Shown: positions 1-64,000 of the stretch, in pieces
Position numbering within the stretch: position 1 is the first letter of the stretch
Layout of the letters: each line of letters opens with the position of its first letter
DNA from: Gemmatales bacterium
Lineage (GTDB): Bacteria; Planctomycetota; Planctomycetia; Gemmatales; HRBIN36
Reading direction: 5' to 3'
DNA: 64,000 bases
Assembly (NCBI GenBank): GCA_041640595.1
Contig: JBEPZY010000002.1
Coordinates: 210,984 to 274,983, forward strand
Made by a program: the position numbers and the translations under genes
Notes under the pieces: generated by a model
What the model saw: only the letters and a program-made list of their open reading frames with translations
What the model was told of the DNA's origin: nothing
The model's database searches: none

Positions 1-221
1 GCAACCGCAAACGCATCATGGCGCGGAGGAGAGCAGGAATCCCGTTGAGAGAGGGCACTTGACCGACGTGGGGGCAAACACGAAGTCATCAGAGCGTGAC
101 GGAAAAGCCCGACCAATTAGGAGCCGCAAACCGCAAAAACAGAGCCAGTGTAAAGCTGGAAATCACGACGCGGAGAAAATCCCCATGTCCTGCGGAGTTG
201 CTTACACCGGCATTCACGCAC

Positions 222-2387
222 TTAGAAGCGGTCCAGGGAGTCGAGCCAGCGGACGATTTCCTCGAGCAGACGCGGATCGGGAATGTAACCGGTGCCGTGT
301 TCCGGCAGTTCGCGGAAGATGCAGGGGTAATGTCGGCGTTGCAATTCCCGCGGCAGATTGCGGACAGTTTCGATGTTGGGGTCGCGTCCACCGGCAACGC
401 AGAACACCGCCAGCGGTTGGCCAGGATCGTAGTCCGGAATGCGAGTGCCCAGCGAGCCGCCTACCAGCACCGCTCCCCGCACCAGTTCGCGGGCGTCGAG
501 GGCCAGATAAAGCGCGAAGCTGGCACCGTTACCCAGACCGTGTGCCACCACGCGGTGCGGGTCGAGACGGTATTGCTGGGCCAGTTGTCGAACGTCCTGC
601 ACGATCGCATCGCTGTCACTGGCCAGCCAGCCGCCTGGGTTGACCGCCTTCGGTGCATACAGTATCCAGTGATGCGATTTGCAGATCGGCTCCCAGACTT
701 TGCGGATGGTTTCCTCCATGGTGTCGCCGGTGGGGTGCAGCCAGATGAGCAGCCCGTGGGCGACGTTCGGCGTATAAGAGTCCGGAACGTAGAGCCAGGA
801 TTCCCGACCACTGGCCGCATCGCGTTGTCGGAACAGACCGGGTTTGCCCGGCGGCTCGGGTAATGGTTTGGCACCTTTCGGCAACTCGAAGAACGGAGGT
901 TTCCCGGCCAGGATATTCTTGGTGTAGAGCAGACGCGGTGCCAACCCCTGTTTGCTGCTGGCTGGAGGAAGTTGCTCGGGAACATCGCTGCTGAATTCGC
1001 CAAGTTTGAGCGTAACCGGCAGCAATTGTGGCTCGGCTTTCTGCGTTTCGCGGATGATTACGAGCTGCACTTCCGAGCCGGGGCGAAAACCGGCCAGCAG
1101 ATTCCGCAACTGACCGTAATCGCGCAAATACGTCCCATCCAGCCGCACGAGGTGATCACCGGGACGCAGACCGGCAGCCTCGGCGGGACTTTTCGGGAAC
1201 ACGTAACGAATCACCACGCCGGGACGCGGATCGTCGCGGAGCGGCAAAAGCCCGGCAAATGCGGGTCGCGGTGATTCTTGCGGTGTGGTGAGCGGAATTT
1301 TGGGAAATTCCAGCACCTTGTCGCCGCGACGAACCTTCAAGCTCACGGTGTCGAAATCGTACTTCGGGCCGAGCACATGCCGCAGTTGTAGTTGCCAGCG
1401 AACCGGCTGGCCATCCGCCTCGATGATCACATCGCCGGGCTGCAAACCGGCTCGCGCTGCCGCACTGCCAGGGAGTATGCGACCGATGCGGCATTCGCCG
1501 AACATACCGCCCTGAACGCCTGGTTTCGTCGGATCCAGACCGATCACGGGCGGCGGCTGTTCAAAGACGACGCCCAGCTGACCGGGACGCAGATTCTCTC
1601 CCTTTTGCAGACGCGGCAGGACACGATAAATGTCTTCCAGGGGAACGGCGAAGCCGATGCCGGAATCGTACCACTCCACGCCGGCCAGTTCGCTATCGCC
1701 GCGGGGCGACATCGGCACTAAAACGCCCATGACCCGCCCGCGAATATCAATCAGCGGGCCGCCATAGTTGACCGGCGAAACCTTGGCATCGGTCTGAATT
1801 GCCTTGCCCCAGATGCGGTTGAGGGCACTGACAATGCCGACGCTGACCGACGGCGGTGCGTTCGGGTCTTCCGAGAAGGTTCGCCCCAGTGCCAGCGCCC
1901 ACTGCCCCACACGGATTTCTTTGACCGGAACGAACGTCGGCACGGGCAGACCAGTTGCTTCCACTTTCAACAGTGTCAGCATCCGCGTTTCATCGCGGGC
2001 CACGATCCGGCCAGGGAGCGGTTCACCCCGACCAGGAATGCGCACCAGAATGGTCGGCTGGATTTCCGCCGGAATGTGTGCGAAATTGAACGAACTGGTG
2101 ATGATGTACCCGTCCGAAGTCAGGATCAGGCCGGTGGTTGGTCCCTGACCGCGAAGCAGAAAGCTACCGGTTATCGGCTTGGCCCCAGGTTTGCCGCCTG
2201 GTTTACCCGCTACGGGAATCGTCTCCAGACCGAGGTTGGTAACGATTTGCACTACGCTGGGAGCGACGCGGTGGACCGCTTCGCGGGTGGCTTGTTCCCA
2301 GGCTTCATCGAGTTGCGTCGGCTGAGCCAGTACCAGGCCGAACACGCTCAAGGCTGTCGTCAAAAGCGCAGCTAGTATCACACGCAT
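222..2387 (-). CDS. Exported HtrA/S1C-like protein with two PDZ domains and a C-terminal alpha/beta-hydrolase-like domain; catalytic residues appear lost
   Basis: Signal peptide at MRVILAALL (ATG 2387; ORF open to 2435); trypsin-like motifs GLILTSDGYIIT and IQTDAKVSPVNYGGPL; PDZ motifs PGSAAARAGLQPGDVI and PKSPAEAAGLRPGD; esterase-like LYVPDSY..LLIWLHPTG. Confidence 0.85.
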   Translation of the reverse strand: MRVILAALLTTALSVFGLVLAQPTQLDEAWEQATREAVHRVAPSVVQIVTNLGLETIPVAGKPGGKPGAKPITGSFLLRGQGPTTGLILTSDGYIITSSFNFAHIPAEIQPTILVRIPGRGEPLPGRIVARDETRMLTLLKVEATGLPVPTFVPVKEIRVGQWALALGRTFSEDPNAPPSVSVGIVSALNRIWGKAIQTDAKVSPVNYGGPLIDIRGRVMGVLVPMSPRGDSELAGVEWYDSGIGFAVPLEDIYRVLPRLQKGENLRPGQLGVVFEQPPPVIGLDPTKPGVQGGMFGECRIGRILPGSAAARAGLQPGDVIIEADGQPVRWQLQLRHVLGPKYDFDTVSLKVRRGDKVLEFPKIPLTTPQESPRPAFAGLLPLRDDPRPGVVIRYVFPKSPAEAAGLRPGDHLVRLDGTYLRDYGQLRNLLAGFRPGSEVQLVIIRETQKAEPQLLPVTLKLGEFSSDVPEQLPPASSKQGLAPRLLYTKNILAGKPPFFELPKGAKPLPEPPGKPGLFRQRDAASGRESWLYVPDSYTPNVAHGLLIWLHPTGDTMEETIRKVWEPICKSHHWILYAPKAVNPGGWLASDSDAIVQDVRQLAQQYRLDPHRVVAHGLGNGASFALYLALDARELVRGAVLVGGSLGTRIPDYDPGQPLAVFCVAGGRDPNIETVRNLPRELQRRHYPCIFRELPEHGTGYIPDPRLLEEIVRWLDSLDRF

Positions 2388-2437
2388 GGGGATTGCACCA
2401 GAAAAAGCCCGGACCGAACGCCTGCGGAAAGCCAATG

Positions 2438-3610
2438 TCAGTCGCTTTTGGCAGCTTTTTCACCCGCCGGCTTTTTCGGCCGGAAATCGCTTCGTCGCTC
2501 TACTTCCAGTTCCATCCGCAGTAATTGCTGTTGTCGGCGGACGACCACCTGCACTTTCGCTCCGGGTTCGACCGGCAGGATCAGGTCGTGCCACTGCTTG
2601 ACGCTCTGGACGACGTGTTCCTCATAGGTACCACTACCGTCGCGTGCGGGAATGCGTACCAGGACAATGAGATCGTCCGGTCGCAGTCCCGCTTTCTCTG
2701 CCGGCGAGCCAGGGAGCACTTCGTCAATGTACGGCGGAGTACGTTCCAGCAGGTTGGGTACCAGCACGATGCCCGTGTAACCACCGCGATCTTCCACGAT
2801 AGGCTTCTTGCGTTCCAGCGGTTTGTAATTGCCGCTTCGCGCTTGCTTGACGAAATCGCGGAGACCTTCGATGGGAATGGCGTAGTTGACCCAGGTCTCG
2901 GTGAGAGTGTTGCGGACTTCTTTGCCGATCAGCCCGATCAGTTCGCCGCGACGTGTCACCACTGCCCCGCCGTGGGAACCGGGATTATTGGTAATGCCAT
3001 CCAGGATGTACACCGTGCCCTGGTACGGCAATTCGTGAATGCCACGCCGGGCGGACAGATTCGTGATGGCGGCAACGACGCTGCGTTGCACCGAAAGCGG
3101 TTCCTCACGCGTGGCGATCTGGAAACAGTTGCTGAAGGCCAGCACCCAATCGCCAACCTGCACTTTCGGCGTGGGCCTATCCAGGTCGAAATACGCCAGC
3201 GGCAGGTCGCGGAATTTTTTCTCGCCGTCGCGGATTTTCAATAGCGCAGCATCCAGGACCGGTTCGGCTGCCAGCAAATCGCATTCATGCCGCGTGCCAT
3301 CGTACAGATGCACGCGCAGGTTTTCCGTATCCAGCGTCGGGGAATAAACCGTCAGGATCAGGCCGTCCGGCGACACCAGCACACCGCTGCAATAATCAGT
3401 CACGCCGATATAACCGCCGGCTCCGTAAATTTTGACCAGTTTCGGCTGCACTTCCTGCACCAGTCGGGCGAACGAACCCCGGTCGGGCGTGATTTGGCCG
3501 TCGCACACCAGCGCCAAAACCACCCAGACCGCAAGGGCCAGCGTCAGTGCCGGCCAATTTCCACGCAGGTCGCGGTTACTTTTTCCCAGGTAAAGACAGG
3601 TTCGGCTCAC
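2438..3610 (-). CDS. HtrA/S1C-like protein with PDZ domain (probable pseudo-protease)
   Basis: SGVLVSPDGLILT, LDAALLKI, ITNNPGSHGGAV, PDZ PGSPAEKAGLRPDDLI; N-terminal hydrophobic segment. Confidence 0.85.
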   Translation of the reverse strand: MSRTCLYLGKSNRDLRGNWPALTLALAVWVVLALVCDGQITPDRGSFARLVQEVQPKLVKIYGAGGYIGVTDYCSGVLVSPDGLILTVYSPTLDTENLRVHLYDGTRHECDLLAAEPVLDAALLKIRDGEKKFRDLPLAYFDLDRPTPKVQVGDWVLAFSNCFQIATREEPLSVQRSVVAAITNLSARRGIHELPYQGTVYILDGITNNPGSHGGAVVTRRGELIGLIGKEVRNTLTETWVNYAIPIEGLRDFVKQARSGNYKPLERKKPIVEDRGGYTGIVLVPNLLERTPPYIDEVLPGSPAEKAGLRPDDLIVLVRIPARDGSGTYEEHVVQSVKQWHDLILPVEPGAKVQVVVRRQQQLLRMELEVERRSDFRPKKPAGEKAAKSD

Positions 3611-5520
3611 GGCATCTCCTGCTCACACTGCTGCACGTGCAGAGTAGCCCAGCGGCGATCGCCGAAACGCACCTCGATCCGTGCCGGCACCCCAGGTTTC
3701 GGTCCCATTTCCGGCGAGAAAATCAGTTCGCACGGATCGGCGTCTTCCTCGACATAGCATTCCAGTCCGCAAAGGCGTTTGTGGTGCGGCTGGCAGAAAA
3801 TTTTGATCTCGAACGGGCCGCTCTTGCCGTGCAGCACTTCGGTCATAATGCGGGATTGGCTTGTCCCATCGGGATAAAACGGTTCATAGCCGCCATAGAC
3901 CAGGCCATGCTCGAAACCTTTTTCCTGCTCGGCCAGAAAAGTCCGCAGATAATGCAGGGCCACCAGCAATCCACCGCTCCCGGCAGGTTGACGCAGATTG
4001 GCGACCGCTTCGCCGACCCGCAGCGGTTCCACTTCATATTGCAACGGCCCCAGACTCAAACGCACCGTGCGACCGTCCAGCCGGACCGTGAACGCGTGCC
4101 GCACCGGTTTGCCCGTGGTTTCATCGTAAAGTTCCGCCTCGCCTTTCCACACCCAGACCTGGCCCTTGTCGAGATCGTTCGGGCGTGGCAACGCTGAAAC
4201 TACCCGCTTCCGCTCCTGTTCGTTGAAATAGTAATTGCCGAATCCGGGCCGGGCGACGTAGTATTTCGCACCTTCTCCCTCCGGTTTGACCGGTCGGCCT
4301 GGCAGTTGGGGCTTGGCTGGCTTTTTCTCCGGCGGTTTCGGTTCACGTGGGGCCCGTGGTTTCTCCTCGTCTTCTTCCTTCTCGCTCACCTCGCGGGGAA
4401 TGAGGCCCATCAGGCGAACCAGGATTTCCCGCCGCACAGTGCGATTTTGCTCCTGATCGAATCGCTCATACAGCACCGGAATCCGCCAGCCCTTCGGAAA
4501 GATGCCAAGCACATTCTTGAATTGATTGGCGTTGCCGATGGGTCGGCCGTTCAGTGCCAGAATAACGTCGCCGGCACGCAAACCCCGACGGTAGGCGTCG
4601 GAGCGTTCCAGGATATCGAAAACCACGGCTCGCCCCTGCTCATCGGTACGTGCCGCCGCTCCCAGCGTGGCATGATCCACCACTAACCCACCCCGCAAAT
4701 GGCCGAGGAAGTTTTTGATCTGATTGATGGAGATGGCGTAACCGACACCGCTATTGACCCGACCACGTTTCTCGATGGAGACACGACCATTGATGCCGAT
4801 CACCTCGCCCCGCAAATTGAACAGTGGCCCACCGCTGTTGCCAGGATTGATCGAGGTATCTATCTGGATGCAATCTGTGTATTCGAGGATGGTTCCTTCC
4901 GGGTACTGGTAGCGGTGTATGCCGGAAACCAGCCCGAAGGTGATCGTCGGGCGGAAATCGGTCGCCAGCAAAAACGGATTGCCGGCGGCAATGGACCAAT
5001 CCCCGGCCCGAACCGTGTCGCTATCTCCCAGCGGTGCGTAAGGGAATTTGTGGTCGGGTTTGGGCGGGATCAGTTTGATAAGTGCCACGTCACCCACCGG
5101 ATCGAGACCGACCACGACCGCATCGTAGAGTTGACCATCGGACAAACCACAACGCGGTGTCGGGCCGGTTGGTTGTACCACGTGAAAATTGGTCAGTGCG
5201 TATCCCTGCTCGTCAATGAGCACACCGGAACCGCCGCCGCGACCGTTACGGTCAAAAACCGCGACCACGCTGGGCGTCAGCTTTTCGATCACGGCCAGAC
5301 GTTCGTTTTCTTCTTGCAGCACCAGCGGGTCAACCGCCCAGCCGAGAATCGCAGACCAGCCGAGAAAAACAAAGATGCTGCACGACACGTATCCCAGCAC
5401 ACGCCGGGCGGACGGCCGAAACGATTTCACCCGATCGATTGCACGGATGCTGGCCCGACCGGATAACCCAGCCGACTCGATTACCACGCCCAAGCCAGGC
5501 AGTGTCGCATGTTGTCGCAT
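3607..5520 (-). CDS. S1C (HtrA-like) serine protease with PDZ domain and C-terminal extension
   Basis: Intact triad motifs ALTNFHVV, GDVALIK, INPGNSGGPL; PDZ GLRAGDVILALNG; start uncertain (ORF open to 5733, ATG at 5520 chosen). Confidence 0.88.
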   Translation of the reverse strand: MRQHATLPGLGVVIESAGLSGRASIRAIDRVKSFRPSARRVLGYVSCSIFVFLGWSAILGWAVDPLVLQEENERLAVIEKLTPSVVAVFDRNGRGGGSGVLIDEQGYALTNFHVVQPTGPTPRCGLSDGQLYDAVVVGLDPVGDVALIKLIPPKPDHKFPYAPLGDSDTVRAGDWSIAAGNPFLLATDFRPTITFGLVSGIHRYQYPEGTILEYTDCIQIDTSINPGNSGGPLFNLRGEVIGINGRVSIEKRGRVNSGVGYAISINQIKNFLGHLRGGLVVDHATLGAAARTDEQGRAVVFDILERSDAYRRGLRAGDVILALNGRPIGNANQFKNVLGIFPKGWRIPVLYERFDQEQNRTVRREILVRLMGLIPREVSEKEEDEEKPRAPREPKPPEKKPAKPQLPGRPVKPEGEGAKYYVARPGFGNYYFNEQERKRVVSALPRPNDLDKGQVWVWKGEAELYDETTGKPVRHAFTVRLDGRTVRLSLGPLQYEVEPLRVGEAVANLRQPAGSGGLLVALHYLRTFLAEQEKGFEHGLVYGGYEPFYPDGTSQSRIMTEVLHGKSGPFEIKIFCQPHHKRLCGLECYVEEDADPCELIFSPEMGPKPGVPARIEVRFGDRRWATLHVQQCEQEMP

Positions 5521-5698
5521 GGCTGCTTCGCCTTCTTGGTTACCGGTCAAAATGTTTGCCCTTGCTGGAAAAGTGCAGGCCTTTTTGTGTACCTGACCGT
5601 GCAGCGTCACAGAAAAAGCTGCAACGCCTGGATGCACTGGATTTCGCAGGTCGGACACAAGCTCACCGACCGATGGGAAGCATTGGTAGCGGGTGCCG

Positions 5699-6952
5699 TT
5701 ATTTGAGCAGGCGGGCCTCGGCAAAAGCGACATGGTCGCCCAGATCGAGGTCGTCGCCGTAATCCACCACCAGACGGAGCCGCTCGACGTTTTCCAGATT
5801 CAATCGCACTTCCCGCGGTTTGTCGCCGGTGCGAATGGTGGCGTGGAATAATTCGCGTCCATCTCCTTCGATGCGTACCACCGCCTGTGCCGACACGTTG
5901 ACACTGTCTTCCATGCCGAGCACACAGCGAAACTCACGATAGCCGGTCACTTCGTATTCCAGCACAGTGCGGGAATGCACGGTGATTCCTTTGCTGTACA
6001 TTTTCTGGCCAAGCGAGATCGGCCCACCGGACAGGTTGCGGTCGCGGCGAAACCGCCAGACATCGGCCAGTAAGGGTTTTTCCTCGACCCGCAGCGGTTC
6101 GAGATCGGAAAGATAGACAAGCCGGCCCTGGCTGAAATCTACGCTGGCCAGCTGGTCGAAGGGGAGTTCTGCGGTCAGCCCGTCGCCGGTTCGAAACCGC
6201 AAACGATTCGCCTCCCAGGTGATTTCCGCAGCCAGCCAGGTATTGCCGAATCGGTCCTGCACACGCACACCATCACTGGAGCCTGTACGTTCACGCTGAG
6301 CCAGCACCAGACCCCTCAACCGGGCCATGTCAATGGGCACAACATCGTCTTCGAGGCGAAAATTGAGGCGGGCACCCTGCTCATCGCCCCCCAGCACCAC
6401 GCCCAGGAACGTGTTGATGGCTTGCCCATCGCGGCTGAGCAGAAGAACAACGTCCTGGGCGTGTTTTTTGGCCAGGGCCTGCTGCAATTCCTCGCGGGCT
6501 TTCCCGTCCTGAGCTGTTACCAGCAGCCAGTGCAGACGGTTGAGCGGAACGGAAACCGCCTGGCCGTTGAATAGCTGGCATTCCACCTGCTTCTGCTTCA
6601 GCGAAAATTTCTGTGCCAGCAACGTGGTGCCGTCAAGCAGGCGCAATTCGGTTCGCGGAGCATCGGCAGCGACTGGTGTTTTGCTGCCGCTGGCCGGAAA
6701 GGTTATGCCCAGCAATTCGTTGAGCGCTTTGGTGATGCGGTCTTTGCCCGTCTGGAAGACGGCCTCTTTTTCGTTGACGGAGACGAGCTGGCCTCGCAGC
6801 GTTTCGCCGCTGAGCAAACGTGCTTCGACCTGGACAGCGCTGGCTGTCTGCGCTGAGCTATTGCATGCGTGCACCAGCAAGCTGACAGCTACGGCCAGCC
6901 ATCCCGCCAATGCGAAAGGCACCAGGGGCAAGTGCGGACTCGGTTTCATCAT
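5699..6952 (-). CDS. Secreted NPCBM/NEW2 domain protein
   Basis: Signal peptide; C-terminal VYLSDLEP..YSKGITVHS..IEGDGRELF..LRLVVDYG..GDHVAFAEARL typical of NPCBM. Confidence 0.8.
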   Translation of the reverse strand: MMKPSPHLPLVPFALAGWLAVAVSLLVHACNSSAQTASAVQVEARLLSGETLRGQLVSVNEKEAVFQTGKDRITKALNELLGITFPASGSKTPVAADAPRTELRLLDGTTLLAQKFSLKQKQVECQLFNGQAVSVPLNRLHWLLVTAQDGKAREELQQALAKKHAQDVVLLLSRDGQAINTFLGVVLGGDEQGARLNFRLEDDVVPIDMARLRGLVLAQRERTGSSDGVRVQDRFGNTWLAAEITWEANRLRFRTGDGLTAELPFDQLASVDFSQGRLVYLSDLEPLRVEEKPLLADVWRFRRDRNLSGGPISLGQKMYSKGITVHSRTVLEYEVTGYREFRCVLGMEDSVNVSAQAVVRIEGDGRELFHATIRTGDKPREVRLNLENVERLRLVVDYGDDLDLGDHVAFAEARLLK

Positions 6953-8013
6953 CGGGATTCGCTGCTTCTGGCGATTTGTTGCAGGTAGGCTTCGATGGCT
7001 TCGGCGACGTGCGGGGGATATTCGCGGCGGATGGCTTCGAGAACCTTCACCCGCTCCTTTTCCGGCAACTTGCCCCAGAGATCGGGTCGCTTCACGAGTT
7101 CCTTCATGTCCACCTTACCTTCGCCCCGCCCGCCTAAGATCGCGCTATCCCCAGCCGGGCTGGATGGCTTCAACGCTCCCGGACCAGTTCCTCGGCTACC
7201 CCCGGCCTGCCCGCCACCACCACCGCCACCGCTTCCTTGCTGGAGCTGGTCTTCGAGGTCTTTCACCATTTTGGCGAGCAAATCGAGGATTTCCTTTTGT
7301 TTCTCCTGCGTTTTCGGGCCACCCCGAGCGTTATCAAGGCGACCAGCGATTTCCTCCATGCGGCGAGCGACGTAGTCGAGGTTCTTCTGACCGTTCCAGC
7401 CTTCGAGATCGTATTTCAGAAGCGCAGCCAGAACGAAGTACCGTTCCGGCACCTGGTCGCGTTCCTGCAACAATCGGTCGGCACTGCGTAACGTCTCCGT
7501 GCGATGCAGGGTCTTGTGTTCGGCTATGCAGCGGAAAAAGTAATAAGCAGCCGGGTCAGCGGTGTGTTCGGGCTGAATAGCTCGCAGCACCTCGAGAGCC
7601 TCTTCGTAAGCCTTGCGCAGACACAGCAAGCGTGCATAAGCCAGAGCCAGATTGGCCCGGAAAAACGCAGGCTGAGCCTGGCGCAACACGGCAGGCACTT
7701 CGGTCGGCACTACCGCTTGCGGATCGTTCGCCTGGGCCAGCAGCTTCCGGGCATCGGCACTGGCCAGGGCGAAGATGTCGGCCAGCCGGACCAGCACCGG
7801 ACGGTTTTCCTGGGCCCAGATCTTCTCCGCTTGCTGCAACGTCTGCTCATCGGCGCGGACATGCTCTTTGAGCCATGCGAACAGCTCCGCCCGCACCTGG
7901 TCGGCTGGTGGAGCCTTGATTCGCTCGAACGAGGCCTGCTGAGCGCAGATCAGGCCGCACATCACCCCCAGGCAAACCGCCACGACGCCGTTTCTCATCA
8001 AGACTCGCATCAT
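6949..8013 (-). CDS. Secreted alpha-helical (TPR-like) hypothetical protein
   Basis: 354-aa ORF, signal peptide, 4-bp overlaps with both neighbours, Gly-rich linker and WGKLPEKER..YPPHV..IEAY tail. Confidence 0.75.
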   Translation of the reverse strand: MMRVLMRNGVVAVCLGVMCGLICAQQASFERIKAPPADQVRAELFAWLKEHVRADEQTLQQAEKIWAQENRPVLVRLADIFALASADARKLLAQANDPQAVVPTEVPAVLRQAQPAFFRANLALAYARLLCLRKAYEEALEVLRAIQPEHTADPAAYYFFRCIAEHKTLHRTETLRSADRLLQERDQVPERYFVLAALLKYDLEGWNGQKNLDYVARRMEEIAGRLDNARGGPKTQEKQKEILDLLAKMVKDLEDQLQQGSGGGGGGGQAGGSRGTGPGALKPSSPAGDSAILGGRGEGKVDMKELVKRPDLWGKLPEKERVKVLEAIRREYPPHVAEAIEAYLQQIARSSESR

Positions 8014-10304
8014 CGGTTCTTCCCCTTGACGATATTTTCGGTGATCTGGTGCAACTGTAATTGCCGGGCGGCCAGTTCCCGCAGTTCTGCTGCAATGTCA
8101 GGCGCTGTCGCCGCTTCACCCTGGTATTTGCGACCGTACATCACCGTCCGCTGGTAAATGCGTTTCTGCATGGCGTGGATCATTTTCAATTCCTGCAGCA
8201 GGTCAATCAGCCGCTCGTTGCGATTTGGATCGCCGCCACCACCCTGATTCCCGCCGCCACGGTTATTTTGCCGCTGCTCGATCTCCTTTTTGAGGGCCTC
8301 GATCATTTCCTTGAGGGTCTCGATGATGTCCTGCTCAATGGCCTGAGTTTCGGGGCCAGGATCAGTCTTGTACAGCCGGTTGGAAACGCGTGCCATATCC
8401 TGGCGAAGTTGCCGCATCACTTCCGCAAACGCCACCGAGGAGCCTTCGGCCTGGAGCAAAGCGATAGCCCGATCCGCCTCGGCTACGATCTCATCTTCCC
8501 GCCGCGACAGCACTCCGGAAAGTATTTCTTCCTCGCGGGTAGGCTTTTTGTCGGGATTGGTTTGAATGCGCTGGTCGAGCTTGACCGTATCCTGATAAAC
8601 GGCTTCCTGCATGGCCAGCATCTTTTCGCAGCGGCGTTGCAGGTCGGCCAGCACACGCAACTGTTCCTCTTCGCGGTATTGCCGTAACAACTCCTCTAAC
8701 TTTTGCCGGGCTTGACGGAGCAAGTCGGCGGCTTTGGCTTGATCATCGGAAGCGGGCTTCCTTTCATCCTTGGCGATGCGGTTTTCGGCACTGCGCTGGT
8801 AGCCGTGAGCGTCTTCGATGCGTTCGCGGCCAGGCACACCGGGTTGCTGCTGGCCTTGCTGACCGCCACCGCGTGCTTGACCCGACTGCCCACCACCTTG
8901 CTGACCACCACCCTGCTGCCCGCCCCCTTGTTGACCGCCAGCTTGACTGCCACCCTGTTGCCCACCGCCCTGTTGACCACCACCTTGTTGCCCACCGGCG
9001 CCACGGGTCTGTGGATTGGCGGCACCTTCTCCCGGACCTCGTGCCTGAGCGCCCTGGCTACCCTGATCTCCACCAGGCTTGCCACCGCCGGCTTGACCAC
9101 TGCCCGGTTTATCGCCCGGCTTTCCGCCGCCGGCCTGACCGTCGCCCGGTTTGTCCCCAGGTTTTCCACCGCCGGCCTGACCACTGCCCGGTTTATCGCC
9201 CGGCTTTCCGCCGCCGGCCTGACCGTCGCCCGGTTTGTCCCCAGGTTTACCACCGCCGGCCTGACCACCGCCGGGTTTATCACCGCCCTGTCCGCTGTCG
9301 CTGCCCCCGCGAGCCTGGCCGGGCTTCGAACCGTCACCGGACTGGTTGCCGCCACGTGCCTGCGAACCGGACTCGTTGGGCGAGCCACCGCGCGCCTGGC
9401 CGGTCTGTTCGGAACCAGGTTTACCGGAATCGGGAGTGCGTGCCTGAGGATTGGGCGCTCCCCGACCTTCATCGCGGGCTTGACCGGGTTGTCCGGAACC
9501 GCTCCGTCCCTCGCCGCGTGCTTGCGCTTCTGGTCGTTCGTTTTTGCCGGCATCACGTGCTTCACCGCGGCTCGGATCACCCTGGCCGGAACGAGCCTGT
9601 TCAAGTTGCCGAATCTGGTTCAGGATTTCCTCCACTCTTCGGCTGGCGGCTTCCTGAGCTTTCTTGGCGTCCTCCTTGCTGATATTGGGATTGTCGTTGC
9701 GTGCCTGAGCAACACGCTGGGCCCGTTCCGCTTCCTCCAGCCGACGAATCAACTCCGCGTAGAGCTCCATTTCCTTTTTCTTGAGCGATTCGTCGTCGGG
9801 GGACATGAGGATATCGAGCAAGCGTTGCATGGCTTGCTGAACATCGCCACCCTTTTCGACGACCTGCTGGATTTCTTTCAAACTGCTCAGCGTACCGGGT
9901 CGTTTGAGCCGCTCTGCCAGGTCGCTGACATTGAGCCGGACGTTGCGTTCACGGGCTTCCCGCAGGGCACGGTAAATGATGCGGGCTTTTTCGACGTCGC
10001 CGGGATTATTGCGCCGTTCCATCAATTGAGCGATGCGCAACAACTGCTCTTCGAGCTGAGCGTAGCGGGCTGCCACGACCGCCTGATTGGCGGCCAGTTC
10101 GTCGGTCAACTGATTGCTGGGCTGCTTCGGGGCAGGCTGGCCTTTCTCATCGGGATTGCCAGTTGGCTGAGCCAGTACTGCCAGGGTCAGGCTCCACGTC
10201 AGCACGGCAACCAGCGACACCAGCAGCGTGAGTTTGTGGCTTGTCAACATCGTTGCGATTCCTCCCAATCCGGTCTGCGAGCAAACCATTCCCCGTCGGT
10301 GCAT
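8010..10304 (-). CDS. Coiled-coil exported protein with long Gly/Gln/Pro/Lys repeat region (DUF4175-like)
   Basis: Long ORF with N-terminal hydrophobic segment, coiled coils flanking GQAGGGKPGDKPG and GGQQG repeats; start at 10304 or 10250, both with GGAGG-like RBS. Confidence 0.75.
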   Translation of the reverse strand: MHRRGMVCSQTGLGGIATMLTSHKLTLLVSLVAVLTWSLTLAVLAQPTGNPDEKGQPAPKQPSNQLTDELAANQAVVAARYAQLEEQLLRIAQLMERRNNPGDVEKARIIYRALREARERNVRLNVSDLAERLKRPGTLSSLKEIQQVVEKGGDVQQAMQRLLDILMSPDDESLKKKEMELYAELIRRLEEAERAQRVAQARNDNPNISKEDAKKAQEAASRRVEEILNQIRQLEQARSGQGDPSRGEARDAGKNERPEAQARGEGRSGSGQPGQARDEGRGAPNPQARTPDSGKPGSEQTGQARGGSPNESGSQARGGNQSGDGSKPGQARGGSDSGQGGDKPGGGQAGGGKPGDKPGDGQAGGGKPGDKPGSGQAGGGKPGDKPGDGQAGGGKPGDKPGSGQAGGGKPGGDQGSQGAQARGPGEGAANPQTRGAGGQQGGGQQGGGQQGGSQAGGQQGGGQQGGGQQGGGQSGQARGGGQQGQQQPGVPGRERIEDAHGYQRSAENRIAKDERKPASDDQAKAADLLRQARQKLEELLRQYREEEQLRVLADLQRRCEKMLAMQEAVYQDTVKLDQRIQTNPDKKPTREEEILSGVLSRREDEIVAEADRAIALLQAEGSSVAFAEVMRQLRQDMARVSNRLYKTDPGPETQAIEQDIIETLKEMIEALKKEIEQRQNNRGGGNQGGGGDPNRNERLIDLLQELKMIHAMQKRIYQRTVMYGRKYQGEAATAPDIAAELRELAARQLQLHQITENIVKGKNR
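8860..9290 (-). repeat. Coding tandem repeats: 42-bp unit (GQAGGGKPGDKPG[D/S]) about 5 copies, plus 15-bp GGQQG units
   Basis: Visible in DNA and in the translated ORF. Confidence 0.85.
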
Positions 10305-10548
10305 GATTGTCTCCCTCCAGGACATTGTAGGCATACCTGGAACCTGGCGCTGGCGAAATTCCGAGCCGTTTCACGAAGCGGGACGGTTCTGGCAGCCTGG
10401 CCCGCTCGCGCTTGCCGCTTGACCCTCATCCTGCGGTCAAGGATACATCGTCTGGCGGGCGTTTGCCAGTGCAGGCCCCACTGATAAGACGAACCACTTG
10501 CTTTCGCGCAACAGGAATTTTCTCACCGGGGGTGCTTGGTTCGGTCGG

Positions 10549-12684
10549 CTAGGGATAAAACTTGCCGTTGGCATCGGCGAGCTGGCGGAGCAATTCGGTC
10601 GGCTGGAAGCGGACACCGAGGTCCTGATAGCGCTGGCATTTTTCGAGAATGCTTGCGAGGCCGATTTCGTCGGCCCATCGCAGGATGCCACCTCGCCAGG
10701 CTGGGAAACCCGTACCGAGAATCAGACCCATATCCACATCGCCGGCGTCGCGGACGATTTGTTCGCTCAGGACGCGGGTCGCTTCCAGCAACATGGGCAA
10801 GAACAACCGGTCGGTAATCTCCTCGTTGCTGAGCGAACGCTTACCGCGACGGCAGCGTTCGAGGATCGGCTCCAAAGCCGGGTCGTCGCTGCCGTGTTTG
10901 GGATCGCGGGAGTAATTGTAAAATCCGGCACCGCTCTTCTGACCGAGTCGGCCAGCCTGTACCAGTTCGGCGACGATGCGGCTTTCGACGAAGCGATCGG
11001 GAAACGCCTGCTGCAGGACCCGGCCCGCATACAGAGCGGTATCCAGCCCGACCACATCCTGCAGTGTCACCGGCCCCATCGGCATACCAAACTCCACTGC
11101 CGCCTGGTCAATCTGGCGCGGCGTGGCACCCTCCTCGAGCATCAGCATGGCCTCGTTCAGGTACGGAAACAGCAGGCGGTTCACCAGAAAGCCGGGACTG
11201 TCCCGCACCACGATCGGCGTTTTGCCGATGCGCTTGGCAAAGGCCACCAGCGTGGCGATGGTGACATCGTCGCTCGCCTCACCCCGCACCACTTCCACCA
11301 GGGGCATGCGTTCAGCCGGGTTGAAGAAATGCAGACCGGCAAACCGCTGCGGCTTCTGCAACGTCCGAGCCATCCGCGATATGGACAGCGTCGAGGTGTT
11401 GGAAACTATCAGGGTCTCCGCACCGACATGGGTTTCCAGTTCGCCCAAGAGCCGCGTTTTCAGGTCTTCGTTTTCGGTAACGGCCTCGATAACCAGATCA
11501 CGATCGGCCATAGCAGCCAGGGTCTGCGTGGTGCCGATCCGAGCCAGGGTGTCGGCAGCTTCTTGCGGTTTCATTCGCCCCAGCTGCACTCGTTCGAGCA
11601 GACCGCGTTCGATGCGTTGCAGGGCGTTCTGGAGAATTTCCGCGGAAACGTCCAGAAGTTGCACCAGGCAACCTCGCCGTGCCAGCACGCTGGCAATTCC
11701 GCATCCCATCACGCCGGCACCGAGCACTCCGACCCGCTCGATAGTTCGCGGCACCACTTGCGGATTGGCCACACCGGGGTCTTTCTGCAGACGCTGTTGC
11801 TGAAAGAAAACGGCAATGAGATTCCGCGCTTCCGAGCCGACCGCCAGACGTAAAAAAGCCTCCCGTTCGTGCTGCAGACCGTCGGCCAGAGGCAAATTCA
11901 CCGTCTTTTCCACCACCTCTAATGCCACCAGCGGTGCCTGGGGACGCCCGCGGGTTTTCTGCCAGACCTGACCGCGAGCCACGGCAAAGGTGTAGGCGTG
12001 TTGCTCTTCCGATAAGCCGACCGGTTGCTGTTTGCGGCGACGTATCTCCGGCCAATCGTTGAGCTGGCGAGAAAGCAAAAGCAGGCGTTGGGCTTCTTCC
12101 AGCAGCCGATCGCCAGGCACCGCATCGAAGGCCAGGCCGATTTCCACTGCCCGATTCGCGGTGATACTCTCGCCAGTGCATATCATCTCCAGGGCCAGCG
12201 ATGGGCCGATCAGTCGCGGCAAGCGTTGCGTCCCGCCCCAGCCCGGAATCAGACCGACCTTGACTTCCGGCAGTCCCAGTTCGGTGCGCGGATGCGTGCT
12301 GACCAGGCGATGGTCGAACGCCAGGGCGATTTCCAGTCCGCCGCCCAGACACGGCCCCTCGATAGCCGCCACCGTGGGACATGGGAGGCTTTCGATCCGC
12401 TGCAATAACGCTTGGCCACGCTCCAGCAGTTGTCGCACCAGTTCCGGATACCGCCAGGCCTGGGCCAGCTCCCGCAGGTCGGCCCCGGCCAGAAACATGC
12501 CCGGTTTGCCACTGGTCAAAATTACCCCCGCCAGAGGCGCCAGCCGGGCTATCTCGGCAACGGTTCGCTCCAGTTCGGCCAGCACTGCCTGGCTGACGAC
12601 GTTGACTTTGCTCTCCGGCTGATTGATGGTAATCAGGATTTCACCGCCGGGCAGTTGTTGCCAGGTTACGGCTTGCTCGGCCAC
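10549..12684 (-). CDS. fadJ: Fatty-acid oxidation multifunctional enzyme alpha subunit (enoyl-CoA hydratase / 3-hydroxyacyl-CoA dehydrogenase), FadJ/FadB type
   Basis: FLAGADL, CLGGGLEIALA, GLPEVKVGLIPGWGGTQRLPRLIG, Rossmann GVLGAGVMG, GLHFFNP, PGFLVNR. Confidence 0.92.
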   Translation of the reverse strand: MAEQAVTWQQLPGGEILITINQPESKVNVVSQAVLAELERTVAEIARLAPLAGVILTSGKPGMFLAGADLRELAQAWRYPELVRQLLERGQALLQRIESLPCPTVAAIEGPCLGGGLEIALAFDHRLVSTHPRTELGLPEVKVGLIPGWGGTQRLPRLIGPSLALEMICTGESITANRAVEIGLAFDAVPGDRLLEEAQRLLLLSRQLNDWPEIRRRKQQPVGLSEEQHAYTFAVARGQVWQKTRGRPQAPLVALEVVEKTVNLPLADGLQHEREAFLRLAVGSEARNLIAVFFQQQRLQKDPGVANPQVVPRTIERVGVLGAGVMGCGIASVLARRGCLVQLLDVSAEILQNALQRIERGLLERVQLGRMKPQEAADTLARIGTTQTLAAMADRDLVIEAVTENEDLKTRLLGELETHVGAETLIVSNTSTLSISRMARTLQKPQRFAGLHFFNPAERMPLVEVVRGEASDDVTIATLVAFAKRIGKTPIVVRDSPGFLVNRLLFPYLNEAMLMLEEGATPRQIDQAAVEFGMPMGPVTLQDVVGLDTALYAGRVLQQAFPDRFVESRIVAELVQAGRLGQKSGAGFYNYSRDPKHGSDDPALEPILERCRRGKRSLSNEEITDRLFLPMLLEATRVLSEQIVRDAGDVDMGLILGTGFPAWRGGILRWADEIGLASILEKCQRYQDLGVRFQPTELLRQLADANGKFYP

Positions 12685-12769
12685 GCCTTTCTCCTTCGCC
12701 TGACGCTATGGCAGTGCCGCTTCGCTCGATGGGATTCGCGTATTTTACAACTCTGGCATGGATTTTTGG

Positions 12770-13350
12770 GTCCGCTCTGGTCTTCTTGTGCCGGTGCGCA
12801 GATACGTCCCGAGGCTTCCTGATGATTGCACCCTAGTCCGCCTTGGTCTTCTTTGTGCCAGTGCGCAGATAGTCCTCATAGAGTTGCGCGAACCTCTCCA
12901 AGTCCGCTTTTGGTGTTCTTTGTGCCAGTGCGCAGATACATCACGAGCCCTCTTGAGGATTGCACCCTAGTCCGCCTTGGTCTTCTTGTGCCGTTGCGCA
13001 GATAGTTCTCGTAGAGTTGCGCGAACCTTTCCAGGTCCGCTTCTGGTGTTCTTTGTGTCGGTGCGCAGATACATCACGAGTCTTCTTGAGGATTGCACCC
13101 AGGCCCGCTTTGGTCTTCTTGTGCTGTTTTTGGTCTTCTTGGGCCGTTGCGCAGATAGTTCTCGTAGAGTTGCGCGAACCTTTCCAGGTCCGCTTCTGGT
13201 GTTCTTTGTGCCGGTGCGCAGATAGTTTCCATAGAGTTACGCGAACCTTTCCAAGCCCCCTTTGGTCTCTTTTCTGCCGTTGCGCAAATAGCTCTCAGAG
13301 TTGCGCGAACCTCTCCAAGCCCGCTTCTGGCGTTGTTTGTGTCGGTGCGC
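12770..13350. repeat. Tandem array of about 9 units, period 65-67 bp (one 86), with A/B alternating linkers
   Basis: Core ending (G/T)TGCGCAGATA at about 12794, 12861, 12928, 12994, 13061, 13147, 13214, 13280, 13345. Confidence 0.9.
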
Positions 13351-13502
13351 TCGAGGTGATTGGCACATTTTACGACCAAACCGGCCGCAGGCCAGGCAAC
13401 TCGCCGCAACACCTGCCGCCAGCCCGGCGGCTCCCCCACGCGCCGACGGCTAAAGCGGCGGTGCGAAGTAGCACCTACCAACACGCCGTGCCTGGCGCCG
13501 GT

Positions 13503-13610
13503 TCGCTAGTTCACCAGAACGGCGGTGGTGCTGGGCTGATTGTGACGGCGATGACGACTGGTTTTTCGACGGGGAGTCGCTAGTTCACCAGAACGCCGGT
13601 GGTGCTGGGC
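13503..13610. repeat. 34-bp direct repeat (1 mismatch) separated by 40 bp; duplicates the stop region of the ELWxxDGT gene
   Basis: tcgctagttcaccagaacg(g/c)cggtggtgctgggc at 13503-13536 and 13577-13610. Confidence 0.9.
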
Positions 13611-16438
13611 GGGGTGAAGCTCACGATCGCGTCGTTGCCGGCCATGTCGCGGATGAACGTGCCCGCTGGCCGCATAATCGGCGAGAGTATCTCTATCCCG
13701 TTCGTGTCGCGGTCGGAGGACTGAATCACATAGCGGAACCGCAGCGTTCTCGAGTCCGGTTGGCTGTAGAAAACCGCGTTGCGAATCACACTGCCGATAC
13801 GCAGCTGGATAAATGGTTTCGCGGTGCTGGTGGTACCGACGTTGACCGACTCACTGAATCGCACCACGATGTCCAGCGCCTGGCCGGTTACATAATGCCC
13901 GTTGGCCGGCGGTGTTACCAGCACAATCGTCGGGGCCACCGCATCCACTTTCACGTTCGGCGTGCTCGGATTGGTGAAGGTCGTGATAGCATCGTGCCCG
14001 GCCTGGTCGCGGATGAAAGTTCCCGCAGGCAGCAGAATCGGCGAGAGGATTTCGATCCCGTCGGTGTCCAGATCGCCGCTTTGCACTACGGAGCGGAAGC
14101 GCAGCGTGGTGGGGTCCGGTTGGATGTCGAAAAGCGCATCAGCAGTCCGCGAGCCAATCCGCACCTGCAGATGTGGCCGAAGGGTGCTGGTGGTGCCAAC
14201 GGTGACCGGCTCACTGAAGCGAATTAAGATTTCCAGTGCCCCGCCGGCACGATACCAGCCGTTGGCTGGCGGCGTAACCTGAACGATGCTCGGCGGTACA
14301 GTATCCACCAGAACGCCACTGGTATCCGGCGGTACAAAAACCAGGGCCGCAGCGTTGTCCGCGGTGTCCTTAATCGTTCCGCCGTTCAGGTCGAGCGGCG
14401 AAACTACGGTGATCCCATCTGTGTCCAGGTCGTCTGACTGCACAGTGTACCGGAAGAGCAAACTGCTCGAGCCGCTGCCGGACTGAAAGGTCGCGTAACG
14501 CGTCGCGTCGCCGATGGTCAGTTGCAAGCGCGGTGTCCCGAAAGTGGTGTCCACCACCACCGGACGGTCGAATACCACGGTGAAATCGAGGTTCTGGCCA
14601 AGCTTGTAAATGCCGCTTCCGGGGCCGCTGACGCTGTCAATCACCGGGCCCTGGTGATTGACCAGCACGACACTGAGCGGAGGCGTAAAGTCCAGCTGAG
14701 CATGGTTGCCTGCCCTGTCTCTGATGCTCCCCCCATTGAGGTCAATAGGCGTAACCAGGGTGATGCCATCCGAGTCCAGGTCTTCTAGTGCCACCGTATA
14801 ACGGAAGCGAAGAGTAGTTGTGCCACTGCCGGACTCATAGGTCGCATACCGGACCAACGGGGGAATGCTTTCGCCCACGTTGCTGCCGAACCTCAGCACC
14901 AGTCGCGGCGTGCCCGTAACCAACACTGGTTCGCTGAATTCCACCTCGAAATAAAGATCGTCCTCCACCGAGTAGTTGCCATTAGCCGGTGGCGAGACCC
15001 GGATAATTTCAGGCTCCAGCTCGTCGCTGGCCCAGAGTTCCATGCCATGCGTGCCATCGCTAGCAGCGAAAAACAGCGTGCCGTTGACGTTGGTGAGCCA
15101 CGTGGGACTGGAGCCAGCCGAACCCGGCCGGATATCTTGCACCAGGTAGGTGCTGTTCGCATCGCCATAACTGAACCAGAGTTCCCTGCCATACGTGCCA
15201 TCGTCGGCCAGGAAGAACAGCACACCGTTGACGTTGGTCAGCCCGGAGGGCTCAGAACTAGCAGAACCCGGCCGGATGTCCTTGACCATCACGGTGCCGC
15301 CGGACGTGCCATCACTCTTCCAGAGTTCGAGGCCATTCGTGCCATCGTTGGCAGCGAAAAACAGTGTGCCGTTGACGTTGGTGAGCTTGTTAGCGCCGGA
15401 CCCAAACGGACTCGGCCGGAAGGCCTTGACCATCACGGTGCCGCTGGATGTGCCATCGCTTTTCCAGAGTTCGATGTTGGAGGAGAAGGACCCAAGGCCA
15501 GTCCAGAAAACCAGTGTGCCGTTGACGTTGGTGAGATAGCTAGGATTGGAGCTAGCCAAGCCCGACCGGATGTCCCTGACCGGCACGGTGCCGGTGGACG
15601 TGCCGTCGCTTTTCCAGAGTTCGTAGCCGCTGGTGCCGTCGTTGGCCCGGAAAAACAACGTGCCGTTGACGTTGGCGAGCCACGCAGGGTTGGAATCAGC
15701 CGAGCCCGGTCCGATGTTCTTGACTAGCACGGTGCCAGTGGAAGTGCCATCGCTCTTCCAGAGTTCGTAGCCGCTGGTGCCGTCGTCGGCCCGGAAAAAC
15801 AGCGTGCCGTTGACGTTGGTGAGCGACACAGAACGCGAATCACCTGAGCCCGGCCAGATGTCCTTGACCAGCACGGTGCCAGCGGAAGTGCCATCACTCT
15901 TCCAGAGTTCTCTTCCCTTCGTGCCGTCGTCGGCGGTGAAAAACAGCGTGCCGTTGACGTTGGTGAGATAGCGAGGATGGGAGCGAGCCGAGCCCGGCCA
16001 GATGTCCCTGACCAGCATGGTGCCAGTGGAAGTGCCATCACTCTTCCAGAGTTCTCTTCCCTTCGTGCCGTTGTCGGCCGTGAAAAACAGCGTGCCGTTG
16101 ACGTTGGTGAGCCAGTAAGGATTGGAGCCAGCCGTGCCCGGACGGATGTCCCGGACCATGACGGTGCCGGAGGACGTGCCATCGCTCTTCCATAGTTCCG
16201 CACCGAAACGCCCCTGGCGGGCTACGAAAAACAGCGTGCCGTTGACCTCGGTGAAGTTGCTGGGCGAGGAGCTTCCTGCCCCAGGGAAAATGTTTCTGAC
16301 CAGGAATGTGGCCGGCACGGTGCGGTCTTCGAGTTGCTCGAAACCCAGTTGGGCCTTGTGAGACGGGCGGGATGGTTTCGGTTGCTCCGCCACGAATCCC
16401 AGACACATCCGCCACACGTTGAGCAGCCACTTGCGCAT
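13580..16438 (-). CDS. ELWxxDGT-repeat beta-propeller surface protein with planctomycete LEDRTVPA leader and four C-terminal Ig-like repeats
   Basis: About 9 ELW(K)SDGT repeats with TNVNGTLFF; FEQLEDRTVPA motif; C-terminal repeats FSEPV.V..LRFRYTV..DLDTDGI; RBS AAGGAGG upstream of ATG 16438. Confidence 0.92.
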   Translation of the reverse strand: MRKWLLNVWRMCLGFVAEQPKPSRPSHKAQLGFEQLEDRTVPATFLVRNIFPGAGSSSPSNFTEVNGTLFFVARQGRFGAELWKSDGTSSGTVMVRDIRPGTAGSNPYWLTNVNGTLFFTADNGTKGRELWKSDGTSTGTMLVRDIWPGSARSHPRYLTNVNGTLFFTADDGTKGRELWKSDGTSAGTVLVKDIWPGSGDSRSVSLTNVNGTLFFRADDGTSGYELWKSDGTSTGTVLVKNIGPGSADSNPAWLANVNGTLFFRANDGTSGYELWKSDGTSTGTVPVRDIRSGLASSNPSYLTNVNGTLVFWTGLGSFSSNIELWKSDGTSSGTVMVKAFRPSPFGSGANKLTNVNGTLFFAANDGTNGLELWKSDGTSGGTVMVKDIRPGSASSEPSGLTNVNGVLFFLADDGTYGRELWFSYGDANSTYLVQDIRPGSAGSSPTWLTNVNGTLFFAASDGTHGMELWASDELEPEIIRVSPPANGNYSVEDDLYFEVEFSEPVLVTGTPRLVLRFGSNVGESIPPLVRYATYESGSGTTTLRFRYTVALEDLDSDGITLVTPIDLNGGSIRDRAGNHAQLDFTPPLSVVLVNHQGPVIDSVSGPGSGIYKLGQNLDFTVVFDRPVVVDTTFGTPRLQLTIGDATRYATFQSGSGSSSLLFRYTVQSDDLDTDGITVVSPLDLNGGTIKDTADNAAALVFVPPDTSGVLVDTVPPSIVQVTPPANGWYRAGGALEILIRFSEPVTVGTTSTLRPHLQVRIGSRTADALFDIQPDPTTLRFRSVVQSGDLDTDGIEILSPILLPAGTFIRDQAGHDAITTFTNPSTPNVKVDAVAPTIVLVTPPANGHYVTGQALDIVVRFSESVNVGTTSTAKPFIQLRIGSVIRNAVFYSQPDSRTLRFRYVIQSSDRDTNGIEILSPIMRPAGTFIRDMAGNDAIVSFTPPSTTGVLVN

Positions 16439-16639
16439 GCAATCCTCCTTTCTACGGGTGGGTCGATGCGGAAAAGCCGCCGCAAAGTATTGGGGATGTG
16501 GCAACGGGCTCCAGATGCCAGACAACTGGAAAGGAGAGCGCGAACGGCTGCACGGGCCAGCGATTCTCACCCGCCCGGCCAGTTGAATGACAACCGTGGC
16601 TCGATGCCAGGTTTCGATGTTACCAGACCCGCCAGCCAC

Positions 16640-16892
16640 CGTCAAGGGAAAACTGGCGATGAGTCAGAACTTGCGGCCGGCTTCGGCAAAAATTGGTGTC
16701 GCGGCCATGATTCGAACGCATGGGACGAGTCAGAACTTGCGGCCGCCTTCGCCTGGCTAACGACCGAGTATCAGCTCGACCGTCAAACAAAAACTGGGCA
16801 TGGGTCAGAAGTTGCGGGCAATACAAATTTCGACTTGATGAAGGCAGTGTTTACGCAACGCCACAAATTAGTCAGAAGTTGAGGGCAATACA
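16640..16892. repeat. Degenerate 4-copy mini-array (GTCAGAA[C/G]TTGCGG core), spacing 66/75/67 bp
   Basis: Copies at about 16661, 16727, 16802, 16869. Confidence 0.75.
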
Positions 16893-16973
16893 GGTTTCGA
16901 CGGCGGGCTCACCTCCGGATAGTGCGGTCATCGGACCGGCAGCAGGTCGTTCGCCGAGCGACGACTGCCAAAT

Positions 16974-18090
16974 CAAGAGCGGCGGGCGTTATCCCGCCGT
17001 GGTATCGAAAAACGCATCTGCAACGGCGAGTGATCTTCGTGGAGTGGTTACGTTTGCCACTGCACAATCGGCTCCCGCACTACGGGGGGCTTACGCCCCC
17101 CGCTCTTGGTGAACGGTGTCCGGTCGGTGAGGAAATGGGGATTTTTGCGATACACGAACGCACGTTCCCAAGAGCGGCGGGCGTCAGCCCGCCGTGGTGT
17201 GGTAACGCCATTGCAATTGCGGACGCTTGCGACCAGCGACCCGCGTTAGGCTGCCGCTGGTCGGAAACCACGGTTGCAATGGCAAGGCACTGGATTTCCG
17301 CGTTTCGGATTCGCTTACCGAGTACATCCCACGGGGGGCTTACGCCCCCCGCTCTTGTTCCGACTACGACGACCGTCTGCCGAAAGAATGACGATTTTTG
17401 CGATGCACGAACGCACGTTCACAAGAGCGGCGGGGGTCAGCCCGCCGTGGTACGGTGAACCGAACGCCGTGCCGCAGGAATCACGCACTGTGCAGCGACT
17501 ATGCGACACGGAATCAAGAGCGGCGGGCCTCAGCCCGCCGTGGGTGTAAGTAACGCAATTGCAATTGCGGACGCGTTCGTCCAGCGGCGGGCGTGAGCCC
17601 GCCGTGTGTGTTGGGGAAGCGCACTTGCAAGAGCGCTTCCGCAAAGTCGCGGGGGACTGCCGACGGTGTGCTCACGAACGCCGGTGGAGTCGCAGTAGCG
17701 AACCCACGGGGGGCTTACGCCCCCCGCTCTTGTTCCGACTACGACGACCGTCTGCCGAAAGAATGACGATTTTTGCGATGCAGAAACGCACGTTCACAAG
17801 AGCGGCGGGGGTCAGCCCGCCGTGGTACGGTGAACCGAACGCCGTGCCGCAGGAATCACGCACTGTGCAGCGACTATGCGACACGGAATCAAGAGCGGCG
17901 GGCCTCAGCCCGCCGTGGGTTTGCAAATCGCGTGTGCGACGGCGATGCGATGAATTTCGGCGTCTCGAACTCGTGTGCGGAGCGCACTCCACGGGGGGCT
18001 TACGCCCCCCGCTCCTGGTTGCACGACGTGCGTTCGGCACAAGATGCGCGGTTTGCGATGCGAAGACGCTCGTCCGGCCAAGAGCGGCGG
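16974..18090. repeat. REP/REPIN-like palindrome cluster 1 (about 12 hairpins) with an internal 375-bp-offset duplication
   Basis: CAAGAGCGGCGGGCGTCAGCCCGCCGTGG forward copies and CCACGGGGGGCTTACGCCCCCCGCTCTTG inverted copies; 17328-17545 repeated at 17703-17920. Confidence 0.9.
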
Positions 18091-18109
18091 CGCTTTCGTG
18101 AGCTGGCGG

Positions 18110-18598
18110 GATTTTCCACCAGCTTGCTACGTTCCGAATTGGTAACGCTGGGCTCAGCCTAGCAAAACCCGCCCCGGCCATGGCGATTTTGCATCGGCTT
18201 GCTTCTTTCCGAATTGGCAACGGCGGTGCGATTTTGGTTCGGCTCCTTGGGCTTTCGGCGACTTTACACCTGTTTGCTACGTTCCGAATTGGTAACGCTG
18301 AGCTCAGCGTAGCAAAGCCCGCCCCGGCCATGGCAATTTTCCATCGGATTGCTTCTTTCCGAATTGGCAACGGCGGTGCGATTTTGGTTCGGCTCCTCGG
18401 GCTTTCGGGGATTTTGCACCGGCTTGCTACGTTCCGAATTGGTAACGCTGGGCTCAGCTTAGCAAAGCCCGTCCCGGCCACGGCGATTTCGCATCGGCTT
18501 GCTTCTTTCCGAATTGGCAACGGCGGTGCGATTTTGGCTCGGCTCCTCGGGCTTTCGGCGACTTTGCACCAGCTTGCTACGTTCCGAATTGGTAACGG
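18110..18598. repeat. Tandem array, exact 75-bp period with 150-bp A/B higher-order unit (7 cores)
   Basis: TTCCGAATTGG at 18132, 18207, 18282, 18357, 18432, 18507, 18582. Confidence 0.93.
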
Positions 18599-19066
18599 CT
18601 ACACAGAGCCTGGCGGCTTGCCGTCGCAAACGCCGGTTCGAGAAATCGGTCGAAGATTGCGACGTGTGGGCACAGCTTGCCCCAAACCGTGGACGAGGGC
18701 GCGGAGGATACGTGATGCCCCAGGTTGCTGGGGTCGTCCTTGCCAAAGGTAGTGCGGGGACGAAGGTGCGTGCCATGTGGGGTGCCCTGGGTTGTTGCGG
18801 TTATCGTTGCCAAGGGGTGATGCCTCAGAGGGCTTATCAAACGTCGCGCCTAGACGAAGGTGCGTACAATGCTTGTTGCCCTGAACCACGCCGGAGCGGG
18901 AAAAGTTCTCGTCCGCGGAAGGTATTCACGCTGCCGCACAGTGCGGTGTGATTTGAATCTGGCCGGGACAGGTCAATTTTGCGTCAGCGCAAGATGTCCC
19001 CAGAGGCCGTAGTCTCGCCTGATGCTGAGCGAGACTGCGAGGGTAAAATTTTTCGTCGGGGACTGC

Positions 19067-19094
19067 TTGACGGCAGACAGGCGGTTTGTACATT
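19067..19094 (+). promoter_or_regulatory. Putative sigma-70 promoter of the S10 operon
   Basis: TTGACG (19067-72), 16 bp, TACATT (19089-94), about 65 bp upstream of rpsJ. Confidence 0.5.
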
Positions 19095-19160
19095 ATGTCT
19101 TTCCCGTTACCTGGCGTCGCGGCGAGCGAGGTCAGGACGGGTCAGCAGGGAGTGTCAGAC

Positions 19161-19487
19161 GTGGCGGCCATTGCCCAGGAGCGGATTCGCATTCGAATGG
19201 AGGCTTACGATCACAGCATCCTCGATGAATCCGCCAAGCGCATTGTCGAAACTGCGGAGCTGACGGGAGCGAAGGTGCATGGGCCGATTCCTCTGCCCAC
19301 CCGCATCGAGCGCTACACCGTCCTGCGCAGCCCGCATATTGACAAAAAATCCCGGGAACAATTTGAGATTCGCACGCACCGCCGGCTCATTGATATTTAC
19401 GAGCCGAACTCCCGTACTATTGAGGCTCTGAACAAACTCACCCTGCCGGCGGGCGTGGATATCAAAATCAAAGCCAGTGCTGGCTAA
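19161..19487 (+). CDS. rpsJ: 30S ribosomal protein S10 (uS10)
   Basis: [39 protein letters not shown] start after GGGAG. Confidence 0.97.
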
Positions 19488-19661
19488 GCGAAAGGGCTGT
19501 TCCCGGGGGGAGAAGCAGGCGAGCCTGGCATTCGGCGCGTTGTGGCCGATCACGGCATCAAGCGAGTGTGCACGGTCGGGCTGGCGGCTGACCGGAACCG
19601 GCAGCGCAGCGGTTAGGAAAGTCGCCACGATCGCTGTGACTATTTCTTTGACGAGAGGCCC

Positions 19662-20378
19662 ATGATTACGCTGAATGTGTATAACCAGCAGGGAGATGCG
19701 GTCGGCACCGTGCAGGTGGACCCGGCGGAATTCGGCGGTCGGGTCAACAAGGTGTTGCTGCACGAGGTGGTGTTGATGCATCTGGCCAATCGTCGCCGCG
19801 GTACTCATTCCACCAAACGGCGCGGTGAAGTCGAAGGAAGTACACGCAAACTCTATCGGCAGAAAGGAACCGGACGTGCTCGCGTGGGTTCCCGGCGAAC
19901 CAACAAGCGCGTCGGTGGCGGCACCGCCAAAGGTCCCAAACCACGCGATTATCACTATCGCCTGCCCAAAAAAGCCGTCCGCATGGCCATCTGCCAGGCG
20001 ATTCTCAGCAAGCTCCTGGATGGCGAAACCGTCATTGTGGATGACCTGCACCTGCCGGAGGTGAAAACCAAACACATGGCGAAAATTCTCAAAAACCTCC
20101 GGCTGGACGGTATTTCCACGCTTATTGGCCTGGACGACTACAACCAGGACCTGTACCGTGCGGCACGGAATATCCCCAACGTGCTGCTGTATCCGATCCG
20201 CGAATTCAATACGTATGTGGTGCTGCGGCAGAAACGATTGCTGCTGACGCTGAAGGCTCTGGAGGCGCTGCGGGCCAGGGCACGCGCCATCGTCGGATAT
20301 AACGGCGAAACCGCGGGCGAGTCAGCAGCCGTTTCGCAGGAAAAGACGCCGGCGGCACTGGCAACGTCGGCCACGTAA
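19662..20378 (+). CDS. rplD: 50S ribosomal protein L4 (uL4)
   Basis: RRGTHSTKRRGEV, RQKGTGRAR, GGGTAKGPKPRDY. Confidence 0.97.
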   Translation: MITLNVYNQQGDAVGTVQVDPAEFGGRVNKVLLHEVVLMHLANRRRGTHSTKRRGEVEGSTRKLYRQKGTGRARVGSRRTNKRVGGGTAKGPKPRDYHYRLPKKAVRMAICQAILSKLLDGETVIVDDLHLPEVKTKHMAKILKNLRLDGISTLIGLDDYNQDLYRAARNIPNVLLYPIREFNTYVVLRQKRLLLTLKALEALRARARAIVGYNGETAGESAAVSQEKTPAALATSAT

Positions 20379-20518
20379 TGCTTTCCTGGCCGGCCCACCA
20401 GGAAATCGGCGTCGCCGGAAAAATTGCGAGGGTCTGGCACCTCGGCAGGGAAACCAATTATGGCAGCTAAGGCCGGTGGTTGTGCCATCGGCTCTTCATG
20501 ACCGGGACACGGATTACC

Positions 20519-20842
20519 ATGCTCCGACTCAAACCAGGCGAACAGCGCACGAAAGGCCCCAAGCTCCAGCCGTATCAGATTATCCTCCGCCCGATTATCA
20601 CGGAAAAAAGTCTGCACCAGGCGGAGCGCCGGCGGCATTATACCTTTGAAGTCAACCAGTATGCGACCAAGCCGGAGATCAAGGCGGCCGTCGAAGAACT
20701 CTTCCATGTACGGGTGCTGCGAGTCCGCGTCATGAACCGTCTGGGCAAGCCGAAACGGTTTCGCGGCATTGAGGGCCGCACCTCCGGCTACAAAAAAGCC
20801 ATCGTCGTGCTTCATCCGGAAGACCATATTGACCTGTTCTAA
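20519..20842 (+). CDS. rplW: 50S ribosomal protein L23 (uL23)
   Basis: IILRPIITEKS, ATKPEIKAAVEELF, YKKAIVVL. Confidence 0.96.
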   Translation: MLRLKPGEQRTKGPKLQPYQIILRPIITEKSLHQAERRRHYTFEVNQYATKPEIKAAVEELFHVRVLRVRVMNRLGKPKRFRGIEGRTSGYKKAIVVLHPEDHIDLF

Positions 20843-20928
20843 GCGGAACGCAACAGCGAAACCGAATCAGCGTACAATGCCTGGCCAGATAACCTGCTGA
20901 AGACGGAAACATAAACGGGAATATCACC

Positions 20929-21783
20929 ATGGGCATTCGCTATTACAAGCCAACCAGTCCCGGTCGTCGCCACGGTGCCGTGAGCGATTTCGCAGAGATT
21001 ACCGACCGGAAGAAGGAACCGGAAAAGAGCCTGCTCGAACCTTACGTTCGCAGTGGCGGTCGCAATAACCAGGGAATCATTACCTCGCGGCATCGTGGTG
21101 GCGGGCACAAGCGGATGTACCGCATCATTGATTTCAAGCGCGACAAGGACAACGTCTGGGGCACGGTGCTGGCGATCGAATACGATCCGAACCGGTCGGC
21201 CCGGATTGCCCTGGTGGAATACGAAGACGGCGAGCGTCGCTATCACCTGGCCCCGGAAGGCTTGAAAGCCGGCGATAAGATCATTTCCGGCGAGAATGTG
21301 GAGCCGCGATTGGGAAACTGCCTGCCGCTCCGCAAAATCCCGCTGGGTATGGAAGTGCACAACATTGAACTGACGCCGGGACGCGGCGGGCAACTGTGTC
21401 GCAGTGCCGGCACCAGTGCGACGTTGACGGCCCGCGAGGGAAAATGGGCCCAGCTGACCTTGCCGTCGGGGGAAATGCGGCGGGTACCGGCCGATTGTCG
21501 CGCTACCATCGGGCGGGTCAGCAATCCCGACCACATGAACATTCCGCTGGGGAAGGCGGGACGGAGTCGCTGGCTGGGAATTCGCCCACATGTCCGCGGT
21601 GTGGCCATGAGTCCTTACGCCCACCCGATGGGAGGCGGTGAGGGTCGCACCAAAGGCGGTCGGCATCCGTGCAGCCCCACTGGGGTGCTGGCCAAAGGCG
21701 GCAAGACTCGCAAACCTCGCAAGCCTTCCAACAAATTCATCATTCGTCGCCGTCCGCCGGGACCTCACTATCGCCAGGGCTAA
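20929..21783 (+). CDS. rplB: 50S ribosomal protein L2 (uL2)
   Basis: [37 protein letters not shown]. Confidence 0.98.
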
Positions 21784-21840
21784 GCTGAACGTGAGCATTC
21801 CCAGCTTCGGGCGAGTGCCAGAGCATAGTGGAGCGATCCT

Positions 21841-22125
21841 ATGAGCCGATCGCTGAAAAAAGGCCCTTACGTAGATGCCAAGCTGCGCAAAAAAGTCATG
21901 AAGCAGATGGAGTCCAGGAAAAAAGAGCCCATCAAAACCTGGGCCCGTGATTGCACGATCATTCCGGAATTCGTGGGATTTACTTTTCTGGTGCACAACG
22001 GTCGGGTCTTCAACAAGGTGTTCGTAACGGAAGACATGGTGGGGCATAAACTTGGGGAATTTTCCCCGACCCGCATCTTCCGTGGGCACAGCGGTCAGAA
22101 AAAGGCGGCCACTGGACAGAAGTGA
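21841..22125 (+). CDS. rpsS: 30S ribosomal protein S19 (uS19)
   Basis: [25 protein letters not shown]. Confidence 0.98.
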
Positions 22126-22146
22126 ATACAATATAATGGCTGGCAT

Positions 22147-22218
22147 CGCGGGGTGGAGCAGTGGCAGCTCGCCAGGCTCATAACCTGGAGGTCGCGGGTT
22201 CGAATCCCGCCCCCGCAA
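22147..22218 (+). tRNA. Initiator tRNA-fMet (CAT), CCA not encoded
   Basis: CGCGGGGTGGAGCAGTGGCAGCTCG-CCAGG-CTCATAA-CCTGG-AGGTCGCGGGTTCGAATCCCGC-CCCCGCAA; cloverleaf, C1:A72 mismatch, TTCGAAT T-loop. Confidence 0.96.
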
Positions 22219-22289
22219 TTTCTCAAGCCTAGCAGCCATTGGAGCCCTCCTTTCGTCCAGGTCGGCCGTGGCAGCCGACCTCAGCTCCC

Positions 22290-22324
22290 GCGACGTTCCC
22301 CTTTCCGGGGAACGTCGCTTTCTT
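22290..22324 (+). terminator. Intrinsic terminator-like hairpin downstream of the tRNA
   Basis: 12-bp perfect stem GCGACGTTCCCC / GGGGAACGTCGC, loop TTTCC, followed by TTTCTT. Confidence 0.65.
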
Positions 22325-22353
22325 AGTCTTTTCGGGCAAATGCGGAGCGTCGC

Positions 22354-22707
22354 ATGGCCAAGGCAAACTTAGCTAGATATCGGCTCTATACTGCCCACCA
22401 TTACTTCGCCGACATGGGGGCACGCAAGGTGCGCCCATTTGCCCGGCTGATTACCAACAAAAACGTCGAGGAGGCGCTGGAACTGTTGCGTTATTATCCG
22501 AATCGTGGAGCGCGGCTTCTGGAAAAGGTGCTGCGCAGTGCCATCGGCAACGCCGTGGACCAGGGAGCGAACCGGCCGTATGACCTCAACGTCTTGGAAG
22601 CGCGGGTGGACGATGGCCCGATGTGGAAACGTGTGCATCCCCGAGCCCGAGGGATGGCGTATCTGGTCCGCCGAAGGCTCTGCCATATCCACGTAACCAT
22701 CGGCTGA
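22354..22707 (+). CDS. rplV: 50S ribosomal protein L22 (uL22)
   Basis: ARKVR, KVLRSAIGNA, VDDGPMWKRVHPRARG. Confidence 0.95.
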   Translation: MAKANLARYRLYTAHHYFADMGARKVRPFARLITNKNVEEALELLRYYPNRGARLLEKVLRSAIGNAVDQGANRPYDLNVLEARVDDGPMWKRVHPRARGMAYLVRRRLCHIHVTIG

Positions 22708-22729
22708 TTGCAGACCCGGAGAACCGCAG

Positions 22730-23446
22730 ATGGGACAGAAAGTTTGTCCGATCGGCTTTCGCGTCGGCGTCATGGAAGACTGGCGTAGTCGCTGGTACGC
22801 CGGCAAACGGGAATTCGCCGACCTGCTCGTCGAAGACGAGCAAATTCGCCGCTATATCAAGAAAAACTACGCAGAAACCGGTATCGCTCGCATCGAAATC
22901 GAACGCACCCGCGAGGCGGTAAAAGTCTTCGTGCATGCCGCTCGCAGCGGTATGCTCATCGGAAAACGCGGCGCGGAAGCCGATGAGCTTACCCGCAAAC
23001 TCGAAGACCTCACCGGCCGGAAAATTGACCTCAAAATCCAGCCAGTGGACAAACCGGAACTGAGTGCCCAGCTGGTGGCAGAGGATATTGCCGAGCAGCT
23101 GGTCAAACGTGCCAGTTTCCGCCGCGCCATGAAACGTGCCGCCGATCAGACCATGGAAGCGGGAGCGCGCGGTATCAAGATACAGCTTTCCGGTCGGCTG
23201 GCGGGTGCGGAAATGGCACGGTGCGAAAAGGAAATTCGCGGTCGCATCCCGCTGCAAACGCTGCGGGCGAAAATTGACTACGGCTTTGCCATTGCCCGCA
23301 CCACGCTGGGTGTGATTGGCGTGAAAGTGTGGATCAATCTCGGCGATTATCTGGAGGAGGCCAGCCATGCCCCTGATGCCCAAGCGGGTCAAGTATCGAA
23401 AAAGCCAGCGCGGGCGCGTGCGCGGCAACGCCTGGCGGGGGAATGA
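22730..23446 (+). CDS. rpsC: 30S ribosomal protein S3 (uS3)
   Basis: MGQKVCPIGFR, GRLAGAEMAR, GRIPLQTLRAKIDY, GVIGVKVWI. Confidence 0.97.
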   Translation: MGQKVCPIGFRVGVMEDWRSRWYAGKREFADLLVEDEQIRRYIKKNYAETGIARIEIERTREAVKVFVHAARSGMLIGKRGAEADELTRKLEDLTGRKIDLKIQPVDKPELSAQLVAEDIAEQLVKRASFRRAMKRAADQTMEAGARGIKIQLSGRLAGAEMARCEKEIRGRIPLQTLRAKIDYGFAIARTTLGVIGVKVWINLGDYLEEASHAPDAQAGQVSKKPARARARQRLAGE

Positions 23447-23792
23447 AGTCGCTTTCGGTGAGTATGGATTGCAATCGCTGGAAGGGGGCTGGCTCAGCGC
23501 CCAGTGCATCGAAGCCGGCCGCGTTACCGCTTCGCATTTCCTTCGCGGCGAGGGACGCATTTACATCCGCGTCTTCCCGCACAAGTCGGTTTCCGCCAAG
23601 CCCGCCGAGACCCGCATGGGCAAGGGAAAAGGCGAACCGGAATACTGGGCGGCCGTCGTCAAACCCGGACAGATTCTTTACGAGATCGGCGGCGTGCCCG
23701 AAGATGCGGCGCGGGAATGCCTGGCACGAGTCGCTCACAAAATGCCTTTCAAGTGCCGCTTCGTAACTCGCCGTCCCAGCATTGGAGGCTAG
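23367..23792 (+). CDS. rplP: 50S ribosomal protein L16 (uL16)
   Basis: LMPKRVKYRKSQRG, KPAETRMGKGKG; GGAGG RBS inside rpsC. Confidence 0.97.
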   Translation: MPLMPKRVKYRKSQRGRVRGNAWRGNEVAFGEYGLQSLEGGWLSAQCIEAGRVTASHFLRGEGRIYIRVFPHKSVSAKPAETRMGKGKGEPEYWAAVVKPGQILYEIGGVPEDAARECLARVAHKMPFKCRFVTRRPSIGG

Positions 23793-23795
23793 CCC

Positions 23796-24038
23796 ATGGC
23801 CAGGCCCTTGAAAGCACGCGACCTGCGGCAGATGAGCGACGAACAGCTGGATTTGCTGTACCAGGAGCGCACCCGCGATCTGTTTTCCCTGCGGGTACAG
23901 GCCTCGACACAGCGGCGGGATGTGCCCATGGAAATCCGCAAGGCTCGCCGCGACATCGCCCGTATCCTGACCGTCAAACGCGAACGGGAGCTGCAACGGC
24001 AAGCGTCCGCGGCGGGTGCAGGTAACACCGCTTCCTGA
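23796..24038 (+). CDS. rpmC: 50S ribosomal protein L29 (uL29)
   Basis: [26 protein letters not shown]; position. Confidence 0.93.
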
Positions 24039-24148
24039 ACCGCCAGGGACACGACTGCGGAATCCGTCCGCGGATGCGTGTTGGGGCATTGGCACTCCCA
24101 CGCTTTCCCCTACCGACACGGGAACAAATCCGAGGGTGGATGGAAATT

Positions 24149-24472
24149 ATGAGCGAAGCAACACGTGGCCGACGCAAGGTGGCTATTGGCATCGTCACCA
24201 GCGACAAAATGAACAAGACTCGGCGGGTCGAGATTCCCCGTCTGGTGCAGCATCCCCGCTACGGTAAATACATTCGCCGCCGGACCGTCTGCTACGTGCA
24301 TGATGAGAACAACGAGTCGCGTGTGGGCGACACCGTCAAGATTATGGAAACTCGACCGCTGTCGAAACTGAAACGGTGGCGGCTGGTGGAAATCGTTGCC
24401 CGAGCCGCTACCCGTCAGGTGCTCGCCAGCACCACGCCGGCCCAGGAAAATCCGAACACAGCCAACCCGTAA
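24149..24472 (+). CDS. rpsQ: 30S ribosomal protein S17 (uS17)
   Basis: [38 protein letters not shown]. Confidence 0.97.
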
Positions 24473-24526
24473 TATCGGGCCGGCTTCGCATTTTCCGAGC
24501 CTCTGGACATAAACGGGAGCGCCACC

Positions 24527-24895
24527 ATGATCCAGATGACGACTTATCTCGATGTCGCTGACAATACCGGTGCCAAAGAGTGCATGTGTATCAAAGTGCT
24601 CGGCGGCAGCAAACGCCGCTACGGTGGGCTTGGCGACATTATCGTCGCCAGTGTCAAGAAGGCGATCCCGGGCGGCGAGGTCAAGCCGGGCGATATTGTC
24701 AAGGGCGTCATTGTCCGCTGCAAGAAGCCGTATCGTCGGGAAGACGGCAGCTACGTCCGCTTCGACAGCAACGCCATGGTGCTGATTGACAACGAGAAGA
24801 ACCCGCGCGGCACACGCATCTTCGGTGCGGTGGCACGCGAGTTGCGCGAAAAAGGATTCATGAAAATCATCAGCCTGGCGGCGGAGGTCGTCTGA
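24527..24895 (+). CDS. rplN: 50S ribosomal protein L14 (uL14)
   Basis: [21 protein letters not shown]. Confidence 0.98.
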
Positions 24896-24937
24896 ATGCG
24901 CCTCCCCGAGCCGGAGCACCTGCGCGGAGAAACTGGC

Positions 24938-25303
24938 ATGCATATCCGCCGAGGCGACACCGTCGTGGTCATCAAAGGCAGCGATGCTTCTCCTCAGCAT
25001 AACACCATCGCTCGCGTGCTCCAGGTTTTCCCCAAAGAGCGGAAGGTGCTCGTGGAGGGAGTGAACCTGGTGTGGAAGCATGTCCGGCCGTCCAGGCGAA
25101 ACCCCCGCGGTGGTCGTATCCAGAAGGAAATGCCGATCAGCGTCGCCAACGTCATGCTCTATTGCCCGCACTGTCAGCGGGGCGTGCGAGTCGGGCGTCG
25201 CTATCTGCCTGACGGCACGAAAGAACGCTACTGCAAAAAGTGCAAAAACAGCCTCGGCGTCATCGCCCGCAACAAGCGTGTCGCCAGCACTGGCGCTTCC
25301 TGA
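24938..25303 (+). CDS. rplX: 50S ribosomal protein L24 (uL24), with CxxC..CxxC
   Basis: [34 protein letters not shown]. Confidence 0.95.
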
Positions 25304-25378
25304 CCTGAATAGCCAGCACCGGCACCGACGCCGGATGACAATGCCAACGTCGAAAGCCTGAAAGCCAGCGAGGAACCT

Positions 25379-25921
25379 ATGGCCCGCTTGCTCGAAAAAT
25401 ATCGGCGTGAGGTCGTCCCCGAGTTGCAGAAGCGACTCGGTCGGTCCAACATCCTCAGCCTGCCCCGCCTGGAGAAAATCACGGTCAACATGGGTGTGGG
25501 CAAGGCGACGCAGGAACGGTCGCGGTTGGAAGAAGCGGCCCAGCACCTGGCACTCATTACCGGACAGAAACCGATTATCACCAAGGCGAAAAAATCGGTG
25601 AGCGGTTTCCGTCTTCGCAAGGGGATGGAGATCGGCTGCAAAGTCACGCTGCGCGGCAAGCGGATGTATGAGTTCCTCGATCGGCTCATCAGCATTGCCC
25701 TGCCGCGTATCCGTGATTTTCGCGGTCTGAATCCGCGTAGCTTCGACGGACACGGCAACTATTCCCTCGGACTTCCGGAGCAAACGGTCTTCCCCGAAGT
25801 GGACCCGGACAAGGTGCGCTACGCCCAGGGCATGGATGTGTGCATTACCACCACCGCCAAAAACGACGCCGAGGGACGATTACTGCTGCAATTGCTCGGC
25901 CTACCCTTCCGGGCTGAGTAA
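25379..25921 (+). CDS. rplE: 50S ribosomal protein L5 (uL5)
   Basis: LEKITVNMGVG, ITGQKP, ALPRIRDFRG. Confidence 0.98.
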   Translation: MARLLEKYRREVVPELQKRLGRSNILSLPRLEKITVNMGVGKATQERSRLEEAAQHLALITGQKPIITKAKKSVSGFRLRKGMEIGCKVTLRGKRMYEFLDRLISIALPRIRDFRGLNPRSFDGHGNYSLGLPEQTVFPEVDPDKVRYAQGMDVCITTTAKNDAEGRLLLQLLGLPFRAE

Positions 25922-26050
25922 GCGCGGTATCCGAAGAACGAAAAATCCCGGGCGTAAAATGCCAGATCAGGGAAGGAAAATTGCATCACCGAACCGACAA
26001 GCCGTCGAGCAATTTGGAAGCATCCGCTGGTCGGGTGAGGAATAAAAAGC

Positions 26051-26287
26051 ATGGCGGTCAAAGCGAAAAAGGCGAAATTTGCCAAACAGCTGCAACTTCT
26101 GGAAATCTATCGTCGCCAGCGTGAGCAAGCGAAGATTCCGCCACGGGAACTGATCCGCATACGCCTGCGGTGTCGGCTGTGTGGTCGGCCACGCGGTATT
26201 TACCGGAAATTCGGTATCTGCCGCATCTGCTTCCGCAACATGGCCAGCTGGGGTTTGATTCCCGGCGTGCGGAAGGCCAGCTGGTAA
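26051..26287 (+). CDS. rpsN: 30S ribosomal protein S14, zinc-binding type with N-terminal insertion
   Basis: [28 protein letters not shown]. Confidence 0.95.
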
Positions 26288-26520
26288 GCCGACATCCAGG
26301 CCGAACAGCGGTGTTTGCTGCTTCGACGGCAGCGAACCTGGTTCGGGAATTCGCTCCGGATCGCCAGCGGCTTCACCCGCCCGCTTCGCCATCAACCGCC
26401 GCGAGTGCGGTTGAAAGGATCAGTGCTGAACCGTCTTTCTCTGCAAGGACTCGCTTGCTTCCTCACGGCAGGGGTCTTCGCTAACGTGCCTGCCATCCAG
26501 CACGATCAGGAACTGCCAAG

Positions 26521-26964
26521 ATGATGACCGACCCGATTGCCGACATGCTGACCCGCATCCGCAATGCCTTGCGCATCGAGGCCCCGTATGTGGATATGCC
26601 CTCCTCGCGCGAAAAAGTTGGCATCGCCCAGGTGCTCAAAGAAGAGGGCTACATTCTCGATTACCAGGTGGGACGGATTCGCCTGGACGAGCAAACCGGT
26701 CGCAAGGAGTTCTTCCCTGGCGAAAAAGACGCCAAGCCGATCCTGCGAATTTTCCTGAAATACGGCGACCAGGGCGAACAGGTGATTCGCTCCATCGAGC
26801 GGGTAAGCAAACCGGGCCGGCGGATCTATCGCGGTTACCGCGACCTCAAGCCGGTACTCAATGGTCTGGGCATCGCGGTGGTGAGCACCAGTCGGGGCAT
26901 CATGAGCGACCGGCAGGCACGCCGTCGGCATCTCGGCGGCGAAGTTCTGTGCGAAGTCTGGTAA
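26521..26964 (+). CDS. rpsH: 30S ribosomal protein S8 (uS8)
   Basis: [34 protein letters not shown]. Confidence 0.97.
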
Positions 26965-26985
26965 CGGCCGATCAGGAGAGGAGCC

Positions 26986-27555
26986 ATGTCGCGGATTGGC
27001 AAGCAACCTGTACCGGTGCCGGAAAACGTCAAGGTACACCTCGAAAATGGCACCCTGCGGGTGGAAGGCCCGAAGGGAAAGCTGGAATTGCGTTACCATC
27101 CCAATATGCAAGTCGTTTACGACGCCCAGGCGCGGCAGATTCGCGTGCAGCGTCCCAATGACGAACGGCTCAACCGCGCTCTGCACGGGCTGACCCGCAG
27201 TCTGATCAACAACATGGTCATCGGCGTGACCCAGGGATTTGAGAAGCGGCTGAAGATTGAGGGTATCGGTTACCAGGCCCGGCTGGAAAAAGACAAAAAG
27301 GGCCAGAGCAAGCTCGTGCTCAGTGTCGGCTTTTCGCATCCGGTGATCGTGGACGTTCCGCCCGACCTGACCGCCGAGGTCCCCGACCCGAACACCATTA
27401 TCATCCGCGGCTGCGATAAACAGAAAGTCGGGGAATTTGCCGCTGAAGTTCGTCGGGTGCGACCCCCGGAACCTTATAAGGGCAAAGGAATTCGCTACGA
27501 AGGCGAAGTGGTCCGCCGCAAGGCCGGCAAGGCTCCCGTTGGTGCCGGTGGATAA
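26986..27555 (+). CDS. rplF: 50S ribosomal protein L6 (uL6)
   Basis: MSRIGKQPV, ALHGLTRSLINNM, RPPEPYKGKGIRY. Confidence 0.98.
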   Translation: MSRIGKQPVPVPENVKVHLENGTLRVEGPKGKLELRYHPNMQVVYDAQARQIRVQRPNDERLNRALHGLTRSLINNMVIGVTQGFEKRLKIEGIGYQARLEKDKKGQSKLVLSVGFSHPVIVDVPPDLTAEVPDPNTIIIRGCDKQKVGEFAAEVRRVRPPEPYKGKGIRYEGEVVRRKAGKAPVGAGG

Positions 27556-27752
27556 CAGCCGCGGCCCAGGGATTTTCGCATTGGTGGAGTGGAAGGAGAA
27601 ACCCACTTCTTCCTTCCCGGGTGCTGGAACGAACCAAGTGGACAAACATCGGCCGATTTTAGTAGCTCTTGCGTGTGGAAACCCGGCTTTCCGGTCGGCC
27701 ATCGGAAAGCCTCAGCATCGTCGGTGGAAAGCCGACGAAGAGGTGTGGCTGC

Positions 27753-28115
27753 ATGAATCCGCAGAAACAAAAAGCGCGTCAACGGCAACGGCGTGCCTGG
27801 CGGGTACGCAAACGGGTTTTCGGCACCCCGGAGCGTCCCCGTCTGTCCGTCTTTCGCAGCAACAAACACATTTACGCCCAGATTATTGATGATTTGCACG
27901 GCGTGACCCTGTGTGCCGCCTCCAGCTGCGGCAAGAATTCCGGTCTGAAATACGGAGGCAACATCGCTGCCGCTCAGGAAATCGGCAAACGCATCGCCCA
28001 GGCGGCACTGGCCAAAGGGATCACCAAAGTCTGCTTCGATCGCGGCCCGTACAAGTACCACGGACGGGTCAAGGCGCTTGCCGAGGCGGCTCGACAAGCC
28101 GGGCTGCAATTCTGA
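27753..28115 (+). CDS. rplR: 50S ribosomal protein L18 (uL18)
   Basis: [40 protein letters not shown]. Confidence 0.97.
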
Positions 28116-28137
28116 CCGCTACTGAAGGGGAACCAGC

Positions 28138-28629
28138 ATGGCCTCGGGCTACACCGAACCGGTTACCGGACAACTCGAAGACCGCGTCATCAAGATTCGC
28201 CGTTGCGCCGCGGTTATCAAAGGCGGCCGACGGTTCAGCTTCAACGCTTTGGTAGTGGTGGGCGATAAAAACGGCCGGGTCGGCTACGGATACGCCAAGG
28301 CCAACGAAGTGCCTCCGGCCGTGGAAAAAGCCACCTCCCTCGCCCAGCGCAATCTCCATCGCATCAGCCTCAAAGGCGATACCATCCCGCACAAAGTCAT
28401 TGGCAAATTCGGCACCACCAAAGTCATTCTGGTTCCTGCTGGCCCCGGTACAGGCGTGAAGGCTGGGCCAGGCGTGCGCCAGGTGCTGGAACTGTGCGGC
28501 ATTCGTAACATTCTCACCAAGGTACACGGCAGCACCAACCCGCTCAATGTCGTCAAGGCGACCATCCGGGGCTTACGGCTACTACGCACGAAAGAGGAAG
28601 TGGAGCGACTGCGTGGTGTGAAGCTGTGA
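28138..28629 (+). CDS. rpsE: 30S ribosomal protein S5 (uS5)
   Basis: VIKGGRRFSFNALVVVGD, PGTGVKAG, GSTNPLNVVKAT. Confidence 0.98.
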   Translation: MASGYTEPVTGQLEDRVIKIRRCAAVIKGGRRFSFNALVVVGDKNGRVGYGYAKANEVPPAVEKATSLAQRNLHRISLKGDTIPHKVIGKFGTTKVILVPAGPGTGVKAGPGVRQVLELCGIRNILTKVHGSTNPLNVVKATIRGLRLLRTKEEVERLRGVKL

Positions 28630-28739
28630 TGGCGACGATATCCGCAGCGTAAGCCAGTCGCCGACTTCTCGCAGGCAGCGCTTCTCCAGGCCAATCGTGT
28701 GGAAACAACGTATTTGCAGCAAGCTTCGTGGAGCAGACC

Positions 28740-29249
28740 ATGGATTTATCGCAGGTTCATGTAGGAGTGCCACGGCGGAAACGCAAGAAACGGGTCGGGC
28801 GAGGCATCGGTTCCGGCCACGGCAAAACGAGCACGCGCGGCCACAAGGGACAGCGTAGCCGTGCCGGCACCAACAAACCCCATCCGCTTTCCGAAGGCGG
28901 TCAGATGCCCATGATCCGCCGCGTACCCAAGCGGGGTTTCAGTCACGCCACCTGGCGTCGGGAATATGCCATTGTCAATGTCGGCGACCTGGATCGCGTC
29001 TTCCAGGATGGCGACACCGTGGATATGGAAGCGCTGCGGCAGAAACGCCTTTTGGATGGGCAGTACGATGGTCTGCGGGTGCTCGGCGACGGCGAACTCA
29101 CCAAACGCCTCATCGTCAAGGCGCATCATTTTTCGGCCTCCGCGCGTGCCAAGATCGAAGCCCGAGGCGGATCGTGCGAGCTATTGCCCGGCCCCAAACC
29201 GGTGCCACGCAATAAAATGAAACCGCGGGCCCCGAAATACGCCTCTTGA
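28740..29249 (+). CDS. rplO: 50S ribosomal protein L15 (uL15)
   Basis: RVGRGIGSGHGKTSTRGHKGQ, EGGQMP..RRVPKRGF. Confidence 0.97.
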   Translation: MDLSQVHVGVPRRKRKKRVGRGIGSGHGKTSTRGHKGQRSRAGTNKPHPLSEGGQMPMIRRVPKRGFSHATWRREYAIVNVGDLDRVFQDGDTVDMEALRQKRLLDGQYDGLRVLGDGELTKRLIVKAHHFSASARAKIEARGGSCELLPGPKPVPRNKMKPRAPKYAS

Positions 29250-29393
29250 CCGGAGCCTGACCAGTTGCTCTTACTAAGAGAATCGCGCTGAGGGCTGTCG
29301 GCCGGGTGACCGGGTCGTTATTCGCCTGTGCGAAGAGCGGCCGGCGCGGGCCGACGCTGACGAGAACAGTGAGCGCGATGGGGAGAGCGGCCT

Positions 29394-30776
29394 GTGAATT
29401 ATCTGCTCAACATCTTCAAAATTCCTGATCTGGCTCGCAAAATTGGCATTACCCTGGTGTTTCTGGCCATTTATCGCATGGGTTACCACGTTCCCTTGCC
29501 CATCGTGGATCAGAAACGCATGCAGGAATGGGCGGAGCAGATGGCTTCCGGACAGTTCGGCCAGCTGTTTGCCGTCGCCAGCATGTTCAGCGGCACCAAC
29601 CTGGGAATGCTGACCATCTTCGGGCTGGGTATCATGCCCTACATTTCTGCTTCCATTATCATTCAGCTTTTGGCCAGCGTCATCCCGGCTCTGGAGAAGT
29701 TGCAAAAAGAAGGGGAAAGCGGTCGCAAGAAGATCAACGAAATCACACGGTACCTGACCGTGGGCATTTGCATCATCCAGAGCGCCATGTATTTGCGGAT
29801 GCTGGCGCCCGCCGGAGCCGCCGGCGAAAATGTTTTCCGTCCCGATCTGTTTCAGAGCTGGTTTTATTATCTGACCGCGGTGATCACCATGACGGCGGGA
29901 ACCGTTTTCCTGATGTGGCTGGGCGAACAGATTGACGAATACGGTATCGGCAACGGCATCAGTTTGCTGATCATGGCCGGTATCATTGCCCGCATGCCCG
30001 AGGCGCTTTTAACGTTCCTGTTTGATTCGAGTGGCGGGACGTATCGGCTGAAAGAAAGCCTGTTCCGTCTGGGTGGCGGCAGTGGTACGGAACCGACGGT
30101 GGAAATCGTGGTGGTCATGGTGCTGCTCTTTCTGGGAGTGGTGCTCGGCGTCATTGCCATGACCAAGGCACAGCGACGTATTACCATGCAATCGGCGCGG
30201 CATGTTCGCGGCCGGCGGATCATCGGCGGGCAAAGCAACTGGTTGCCCCTGCGTGTCAATCAGGCCGGTGTCATGCCCATCATCTTCGCCGGAAGTTTGC
30301 TGATGATCCCGGCCTTCCTTTTCGACTTCATTGCTTCCCTGAGTCCGCGAGGTGCCGGCTGGGCAGCGGCTCTGGCAGATGATTTCCGCAACCACCGCTA
30401 CCTCTACACGCTCTGCTACATCGCCCTGATTTATTTCTTCTGCTACTTCTGGACGGCGATCACCTTCAATCCCAAAGACATCGCCGATAACCTCAAGGAG
30501 TACGGCAGTTTCATCCCTGGCTATCGGCCTGGCAAAAGCACCGCCGATTACCTGGAAAAAGTGATGGTGCGCATCACGTATGTTGGAGCAGCGTTTCTGG
30601 CGGTGGTGGCCATTGTACCGACCCTGATCACCGCGACCCTGCAGGTGCCTCCAATTGTCTCGCAGTTTTACGGCGGAACAGGACTGCTGATCGTGGTCAG
30701 CGTCGCCCTCGACCTGATCCAGCGGATCAACAGCCACCTGGTGATGCGCAACTACCCCGGCCTGACCGAAGATTGA
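29394..30776 (+). CDS. secY: Preprotein translocase subunit SecY
   Basis: LGIMPYISASIIIQLL, GIGNGISLLI, QAGVMPIIFA, FIPGYRPG, GGTGLLIVV. Confidence 0.98.
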   Translation: MNYLLNIFKIPDLARKIGITLVFLAIYRMGYHVPLPIVDQKRMQEWAEQMASGQFGQLFAVASMFSGTNLGMLTIFGLGIMPYISASIIIQLLASVIPALEKLQKEGESGRKKINEITRYLTVGICIIQSAMYLRMLAPAGAAGENVFRPDLFQSWFYYLTAVITMTAGTVFLMWLGEQIDEYGIGNGISLLIMAGIIARMPEALLTFLFDSSGGTYRLKESLFRLGGGSGTEPTVEIVVVMVLLFLGVVLGVIAMTKAQRRITMQSARHVRGRRIIGGQSNWLPLRVNQAGVMPIIFAGSLLMIPAFLFDFIASLSPRGAGWAAALADDFRNHRYLYTLCYIALIYFFCYFWTAITFNPKDIADNLKEYGSFIPGYRPGKSTADYLEKVMVRITYVGAAFLAVVAIVPTLITATLQVPPIVSQFYGGTGLLIVVSVALDLIQRINSHLVMRNYPGLTED

Positions 30777-31089
30777 ACGCCGTCCAATTGCCCGTCGGAA
30801 AATGATCTGCAAGTCAGTAGCTTACCGCTGATTTCCAGCGCCGATCTGGTACAGTTTCGTTTTCGGAAGCGGCAGAAACGCACAAAGTAACAGTAGCTAA
30901 TCGCCCATTCGGAAAGCCGAGCACGCGGGCAGTCAGGTCATGGTCGGCGTAAACTGGTTTTAGAACCCAATGGCTCGGGGCTCGGACACCCGGTTTCAGC
31001 GCTCGCTAAAGGTGCGGCTTAATTGCGACATGATGAAAGGGCGACTGTCAGCCGCTGGGGTCAGGTTGTTGCCGGGGGGAGGTCCGGTC

Positions 31090-32151
31090 ATGCGAAACTC
31101 CTCGGATGAACGCGATCGTCTGGCGAAACAGTTGACGACAGCGGTGCGGCAAGCGCTGACGCAAGCCGGCGTGGTCGGCGAACCCGTGCTCGTGGCCGTC
31201 TCCGGTGGGCCGGACAGTACCGCCTTGCTTCGGGTTTTGCTGGAGATTCTCGGTTCTGGAGTCATTCACGCCGCCCATTTCAATCACCAGTTGCGTGGCG
31301 CGGAAAGCGACGGCGACGAGGCTTTTGTCCGCGACCTGTGCCAGCAGTGGAACGTGGCTTTGACCGTAGAACGGCGAAACATCGGCCAGCTGCTGCAAAC
31401 TCGCGGTGGCAATCTCGAAGCCCTGGCGCGACGCGAGCGCTATGCCTGGCTGGCCGAACTCGCTAACCATCTGCGGATTCGCTGGGTCGCCACTGGCCAC
31501 ACCGCCAACGATCAGGCCGAGACTGTGCTTTTCCGTTTGCTACGCGGCAGCGGTCTGCGGGGGCTTCGCGGTATCGCACCGCAACGACGCCTGGCCGACG
31601 AGGTGCAGCTGGTGCGTCCCCTGCTTCGTGTGACCCGCCAGGCCGTGAACGCTTACCTCCAGTTGCACGGCATCCAGGCGCGTACCGATAGCAGCAATTT
31701 CGACCTGAGCCGTCTGCGTAACCGCATCCGCTGGCAATTATTGCCCCTGTTAGAACGGGAATACAACGCCAGTGTGGTCGTGCACCTGGCGACACTGGCG
31801 GAACACGTGCACGAACATTACGCCTGGCTGGAACGGCAAGCCTGGCAGCTGCTGCAACGAATAGAGTTGCCCCGTTTCGGAGAGCAGGTGGTGCTCGATG
31901 CCCATCAGCTTCGGCAGGCCGAGCCGTTTCTGTTGCGGCAAGCGTTACGCCTTTTGTGGGAACGCGAGGACTGGCCAACCGGCAACATGACCACCCGACA
32001 CTGGCAACGGCTGTGCAGTTTTTTGCGCGGCGAGTCCGTAAGCAGCCAAAGCCCCCACCCGGAGCGAACAGGCCGACTGCAACTACCCGCGGGAGTCCTT
32101 GTAGAACGCCACCTGCACACTTGGCGCTTATTCCGTCGCAGTAGCACCTGA
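31090..32151 (+). CDS. tilS: tRNA(Ile)-lysidine synthetase
   Basis: VAVSGGPDS, HFNHQLRG, ATGHTANDQAET, RPLL, DSSN..RNRIR. Confidence 0.93.
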   Translation: MRNSSDERDRLAKQLTTAVRQALTQAGVVGEPVLVAVSGGPDSTALLRVLLEILGSGVIHAAHFNHQLRGAESDGDEAFVRDLCQQWNVALTVERRNIGQLLQTRGGNLEALARRERYAWLAELANHLRIRWVATGHTANDQAETVLFRLLRGSGLRGLRGIAPQRRLADEVQLVRPLLRVTRQAVNAYLQLHGIQARTDSSNFDLSRLRNRIRWQLLPLLEREYNASVVVHLATLAEHVHEHYAWLERQAWQLLQRIELPRFGEQVVLDAHQLRQAEPFLLRQALRLLWEREDWPTGNMTTRHWQRLCSFLRGESVSSQSPHPERTGRLQLPAGVLVERHLHTWRLFRRSST

Positions 32152-32378
32152 CGTCCCTGGCATCGCCTGCTTCGCCTGACGTCCTTCGCACCACCTGTTT
32201 ACAGGCCGCCGGTTGTTTAGATGACGCTGGTTCATTCCTCAACGCTGCCACATCGCCTTTCGATGACAACCGCCCTTGCACGTCCAAATTCGGCGGTGCA
32301 GAGGTGTTCACTCGCGTCAGGCTTGCGTTTGGCATTAGGAACACTAATAGTACTAAGACCCAACTATTCAGGGGCTTG

Positions 32379-32392
32379 TTTTTTTTTTTTTT
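32379..32392 (+). repeat. Homopolymer T14
   Basis: 14 consecutive T in an AT-rich patch about 160 bp upstream of the 32550 gene. Confidence 0.9.
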
Positions 32393-32549
32393 GTACTCAC
32401 TAGGCTGACGCGGACTTGCTGGCGGATACTGCCAGAGCGGTTCTGGTGACACCAGCAGTAGTCAGCCTTCGCCGCGATCCCGGGGCTCGTCGCTGCAAGG
32501 TTCGCCTTCCCCTTCAACCTAGGCCCCCGCTGCAAAGGAGGAGTGTTCC

Positions 32550-33452
32550 ATGAAGTGCCGCCTCTCTTTTCTGGTCGGCGTCCCAGTCATCCTGGGTCTC
32601 TGCTTGCTCGGCATCTCCAACCAGGTTACTTCACAGCAAAAGGAGCAGGAGAAAACCAGACCAAAGCCCGTTGACAAGAAGCCCATTGACCTGAAGCCTC
32701 CCATTGACGGCAAACCCGTTGATAAGAAGCCCATTGACAAAAAGCCCGTTGATGATCGATGGTCGCCAGAGCAGAGAGCCAAAGCTGAGGCGTTGGAAAG
32801 GGAGTTGCTAAGGTCTTTGCCACCTGAGCCTGTTGATCCCGAATTGCGGCGTGTGATTCTTGATGGTGACCCTGAATCAACGCTACGGAAACTAATTCCC
32901 GTGCCCCTGCCGGTCATCCCAAAGCCATGCGTGATTACCGCGGGTGACATAGACGGTTTCCAATACAACCCGAAAACCGATCAAGTTTCTCCCTGCTGTA
33001 TCAAAATAAAGTCTCGGAACTTCGACGAACCTGGTGTCAACAAACCCTTCAGCCATCAGGTGCGCATTCCATGTTGCAAGATTCTCGCAATCCGGTGCGA
33101 GGTGCGCATTCGCAACGAGGGCGAGGGCTCTTATAACGATAGGCTATACGTCGCCATACCGGGCCCAGCCTGCCAGAATGTTTGGTACTCGGATATAAGT
33201 GCCCTGGACAAAAGCTGGCCTGGACCAACGGGTTCGGTTCACACCATAAGCTGGTGGCTGCCACCGGCGTCGGTTCAACAAATCAACCGTTACATTTTTG
33301 AACAGGCGAAAGGCTGCGATTGCTTTTTGTGCCTGCTCAGTCAGGACGACCATGCCGTGGATTATTGGCGGCTCTTTGTTTACTGCTGTGAATGCCCGAC
33401 GGTGCCGAGAGCCGTAGGCTCTCCTATCCCTGAAGGCTCCATCACCAAGTAA
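32550..33452 (+). CDS. Secreted Cys-rich hypothetical protein with KP(I/V)D repeats
   Basis: AAGGAGG RBS, signal peptide, KP(I/V)D repeats, 13 Cys in the C-terminal about 175 aa. Confidence 0.75.
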   Translation: MKCRLSFLVGVPVILGLCLLGISNQVTSQQKEQEKTRPKPVDKKPIDLKPPIDGKPVDKKPIDKKPVDDRWSPEQRAKAEALERELLRSLPPEPVDPELRRVILDGDPESTLRKLIPVPLPVIPKPCVITAGDIDGFQYNPKTDQVSPCCIKIKSRNFDEPGVNKPFSHQVRIPCCKILAIRCEVRIRNEGEGSYNDRLYVAIPGPACQNVWYSDISALDKSWPGPTGSVHTISWWLPPASVQQINRYIFEQAKGCDCFLCLLSQDDHAVDYWRLFVYCCECPTVPRAVGSPIPEGSITK

Positions 33453-33667
33453 CTTTCACGATCACAAGTCGTCCGTGGCCTAGCCAGCCGCAAACGTGGC
33501 GTTTCACCAAGAAAGCATATAGCGTAACTTCGCCTCGCCCGGATACCGTGGTATCCGGGCGGGGTACTTGGCGCCAATCCGCGTGGACAATCTAAGTAAA
33601 CCTACCGAGCGTCGCAACCGAAAAACGGCAACGCGAAAGGCCTCTGCGCTGCACAACCGCCGATGCA

Positions 33668-34707
33668 CAAGAGCGGCGGGCGTCAGCCCGCCGTGGTTAC
33701 CGTAACTCGCTTGCAACGGGGAACGGTATCGCTGGGAGCGATGATGGTCGTTCTCAAGAGCGGCGACCGTCAGCCCGCCGTGGGTGTGGGAAACACGATT
33801 GCGCAGACACACGCGCGCTTGTTCTGCAGACCGCCGACGGTGTATGTGCGGATCGCCGTTGCATTCACGGTAATAGTTACCACGGGGGGCTTACGCCCCC
33901 CGCTCTTGTATTGCGACGCGGACGTCCGCCGGCATAAAAAACGATTTTTGCGGTGCACAAACGCACATGCACAAGAGCGGCGGGCGTCAGCCCGCCGTGG
34001 CTTGGCAAAGCGCCCTTGTAATAGCGGAACCATGATTCCGCGTATGTGACAATCGTTCGCCGATACAGCATGAGTGCGTTTTCGCGTCTGTAAATGCGTT
34101 TCGCGCACCACGGCTGGCTTACGCCAGCCGCTCTTGGTGCACGACGTCGGTCCGCTAAAAATGGCGACATTCGCGATGCACAAACGCACGCTCATAAGAG
34201 CGGCGGGCGTTAGCCCGCCGTGGTTACCGTAACGCGATTGCAACGGGGAACGGTATCGCTGGGAGCGCTGATCGTCGTTATCAAGAGCGGCGGGCGTCAG
34301 CCCGCCGTGGGTGTGGGAAACACGATTGCGCAGACACAAGCGCGCTTGTTCTGCAGACCGCCGACGGTGTATGTGCGGATCGCCGTTGCATTCACGGTAA
34401 TAGTTACCACGGGGGGCTTACGCCCCCCGCTCTTGTATTGCGATGCGGACGTCCGCCGGCATAAAAAACGATTTTTGCGATGCACAAACGCACATGCACA
34501 AGAGCGGCGGGCGTCCGCCCGCTGTGGTTCGAGTGACCCACTTGCAACGGCGAGCGTTTTTCTCCGAAAGGGACGCCCGCGTCGCACTCGCACAACTGGC
34601 TTACGCCAGCCGCTCCGGGTCGCGTGAACGGGTGCCGTTGCTGATGTGCGTTTCCGACCGGCGGGTGCGTTACGTTTGCCACGGTCGGCTTACGCCGACC
34701 GCTCTTG
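33668..34707. repeat. REP/REPIN-like palindrome cluster 2 (about 11 hairpins) with a 527-bp-offset duplication
   Basis: Same hairpin family; 33668-34000 repeated at 34195-34527. Confidence 0.9.
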
Positions 34708-34811
34708 GTGCACGACGTTATGTTCCATCGGGAAATAGCGACATCTGCGGTGTACCGTGTGCGTCGCCGCTCCGGTTTCGGTGATCAGCGCGCCGGGCGG
34801 CTATCGGCATA

Positions 34812-36296
34812 TCAGGCCAGCATTTTGGTGATGACGCGGCCGCCGATGTCGGTGAGTCGGAAATCGCGGCCCTGGAAGCGGTAGGTGAGTTTGGTGTGGT
34901 CGAAGCCGAACAGGTGCAGAATCGTCGCGTGCAGATCGTGGACGTGAATGGGGTCTTCGACGACGTTCCAGCCGATCTCGTCGGTCTTCCCGATGACCTG
35001 CCCGCCTTTGATGCCGCCGCCGGCCAGCCAGATACTGAAAGCGAAGGGATGATGATCGCGACCGGAGACGCTGGTAAATCCCGGGCGATTTTCGCCCAGC
35101 GGTGTGCGTCCGAATTCGGAGAGCCAGATCACCAGCGTCGAATCCAGCAGCCCACGCCGTTTCAAATCCTTGAGCAGAGCGGCGATCGGCTGGTCGGCCA
35201 TTCGGCAGTTGAAAGCCAGCTCCTTGTCCAGGTTGCTGTGGTGATCCCAGGAGGCGTGGAAAATGGAGACGAATCGCACGCCGCGTTCGACCAGTCGGCG
35301 AGCCAGCAGACAGTTCAGGGCGAAGGAATGGTACACGCCCCGTCCACCGCCGCGCGAACTGGTACCGTCATCGTTGCGGTACAGGCCGTACATCTCGATG
35401 GTTTCTTTGGTCTCGTTGCTGAAATCGAGTAATTCGGGAGCGGCGGCCTGCATGCGGAAAGCAAGTTCGTAGGCGGCGATGCGGCTTTGAATTTCCGGGT
35501 CGCGGGCAACGCTGCCGTGCATCTGATTGAGGTCACGCAGCGCACCAATCGTTTTCTCCTGCATGCTGCGGGTCAGTCCGGGCGGATTGTTCAGATTCAA
35601 CACCGGCTCGCCCTGATTGCGGAATAAAACACCGCCATAGCTCGTCGGCAGGAAACCGCTCGACCAGTTCGAGGTGCCGCCGCTGGTACCGCGACCGGAC
35701 GTCAGCACCACGTAGCCGGGCAGGTTCCGCGATTCGCTCCCCAGTCCATACACCAGCCACGAACCCATACTCGGTCGGCCAAACTGCGTCGAACCGGTGT
35801 TCATCAACAACTGCCCCGGATGGTGGTTGAACGCCTCCGTCCACATCGAACGAATCAGGCAAATGTCATCCACGCAGGTGGCCAGGTGCGGCAGGAAGTC
35901 GGACAATTCCATGCCACACTGGCCGTATTTTTTGAACTTGCGCGGGCTGCCCATCAGCGTGGCCGTGTCTTTCTGGATGAACGCAAACCGCACGTTTTTG
36001 ATCAGCGATTCCGGCAACTTCTGGCCGTGCAATTCGTTGAGCTTCGGTTTGGGGTCGAACAGATCCAGCTGGCTCGGACCACCTTCCAGGTAAATGCAGA
36101 TGCAGTTTTTCGCTTTGCCTGGGAAATGTCCCGGTCGAGGCGCCAGCGGATTGATGCGACGGTCGAGGTAAGCCTCTTCGGCCAGCAATTTATCGTCGCG
36201 GAGCATGCTGGCCAGGGCTAACAGGCCGATTCCTCCAGCCGTCGAGGTCAGAAACGCGCGTCGGCTTTGCAGCAACCATTCCTGCCAGGGCGTCAT
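34812..36296 (-). CDS. DUF1501 family protein (Tat-like leader)
   Basis: SRRAFL leader, GGPSQLDLFDPKP, CLLARRLVERGVRF, WDHH, SEFGRTP, HDLHATILHLFG. Confidence 0.93.
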   Translation of the reverse strand: MTPWQEWLLQSRRAFLTSTAGGIGLLALASMLRDDKLLAEEAYLDRRINPLAPRPGHFPGKAKNCICIYLEGGPSQLDLFDPKPKLNELHGQKLPESLIKNVRFAFIQKDTATLMGSPRKFKKYGQCGMELSDFLPHLATCVDDICLIRSMWTEAFNHHPGQLLMNTGSTQFGRPSMGSWLVYGLGSESRNLPGYVVLTSGRGTSGGTSNWSSGFLPTSYGGVLFRNQGEPVLNLNNPPGLTRSMQEKTIGALRDLNQMHGSVARDPEIQSRIAAYELAFRMQAAAPELLDFSNETKETIEMYGLYRNDDGTSSRGGGRGVYHSFALNCLLARRLVERGVRFVSIFHASWDHHSNLDKELAFNCRMADQPIAALLKDLKRRGLLDSTLVIWLSEFGRTPLGENRPGFTSVSGRDHHPFAFSIWLAGGGIKGGQVIGKTDEIGWNVVEDPIHVHDLHATILHLFGFDHTKLTYRFQGRDFRLTDIGGRVITKMLA

Positions 36297-36335
36297 GGCT
36301 GGTATCCTCCAGATCGGCAGCGATTGTTTGCGGCG

Positions 36336-38864
36336 TTACTCACGGGTGATGAATTCGTCGAGGTTGAGCAGCACGCGAGCGACACCGACCCAGGCGACCG
36401 CTTGCGGCACCGGTATGTTCGCCGGTCGGTACGAACCAAGCAATGCTTCGGATGCTTTGGGATCGCGCTGGGCTTCCGCTACGAATTCGTGCCAGAGTGT
36501 TTCGAGTCGGTTCAACTCGCCCGGCGTCGGCTCCCGTGTCAAGGCAGTGCGGAATGCGGTACGCAAACGCTCGGTAAGCGAGCCCGGCATTTCCGCCAGA
36601 CGTTTCCCGAATGCCTGGGCACATTCGACGAATACGACATCGTTGAGCAGGGTCAGCGACTGCAACGGAGTGTTGGAGCGTTCGCGTTTCATGCAGCAGA
36701 CATTCGAGTCCGGCGCATCGAACATCACCAGCGTCGGATACGGACTGGTCCGCTGGAACCAGATGTACAGGCCGCGACGATAACGGTCCGGGCCTGTGCT
36801 TTCGATCCATTTAGCACTGCCGGCGTAAGTCAATTCGGAAATACCGGCAGGTTGCGGGGGCCGTACACTCGGGCCGCCAATGCGCCGCACCAGAAGACCG
36901 CTGACCGCCAGGGCATTGTCGCGGATAACCTCGGCCTCCAGCCGCAAACGATTCTGCCGCGCCAGCAGCGTGTTATACGGATCGCGCTGCTCCAGTTCCT
37001 GTCGGTAAGTGGAGGCCTGGCGGTAAGTGGCCGAGGTTACGATGAGCCGATGCAGTTTCTTCAAGCTCCACCCCTGGCGGATGAATTCCGAGGCGAGCCA
37101 GTCGAGCAACTCCGGATGGGACGGTTTTTCTCCCTGGGTGCCGAAATCGTTGACCGTCGGTACAATGCCCCGGCCGAAGTAGCGCTGCCAGATCCAGTTG
37201 ACGGTCACCCGCGGTGTCAGCGGATTGGCAGGGTCCACAATCCATTCCGCCAGATCGAGCCGGTTGGGCGGATTATGTTTCGGCTTGAACGGATGCAGGA
37301 CGGCGGGTGTGCCGGGCTGCACTTCCGCGCCCGGCCGCAGAAAATCGCCGCGAATCAGTACATGCGTTTTCCGCAGCGGGCCGAGGGCCAGCGTTTGCGC
37401 GTGCGTAACTGTAGGCTTGGCGCGATCGTGCGCTTGCAGTTTCTTGTTGAGTGCTGCCAGCGTGGCATCGGTGCTGGCCAGATAATCGAGCAGGGTTTTG
37501 CGGTGGTCGGCAGTTCGTTGCGCGGGCGGTGTTTGCAGGGCATTGCGAACGCCGGCCGGAAGTTTTTCGCGGTCGGCGGCCTGAAGTGTGGCTTCCCATT
37601 CGCTCAGTTTCGCCGCCAGCTCCTGCCGACGCTTTTCGATCGCCTGCACGAGTTCCTGCCGACGTTTTTCGTGCTCGGCCAGTTTCGGCCGCAAGGCTTC
37701 CTCTTCGCCCGGCAAAGGTGCAGGAATATCCACTTCCCGGTCGCTGTTGAAAAACGCGAAGAGCTGGTAAAACTCCCGCTGCGTGAACGGATCGTACTTG
37801 TGGTCGTGGCACTGGCAGCAATTCATGGTCGTGCCGAAAAAGACGGCGAATGTCGTGTTGACGCGATCCACCACCGCCTCGACGCGGAACTGTTCCTGAT
37901 CCACGCCCCCTTCGCGATTGGTCAGCGTGTTACGGTGAAAACCGGTCGCCACTTTTTGTTCGGTGGTGGCATTGGGTAACAGATCGCCGGCCAGCTGCTC
38001 GATGACGAATCGGTCGAAAGGCATGTCGCGGTTGAGGGCGTCAATGACCCAGTTCCGCCAGCGCCAGGCCCAGGGTCGGCCCAGGTCTTTTTCGTAGCCA
38101 TCGCTGTCAGCGTAACGAGCCAGGTCGAGCCAGTGGCGTGCCCAGCGTTCACCGTAGTGCGGCGAATCGAGCAAACGGTCCACGGCACGTTCGTAAGCAT
38201 CCGGACCAGTGTCGCGGAGGAATGCTTCGATTTCTTCCAGGGTCGGCGGCAGACCGGTCAGGTCGAGACTCACTCGTCGCAACAGCGTCCACCGATCGGC
38301 TTCGGGTGATGGTGCAATGCCTTCCTGTTCCAGCCGCGCCAGCACAAACGCATCAATGGGATTGCGCACCCAGGCGGTGTTTTTCACGCTCGGAATGGCG
38401 GGTCGGCGTATCGGCTGATAGGCCCAGTGGTCGGAACGCAGAGGGGTCGGGCCTTGGGCAGGTTTCGGCCAGTGCGCTCCCTGATCGATCCAGGCTCGCA
38501 GTTTGGCGATCTCCTCGGCGGAGAGGGGCCGGCCGCCTTCCGGCATTTTCAAATCCGGATCGCTACCGTCCAGCACCCGGATCAGCCGACTTTTGCCACT
38601 GTCGCCAGGAACGATGATCGGCCCGGAATTACCGCCCTTGAACGCTAAATCCGGATGATCGAGTCGCAAACCGCCTCTGGCTTTTCGCGGCCCGTGACAG
38701 GAATGGCAGTGCTTGCTCAAAATCGGTTCAATGTCCCGGGCGAAGTCCACGGATGGGGAACCCTTGGGTGCTTCTGAGCTGGCAGGTTTAACCGGTTGCT
38801 GAGCATGCACCCAGGCCAGCACGGCCACCAGTCCGATCACGCAAGCAACCATCAGCCTTTGCAT
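36336..38864 (-). CDS. Planctomycete cytochrome c domain plus DUF1549/DUF1553 (PSD1) protein
   Basis: CHSCH heme motif, HWAYQP, YGERWARHWLDLARYADSDG, CCQCHDHKYDP, PSHPELLDWLA, LLNLDEFIT. Confidence 0.93.
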   Translation of the reverse strand: MQRLMVACVIGLVAVLAWVHAQQPVKPASSEAPKGSPSVDFARDIEPILSKHCHSCHGPRKARGGLRLDHPDLAFKGGNSGPIIVPGDSGKSRLIRVLDGSDPDLKMPEGGRPLSAEEIAKLRAWIDQGAHWPKPAQGPTPLRSDHWAYQPIRRPAIPSVKNTAWVRNPIDAFVLARLEQEGIAPSPEADRWTLLRRVSLDLTGLPPTLEEIEAFLRDTGPDAYERAVDRLLDSPHYGERWARHWLDLARYADSDGYEKDLGRPWAWRWRNWVIDALNRDMPFDRFVIEQLAGDLLPNATTEQKVATGFHRNTLTNREGGVDQEQFRVEAVVDRVNTTFAVFFGTTMNCCQCHDHKYDPFTQREFYQLFAFFNSDREVDIPAPLPGEEEALRPKLAEHEKRRQELVQAIEKRRQELAAKLSEWEATLQAADREKLPAGVRNALQTPPAQRTADHRKTLLDYLASTDATLAALNKKLQAHDRAKPTVTHAQTLALGPLRKTHVLIRGDFLRPGAEVQPGTPAVLHPFKPKHNPPNRLDLAEWIVDPANPLTPRVTVNWIWQRYFGRGIVPTVNDFGTQGEKPSHPELLDWLASEFIRQGWSLKKLHRLIVTSATYRQASTYRQELEQRDPYNTLLARQNRLRLEAEVIRDNALAVSGLLVRRIGGPSVRPPQPAGISELTYAGSAKWIESTGPDRYRRGLYIWFQRTSPYPTLVMFDAPDSNVCCMKRERSNTPLQSLTLLNDVVFVECAQAFGKRLAEMPGSLTERLRTAFRTALTREPTPGELNRLETLWHEFVAEAQRDPKASEALLGSYRPANIPVPQAVAWVGVARVLLNLDEFITRE

Positions 38865-39150
38865 GGCATCACCTCGTCCATTCCAACCAGCGTCAGGCAG
38901 GGCGGATTTTTTCGGGTGGGATCGCGCCTATAGGATGCGCATCCGGGCGATATTATTGTCCAACTATCCGTAATAGTTTATCGGCTGGGTGGCATCCGGG
39001 CAAGCAACCTGACTCGCCTGCGGGAACTTTAGCAGCGCCAGCTACGTCGAAACTTATGGACTGACCTCGCCGATCACGGCGCTCAACGCATAGCATAACC
39101 ATAGCGGATTGCCGCTCCAACAACACGGTCTCAGGCCGGGAGGAAAAACT

Positions 39151-40824
39151 ATGCTCATGGCCAACAGGATGCGTTCCGTGCAACGGCTCTGGCTAGGCTC
39201 TCTGGCCGCGCTGGCAGCAATGTTGTGGCTTGGACAACCGATTTCTTTCGCCGATCAGCTCCCACCGGCCAGTGGCTCGGTGCTTGATGACGAGATCATC
39301 AAGTACATCAATTCAACACTGGAAAAGGCCTGGGCGGAAAACGGTATCGAACCTTCCCGACCGGCCACGGAGTACGAATGGTTGCGGCGAGTGTATTTGG
39401 ACGTGGTCGGGCGAATTCCTACCGTGGCGGAAATCGAGGCGTATATGAAGAAACCGACCGCCACCCGCCGGCGGGAAACGGTACAGGCCCTGGTGCGCAG
39501 CGATGATTATGCTGACAATTGGGCCAACCTCTGGACGGTGTGGTTAATCACCCGCACCAGTCCCCCTGGAATTAGCCGCAGCAAGCTGCACTCGTGGCTA
39601 TCGGAAAGTTTCGCCATCAACAAACCATACAACCAGCTGGCGAAGGAATTGATCACAGCCACGGGCAAGTGCGATGAGAATGGGCCGGTGAATTTTATTG
39701 CCGCCTGGGTAGGGGAACCGGTGCCGGCCAGCGATCGTTCCCGCGATGGTTATTTCGACATGGTGCCACTTACCTCCCGCATCACCCGCGTCTTTCTGGG
39801 CACGCAGATCCATTGCACCCAGTGCCACAATCACCCGTTTATTGATTCCCGCAAGCAGGATCAGTTCTGGAAATTCAATGCGTTTCTGCGTCAGGTGAAG
39901 CGCGATCCGCCGGTGATTCAGGGCAACGTCAAGAAAACCGTTGGCCGGTTCTATGTCATCGAGGAAGACCCGAACGTCAACCCCGGCGCCGCGGTGTTCT
40001 ACGAACAGCGAAACGGCCTGGTGCTGCGGGTGAGTGCCGCTTATCTGAACGGCGCACGGCCGGAAAAGCTGGAGCCGGGCAAACGCCGCGAGGTGCTGGC
40101 CGAACTGGTCACGCAGGACCCGATGTTCGCCAAGGCCCTGGTCAATCGCTACTGGGCCCACTTCTTCGGTCGCGGTTTCTGCCATCCCTTCGATGATTTC
40201 GGTGAGCACAACGAAATTGCGCATCCCGAACTGCTGGACAAACTGGCCGAAGCTTTCGTCGCCAGTGGTTACGATTTGCGCCGGCTGATCACGTGGATCA
40301 CGCTGTCCCGCCCGTACTCGCTCTCCAGTATCGCCAATAAGACCAATCGCTCTCAGGATGCCGCACCTTTCTTCGCTCGCATGCAACTGAAAGCGATGTC
40401 GCCCGAACAACTGGTGGATTCGATTTTCACCGCCACCGGTGTGGAATACACGAAACAGTCTCCCGAAGAACGGCGGAAGATGTATGAGGACTGGCTGCGG
40501 GAATTCACCGTCCGCTTCGGTGACGATGAGGGCAACGAGGCCACCTTCAACGGCACCATTGTGCAGGCGTTGATGCTGCTCAACGGCGAGCGGATCAACA
40601 ACGCCGTCAAAGGCACCGTTGTCCAGCAGGCGGCCAGACAGGGTCCCAAAGGGCTCGATTACATATTCCTCGCGGCGCTGAGTCGGCCACCCAACGCCAA
40701 AGAACGCGCTACTTGCCAGCAAATCATCGCACAAGTCATGGCACAGAAGAAGAGCCTGGAGATTGCCTATCAGGACATCCTCTGGGCACTGCTGAACTCC
40801 AACGAATTCTTCCTGAACCACTGA
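39151..40824 (+). CDS. DUF1549/DUF1553 domain protein
   Basis: WLRRVYLDVVGRIPT, CTQCHNHPF, HPELLDKLA, DILWALLNSNEFFLNH; GGAGG RBS. Confidence 0.92.
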   Translation: MLMANRMRSVQRLWLGSLAALAAMLWLGQPISFADQLPPASGSVLDDEIIKYINSTLEKAWAENGIEPSRPATEYEWLRRVYLDVVGRIPTVAEIEAYMKKPTATRRRETVQALVRSDDYADNWANLWTVWLITRTSPPGISRSKLHSWLSESFAINKPYNQLAKELITATGKCDENGPVNFIAAWVGEPVPASDRSRDGYFDMVPLTSRITRVFLGTQIHCTQCHNHPFIDSRKQDQFWKFNAFLRQVKRDPPVIQGNVKKTVGRFYVIEEDPNVNPGAAVFYEQRNGLVLRVSAAYLNGARPEKLEPGKRREVLAELVTQDPMFAKALVNRYWAHFFGRGFCHPFDDFGEHNEIAHPELLDKLAEAFVASGYDLRRLITWITLSRPYSLSSIANKTNRSQDAAPFFARMQLKAMSPEQLVDSIFTATGVEYTKQSPEERRKMYEDWLREFTVRFGDDEGNEATFNGTIVQALMLLNGERINNAVKGTVVQQAARQGPKGLDYIFLAALSRPPNAKERATCQQIIAQVMAQKKSLEIAYQDILWALLNSNEFFLNH

Positions 40825-41293
40825 TCGCCCATGCAGAGCGAGGCGGCGTCAACTCCCGCAGGCATAAGGCGCCCGCCCTGCGGTTTTCCGGCCATATTGT
40901 CGGATTGGCTACACCCTGGGCGGTAGTATAGTTCTAGTGGAGGTGCCGCCAGCTTGCAGACTGGCATGAGAAGTTGCGCATAACCGGGTGGTGCTTGGTT
41001 GGGTAAGGTATAGCTGCGAGAGTTCCAGTGTGGGTACGACCGGGCGGGGCGGTTATCGCGCACTTTCCGCAGGCATCACGTGGCTTTCTGCGTGTGCAGG
41101 CAACTCGGCATCTCCCGCTTGCATTTTGTCTGCGCAGGCGATAGAACAAGCGCAACTCGACGATCAAAGGTGTGCTGGGCATCAGCTCCGGAGTAAAGGG
41201 GGAGCCTTTTCGTGTCATTGCATCGGTGTCTGGCGCTACCAATCGCTGACAATTTCGCTCGCCAAACGAGCCAACACGGAGGCTGACGAGTGC

Positions 41294-42403
41294 ATGCCGC
41301 GAAAGCAGGTGGCGCAATTTACCGTCGAATATCTGCAAATCCTTGACGAAAACGGTGTGGCCGATCGTGCCCTGGAACCGAGTCTGCCCCCAGCCACGTT
41401 GCTGCAAGTGCACCGGATGATGGTGCTGGCACGGCTGCTCGATCGCCGCATGACTATTCTGCAACAGCAGGGACGCCTGGGTACGTTTCCGAGTGTGCTG
41501 GGGCAGGAGGCTGCCAGTCTGGGTTGTGTTCTGGCTCTGCGTCCCGATGACTGGATTGTGCCCTGCTACCGCGAGAACTCGGCGTTGCTGTATCGCGGCC
41601 TGCCGATCAAAAACATCCTGCTGTTCTGGATGGGTGCGGAAGAGGGCTGCGTTTATTCTCCGGAGCTGCGGATTCTGCCGATTCCGATTCTGATCGGCAG
41701 TCAGACCATCCACGCGGTGGGTCTGGCCCTGGCGGCGAAAATCCACCAGCGCGATGAGGTGAGCATGGTTTTTTTCGGCGACGGAGCGACTTCCGAGGGA
41801 GATTTTCACGAGGCGTGCAACCTGGCCGGTGTGTATCAGGCCCCCGTAATTTTTGTTTGCATCAACAACCAGTACGCCATCTCCGTGCCCCGCAGTCAGC
41901 AATCACGCTCGGAAACGCTGGCACAGAAGGCAATCGCTTACGGATTTTCCGGCATCGTCGTGGACGGCAACGATGTGCTGGCCTGTTATGTGGCCGCACG
42001 CGAAGCCGTGGAACGAGCTCGTCGCGGTCAGGGGCCGACTCTCATCGAATGCCTCACCTATCGCCTCGGTCCGCACACTTCCGCCGATGATCCCCGCCGC
42101 TACCGCGAAGAAGCAGAACGTCAGGTCTGGGAAGCCCGCGATCCGATCAAGCGCTGGCAGGCGTATCTGGAACGGCAAGGGCTCTGGACGGCTGATCAGC
42201 AGGCGGAACTGGAGCGGGAACTGCAGGCGGAAATTGACCAGGCAGTTCGGTTGGCCGAAGCGGAACTGGCACAGCTCGACCCGCTGGACATGTTCGACTA
42301 CGTGTATGCGGAAACGCCGCCGGATCTGCTGGCTCAGAAGCGCGAAGCCGCCGAATATGTCCGACCCGATGCTTCCGTTTCGACGCCGGCGCGGAGGTCG
42401 TGA
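41294..42403 (+). CDS. pdhA: Pyruvate/2-oxoacid dehydrogenase E1 alpha
   Basis: QQQGRLG, GQEA, TPP motif GDGATSEGDFHE..NNQYAIS, YRLGPHTSADDP. Confidence 0.92.
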   Translation: MPRKQVAQFTVEYLQILDENGVADRALEPSLPPATLLQVHRMMVLARLLDRRMTILQQQGRLGTFPSVLGQEAASLGCVLALRPDDWIVPCYRENSALLYRGLPIKNILLFWMGAEEGCVYSPELRILPIPILIGSQTIHAVGLALAAKIHQRDEVSMVFFGDGATSEGDFHEACNLAGVYQAPVIFVCINNQYAISVPRSQQSRSETLAQKAIAYGFSGIVVDGNDVLACYVAAREAVERARRGQGPTLIECLTYRLGPHTSADDPRRYREEAERQVWEARDPIKRWQAYLERQGLWTADQQAELERELQAEIDQAVRLAEAELAQLDPLDMFDYVYAETPPDLLAQKREAAEYVRPDASVSTPARRS

Positions 42404-43384
42404 ATGGCCCTACGCAACCTGGTACAGGCACTCAATCTCGCCCTGCGGCAGGAGATGGAAAAGGATGACCGGATTGTTCTCCTGGGAGAAGATATCGGCC
42501 GGCAGGGCGGCGTTTTTCGCGTTACTGAGGGATTGCTGGATCGCTTCGGGCCGATGCGGGTGCTCGATACACCAGTTTCCGAAGCGGGGATCGTCGGCAC
42601 TTCCATCGGGCTGGCATTAGCCGGGTTACGTCCGGTCGCGGAGATTCAGTTCAGCGGCTTCATGTTCAACGCCCTGCACCAGCTTGGACTGTTAGCGGCA
42701 CGGTTTCGCAGCCGGTCACGGGGAACTTTCCAGGTGCCGATGGTGGTACGCAGTCCCTGGGGCGGTGGTGTGCGGGCGCTGGAATTGCACAACGAAAGCG
42801 AAGAAGCGGTTTACGCCCAGCTGCCCGGTTTGAAAGTGGTCATCCCTTCTCGTCCGCGGCGAGCCCGAGCCCTTCTGGTCGCCAGCATCCGCGATCCCGA
42901 TCCGGTGGTCTTTCTCGAACCGAAGCGGGTGTACCGCTCCATTCGGGAAGAGGTGCCGGACGAGGAAGAAATCTTCCCGATCGGCGAGGCCGAAATTGTT
43001 CGCAGCGGCCGCCATCTGACGCTGATTACCTACGGCAGCATGTTGCAGGACTGCTTGCAGGCCGCCGAGCAGGCCGAACGACTGCACCAGATCAGCGTGG
43101 AGGTGATTGATCTGCTCACGGTCGTGCCTATGGATACGGCAACGATTGTGCGATCGGTGCAAAAAACCGGTCGCTGCGTCGTTGTCCACGAGGCACCGCG
43201 TTCCTGCGGTATCGGTGCGGAAATTATCGCGCGGATCAACGAACAATGCCTGTTCCATTTGCAGGCACCGGTGGCACGGGTGACCGGTTACGATATTCCC
43301 TATCCGTTCTTTGCCCGCGAACAAAGCTATCTGCCCAACGTGGCACGGATTCTCGACGCCATTCGCCGGACGCTGGAGTCGTAA
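42404..43384 (+). CDS. pdhB: Pyruvate/2-oxoacid dehydrogenase E1 beta
   Basis: LLGEDIG..GGVFRVT.GL, DTPVSEAGIVG, DPVVFLEPK, SVQKTGR. Confidence 0.92.
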   Translation: MALRNLVQALNLALRQEMEKDDRIVLLGEDIGRQGGVFRVTEGLLDRFGPMRVLDTPVSEAGIVGTSIGLALAGLRPVAEIQFSGFMFNALHQLGLLAARFRSRSRGTFQVPMVVRSPWGGGVRALELHNESEEAVYAQLPGLKVVIPSRPRRARALLVASIRDPDPVVFLEPKRVYRSIREEVPDEEEIFPIGEAEIVRSGRHLTLITYGSMLQDCLQAAEQAERLHQISVEVIDLLTVVPMDTATIVRSVQKTGRCVVVHEAPRSCGIGAEIIARINEQCLFHLQAPVARVTGYDIPYPFFAREQSYLPNVARILDAIRRTLES

Positions 43385-43705
43385 CTTCTGCAAACCCATT
43401 CGGGCATGGTTAGCGAGCCACGGACTGACGGGTATTTCTACGCCGTTTCAATAGTTCCCGGCGCACCTTGTTCGTCCATAGTTCGTCAATGGAACAGCAC
43501 TTGAGAGCGACTGGCAATTTCCTCGCCGACCTTGGGATCGTTTTCTGCCAGGGCTGGCATTGTGCTGCGGGTGACTTTTGCGTGGAACCTGTGGCCTAAT
43601 CAACACGGCCATGTGTTTGCTTCCCGCGTGGGTGCAACTTGCCTCGAAGGGTTTCCGGGACTTTCCGAGCAAAGTCGCCTTGCAGCCGACCGAGCGGGGA
43701 AACGA

Positions 43706-44125
43706 TCAGGAACCAGGCTGGTCGGGTTGAACCACTTTGATTTCGATTCGCCGGGCCCGGGCACGCTGGAGTTTGGGAAGCACCAGACGCAACACGCCGT
43801 TTTGGAATTCGGCCGTGATGGCGTCCGCATCCACTTCTTCCGGCAGAATGAACGAACGGAAAAAGTCGCCGATGCGGACTTCCTCATAGACCGCTCGCGC
43901 GTCGCGGGGAACGGGCCAGCGTACTTTACCGTAAATCTCCAGCACGTTTCCCTGCACGTTGACACGGAGATTATCCCCGCTGACGCCGGGCAGATCGGCT
44001 TCCAACACCAAACCGTCCGGCGTTTCGTAAATGTCGAGAGCCGGAGTGAACAGGTTCTCCGTACGGTCTGGCGGTTCGGAATTGCCAGTTACCCGCGGTT
44101 GCAGCAAATGCTCCGGCTCCGGCAT
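43706..44125 (-). CDS. Hsp20/alpha-crystallin small heat-shock protein
   Basis: PALDIYET, ADLPGV, FFRSFILP, AEFQNGVLRLVLPK; AGGAGG RBS. Confidence 0.92.
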   Translation of the reverse strand: MPEPEHLLQPRVTGNSEPPDRTENLFTPALDIYETPDGLVLEADLPGVSGDNLRVNVQGNVLEIYGKVRWPVPRDARAVYEEVRIGDFFRSFILPEEVDADAITAEFQNGVLRLVLPKLQRARARRIEIKVVQPDQPGS

Positions 44126-44144
44126 GGTAAGGGCCTCCTGGTAG

Positions 44145-44588
44145 TTACGCGGTGCGGATTTGCACCTGCCGCGACTGGGCCTCCGGAACCTTGGCCACTC
44201 GCAGCACCAGCAGGCCGTTTTCCAGCGTCCCCGTGACCGAACTCGGATCGGCACGTTCCGGCAGCCCAATGGTGCGGCACCAGCTACCCATCCAGCGTTC
44301 CTCGCGGCGGAAAGTTTCTTCGGGGGCCAGTTGCTGGCGTTTTCGTTCGCCCCGTATCGTCAGCCGATCGCCTACAGTGGTAACTTCCAAATCCTGCGGC
44401 TTGACACCGGGCAACGGAACAATCAGAATAAACTCATTGGCCGTTTCGTACACGTTGATGGGCGGATACTGTCGGCCTGCCTCCCAAAAAAATCGGCTGC
44501 TGACCAGCGTGAGATCGAAAATGCGTTCCATCTCACGCTGCAGTTCGTCCAGGGCATCCCAGGCAGACCGAAACGGCCAGATAATCAT
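44145..44588 (-). CDS. Hsp20/alpha-crystallin small heat-shock protein
   Basis: YPPINVYET, LPGV, LTIRGER, LENGLLVLRVAK; GGAGG RBS. Confidence 0.92.
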   Translation of the reverse strand: MIIWPFRSAWDALDELQREMERIFDLTLVSSRFFWEAGRQYPPINVYETANEFILIVPLPGVKPQDLEVTTVGDRLTIRGERKRQQLAPEETFRREERWMGSWCRTIGLPERADPSSVTGTLENGLLVLRVAKVPEAQSRQVQIRTA

Positions 44589-44631
44589 GCCTTGCTGCCT
44601 CCACGGACATCCGTCATTCCAAGCCAAGTCA

Positions 44632-44750
44632 AGTGGTCAGTGGTCAGTGACCGGTGGCCAGTGATCCGTGGCCAGTCGCTATATCTGTTCTCCGCCAAAT
44701 CTGCGGTTTCGAGCCAAGCCAAGTGGTCAGTGGCCAGTGGCCGGTGATCC
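44632..44750. repeat. Two blocks of 7-bp tandem repeats (AGTGG[T/C]C-like)
   Basis: 44632-44680 (about 7 units) and 44722-44750 (about 4 units), each preceded by AGCCAAG. Confidence 0.75.
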
Positions 44751-44784
44751 GAGGCCAGGCGCTGGGTTCCACCCATGGCTAAAC

Positions 44785-44800
44785 AGCAACTCCAGTGCCA
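44785..44800 (-). promoter_or_regulatory. Sigma-54 (-24/-12) promoter for the hsp20 pair
   Basis: Minus strand TGGCAC-TGGAG-TTGCT fits the TGGCAC-N5-TTGC(A/T) consensus. Confidence 0.65.
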
Positions 44801-45538
44801 ATCGCGCATATATCCTTCAGCGCAGTAAACCTTTACCCATAGAAACGTTACGTCGCAAGACCGGGCAGTGCCAACCGTGATCCTGCGAGGCGACGGAATC
44901 CAGACTGCCAGGATGGCAGGCTCAGGTCTATTCCCCGCTCAGGGGTGCCAGCCCATGCCCAGCAACGAACCGCAAGCGCACACAAATGTTCCAGCGCTAG
45001 CCATTGGCGGACACACGGGTGCCAGCCTTGGCCAGTAAAGAACGGCAAACCTATCGCGGTTCCTTTCCGAACAGGGGCAAGGTCAACGCCATTGGGAGAA
45101 GACCAACGAACTGCTAGCCCACCGCGGTTTGTTGCCCAGCAACGTCGCACGTTGAACGTCGAAGGAGGCATCCGCCAGCAACAGCAACGAACCGCAAGCC
45201 CATCTCACCCCAACTGATGCTCGGCCTGCCTCATTTGGCGAAGCGAAGGTTTGCGATTGGTTCCTGCGCGAGCCAGGCGGACACGGAGAAAGCGGCTTGT
45301 ATGATAAATGGCAGCGCCGGGCTCGGTGATAGACGCAGCGACCGCGCCGGCTCGAACTGGTCGGCACCACGAACGCGGGCGAAGCGTCCATTGCCGAAGC
45401 GGCAGACGCAGTGTGCGGGTCTGACCGATCGGATGGCACGATCACAGCGCGAGTCAAGACTTTACACACGACGCCGTGGACGCAGTGCCCGGGCCTGACC
45501 GATCGGCGCGACGGTGGGTTACTAGCGGGGATTGAGCC

Positions 45539-47032
45539 ATGAGCCAGCCGCAATTTTTCGAGTATGTTTGTCCGTATTGTCAGGTGCCCCAGCGTTTCCC
45601 GGTGATAGCTCGCGGCAAACGGGGACGTTGTTCGGCGTGTGGTACCGTCTTCCATTTGCCGGAGACCGTTGTGCAAATCGGCGGCATGGCCCATGCCGTG
45701 CCGGTTGAAGCAGGCAGTCGCCGACCTCCGGAGGTAATCCTTCTGGGTGACGAACCGGCGGCACCGTCCCGGCGTTCGATCAGCGTGGTTTTTGTCTGCG
45801 TGGTAGCGCTGTTGCTGGGCGGTGGGTTGGGAGCGGCGGGATTGCTGATTTATCTCAATCGCCAGTTTGAAGCGGGCATGGATCAGCTGGCCCAGCCCGT
45901 GCCGGGCGGACAGCAACAGCAACCCAAGGACGAAAAAGACCTGAGCCATCTCGTTCCTTCCGTCGCCTGTCTGGGTGGTCGGCGTCCTTATGGCCACGCG
46001 GTGCTCGTCGAACACCAGGGGCAACTTTACCTGGCCACGCTCAGAGAACAGTTGCGTTACCAGGAGGAGAAAATCCCGGCGACGTTCTTCGATGCCAGCG
46101 GCAAGGCGTTGCTCACCGAGGAAGTTACGCCGGTCATCGGGTGCAATGCTCCGTTTGCTGAAGCGGTCCTGCTGGGATTTACCGGCGAACCGGACAAGTT
46201 GCGGGGGCGCTTGCAGGAACTGGGGATCCGACCGGTTCCGCTCGCCAAAAATGTCCGCGACTTACGTGCGGGAGACCGGCTGTATGTGCTTGGGCGAACC
46301 GGTGGTCAGGATTTCGCTGTCTCGGAGCATCCGCGACAGACCCCGGCCCGGGTTTGCCTGTTGCCCAGCCCGGCCGCTGGTGCCGACCTCCAGATATTCA
46401 GTGTAGATTGGCTGGCTGCACACACGGTATTGCCGGCGGCTCCACTGTTTAATCCCGACGGAGAACTGGTCGGCCTGTATGCTCAGTTTGTCCGCCTGCC
46501 GGAAGGCCCGATCGCCGAGAACAATCCCGTCATTGGTGCCGACCAGATTCGTCAGCTTCTGGAGGCTCCGGAGGTGCAGGTGCGTGGTAAGGAATTGCTG
46601 CAAAGGCTGAACCTGGTGCTACCGGCACCGTCCGGAGCGGAGAAATCTTCGCCGGCTACTCGTCCCGGCGGTTTCCGAACTACGCCGCCAGAGTTACTCC
46701 GATTCACGCCGGAGCTGAAAATGATCCACCGTCCCTTTGCCCTGGCACGCTTCAACACCCATGTGCTCGGCCGCGTTCGCGCCAGTCAGCGGGTGCTTCT
46801 GGTTTTCGAGGTGGAACACTGGCCAGAACCCACCTGTCAGATCGAGATTTTTGCTCAGCACTTCAAGCCAGGCGAGCCTCCCAAGGTCATCCGCGAATTC
46901 ACGTTTGCCGAGAAACGGGCGGTGCTGCTGTTTGACCCGCCGGCTCCGGGAGTGTACGGCGTTCGGCTCCGGGTACCTCCGGATGAACAGGCCAAATTTC
47001 TCGTCCACCTCCATGCAGCGGTGGGATGGTGA
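45539..47032 (+). CDS. Membrane-anchored hypothetical protein: N-terminal zinc ribbon, TM helix, degenerate trypsin-like domain
   Basis: CPYC..CSAC, hydrophobic helix, GDRLYVLG and APLFNPDGELVGL. Confidence 0.7.
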   Translation: MSQPQFFEYVCPYCQVPQRFPVIARGKRGRCSACGTVFHLPETVVQIGGMAHAVPVEAGSRRPPEVILLGDEPAAPSRRSISVVFVCVVALLLGGGLGAAGLLIYLNRQFEAGMDQLAQPVPGGQQQQPKDEKDLSHLVPSVACLGGRRPYGHAVLVEHQGQLYLATLREQLRYQEEKIPATFFDASGKALLTEEVTPVIGCNAPFAEAVLLGFTGEPDKLRGRLQELGIRPVPLAKNVRDLRAGDRLYVLGRTGGQDFAVSEHPRQTPARVCLLPSPAAGADLQIFSVDWLAAHTVLPAAPLFNPDGELVGLYAQFVRLPEGPIAENNPVIGADQIRQLLEAPEVQVRGKELLQRLNLVLPAPSGAEKSSPATRPGGFRTTPPELLRFTPELKMIHRPFALARFNTHVLGRVRASQRVLLVFEVEHWPEPTCQIEIFAQHFKPGEPPKVIREFTFAEKRAVLLFDPPAPGVYGVRLRVPPDEQAKFLVHLHAAVGW

Positions 47033-47841
47033 TCATGATCGGGCAGCCCGCCCTGACGCGCGAGCAAATGCAGGCTTTTGATCGCTGGGCGGTCGAAGAA
47101 CTCGGCGTGCCGGGCGTGGTGCTCATGGAAAATGCCGGTCGCGGTTGTGCCGAGGTTCTGCTGCGGGTTCACGCCGCCAGTGGGCAGCCATCCTTACCGC
47201 AGTCCGATTCGGCGTCGGATGCACCTGCCCCGACGGCCGTCCTTTCCCGCCTGGAAGATTTTGCCCTGGGGCGTTATCCGCGACCTCACCGTGTCGCCGT
47301 TTGCTGCGGGCGGGGCAACAATGGCGGCGACGGGTACGTTCTGGGGCGTTACCTGGCCTTACTGGGAATCGGCGTCCAGGTGCTGGCGTTTGCCGATCCC
47401 GAGCAGTTGAGCGGCGAGGCACGCTGGGCGGCGGAGCTGTATTGCCGATTGCGACTGCCGTTGGTGCCGTTCTGGAATGGCCCGCTCGACGAAACCCGCC
47501 TTCGGACGGAACTGGCCCATGCTGACTGGGTTGCCGACGCCCTTTTTGGTACGGGACTGAAAGGCCCGTTGCGACCACCTTTCGATCGCGTGGTCGAACT
47601 GATCAACGCCAGCGGCAGACCGATTCTGGCCGTGGACATTCCTTCGGGGCTGGATTGCAACACCGGCCTGGCATCCGGGCCGGCGATTCGGGCTCGTTGC
47701 ACCGCCACCATGGCGGCATGCAAACGCGGCTTTCTCCAGCCGACCGCACGTGAGTTTACCGGAGACGTGTACGTAGTGAGTCTTGGCGTTCCGGTTTCTG
47801 CCTGGCCCGGTCTGAGCCAGGCTCAGCCGACTTCCTGTTAG
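47026..47841 (+). CDS. nnrE: NAD(P)H-hydrate epimerase (stand-alone YjeF-N)
   Basis: LMENAGRG, CGRGNNGGDG, DALFGTG, AVDIPSG. Confidence 0.92.
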   Translation: MVIMIGQPALTREQMQAFDRWAVEELGVPGVVLMENAGRGCAEVLLRVHAASGQPSLPQSDSASDAPAPTAVLSRLEDFALGRYPRPHRVAVCCGRGNNGGDGYVLGRYLALLGIGVQVLAFADPEQLSGEARWAAELYCRLRLPLVPFWNGPLDETRLRTELAHADWVADALFGTGLKGPLRPPFDRVVELINASGRPILAVDIPSGLDCNTGLASGPAIRARCTATMAACKRGFLQPTAREFTGDVYVVSLGVPVSAWPGLSQAQPTSC

Positions 47842-48038
47842 TCGCGGTGCTGGCTCAGGAAGCTCGCCGGCATCGCATTCGTCAACCGCCGCTGGCTACC
47901 CTGTCAGCCACGTGCCAGCCGAAACGGTCTTTTCCACCGGGCGAGCCGAGCATAGACTAGATTGTCCTGACGCACAAACAAACTTCCCTGGGGTGAACCC
48001 CGGCGAGTCGGCAGGCGTAATAAAAGGAGATAAAAGCG

Positions 48039-48263
48039 ATGAAAAAGGGTATCCATCCGGAATACGTCGAGGCCACGGTAACCTGCGGTTGTGGCAATAC
48101 GTTCAAGACCCGCAGCACCAAACGGGAAATCCACGTCGAAATTTGCTCCGCGTGCCATCCGTTTTTCACCGGCAAGATGAAATACGTGGACACCGCTGGT
48201 CGCGTCGAGCGGTTCTTGCGGAAATACCGACGTCAAAACGAAAACCAGACCGGCAACAAGTAG
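48039..48263 (+). CDS. rpmE: 50S ribosomal protein L31 (zinc type)
   Basis: [30 protein letters not shown]. Confidence 0.97.
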
Positions 48264-48375
48264 GTGCGCTGGGCTGGCATCCAGGCTGCGGGTCGGCAAA
48301 TTCATCCGCAACATCGGTAAGCGTATTCGCGCGTCGCCAACGCATCCGTAACCGGAGCGGCGACCGTGTGCATAA

Positions 48376-48776
48376 CAGGAGCGGCGGGCGTCAGCCCGCC
48401 GTGGTGTGCGACACCGACGCTGTGCGGGGAAAGTCGAACATCGCACAGCGACTAGCGAACACGCAACCAGGAGCGGCGGGTGTCAGCCCGCCGTGGTCGG
48501 CGAAACGCCCAGCAACGGCGTTTGTTTCCCACGGCTGGCTTACGCCAGCCGCTCCTGATCGGGCGACGCACATTCACTGCAAAGCGCGTGCATGGCGACG
48601 CACAAACGCACGTGCCCAGGAGCGGCGGGTGTCAGCCCGCCGTGCGACGGCGAAACGCCCATGCAACGGCGTTCGTTTCCACGGCTGGCTAACGCCAGCC
48701 GCTCCTGATCGGGCGACGAACATTCACTGCAAAGCGCGTGCTTGCCGATGCACAAACGCACGTGCCCAGGAGCGGT
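48376..48776. repeat. REP/REPIN-like palindrome cluster 3 (about 6 hairpins, 150-bp unit)
   Basis: CAGGAGCGGCGGG..GCCCGCCGTG at about 48376, 48467, 48617, 48767 (truncated); inverted CCACGGCTGGCT(T/A)ACGCCAGCCGCTCCTG at about 48529, 48679. Confidence 0.88.
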
Positions 48777-48854
48777 GAACATCGGGCTTTGCTGGCGAGC
48801 CACGCAACAAATGGCGTGTCATGGCAGCCGACTCTCCACTGTCGGACATAGCTT

Positions 48855-49958
48855 ATGTGGGCGAAACTGGATGAAATCCTGAAGCGGTACCAGGAAGTGG
48901 AACGGCAGCTGGGCGATCCTGCCGTGATCGCGGATGGTATGCGCGCCGGGCAGCTGGCCAAGGAGCACGGTTTGCTTGCCCGTGTGGCCAAACCCTATCT
49001 CGAATATCGGCAGCTCGAACAGGAACTGCACCAGGCCGAACGGCTCGCCTGCTCCGAAAAAGACCCGGAATTGCGGGCCTATGCGCAGGAGGAAGTGGAA
49101 CTCTTGCGACGCAAACAGGAGCAACTCCGCCAACGCCTCGAGGAATTGCTCCTCGTGGACCCATCCGAAGACCGCGACAGTGTCATTCTGGAAATTCGTG
49201 CGGGCACCGGTGGTGAGGAGGCAGCGCTGTTTGCTGCCGATTTGTTCCGCATGTACGAAAAATACGCCGCCGCTCGCGGCTGGAAGGTCGAGGTGCTCGA
49301 TTTCAATGCCACCGACCTGGGCGGATTCAAGGAAGTCATCTGCAGCATCAGCGGCGAAAACGTCTATCGGGAACTGCGTTACGAGTCGGGCGGACATCGT
49401 GTGCAACGGGTGCCCAAGACCGAGCAGCAGGGGCGCATCCACACCTCCGCCGCGACCGTGGCTGTGCTTGCCGAACCCGAAGAAATCGAGATCGAAATCA
49501 AACCGGAAGAGGTCCGCATAGACACCTTTGCCTCCGGTGGTCCTGGCGGTCAGCACCAGAACAAGACTCAGAGCGGGGTGCGCATCGTCCATTTGCCGAC
49601 CGGTATCGTCGCCGAGTGCCGCAACGAACGCAGCCAGCATAAGAACAAAGCGACGGCCTGGCGTATGCTGCGGGCCAAGCTGTATCAGCATCTGGCCTCG
49701 CAGAAAGAGGCCGAGCGGGCCCAGCAACGCCGTTCCCTCATCGGCACAGGCGACCGATCCGATCGCATTCGCACCTACAATTTCCCCCAGAACCGCGTCA
49801 CCGATCACCGCATTGGACTGACGCTGTACAAGCTCGATGCGATTCTCAATGGGGAACTGCATGAACTGATCCGCGCCCTCATCGAATACGACCGCCGTCA
49901 GCAATTCGAGCAGCTTTCCCTGGAAAAGGTCGTTGCCGTCGGAGGCACGGAGGACTGA
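48855..49958 (+). CDS. prfA: Peptide chain release factor 1
   Basis: [24 protein letters not shown] (PxT), [22 protein letters not shown]. Confidence 0.97.
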
Positions 49959-50042
49959 CCGGATTGGCCAGCGATTGCTGCTGAGGACGGCCGCACCTGG
50001 AACAGAGAGAATTGGTGCAGGCGTTTGCCTGCCGGTGTAACC

Positions 50043-50972
50043 ATGGATTGGACATTAGGACGATTGTTGCAGTGGACGACCCAGTTTCTGGCGGAACGTG
50101 GCTCGGAGAGTCCCCGCCTGGATGCCGAAGTTTTACTTGCCCACGCCGAGGGTTGCCGACGCATTGATCTGTACACCCGCTTCGAGGAACCCGCGTCCGA
50201 GCCAACCCGGCAACGCTTCCGCGAACTGGTACGCCAGCGGGCCGAGGGTTGCCCCGTGGCTTACCTAGTAGGTCGCAAGGAATTTTTCTCGCTGGAATTT
50301 GAGGTGAGCCCGGCCGTTCTCATTCCCCGTCCCAGCACGGAAACACTGGTGGCCGAGTGTTTGCGGCGGTTGAAATCCCATCCTGCTCCGGTAATTCTTG
50401 ACCTGGGCACAGGCAGCGGTAACATCGCGGTTAGTCTGGCCAAGTACCTGCCGCAGGCCCGCATCGTGGCCGTGGACATCAGTGCGGAAGCGCTTGCCGT
50501 CGCTTGCCGCAATGCCCAGCGCCACCAGGTCGCCGACCGGATAACTTTCCTGCAAGGCGATCTGTTTGTTCCGCTCCCGGCCGGTTCTGAGTTCGATGCC
50601 ATTGTCAGTAACCCGCCTTATATTGCCGACAGTGAATTAGCCGATCTGCCTGTGGGCGTTCGCCTGTACGAGCCGGAAGTCGCGCTGCGTGGCGGACCCG
50701 ACGGTCTGGCAGTCGTCGAACGCATTATTCGCCAGGCCGAGCAGTTCCTCCGACCCGGCGGTTATTTGCTTCTGGAGATTGGCACCGCCCAGGAGCAACC
50801 GGTTCGCCAGCTGGTGCAGAAGCTGACGGCGTTGCAGCTCGAGCCTACCGTTTACGATACCGATCGCCATCCCCGCGTGGTGGCGGCAAGTAAAATCAGC
50901 CAGGCCACACCGCCCGCCAGACTCGAAAAGCCCCAGCTTGACCATGACAGCGCCGCCATGTCCGTACAATAG
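50043..50972 (+). CDS. prmC: Release factor glutamine methyltransferase (HemK)
   Basis: [23 protein letters not shown]; follows prfA. Confidence 0.95.
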
Positions 50973-51076
50973 CGGCGTATGGTTTCCCGGCTGCCACTTT
51001 CCCGGCTAGCCACCAGTGCGACGGGGAGCGGCTGAATTGTAACTATCGCTTCGCAAAACAACAGGAAGTGCCAGCT

Positions 51077-52804
51077 ATGAGCAAGCATATTTTCGTAACC
51101 GGCGGCGTGTGCAGTTCCCTGGGCAAGGGGCTTACCTGTGCCAGTATCGGCATGCTCCTGGAACGTCGGGGCCTGCGCGTCCGGTTGCAGAAATTCGACC
51201 CGTATATCAACGTGGACCCCGGCACAATGAGCCCGTACCAGCACGGCGAGGTTTATGTGCTGGATGACGGCAGCGAGACCGATCTCGACCTGGGCCATTA
51301 CGAACGCTTCACCTCCGCTCCGCTGGATCGCAACTGCAACTTTACCACGGGCCGAATCTATCTCTCCGTTATCCAGAAGGAACGCCGGGGGGAATACCTC
51401 GGCAAGACAGTTCAGGTCGTGCCGCACGTTACCGATGAAATCCAGGCAGCGATTCGTGCCCTGGCCGCGCCGGACGTGGATGTGGTCATCACCGAGATCG
51501 GCGGAACTGTTGGCGACATCGAAGGGCTCCCGTTTCTGGAAGCCATCCGCCAGTTCGCTCTGCAGGTCGGCAAACAGAATTGCCTGTTCATCCACCTGAC
51601 CCTGGTGCCCTACTTGCGGGCCGCACGCGAACTCAAAACCAAGCCCACCCAGCAGAGTGTCGCTCGCCTGCGCGAAATCGGTATCCAGCCGGACATCCTC
51701 ATCTGTCGCAGCGAACGCTCCCTTTCCCGCGAGGAGAAGCACAAAATCGCCCTGTTCTGCAACGTCGAACCGGCAGCAGTCATCGAGGAGCTCGACAAAA
51801 CCTACAGCATCTACGAGGTGCCCATCAGCCTTTCCGAGAACCAGCTGGATGAACTCATCGTTCAGAAACTCGGCTTGAAGGCCCAGCCCCTGGACATCTC
51901 CGATTGGAAACAACTGCTGCAGCGCATCCAGAATCCGACCCAGGAAGTCAGCGTGGCAGTGGTCGGCAAGTATATTCGCCACCACGACGCCTACAAGTCC
52001 ATCTACGAAGCTCTCGATCACGGCGGCCTGGCCCACAGTGCCCGCGTCTCGGTGCGGAAAGTGGACGCCGAAGAAATCGAACGCGATGGACCCCACCAGG
52101 CGCTCGCCGATTGCGATGGCATTCTTGTGCCGGGCGGTTTTGGAGATCGCGGCGTCGAAGGCAAAATCGAGGCGATTCGCTATGCCCGCCACAAGCACAT
52201 CCCCTTTTTCGGGATTTGTCTGGGGATGCAGTGCGCAGTTATTGAATTTGCCCGTAATGTTTTGGGCCTGGCCGAGGCCAACAGCACCGAATTTGACCGC
52301 GACACGCCTCATCCGGTCATTTGCCTGATGGATGAACAGCGGCAGTTCGCCGACAAAGGCGGCACCATGCGACTGGGAGCCTATCCGTGTCTGCTCCGCG
52401 AGGGCACTCGCATTCGCGCTATTTACGGCCAGTCCGTCATCCGCGAACGGCACCGCCACCGCTACGAATTCAACAACGCCTACCGCACCATGTTCGAGTC
52501 GGCAGGCATGGTCGCCTCCGGTCTAAGTCCCGATGGGAAACTCGTCGAAGCCATCGAACTGGTCGGTCATCCCTGGTTTGTCGCCGTGCAATATCATCCC
52601 GAATTCCTATCGAAACCGTTACGTCCGCATCCCCTGTTTGCTGATTTCATCCGCGCTGCCCTCAACCGCAAAGAAACTCGCCGACAACCCGATACCGTTT
52701 CTCGAACCACGACCATCGAAGCTGGCTCAGCTGTACCGGCTACGCCCAATGCGTCCGGTTTGCCGGGCGAAACCGTCACCGCATCCGACGGTGCTCTCGG
52801 CTAG
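51077..52804 (+). CDS. pyrG: CTP synthase
   Basis: [48 protein letters not shown]. Confidence 0.98.
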
Positions 52805-52874
52805 CTCATCAGGCAGTTCTCTTGTGTCTATTTTGCTGGGCGAAACCGTCACCGCATTCGACGGTGCTGCCGGC
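52759..52874. repeat. About 37-bp direct repeat, offset 73 bp, duplicating the pyrG 3' end
   Basis: tttgc(c/t)gggcgaaaccgtcaccgcat(c/t)cgacggtgct at 52759 and 52832. Confidence 0.88.
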
Positions 52875-52959
52875 AGGTAAACTTCTCCACCGCAATTCAC
52901 CCGGCCCAACTCATTCCGCCGCCACAACGAACCATCGTGCCAGAAAGTTTCGTCATTCC

Positions 52960-53672
52960 CAAGAGCGGCGGGCGTTAGCCCGCCGTGCCTGTGGGTAACG
53001 CATGTGCAACGGGAGACAGTTTCGTCGTGATCGGCGGCCGTGATTCTCAAGAGCGGCGGGCGTCACCCCGCCGTGGGTGTGTGATACAAGCCATACGCCG
53101 GAGGTACGACGCACTGTTCGGCGACTACCGCACGCAGGAACAAGATCGGCACACGTCACCCCGCCGTGCGTATGAGTATCGCACCTGCAATCGCGTTCGT
53201 CCCCCACGGTCGGCTCACGCCGACCGCTCTTGGTCCCACAACGCACGTTCAATGCGAGGTGCGCGATTTGCGATGCACAAACGCGCGTTCCCAAGAGCGG
53301 CGGGCGTCAGCCCGCCGTGGTCGGCGAAGCGCCCATGCAACGGCGTTAGTTTCCCACGGCTGGCTTACGCCAGCCGCTCCTGATCGGGCGACGAACATTC
53401 ACCGCAAATCGCGTGATTTGCGATGCACATACGCGCGTTCCCAAGACCGGCACACGTCACCCCGCCGTGCGTGTAGGTAACGCATCTGCAACGGGAGACG
53501 GTTTCGTCGTGACCGGCAGCCGTGATTCTCAAGAGCGGCGGGCGTCAGCCCGCCGTGGGCGTGTGATACAAGCCATACGCCGGAGGAACAACACACTGTT
53601 CGGCGACCACCGCACGCACGTACAAGACCGGCACCCGTCACCCCGCCGTGCGTCTGGATAACGCACTTGCAA
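52960..53672. repeat. REP/REPIN-like palindrome cluster 4 (about 9 hairpins) with a 482-bp-offset diverged duplication
   Basis: Same family; 52960-53190 resembles 53442-53672. Confidence 0.88.
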
Positions 53673-53804
53673 TCGCGTTCGTTTTCGCCGAATGAGCAGC
53701 GTTGCACCTTCGCCCATACTGAAATCGGCGAATCTCCCGGCAGTGTCAGACCGCGAATAATAATTCTGCCAGGCAGTCCGTCGCATGTCCGAGGAGGTAT
53801 GGTC

Positions 53805-54221
53805 ATGAGCGAGAGCAGTCCGGGTGAACGCAAAATTATCGTGGATGAGGACTGGAAAGAACAGGCACGACGGGAAGCGGAAGCAACCCAGGCGGCCATA
53901 GACGCAGAACGCCAGCAGAAGCAAACCGCCATGCCCCCCGCTTCCTTCACGCTGCTGGTGCAGAGTCTGGTATCGCAGGCCCTGATCGCTCTCGGTCAGG
54001 CCGAGAATCCGCTCACCGGTCAGCGCTCGCCCGATCTCGAGATGGCCCGTTTCCACATTGATATGCTGGGCGTGCTGGAGGAAAAAACGAAGGGTAATCT
54101 CAGCCGACAGGAGGAGAACTTCCTTCGCGGTTGGCTCTTCGACCTTCGCCTGCGCTACGTGCAAACCGCTTCCCCACCCTCCGATTCGACCACTCCTCCG
54201 CAACCCGAAAAGAATCCATAG
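53805..54221 (+). CDS. DUF1844 domain protein
   Basis: KIIVDEDWK, PPASF..L, QALIALG, DL.MARFHIDMLGVLEEKTKGNL; GAGGAGG RBS. Confidence 0.88.
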   Translation: MSESSPGERKIIVDEDWKEQARREAEATQAAIDAERQQKQTAMPPASFTLLVQSLVSQALIALGQAENPLTGQRSPDLEMARFHIDMLGVLEEKTKGNLSRQEENFLRGWLFDLRLRYVQTASPPSDSTTPPQPEKNP

Positions 54222-54591
54222 TGCCGCGAACCTGGCAGCCTATATCACCGCACTGTTCACACTCTCAAAGCCACTAACAATCCGTATAATGCCCCGCTGC
54301 CCCACACCTCTAACTAGATTTCCGCGCTTGCGCGTAGCTGTTGAGCTTGCTACGAATTGCATCAGCGCCATACCTCTAATTAGATTTCCGCGCTTGCTCC
54401 TTGCTCGAAACCGCTAACAATGCTTAGAACGACGGGCTTAGTAGCCGGCATCGCTGCATTATTGACACGCCGCAATCCATTAAGCGTATCCGACTAAGCA
54501 ACTTAGTCGCCGCTCGTACCAGCGCGCACGGTAGCATGGCAAACTCAACCGCACGGTATTTCGGGTAGTCGCCAAAAGGTGGATCGTGTCG

Positions 54592-55011
54592 TTATCGGGC
54601 CCTCGCCAGACTGATCCGCATATAGGCCAGCGCATAAGCGTCTATACATGTAGTCGACCAGGCAAGACAGGCAGGGTACAGTTCCTCAGGATAAAACCAA
54701 AGATAAAAGACTGTCCCGCCTAACAACGCAATAGCTAATCTGGGCCACCGAATGAATGGAGCCAGAACCCACTGACAGGCCATGCGCCATCCTTTACGAA
54801 AGCCTATATAGCCTCCGTAAAGGCACCAGAGGGTCGCGGGGATACCAAGAAGAATTCTCATCCCCCAAACACTCCAGGACCACAGGCGGGCTAGCGGTGA
54901 ACCAGGCAGGTATAAATCCGCGAACCAAATCACTAAAGCAGTCCTCGCGGCGTGTGACCAAATAGCCCTGTCAGGGGGATACGTCGAAGCCACAGGCATG
55001 CACCCGACCAC
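54592..55011 (-). CDS. Small membrane protein, putative immunity protein of the adjacent Rhs toxin
   Basis: 139 aa, about 3 hydrophobic segments, directly downstream of the Rhs C-terminal domain; function inferred from position. Confidence 0.45.
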   Translation of the reverse strand: MVGCMPVASTYPPDRAIWSHAARTALVIWFADLYLPGSPLARLWSWSVWGMRILLGIPATLWCLYGGYIGFRKGWRMACQWVLAPFIRWPRLAIALLGGTVFYLWFYPEELYPACLAWSTTCIDAYALAYMRISLARAR

Positions 55012-55069
55012 GTCCTGATTAGGTGTTCGCCCAGTTAAAACGCCTCGACATCGGTTCAGGCCTTTCTAT

Positions 55070-56180
55070 CTAATGATGCACCGGTGGCAAGGGCGGAATT
55101 TTTCCCGTGCGCCTTAGCGTTACCCACCAGGGCAAGGCTGTTACCAGCCATTCGTAAATCACGCCCGCCACGGCCCCAACCCAGAAACCGTTGTTAAGTC
55201 CACACCGCGCCCCAACCTTCGCACCGCTAGCAAAGTCATCGCCTTGCTTACTGCCCTCCACCGAACCGACGATTCCGCCGGCGGTTGCCCCCACTATGCC
55301 CACGGTAAAGATCACAACCCCTCCGGGGCCGGTGCCTACGATGACCACAAAAATCCCGATAGCCGTCAAGCCACCAACCACGTAGCCCGTAACTGCACCA
55401 CCAGTGCTTCCTGAGTTGACCGGCCCAGTCAACCAGTCGACAACCGGATCGGGAAGGTGCCTAACCAGCCAGTCGAAAACATCTTCCCCTCTTGGATCCG
55501 CCGCACTCACCGGCGAGTTGAACACATACCGGTACAGGTTCGTATCGCCGGCGGTGAACGAGAGCGGGTCTTCGCGGAGGAAACGACCCTGGTGCTCGCA
55601 CCAACTATAGTAAGACTAAGCGACTCAGTTGCGGATCGTACCAGCGGGCACGGTAGCTATATAGTTTCGGCCGACACGCTAATAATACAGACTTAGGGCG
55701 GCGTCGAGTTCGCGGGCGGTGAACTTGAACCGGTCGCCGGCCGAGGGATTCGTCTCACTCAACACGTTGCCGAAACTGTCATACGTGATTTCGTCTAACA
55801 CTTCTAAGCCGTTACCATAACCGACGGCATGTGGCGGATCAATGTCGGCAGCTACATGAAAGCTCAGCTCTAAGCTCTTAACATAACCGCCGGCGTCGCG
55901 CACGATAGCCCGCACCGAGCCGATATAGTCCGTCAGATACCGGTCGGGAATGCCGCTAACCGGGTCGATCAGGCCGACGACCGATCAAGCTACCCACCGG
56001 CAGTTATAGTTCGCTCTGCATAGGTGCCTGTCACGACCCCCCGATGAAGTCAAGGTAATCAGGTACTCGCAACTGCCAGTCACAGTTCGCTCTCCATAGA
56101 TCTTCGTCGCCGGGTCTAACCGTGCTAACACCTGATCTATATCCGGGCCATAATCGCGATAGGCTTTAGATATTCGAACC
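55070..56180 (-). pseudogene. Fragmented Rhs repeat-associated core plus intact C-terminal putative toxin domain
   Basis: Minus-strand pieces in order: YGPDIDQVLAR, RYLTDYIGSVRAIV, DEITYDSFGNVLSETNPSAGDRFKFTARELDAALSLYY, YRARWYDPQ, GRFLREDPLSFTAGDTNLYRYVFNSPVSAADPRG; separated by stops, frameshifts and insertions. Confidence 0.85.
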
Positions 56181-56480
56181 GTTCATCACACGCGCCAACT
56201 TCCCTAGACGGTGATAGACCTGACTATGCTGGTGCGTGGCTTCAGGGATTACATATCTGCATCAATGATATATCTCACCAAGCGGAATCCCAGCCTCACG
56301 CATTTGCCTAATACTGTCCCAGTTCGGAGGTGGTTTTCTAGACGAACTGCGCCATGGACAACCAGTGGCGACCCATTTGTGGCGAAGTACGCGATGAATC
56401 TCGGCTCGCACTTTTGAGCTCGTGAATGCTTCGTCTATTAACCTACCGTTCAATTTGACATCGTCTAAGCCGAACTGAGT

Positions 56481-56720
56481 GGAAGAACTCCGGGTAAGGT
56501 TGGCGTCATTATTCTGGGGTTTGTGTGTGCAAGTTGACCTTCGTTGCGGGAGAACTCCGGGTAAGTTGGCGGTCATTATTCCGGGAGATTGGACGTCCAA
56601 TTTGGCGTTCGCTCCGGAAGAAGTCTGGGGGAGGGTAGGCGTCGTTGTTCGGCGGATCGCACTTTTAGTGCCGGTACCGCCACAAGCACGTCCACGGAAC
56701 GTAGCCGTTGTTATTCGGGG
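56481..56720. repeat. Degenerate array, about 35-bp repeat plus about 32-bp spacer, period 66-68
   Basis: agaactccgggtaag..ttggc..gtcattatt at 56484 and 56551, degenerate copy at about 56619, partial copy over the Nudix stop codon at about 56700-56720. Confidence 0.7.
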
Positions 56721-57097
56721 GAGTGTGGGGAGTGGCTGGTGAGGAGGTCGAGGACGGTGCGGTTGGCTTCCGGGAAGGGGAGCTGGTGGAGTTGGTGCAC
56801 AGGTACCCAGAAAAACGGCGGCCGTGGTGGCTGGCGATCTGGTAACTGGCATTCGACGAAAATCAGTCGCAATCGGCCATAGGGATAGGTATGCTCGACT
56901 TCGCACAGTCGCCGGGAAGCGTGCACGACCAGGCCGGTTTCTTCGAGGCATTCGCGGACAGCGGCCTGTTCGGGGGACTCGCCGGGTGCACACTTGCCGC
57001 CCGGGAACTCGGCCAGGCCCGCCAGAGGCACCTGGGCGGGGCGAATTCCCACCAGCACCTCGTTGCCCGAGCGCACCACAGCAATGGCAATCGGCAT
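56711..57097 (-). CDS. Nudix hydrolase, MutT-like
   Basis: Nudix box GKCAPGESPEQAAVRECLEETGL; EFPGG; start could be 57148. Confidence 0.9.
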   Translation of the reverse strand: MPIAIAVVRSGNEVLVGIRPAQVPLAGLAEFPGGKCAPGESPEQAAVRECLEETGLVVHASRRLCEVEHTYPYGRLRLIFVECQLPDRQPPRPPFFWVPVHQLHQLPFPEANRTVLDLLTSHSPHSPE

Positions 57098-57199
57098 GGG
57101 CGCCTGGGATCGGCAAGCGGGATCGTGCTGGGCTGAAGATGGGGCCATGCTTCGGTGAGTTCCGTGCACGTACTCAGGCACCGGGCAACGCGGATCGGT

Positions 57200-57664
57200 T
57201 TATCCTGGCGGGGACGGCGATTTTTTGCCGCTCTCCGCAGCTGGCAAAGATTTGACGACCAGCACCAGTCCGGGGGCCTTGCGCATGACCTGTTCGGCAA
57301 TACTGCCCAGAAGCACTCGCGTCAGGGCACCGTGGCCGTGCGAACCGAGCACGATGCAATCGGCTCCCGTGTCCGCAGCTACTCGCAGGATCGTCTCCGC
57401 CGGTGGTCCTTCGACGAGACGTTTTTCGACAGGCAGATCGGCAGCCTGATAGCGGGACATAGCGCGTTCGGCCTGGTGGCGATACTCGGCCACGGGGAGT
57501 CCCTGCAGGACGGCTTCGTAACCGGCAATTTCCGGCGGGATAACGTGTAGCACAATCAATCGTGCCCCGGTCGCCCGTGCCAGCTGACTGGCAACCTGCC
57601 AGGCCTGCTCGGCGCTGGGGGAAAAATCTGTCGCAAGCAGGATGGTTCGCGGGAGCGTTGGCAT
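57200..57664 (-). CDS. Universal stress protein
   Basis: ILLATDFS, IVLGSHG, LLGSIAEQVMRKAP..VLVV. Confidence 0.93.
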   Translation of the reverse strand: MPTLPRTILLATDFSPSAEQAWQVASQLARATGARLIVLHVIPPEIAGYEAVLQGLPVAEYRHQAERAMSRYQAADLPVEKRLVEGPPAETILRVAADTGADCIVLGSHGHGALTRVLLGSIAEQVMRKAPGLVLVVKSLPAAESGKKSPSPPG

Positions 57665-57753
57665 TTTGACTGACCCCGCGGGCTTCGGTGTGCAAAAATT
57701 ATCCTGGTGGAACTATCCGCCGTCGGTCGCAGCCCGGCGATATTGTACCGGAT

Positions 57754-59253
57754 TCAACGGCGGGCAACAATTTGATAGCGGCGGAGTTTGTTGAAAAGCG
57801 TGCGCAGGGAAATGCCCAGTAGTGCGGCGGCACGTCGGCGATGACCACCGGTGCGGCGTAATGCCTCTAAAATGGCCCGGCGTTCGATTTCTTCCAGCCG
57901 CAAGGTCGTCCCTGGCTCGGGAGAAGGACGCTGGATCGCTTCGCGGTCGGGCTGAGGGCAAGCAGCATCGCACAGTTGCGGCTTTGCGGTGAGCGAGTCG
58001 GCGTCGGAGATACCGTCGTGCGGCAGGCCCGGAGGAGTGACCGGGTTCGGCGGGTGCGAATTTTCCGTCACCAAATCCGGTGGCACCTGACCAGCCAGCG
58101 TGGTGGCGGAGAAATGTTCCGGCAAGAGTAGCACACAGCCGCAACACTGTGCGTACAGGGCGGCCTGGAAGATGGCGTTGCGGAGCTGGCGAACGTTGCC
58201 GGGCCAGCTTTGTGCGGCCAGCCAGTTCAGCGTAGCCGCGGCAAAATGCAAAGACGGTTGCGAAAGCTCCTGCCGCGCCTGGGTCAGGAAAAACTCGGCC
58301 AGCAGCGGAATGTCCTCCCGTCGCTGTCGCAAAGCGGGCAATTGCAAACGCAGCACGCTCAGACGATGCAGCAAATCCGCACGAAACCGTCCCAGTCGCA
58401 CCAGCGCTTCCAGCGGCCGATTGCTCAAAGCCAGCACCCGCACGGATACCGTTTTGCTGCGGGCCGAGCCCAAACGTTGCACCTGCTGTTCTTCCAGGAC
58501 ACGCAGCAATTTCCCTTGCAGGGCCAGGGGCAATTCACTGATTTCATCCAGAAGCAAAGTTCCGCCGTCGGCACGTTCAAAATAGCCGGGTCGGCTGCAG
58601 GTCGCTCCTGTGTAGGAACCGCGTTCACAACCGAACAATTCGCTCTCGGCAAGCGATTCGGGCAGGGCAGCACAGTTGACGGCAAGGAACGGCCCAGCCT
58701 GGCGACGACTCCAGCGGTGAATCCACCGGGCGAGACATTCCTTGCCGGTACCGGTTTCGCCACAGATCAAAACAGGCCAGTCCGTTTGCGCCATTCGCCA
58801 CGCCAGCCGTAACACTTCCTGCATGACTGTGCTACCGGCGATGAAACCGGGCAACGGCATGGGTGAAGTACCAGTGTAGCCGTCTGTTTCGGAAAAAACT
58901 GTCCTGACAGACGGTGAAACTTGCGGCCGATCGCTTCCGCTTGCCGATAGATGCACATCACCCGCCGGGTTTCCTTCAGCAGCAAGCGTGGGAACGGACG
59001 GAGTGTTTGCACCGGGCGGAACGTCGGGCGAAGCAAGCGACGACGGCTTCGTGGCCGAGTCAGCGACGAACTGCGCTACTTCGTGAAGGTGCTGCCATAA
59101 CGGTGTCGCCGCAAGCTGCGGTGGACTCACCGCCGGTTCAGACGGAAGCGATGTAGCCGGGGTCGTTCTGGTTGTCGGCCTGGTGCTGTTCCGCGGAGGC
59201 ATACGGACCGATGGCCTGGGTGGCAGTGGGTGTCGGCTCAGTGGCCTGAGCAA
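57754..59253 (-). CDS. Sigma-54-dependent activator (AAA+ and Fis-type HTH), no recognisable sensor domain
   Basis: GETGTGKE, ESELFGCERGSYTGA, LLLDEI, WPGNVRQL, AAALLGISLRTLFNKL; true start uncertain and probably downstream of 59253. Confidence 0.88.
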   Translation of the reverse strand: MLRPLSRHPLPPRPSVRMPPRNSTRPTTRTTPATSLPSEPAVSPPQLAATPLWQHLHEVAQFVADSATKPSSLASPDVPPGANTPSVPTLAAEGNPAGDVHLSASGSDRPQVSPSVRTVFSETDGYTGTSPMPLPGFIAGSTVMQEVLRLAWRMAQTDWPVLICGETGTGKECLARWIHRWSRRQAGPFLAVNCAALPESLAESELFGCERGSYTGATCSRPGYFERADGGTLLLDEISELPLALQGKLLRVLEEQQVQRLGSARSKTVSVRVLALSNRPLEALVRLGRFRADLLHRLSVLRLQLPALRQRREDIPLLAEFFLTQARQELSQPSLHFAAATLNWLAAQSWPGNVRQLRNAIFQAALYAQCCGCVLLLPEHFSATTLAGQVPPDLVTENSHPPNPVTPPGLPHDGISDADSLTAKPQLCDAACPQPDREAIQRPSPEPGTTLRLEEIERRAILEALRRTGGHRRRAAALLGISLRTLFNKLRRYQIVARR

Positions 59254-59698
59254 GCGGAGCTGTATCGGAGTGATCGGCTGAAGTCAGCGTGGCCAGGGCT
59301 GTCGCATAGGCTCGATACAGATTCTCTGCCTGATGCAGGCCCGTCAGTTGCCGATTCAGCCCGCTGCAGTGCTGTTCGGTGAGTTGTTCCGCTTCGTTCA
59401 GGCTTTGCAAAACTCGGCTGAGCAGGTGCAGGACCTGTTGCTTTTTGTCGGCCAGAACGGTACTTCGCGTTGCGGGCATGTCGGTCGAGTCCGACAGTGC
59501 GGAAGAAAGCGCGGCCAGCAATTCTGCCGACCGCTCCACTTCTCGATACATTCGCTGCAATGCTTCCCCGCCGAACTGACCGCTGCCGAGAGCAGCGCGA
59601 TACTCGGAAAGGTGTTGCTCGACCCGTTGATAACTTTCCGCCAGGCGGTCGAGCAGAGATTCTGGCGAAGTGAGCAGAGATTCGGCAGGCATGACCAT
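59138..59698 (-). CDS. Hypothetical helical protein
   Basis: 186-aa coiled-coil-like ORF co-oriented between the TPR genes and the activator. Confidence 0.5.
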   Translation of the reverse strand: MVMPAESLLTSPESLLDRLAESYQRVEQHLSEYRAALGSGQFGGEALQRMYREVERSAELLAALSSALSDSTDMPATRSTVLADKKQQVLHLLSRVLQSLNEAEQLTEQHCSGLNRQLTGLHQAENLYRAYATALATLTSADHSDTAPLAQATEPTPTATQAIGPYASAEQHQADNQNDPGYIASV

Positions 59699-59880
59699 CT
59701 CCGACAGCGAGTAGCCAGGTCAGACGGTTTTGCTCAGGCGGCCGGGTGAGGTTTTCCCGGCCCATGTCCTCGTCGCAAGAAGCTGTGACTTGCGGCTTGC
59801 GGATCGCTTGGCGTTGCGGTAAGAACTCGGACGTGGCATTCCTGGTCATTGAGTCTCGTGGCTTGCGGATCGCGGATGGC

Positions 59881-60921
59881 TTAGCGTTGCTGATCGGAAT
59901 GCTCACGCCGCGAGCGAAGCTCCGTCAGTCGGCGTTGCGTTTCCTGTTGCCAGCGCAGGTGGGTCAATTGCCAGCGGGCACATTCCACCGCAAAAGCATC
60001 GGTGCGACTGTTGGCAATTTCTCGTAAAAGCTGCAGGGCTTCGTCGTGCCGGCCCAGTTTGCGTAAGCAAGATGCTTGCAGATATTGCACCAGCAGGCGG
60101 TCTTCCCGGGAAAGCGTGGTGGTATCGAGCAATCGGAAAGCAGCCAGGGCACCTTCGTAATTGCCGGCGCGGAAAAGCATCTGGGCCAGTTCCATTGGAG
60201 CAATCGGTTTCTCGCCGATGGCAGTGTCGGTGGAGTTGCTCCGCGGCCTGGGGGAAGCGGTATCGGAAGAGTGTTTCGCTGCTGGATCGGGTGTGTGCGT
60301 GCCGGCGGGCTTGCCGGGAGCCGCTGGTCGCGGTGGGACGGTATCCGCAGGCGTTGCCGTCGGGTCACTGCCCGTTGGGAAAGTGGTCTCCCTGGCCGGG
60401 CCGGTTCGGGAAGAGGCAGGCGCGGACGGAGCGCTTCTCGGCTCGGATGAGGTATGTGCGTTCGCAGGAGTGGCGCCATTCAGCACCCACTGCCAGAGCA
60501 ACCGCTGCACCTGAAGCGATACGGTATCGCCAGGAGCAGCCTCAGGGTCGGGCGGCGGTAAATGGGGTTGTTGACGCACCTGCCGCAACCTTTCCCGCTC
60601 CTGGCGTAACTGCTCCAGAGCTTCGCGGAGTTGCTGGCTTTGCGCGGTGTCGGAAGGAGCAGGTGGAACGGATCGCCGTTGGGCACCAGGCGGACAATTC
60701 GTGCCAGGCCGACAGCTGGTGCCCGGCGCGTGGGTCGGGGCAGGCGGTTGCAATTCCTGTGGCAGGGTGCGCGGCGGAGGTAACTCACGATCGCCTTCCA
60801 CCGGCGGAGCAGCCCATAGCATCGCGCCGAGCAGAATCATCACGCTGACCGTCGCCGCCCAGCACACCAGGAGCGAAGCTGCTCGGCCTATCAGACCAGG
60901 GCCATATCGCAAGCGACACAT
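59881..60921 (-). CDS. Exported Pro-rich protein with C-terminal TPR
   Basis: Hydrophobic N-terminus; LAQMLFRAGNYEGALAAF, YLQASCLRKLGRHDEALQLL. Confidence 0.7.
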   Translation of the reverse strand: MCRLRYGPGLIGRAASLLVCWAATVSVMILLGAMLWAAPPVEGDRELPPPRTLPQELQPPAPTHAPGTSCRPGTNCPPGAQRRSVPPAPSDTAQSQQLREALEQLRQERERLRQVRQQPHLPPPDPEAAPGDTVSLQVQRLLWQWVLNGATPANAHTSSEPRSAPSAPASSRTGPARETTFPTGSDPTATPADTVPPRPAAPGKPAGTHTPDPAAKHSSDTASPRPRSNSTDTAIGEKPIAPMELAQMLFRAGNYEGALAAFRLLDTTTLSREDRLLVQYLQASCLRKLGRHDEALQLLREIANSRTDAFAVECARWQLTHLRWQQETQRRLTELRSRREHSDQQR

Positions 60922-60944
60922 GGCGTTTCCTCTTCGCATGGGTT

Positions 60945-63128
60945 TCACGGTTCGGGGAGGCGTCCGGCAAAGCAATGGGCCGCACGGCGAGTATCACCGA
61001 GGACGGCATACGCTTCGCCCATCAGGCGTAACAAAGCTTGCATCGGCACCTTTTCCGGTCGCAAAAGTACCTGCCGGGCATGTTCCAGACATTGCTCCGG
61101 ATTGCCTTCCTCCAAAGCGCACCGGGCCAGCAACCAGTGAGCCCTGGCGACGTGGTCGGGATTGCCGGAACGGAGCGGTTCCTGGACAGCCTGACGGAGT
61201 TGGTCAAATTGCCGACAAAGCAACGCACTTTCCGCATAAGCCAGCAGCAATTCCAGCCGACAGACCGAACGGGAACGCGGCAGAACGGTTTGATACAGAC
61301 GGCAGGCCTGTTCCGGTAAGTGCAGGTGCATCCAGGCGCGACCGCCGAGCAATGGGCCGAGCGGTTCCAGCCATTGCCAGTCGTGCACGTGCAACAATGC
61401 TGCGAGCAGGTCCTCCGCGCGGCGCATTCGCTCAGCCGATCCGCTGGCCAGCTGGGCCCGTGCCAGGGCGTCCAGAAAAGCGGCACTGTAGCGATACGGT
61501 TCTTTTTGCAAAGCCTGGCGCTGGCGCACGAGCAAATCATGGGCTGCCGCAGCGTTGTCCAGATAAAGCCAGCAGCAGGCCAGCCACAACTGGGCGATAC
61601 ACCGAACCGGCGAATCCGCCGGAGCGTATGCCGCTCGCCGTAACGGAGCTATGGCTGATTCGACCTGCAATTGTTCCAGCTCCGCACGGGCTAAATACAA
61701 ATAAGCCAGGTTGGCCAGGGAGTGTCCCGGGTTCTGGTCGGCAGCTCGCAGCCAGAAGCGTTTGCCAAGCTCCAACTGGCCCTGACGCCAGTAAAGCACA
61801 CCGAGATTGAAGCTGGCGTAGAAGGCCTCGGGAGTTTGCGACCAGCGAGCAATCAGCCGTTCCCACCACAGTGCGGCTTCCGTGAGCTGACCCAGCTGGT
61901 AATGGCATAACCCCAGCCAGGCGATCAGGCGATGCACCTGCGGCAAGGGCGTGTTGCTGGTTTCCAAAAGCAACCGGTTCAACGTGGCCAGCACACCGCG
62001 GAACTTGGTTTCGGCCACACGCTGGCGCAGGGAAACTTGAGGGGGTTCGACGGTAGCCGTTGCCCCCACCGCAACCGGTTTCGCGTCGCGCGCATCGAGT
62101 GAATTGGCGATGGCCAGTTCCTGCTCGGTCAGGATAAAAAGCCGCCGGCCGACCTGGTACCACAGGCAACCTTCCGGTTCCAGCACAAGCGTCAGCACTT
62201 CTGCCAGCGGAAAATTCGCCAATCGCACCGATTCTAACGTGCGCGACTTGAGCGTGGCCGTGGCTTTTTCCGACACGCTCAACTCCAGGCCGGTCTCCTG
62301 AGCCAGCCGGTGTAACAACTCCAGGCACGACCCCTGTGGTAACTGCAAGGCGATCAGCGATTCCTGCGGCTGAGCGGCAGGCGTGATTTGCAGCGATTCA
62401 CGACCGATCGGCCAGGGACGCACCGCCGACTCCCGCAGTCCTCGCAACCAGAGCCAGGATTCCTCCGGTGGTTCGACAGGCCAGCTGGGCCAGGCCAAAG
62501 ATGGCTCCAGAGGCCCCGGCTGGGCTGTTGGCACTCGCCGTTGTAAGGACATGACGGCGAAGCTCAATCGTGCCTGAGCGATAGCGGCGGGAATCTGAGC
62601 AGTACCTTCGCTGGCACGCAAAATGGCCTGTCCCAGGTGTTGAATGGCCAGTTCCGTCTGACCGCGTCGAGTTGCCAGCCGGCTCAGAGACAACCGACAG
62701 GCGAACTCCAGGACCGTGTTCGGATGCTCATGGGCGAGATCGCTATAGAGCTGCTGGGCCTGGTCCCACTTGCCGAGACCTTCCAGGCACACCGCCACGC
62801 GATAGCTCAGCAAAGGCGGGGCATGCTCCGGTGGGGCAATGCGGCGATAACAAGCCAGAGCGGTCGCGTAATCCTGCTCCAGTAACTTCTCGTCTCCACG
62901 GGCCTCGTGGTTGCCGGGAGTGTCCCCAGCACCGGCATTTTCCCGCTCTGACGACCGGGCATGGTCGGCGTTTATTCCGGGCCAGATGAGAACAGCAATG
63001 GTACCCGCCAGGGTGCCGAAAGCCAGCCCGGCCGCGGCAACGATTGCGACTAATACCATCTTGAGCCCGCGGCGGGTAACGGCGGCGCTGACAGGCATCG
63101 GCTCCGCACTCGAATGGACCTCGGCCAT
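60945..63128 (-). CDS. Membrane-anchored multi-TPR protein
   Basis: N-terminal TM helix; several TPR motifs (LGLCHYQLGQLTEA, FNLGVLYWRQGQ); central STN-like segment. Confidence 0.78.
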   Translation of the reverse strand: MAEVHSSAEPMPVSAAVTRRGLKMVLVAIVAAAGLAFGTLAGTIAVLIWPGINADHARSSERENAGAGDTPGNHEARGDEKLLEQDYATALACYRRIAPPEHAPPLLSYRVAVCLEGLGKWDQAQQLYSDLAHEHPNTVLEFACRLSLSRLATRRGQTELAIQHLGQAILRASEGTAQIPAAIAQARLSFAVMSLQRRVPTAQPGPLEPSLAWPSWPVEPPEESWLWLRGLRESAVRPWPIGRESLQITPAAQPQESLIALQLPQGSCLELLHRLAQETGLELSVSEKATATLKSRTLESVRLANFPLAEVLTLVLEPEGCLWYQVGRRLFILTEQELAIANSLDARDAKPVAVGATATVEPPQVSLRQRVAETKFRGVLATLNRLLLETSNTPLPQVHRLIAWLGLCHYQLGQLTEAALWWERLIARWSQTPEAFYASFNLGVLYWRQGQLELGKRFWLRAADQNPGHSLANLAYLYLARAELEQLQVESAIAPLRRAAYAPADSPVRCIAQLWLACCWLYLDNAAAAHDLLVRQRQALQKEPYRYSAAFLDALARAQLASGSAERMRRAEDLLAALLHVHDWQWLEPLGPLLGGRAWMHLHLPEQACRLYQTVLPRSRSVCRLELLLAYAESALLCRQFDQLRQAVQEPLRSGNPDHVARAHWLLARCALEEGNPEQCLEHARQVLLRPEKVPMQALLRLMGEAYAVLGDTRRAAHCFAGRLPEP

Positions 63129-63830
63129 GCACTAACCCCGAGCCCCTCGCTCGGCCCCGTTTTCACCTCGCTCCCGTGTCAGGATGCTTACCGGGACCTG
63201 CGTGGTATCTCCATGTCGATCCCCGCAAATGTACTTTGCGGCGATACCTGGCGGCGCTGCTCACCGCGCAGCATTCCCGCCAGAGCGAGGATTCGCCCAT
63301 TCCGGCCAGGTACTACCGGCAATGCTGACAGCATCGTTCTTTTCGGCAAGATCGGTCAACTCGCTACAGTTTTTGAGGCAATCACCGTTACAAGCCTAGC
63401 ACACCAGTCGCAGCGAACGCAAACTCCCCACCCGGCAGCTACACAGTAAACCGGGAAGAGACGGAAATGGTGCCGCAGACAGGCAAACTCTGCATCCGTC
63501 GGCTGAGCCATAAACCGGCAGGGAAAGGGAATGTGCATCGTGCCCTGAACAAACAAGCTCTACACCCGCCGGCTGGTCAATAGATCCGGTCAGGCGAACC
63601 GCAATGCAAACGGTCAGCAGCACGCTCACGCATTTCCGCCGGCTAACGTTATGCCTGGAAGGGAATTAAACGGGGCGATTTGCTTGCCGATGCCCGCGAG
63701 TCGTTCCGGTAACCTTATGATCGGGGGCGAACTAAACGCCAGGCACAACCGGCATGGGGGCCGCTTGTTGTGCTGGCAAAAGAAATCCCTGCGGGGAAAC
63801 CGAGCAGTCGGCACGAGGCCAGCGGATGCG

Positions 63831-64000
63831 TTAGTGCACAGCGGCGACACATTCGCGCAGGTAGCGGATGCCGTGAGCAATATCGCGGAGGCGTTCGGCC
63901 TGCGTACCGACTTCGCGTTCGATCAGCAACGGCCCGCGATAGCCGACCTCGTATAAAGTTTGCACCCAGAGGCGAATGTTGACGGCACCCTGACCGAGCG
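63831..64000 (-). CDS. C-terminal fragment of a sugar-phosphate isomerase/epimerase (xylose isomerase-like TIM barrel); runs off the window
   Basis: Manual translation LGQGAVNIRLWVQTLYEVGYRGPLLIEREVGTQAERLRDIAHGIRYLRECVAAVH*. Confidence 0.7.
   Translation of the reverse strand, partial: LGQGAVNIRLWVQTLYEVGYRGPLLIEREVGTQAERLRDIAHGIRYLRECVAAVH

Follow-up and report, generated by a model that had tools for sequence, protein, structure and literature searches.

Scattered repeat units in a hot-spring planctomycete genome are very probably fixed off-target integrations by its two CRISPR adaptation modules

Results

Repeat units in the window

The window is a 64,000-nt stretch of the genome of a hot-spring planctomycete, a metagenome-assembled draft of 4.45 Mb in 42 contigs. 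Many loci in the window carry a direct repeat whose two copies are separated by a dissimilar insert. These units fall into a 30-nt class and a 37-nt class, named after the length of the duplicated segment. An earlier sequence-only reading of the window named 13 such loci. Ten of them are clear units, while those at 18691/18716 (77% identity) and 44959 (17 nt, 82%) are weak. There is no unit at 47834, where at most 16 of 30 positions match. The unit placed at 59794 by that reading is real and starts at 59785, but its offset is 73 and not 65–68, the 66-nt offset being a secondary 16-nt match. Three unlisted units, at 16804, 45405 and 56635, were added.

The first feature (12770–13350) is a multi-unit array with a period of 66–67, in which a 133-nt A/B double unit has been amplified. 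Its apparent geometry, a 36-nt repeat with inserts of 30/31 nt, departs from the expected 30 + 36. It is followed by a 37-nt-class unit at 13503–13610 (offset 74, 34-nt repeat), whose copies 13503–13536 and 13577–13610 are 97% identical and enclose the insert 13537–13576. The stop and the final codons of the minus-strand gene 13580–16645 fall in the second copy, as had been noted for units lying over the ends of adjacent genes. Two 30-nt-class units occupy 16661–16751 (offset 66, measured repeat 25 nt) and 16804–16901 (offset 67, 31-nt duplication, 36-nt insert). The entire former unit is also found in a paralogous segment at C2:42288, and the latter has a paralogous copy at C2:42407. The region 18110–18599 is a 37-nt-class array of seven copies of a repeat of about 38 nt with a period of 75 and two alternating inserts, A and B, amplified as a 150-nt unit. 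An old, decayed 30-nt-class unit (offset 67, 31 nt) lies at 18716–18813.

In the distal part of the window, a 37-nt-class unit with a measured repeat of 28 nt is located at 45405–45506 (offset 74, 89% identity). The unit at 52759–52868 is a textbook case of the same class, with an offset of 73, a 37-nt duplication (95%) and a 36-nt insert. Its first copy supplies the final codons of pyrG, whose present stop codon (52802–52804) lies inside the insert. Its counterpart in the 30-nt class is the intergenic unit 54302–54397 (offset 66, 30-nt duplication at 93%, 36-nt insert), which recurs in independent assemblies and in a strain that differs by about 2%. Another 30-nt-class unit (55803–55894, offset 66) lies on the minus strand inside a frameshifted Rhs/YD-repeat gene fragment. 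The proposed in-frame gain of 66 bp in an Rhs-type core was borne out here: the unit adds 22 codons, and the paralogue C3:79697–79922 lacks exactly 66 nt. Further units are found at 56001–56099 (37-nt class, offset 76, measured repeat 23 nt, 87%) and 56484–56722, where two or three decayed 30-nt-class units with offsets of 66–68 begin at 56484 (offset 67), 56530 and 56635. In the last unit, 59785–59890 (37-nt class, offset 73, 33 nt, 85% identity), the second copy covers the stop, at 59881, of the TPR gene 59881–60975 on the minus strand.

Genome-wide distribution of the offsets

Direct-repeat events were counted over the whole genome, with the canonical CRISPR arrays left out, as 24-nt windows with at least 21 matches. 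Offsets 65, 66, 67 and 68 gave 27, 80, 51 and 25 events, and offsets 72, 73, 74, 75 and 76 gave 54, 61, 73, 62 and 21, against a background of 0–10 at most other offsets. DNA shuffled within 200-nt blocks gave 0 events at each offset from 60 to 79. The excess at 65–68 and 73–76 bp that had been claimed for the window thus holds both there and across the 4.45-Mb genome, and the histogram differs from that of shuffled DNA as predicted. Separate peaks at offsets 87–93 correspond to REP-like elements and are unrelated; those at 126/144 are also distinct from the 66 and 74 classes. The catalogue comprises 237 scattered loci at the strict threshold, and roughly 500–900 repeat pairs are found at relaxed thresholds.

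Resident CRISPR arrays and adaptation genes

Two canonical CRISPR arrays are present in the genome, and their periods equal those of the scattered units. The array A30 consists of 317 + 27 repeats of 30 nt with spacers of 35–40 nt (mode 36), and A37 of 247 repeats of 37 nt with spacers of 33–40 nt (mode 37). A30, on contig C8, adjoins type I-B cas genes and a Cmr module, the gene set being Cas2, Cas1, Cas4, Cas3, Cas5, Cas7 and then Cmr1–6. A37, on contig C1, adjoins Cas2, a reverse transcriptase (RT) and Cas1. Each array thus has its own adaptation pair, and the two cas1 and two cas2 genes are open frames. The I-B Cas1 matches TIGR03641 above the cut-off; the N-terminal 155 residues of its open frame carry no domain, and the frame is probably over-extended.

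Comparison of the A30 spacers with the co-assembled contig C15 gave 34 BLAST rows, mostly from spacers of the cas-proximal array end. In 30 of the 34 the match is on one strand, and 26 of the 34 have a 5′-CCN PAM. C15 had no PHROG match, and Pfam gave only sub-threshold or general matches. These spacer matches suggest that the I-B system has been active recently, so that adaptation by a resident module is plausible.

Geometry of the units and origin of the inserts

The duplication in the 66 class has a mode of 30 nt (30, 31, 32, 33 and 34 nt in 23, 16, 9, 7 and 4 cases, and almost none longer). That in the 74 class has a mode of 37–38 nt (36, 37, 38 and 39 nt in 14, 16, 19 and 11 cases). These are the repeat lengths of the two resident arrays. 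Many of the duplications as measured fall short of 30 or 37 nt, probably through mutation of their ends. The inserts measure 33–40 nt with a mode of 36 in both classes, which matches the resident spacers. The comparison with the repeat-plus-spacer lengths of the genome's own arrays, suggested by the sequence-only reading, therefore identifies the two peaks with the two array periods. Each locus carries its own repeat taken from local DNA, as that reading had stated.

The inserts are mutually unrelated, about 36 nt long and without conserved ends. A transposable element with target-site duplication was rejected, as inserts of this size share no sequence family. Compared in register with the neighbouring unit, the inserts show a mean identity of 0.31, and 5.9% exceed 0.6; they are not decayed copies of the flank. 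A source was sought for 322 inserts (610 at the relaxed threshold). Only two independent inserts could be linked to a canonical spacer or to C15: that at C2:174386 matches canonical spacer 184 (31 of 36 nt, 97%), and that at C2:407699 matches C15, the element targeted by the canonical array (30 of 35 nt, 93%). Three inserts (C3:406662, C5:166631 and C1:732923) match unrelated chromosomal sites. Each of these three chromosomal protospacers is followed by GGG, equivalent to CCC on the other strand, with boundaries ambiguous by up to 4 nt; at C3:484583 an alternative boundary leaves no CCN. No source was found for the remaining inserts of the 322 (610 relaxed). GC content was discarded as a sign of foreign origin because the differences are too small (0.54 and 0.58 in the scattered inserts, 0.55–0.57 in canonical spacers, 0.58–0.605 in flanks).

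Some loci contain two or three different inserts between copies of one repeat, and 24 multi-insert chains were found. Chains with five inserts of only two kinds also exist. The suggestion that A/B arrays arose by later tandem amplification is supported by these chains and by TRF, which gave 91% for the 150-nt double unit and 66% for the 75-nt unit.

Empty sites and independent assemblies

A search for empty sites had been suggested, and they exist as paralogues of eight loci (seven catalogue loci and 55803 in the window); each paralogue lacks exactly one repeat and the insert. The best example is C3:417921 (39 + 36 + 39 nt) compared with C8, where the target is single and flank identity is 97.5%. 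The nearest genomes compared, about 76% identical in pyrG DNA, yielded no orthologous empty site, and the strains in other runs all have the tested loci. At the pyrG tail none can be read because the tail is not alignable between species.

Contigs from three other runs, belonging to other studies, carry the loci, and one of them represents a strain about 2% diverged. The X2 and X3 contigs are identical to the window across 53700–55540 and 55784–60300, and the X4 contigs (about 2% diverged) cover these loci without any gap of unit size. The repeats are thus present in independent metagenome assemblies. Present and absent alleles were sought at the window loci in X2, X3, X4 and X7 contigs and no unit-sized gaps were seen, although contigs drop rare variants and gap-free contigs do not show that polymorphism is absent. 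Joints in the contigs of the other runs lie in the multi-copy Rhs-like region or in other places away from the units.

Scattered units also occur in G001 and G003 (8 events in 153 kb and about 4–5 in 343 kb), two genomes of the same genus whose 30- and 37-nt repeats are homologous. The third, G002, has a 37-nt array and its Cas1 and showed 0 scattered units in 240 kb, which is weak evidence either way because the regional spread in the present genome is more than 10-fold. Outside the genus, G004 and G022 gave 1 and 2 events in the 400 kb sampled of each, which is the background level.

Choice of target

Among the 237 loci, 86 are intergenic compared with 19 expected, and 79 are inside open reading frames compared with 175 expected. 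Stop codons are overlapped by 36 and start codons by 32, each against an expectation of 17. Offsets divisible by three make up 52% inside open reading frames and 32% between genes (Fisher p = 0.0036). A preference for gene 3′ ends was rejected, given the similar numbers over stops and starts and the lack of orientation bias in the flanking genes. The copying of last codons reflects tolerance and not targeting. No clear enrichment was seen near the cas loci (A37, 3 events vs 5.5 expected; A30, 6 vs 2.7).

In the best orientation, the targets resemble the canonical repeats weakly but significantly more than random DNA does (10.6 vs 8.4 of 30 positions; in the 37-nt class 12.65 vs 10.70 of 37). 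A strong target motif was rejected. The best positions are a 3′-terminal C (50% vs 29%) and an A at position 35 in the 37-nt class, and what the repeats have in common, among themselves or with the canonical ones, amounts to only about 1–2 bits above the random control. No Rfam family matches the scattered repeats.

Discussion

The geometry of the units, the empty sites, the adjoining cas genes, the two CRISPR-related inserts and the distribution of the loci are direct observations. On this basis the scattered units are very probably fixed off-target integrations by the two CRISPR adaptation modules of the genome. Ectopic Cas1–Cas2 integration was the first option raised by the sequence-only reading, and the periods, duplications, inserts and empty sites support it; its other options, an unknown integrase and template switching, are not needed. 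That these particular integrases catalysed the events, and why their fidelity would be low, we infer.

We propose that each event is ordinary spacer integration that takes place at a non-CRISPR site. Cas1–Cas2 would attack at two staggered points separated by one repeat length (30 nt with the I-B module, 37 nt with the RT-linked module), and a prespacer of 33–40 nt would be joined between the two attack points. Gap repair would then duplicate the host segment on both sides, adding about 66–67 or 73–75 bp. The choice of target would be almost independent of sequence. Selection would remove most genic hits, leaving survivors that are intergenic, at gene ends or in frame. Repeated hits on some sites would yield small multi-insert 'neo-CRISPR' arrays, and unequal recombination may later have amplified some of these into the A/B arrays.

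Another undescribed integrase or mobile element could be imagined that makes 30- and 37-nt duplications around a cargo of about 36 nt, the CRISPR dimensions being coincidental. Such an element would fit the nearly sequence-independent target choice and the fact that nearly all inserts are without an identified source. Yet four numerical coincidences, two periods and two duplication lengths, would be needed with arrays that lie beside intact cas1–cas2 genes. The inserts share no sequence and so define no element with ends, one of them is nearly identical to a canonical spacer, and the targets bear the significant likeness to canonical repeats described above. We consider this explanation very improbable.

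It is no more credible that the units are fixed-step minisatellites, made by a lineage-specific error of replication or repair (slippage or template switching) with a constant step of about 66 or 74 bp, the apparent spacers being decayed units. A fixed period in unrelated sequences is what this process would produce, the A/B arrays do grow by tandem amplification, and the 36 + 30/31 geometry of the 12770 array is not predicted by an integrase ruler. Against it, the inserts do not resemble the neighbouring unit in register, and the empty sites reveal a foreign 36-nt segment added between copies of a single target. Both peaks, both duplication lengths and the insert lengths equal those of the resident arrays; moreover, one insert resembles a canonical spacer and another the targeted element C15. 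An assembly artefact or chance, to which a draft of 42 metagenomic contigs might be prone, has a negligible probability given the absence of events in shuffled DNA at offsets 60–79 and the agreement of the X2, X3 and X4 contigs over the loci.

One point against off-target integration by the resident modules is that two different integrases would both have to err in one lineage, which would require a shared cause. A tentative joint reading, to which we give somewhat less than an even chance, is that both integrases are largely or wholly leader-independent in this thermophilic genus and continuously write spacers into the chromosome, as a mutational force and through a shared defect of fidelity. 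The misplaced spacers, at roughly 500–900 repeat pairs, would then match or outnumber the 587 spacers of the canonical arrays. They would be a significant source of mutation, creating new C-termini and in-frame insertions of 22–25 residues and making up about 1% of the genome. Once hit, a site would become a preferred target, and the 24 chains would be CRISPR arrays caught at birth. A missing or altered host fidelity factor, common to both, would account for the joint errors of two unrelated modules.

Previous work on off-target spacer integration was done in vitro and with E. coli that over-produced the integrase. The present genome would preserve several hundred natural events made by two different integrases, from which the strictness of targeting in the wild can be measured. 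The cost of errors can be read from the footprint of selection (the counts in and between open reading frames and the frame bias), the birth of new arrays from the multi-insert chains, and the frequency of protein remodelling from cases such as the pyrG tail and the Rhs core. For annotation, the rule would be to check short repeats that recur at one fixed step without explanation against the CRISPR period of the same genome.

Comparison with known systems

The scattered units have the period, repeat length and spacer length of the resident arrays in common with canonical CRISPR and with orphan or mini arrays. Unlike a canonical array they have no shared conserved repeat, each locus having its own host-derived one, and processing by Cas6 is not expected. 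Bacterial minisatellites (VNTRs) are similar in being short intergenic tandem units of fixed period that change copy number by whole units, as in the A/B arrays. A VNTR repeats its unit in full, whereas the repetition here is confined to 30 or 37 nt, with 36 unrelated nt in between; the empty sites also indicate insertion rather than copying. Ectopic acquisition in arrays of Streptococcus thermophilus and S. mutans, as described in PMC7999890, PMC5338259 and PMC8265633, likewise uses a site other than the leader-proximal repeat. That site is a genuine repeat within the array, whereas the targets here are non-CRISPR DNA anywhere in the chromosome.

The closest precedent is the off-target integration by Cas1–Cas2 at 'neo-CRISPR' loci reported by Nivala, Shipman and Church (Nat Microbiol 2018), here taken from the accounts in citing papers (bioRxiv 10.1101/148544, PMC7054753 and PMC6698737). 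According to these texts, type I-E Cas1–Cas2 was over-produced in E. coli supplied with oligonucleotides, and the events, rarer than integration into the array, were found in culture by deep sequencing. A spacer-sized insert was likewise placed between copies of a repeat-length genomic segment away from the array, and such loci can seed arrays. The frequency in bacteria is called unclear in the preprint that cites this work, and the natural evidence, from two other species, 'circumstantial' (bioRxiv 10.1101/148544). Our search of full-text literature found no report of natural events at the present scale. In contrast to the events in E. coli as these texts present them, a wild genome here carries 237 fixed loci at the strict threshold, attributable to two unrelated modules (I-B with Cas4, and RT-linked). 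These events have had time to diverge, and they reshape both gene ends and coding sequence. The kind of event is thus already known from Nivala et al. (2018), and what is new is its scale in nature, the involvement of two integrases and the recurrence of hits at single sites.

Genome-wide offset analysis

Near repeats were scanned for in the whole assembly of the Gemmatales bacterium (GCA_041640595.1; 4,448,679 bases, 42 contigs), in which the window occupies 210984–274983 of contig C2. For each offset between 25 and 300, an event was scored where 21 or more positions of a 24-nt window matched. With CRISPR arrays included, sharp peaks were obtained at offsets 65–68 (247 events at 66) and 72–76 (172 events at 74); harmonics appeared near 132, 148, 199, 221, 265 and 295. 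The background was 0–10 events at most offsets. DNA shuffled within 200-nt blocks, the control proposed by the sequence-only reading, gave 0 events at each offset from 60 to 79, and the two steps noticed in the window are found genome-wide. The 1099 events at offsets 63–78 include 589 in three clusters (315, 248 and 26), which are canonical CRISPR arrays. The peaks persist when the arrays are masked, with 27, 80, 51 and 25 events at offsets 65–68 and 54, 61, 73, 62 and 21 at offsets 72–76. The strict catalogue contains 429 repeat pairs (180 + 249), which are reduced to 237 loci by a filter for contigs longer than 20 kb and repeats of 24–48 nt. Under relaxed matching the excess over neighbouring offsets is 209 + 285 pairs (at least 24/30 matches), 308 + 372 (at least 22/30) and 418 + 470 (at least 20/30); the spacers in the canonical arrays number 587. 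Further genome-wide peaks at 87–93 are due to arrays of palindromic REP-like elements (core GAGCGGCGGGCGTCAGCCCGCCGTGG). In the window these lie at 17413–17923, 33659–34315, 48367–48775 and 52951–53656, with a spacing of 87–93 nt and 150 nt, and the CRISPR-type units are unrelated to them.

Canonical arrays and cas genes

The array A37 (C1:359749–377934; contigs are designated C1, C2 and so on) consists of 247 repeats of 37 nt with spacers of 33–40 nt (81 of 36 nt, 99 of 37 nt and 38 of 38 nt). The array A30 (C8:3–21080 and the end of C10) consists of 317 + 27 repeats of 30 nt with spacers of 35–40 nt (154 + 11 of 36 nt, 95 + 13 of 37 nt). The two array periods coincide with the two offset peaks, a comparison that the sequence-only reading had suggested. 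A separate set of adaptation genes adjoins each array. A30 is neighboured by genes for Cas2, Cas1 (type I-B model TIGR03641, over the cut-off), Cas4, Cas3, Cas5 and Cas7, followed by Cmr1, Cas10/Cmr2, Cmr3, Cmr4 and Cmr6. A37 is neighboured by genes for Cas2, a 550-residue group-II-intron-type reverse transcriptase and Cas1. An orphan two-repeat unit at C3:328836–328970, whose repeat is a few positions off the canonical 30-nt repeat and whose spacer matches contig C15 (34/37 nt) beside CCG, is a stray canonical-type mini-array and not a neo-repeat. A third small array, at C20:1210–1480 on a 4.7-kb contig, is a candidate for the organism; it has the variant 30-nt repeat GTTTCAATACCACACTGGTTCAATTAAAAG and a period of 67–68.

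Geometry of the units and empty sites

The scattered units consist of a duplicated host segment around an insert. In the 66 class, with the geometry of A30, the duplicated segment has a mode of 30 nt (23, 16, 9, 7 and 4 units with 30, 31, 32, 33 and 34 nt, hardly any longer). In the 74 class, with the geometry of A37, the mode is 37–38 nt (14, 16, 19, 11 and 5 units with 36, 37, 38, 39 and 40 nt). This difference between the classes is the one a ruler predicts. Shorter duplications, common in both classes, may reflect mutated ends. The inserts measure 33–40 nt with a mode of 36 in both classes, and among the 62 well-formed 66-class units listed all repeats and all inserts are different.

Paralogues with abutting flanks and a single copy of the target were searched for by comparing each locus, extended by 200 nt on either side, with all other parts of the genome. 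Such empty paralogues, 1 to 20 each, were found for seven loci: C1:321769, C2:603386, C9:75166, C3:358949, C3:358695, C3:417921 and C5:180131. An eighth candidate from this genome-wide search, C2:228502, was discounted as a REP element. The clearest case is C3:417921, where a 36-nt insert lies between two 39-nt copies. Each of its flanks is 97.5% identical to that of a paralogue on C8, which contains the 38–39-nt target once and differs in length by exactly 75 nt. In the comparison of C3:417921–418034 with C8:38203–38360, the two target copies differ at 6/39 positions, against a difference of only 2.5% between the flanks and the empty paralogue. Faster mutation of the duplicated segments is one possible cause; more speculatively, error-prone synthesis may have filled them in.

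Duplication lengths equal to those of the resident repeats, inserts of spacer length, resident cas1-cas2 genes and empty sites were all found. They support the leading proposal of the sequence-only reading, ectopic Cas1-Cas2-like integration, and the units are best read as off-target spacer integrations with the resident Cas1-Cas2 as putative catalysts. Decay of ordinary tandem copies is contradicted by the lack of likeness between the inserts and the DNA lying one period away: identity averages 0.31, near random for the composition, and exceeds 0.6 in 5.9%. The units are not an artefact of the assembly either, since contigs of two metagenome runs from other studies match the window identically over 53700–55540 and 55784–60300; both explanations had been named in advance as ones that would overturn the proposal.

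Units in the window

The window contains 10 strict loci, compared with 3.5 expected. Of 13 positions named by the sequence-only reading, 10 proved to be clear units, 18691/18716 and 44959 are weak, and at 47834 no unit is present. The unit at 59785 had been placed in the 66-nt class and actually belongs to the 73-nt class. Three units not on that list are located at 16804, 45405 and 56635. Two further candidates were rejected: 17519 (offset 64) consists of two palindromic REP-like elements that mimic a unit, and 8887 (offset 72) is a coding low-complexity repeat. A 42/84-nt coding repeat occupies 8880–9324 within the ORF 8010–10334, and the minus strand of 13580–16645 encodes a protein of 1021 residues, which carries a Big_5 domain and eight to nine coding repeats of 144 nt (48 residues). 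An Rfam search of the window returned only a tRNA.

Both arrays described earlier were recovered by Tandem Repeats Finder (TRF) and a repeat finder, at 12770–13128 (period 67/133) and 18113–18599 (period 75/150). The region 18110–18599 is an amplified two-insert A/B array and 12770–13350 probably is one too, because the TRF score of the double unit is far above that of the single unit; this supports the tandem amplification proposed for them. The 12770–13350 array is built of a 36-nt repeat and 30/31-nt inserts, not 30 + 36. Part of its unit may be native coding sequence, since insert B and the repeat would encode a plausible minus-strand peptide, ADLERFAQLYEDYLRTGTK (hand translation).

The 55803 unit sits inside a minus-strand Rhs/YD-repeat gene fragment that is frameshifted. 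The unit has an empty paralogue at C3:79697–79922, on which the two BLAST segments overlap by 28 nt while lying 38 nt apart in the window, so the gain is 66 nt. As had been claimed, this gain in the Rhs core is in frame; it adds 22 codons, flanked on either side by the duplicated peptide. The Rhs/YD-repeat fragment (55070–55984, minus strand) combines a C-terminal core motif with a variable tail. In four metagenome runs the depth over 55468–56130 is 4–10 times that of the adjacent DNA, and several paralogues of this region lie on C3 and C6.

Source of the inserts

Matches to DNA outside the arrays were found for 47 canonical spacers. A30 spacers, most of them near the cas-proximal end of the array, give 34 BLAST rows of 30 nt or more on contig C15 (9,585 bp, low GC of 0.50); 30/34 fall on one strand and 26/34 have a 5'-CCN PAM. 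These matches are signs that the I-B system was recently active. The pattern resembles primed adaptation directed at a mobile element that is resident or was recently present. The ORFs of C15 are orphans, except for a matrixin-like peptidase and a sub-threshold match to protein-primed DNA polymerase B.

Non-self matches were found for 88 of the 322 neo-inserts searched, most of them local or paralogous copies of the whole locus. The insert of C2:174386 matches canonical spacer 184 of A30 (31/36 nt, 97%), and the insert common to the paralogous pair C2:407699 and C3:561426 matches C15 (30/35 nt, 93%). These matches suggest that inserts and CRISPR spacers are drawn from overlapping pools. For C2:136237, C3:484583 and C3:643266, the insert matches an unrelated site in the chromosome (94–100%), in each case followed by GGG (CCC on the other strand), with boundaries ambiguous by up to 4 nt and an alternative boundary of C3:484583 lacking CCN. 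The C3:417921 insert, in the class with 37-nt repeats, shows a 90% match to a dispersed element. A relaxed search with 610 inserts added no informative source matches. The search of the inserts against the genome proposed by the sequence-only reading thus yielded a few informative matches and no source for nearly all inserts.

Target choice and selection

In the best orientation, neo-targets share 10.6/30 positions with the canonical repeat, compared with 8.4 for random 30-mers (n = 22), and 12.65/37 compared with 10.70 (n = 17); the likeness is smaller in wider sets. An orientation-aware profile gave 4.48 bits, with controls at 3.32 ± 0.21 (n = 91), and 5.57 bits, with controls at 3.79 ± 0.26 (n = 77). 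The likeness of the neo-targets to the canonical repeats is thus weak.

The 237 loci were placed on an approximate map of genes, built from greedy ORFs with a minimum of 100 codons and covering 86%. Intergenic loci number 86 (19 expected), loci inside ORFs 79 (175 expected), loci over a stop 36 (17 expected) and loci over a start 32 (17 expected). The intergenic excess and the deficit in ORFs show that the loci pass a selection filter. Inside ORFs, 52% of events have an offset divisible by three, compared with 32% between genes (Fisher p = 0.0036). Neither a 3'-end preference nor a bias by flanking-gene orientation was seen among the 237 loci. Three units in the window include a gene end. In pyrG the present stop lies within the insert, and the tail ends in DGALG, compared with DGAAGR when read from copy 2. 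In the other two cases, both minus-strand genes, copy 2 contains the stop and the encoded protein has not been altered.

Repeated hits, age and distribution

In 24 chains one neo-repeat extends across at least two inserts: 18 have two different inserts, three have three, and three are amplified, for example with 5 inserts of 2 kinds. Some combine both classes (offsets 75 + 67 at one site). For 237 random events, coincidence within 12 nt is expected about 0.2 times genome-wide, or about once if events are confined to the approximately 0.6 Mb outside ORFs (hand arithmetic). Given so few expected coincidences, either a first integration favours later ones or some sites are intrinsically hot.

The copies are identical in 11 of 162 well-formed pairs, and most pairs have 1–4 differences. 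Contigs of a strain diverged by about 2%, from another metagenome run, carry the window units 54302, 56001, 56484 and 59785; between strain and window, the point differences at 54302 are independent in the two copies. The few identical pairs and the units shared with this strain show that the process is old and long-running, not a recent burst.

Density is 82–100 loci/Mb on C2, C3, C4 and C9 and 4–17/Mb on C1, C6 and C7 (5–25 times), and 100-kb bins have a mean of 5.2 loci and a variance of 18.6. Since regional density in this genome spreads more than ten-fold, a blank in a sampled relative is weak evidence. Within the genus, G001 has 8 scattered events in 153 kb sampled, and G003, with both Cas1 types and homologous 30- and 37-nt repeats, has about 4–5 in 343 kb. 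No scattered unit was found in 240 kb of G002, which has only the reverse-transcriptase-type Cas1 and a 37-nt array; its 33 events are all canonical-array fragments on 600-bp contigs. Samples of 400 kb contain 1 event in a genome of another genus (G004) and 2 in one of another family (G022). The best pyrG relatives belong to an uncultured Planctomycetota MAG (81%) and Thermogutta MAGs (70–73%), and most runs that contain the stretch are metagenomes of hot springs and microbial mats.

Comparison with known off-target integration

The closest known process is the off-target integration that gives rise to 'neo-CRISPR' loci, described in E. coli over-producing Cas1-Cas2. Of the papers citing that work, PMC7054753 describes off-target events as rarer than array expansion, and a preprint (10.1101/148544) calls their commonness in bacteria 'unclear' and the evidence in two other species 'circumstantial'. 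Off-target sites have also been used in vitro for learning what the integrase recognises (PMC6698737). In the literature listed by the search, 'ectopic' acquisition denotes insertion at the wrong repeat inside an array. A full-text literature search returned no report of a natural genome with off-target events at such a scale. The mechanism is of a known kind, and it is the natural scale, the two modules and the repeated hits that make the record unusual. In E. coli the integrase was over-produced, whereas here a natural genome with two modules was hit repeatedly at single sites, and it is an unusually rich record of off-target integration.
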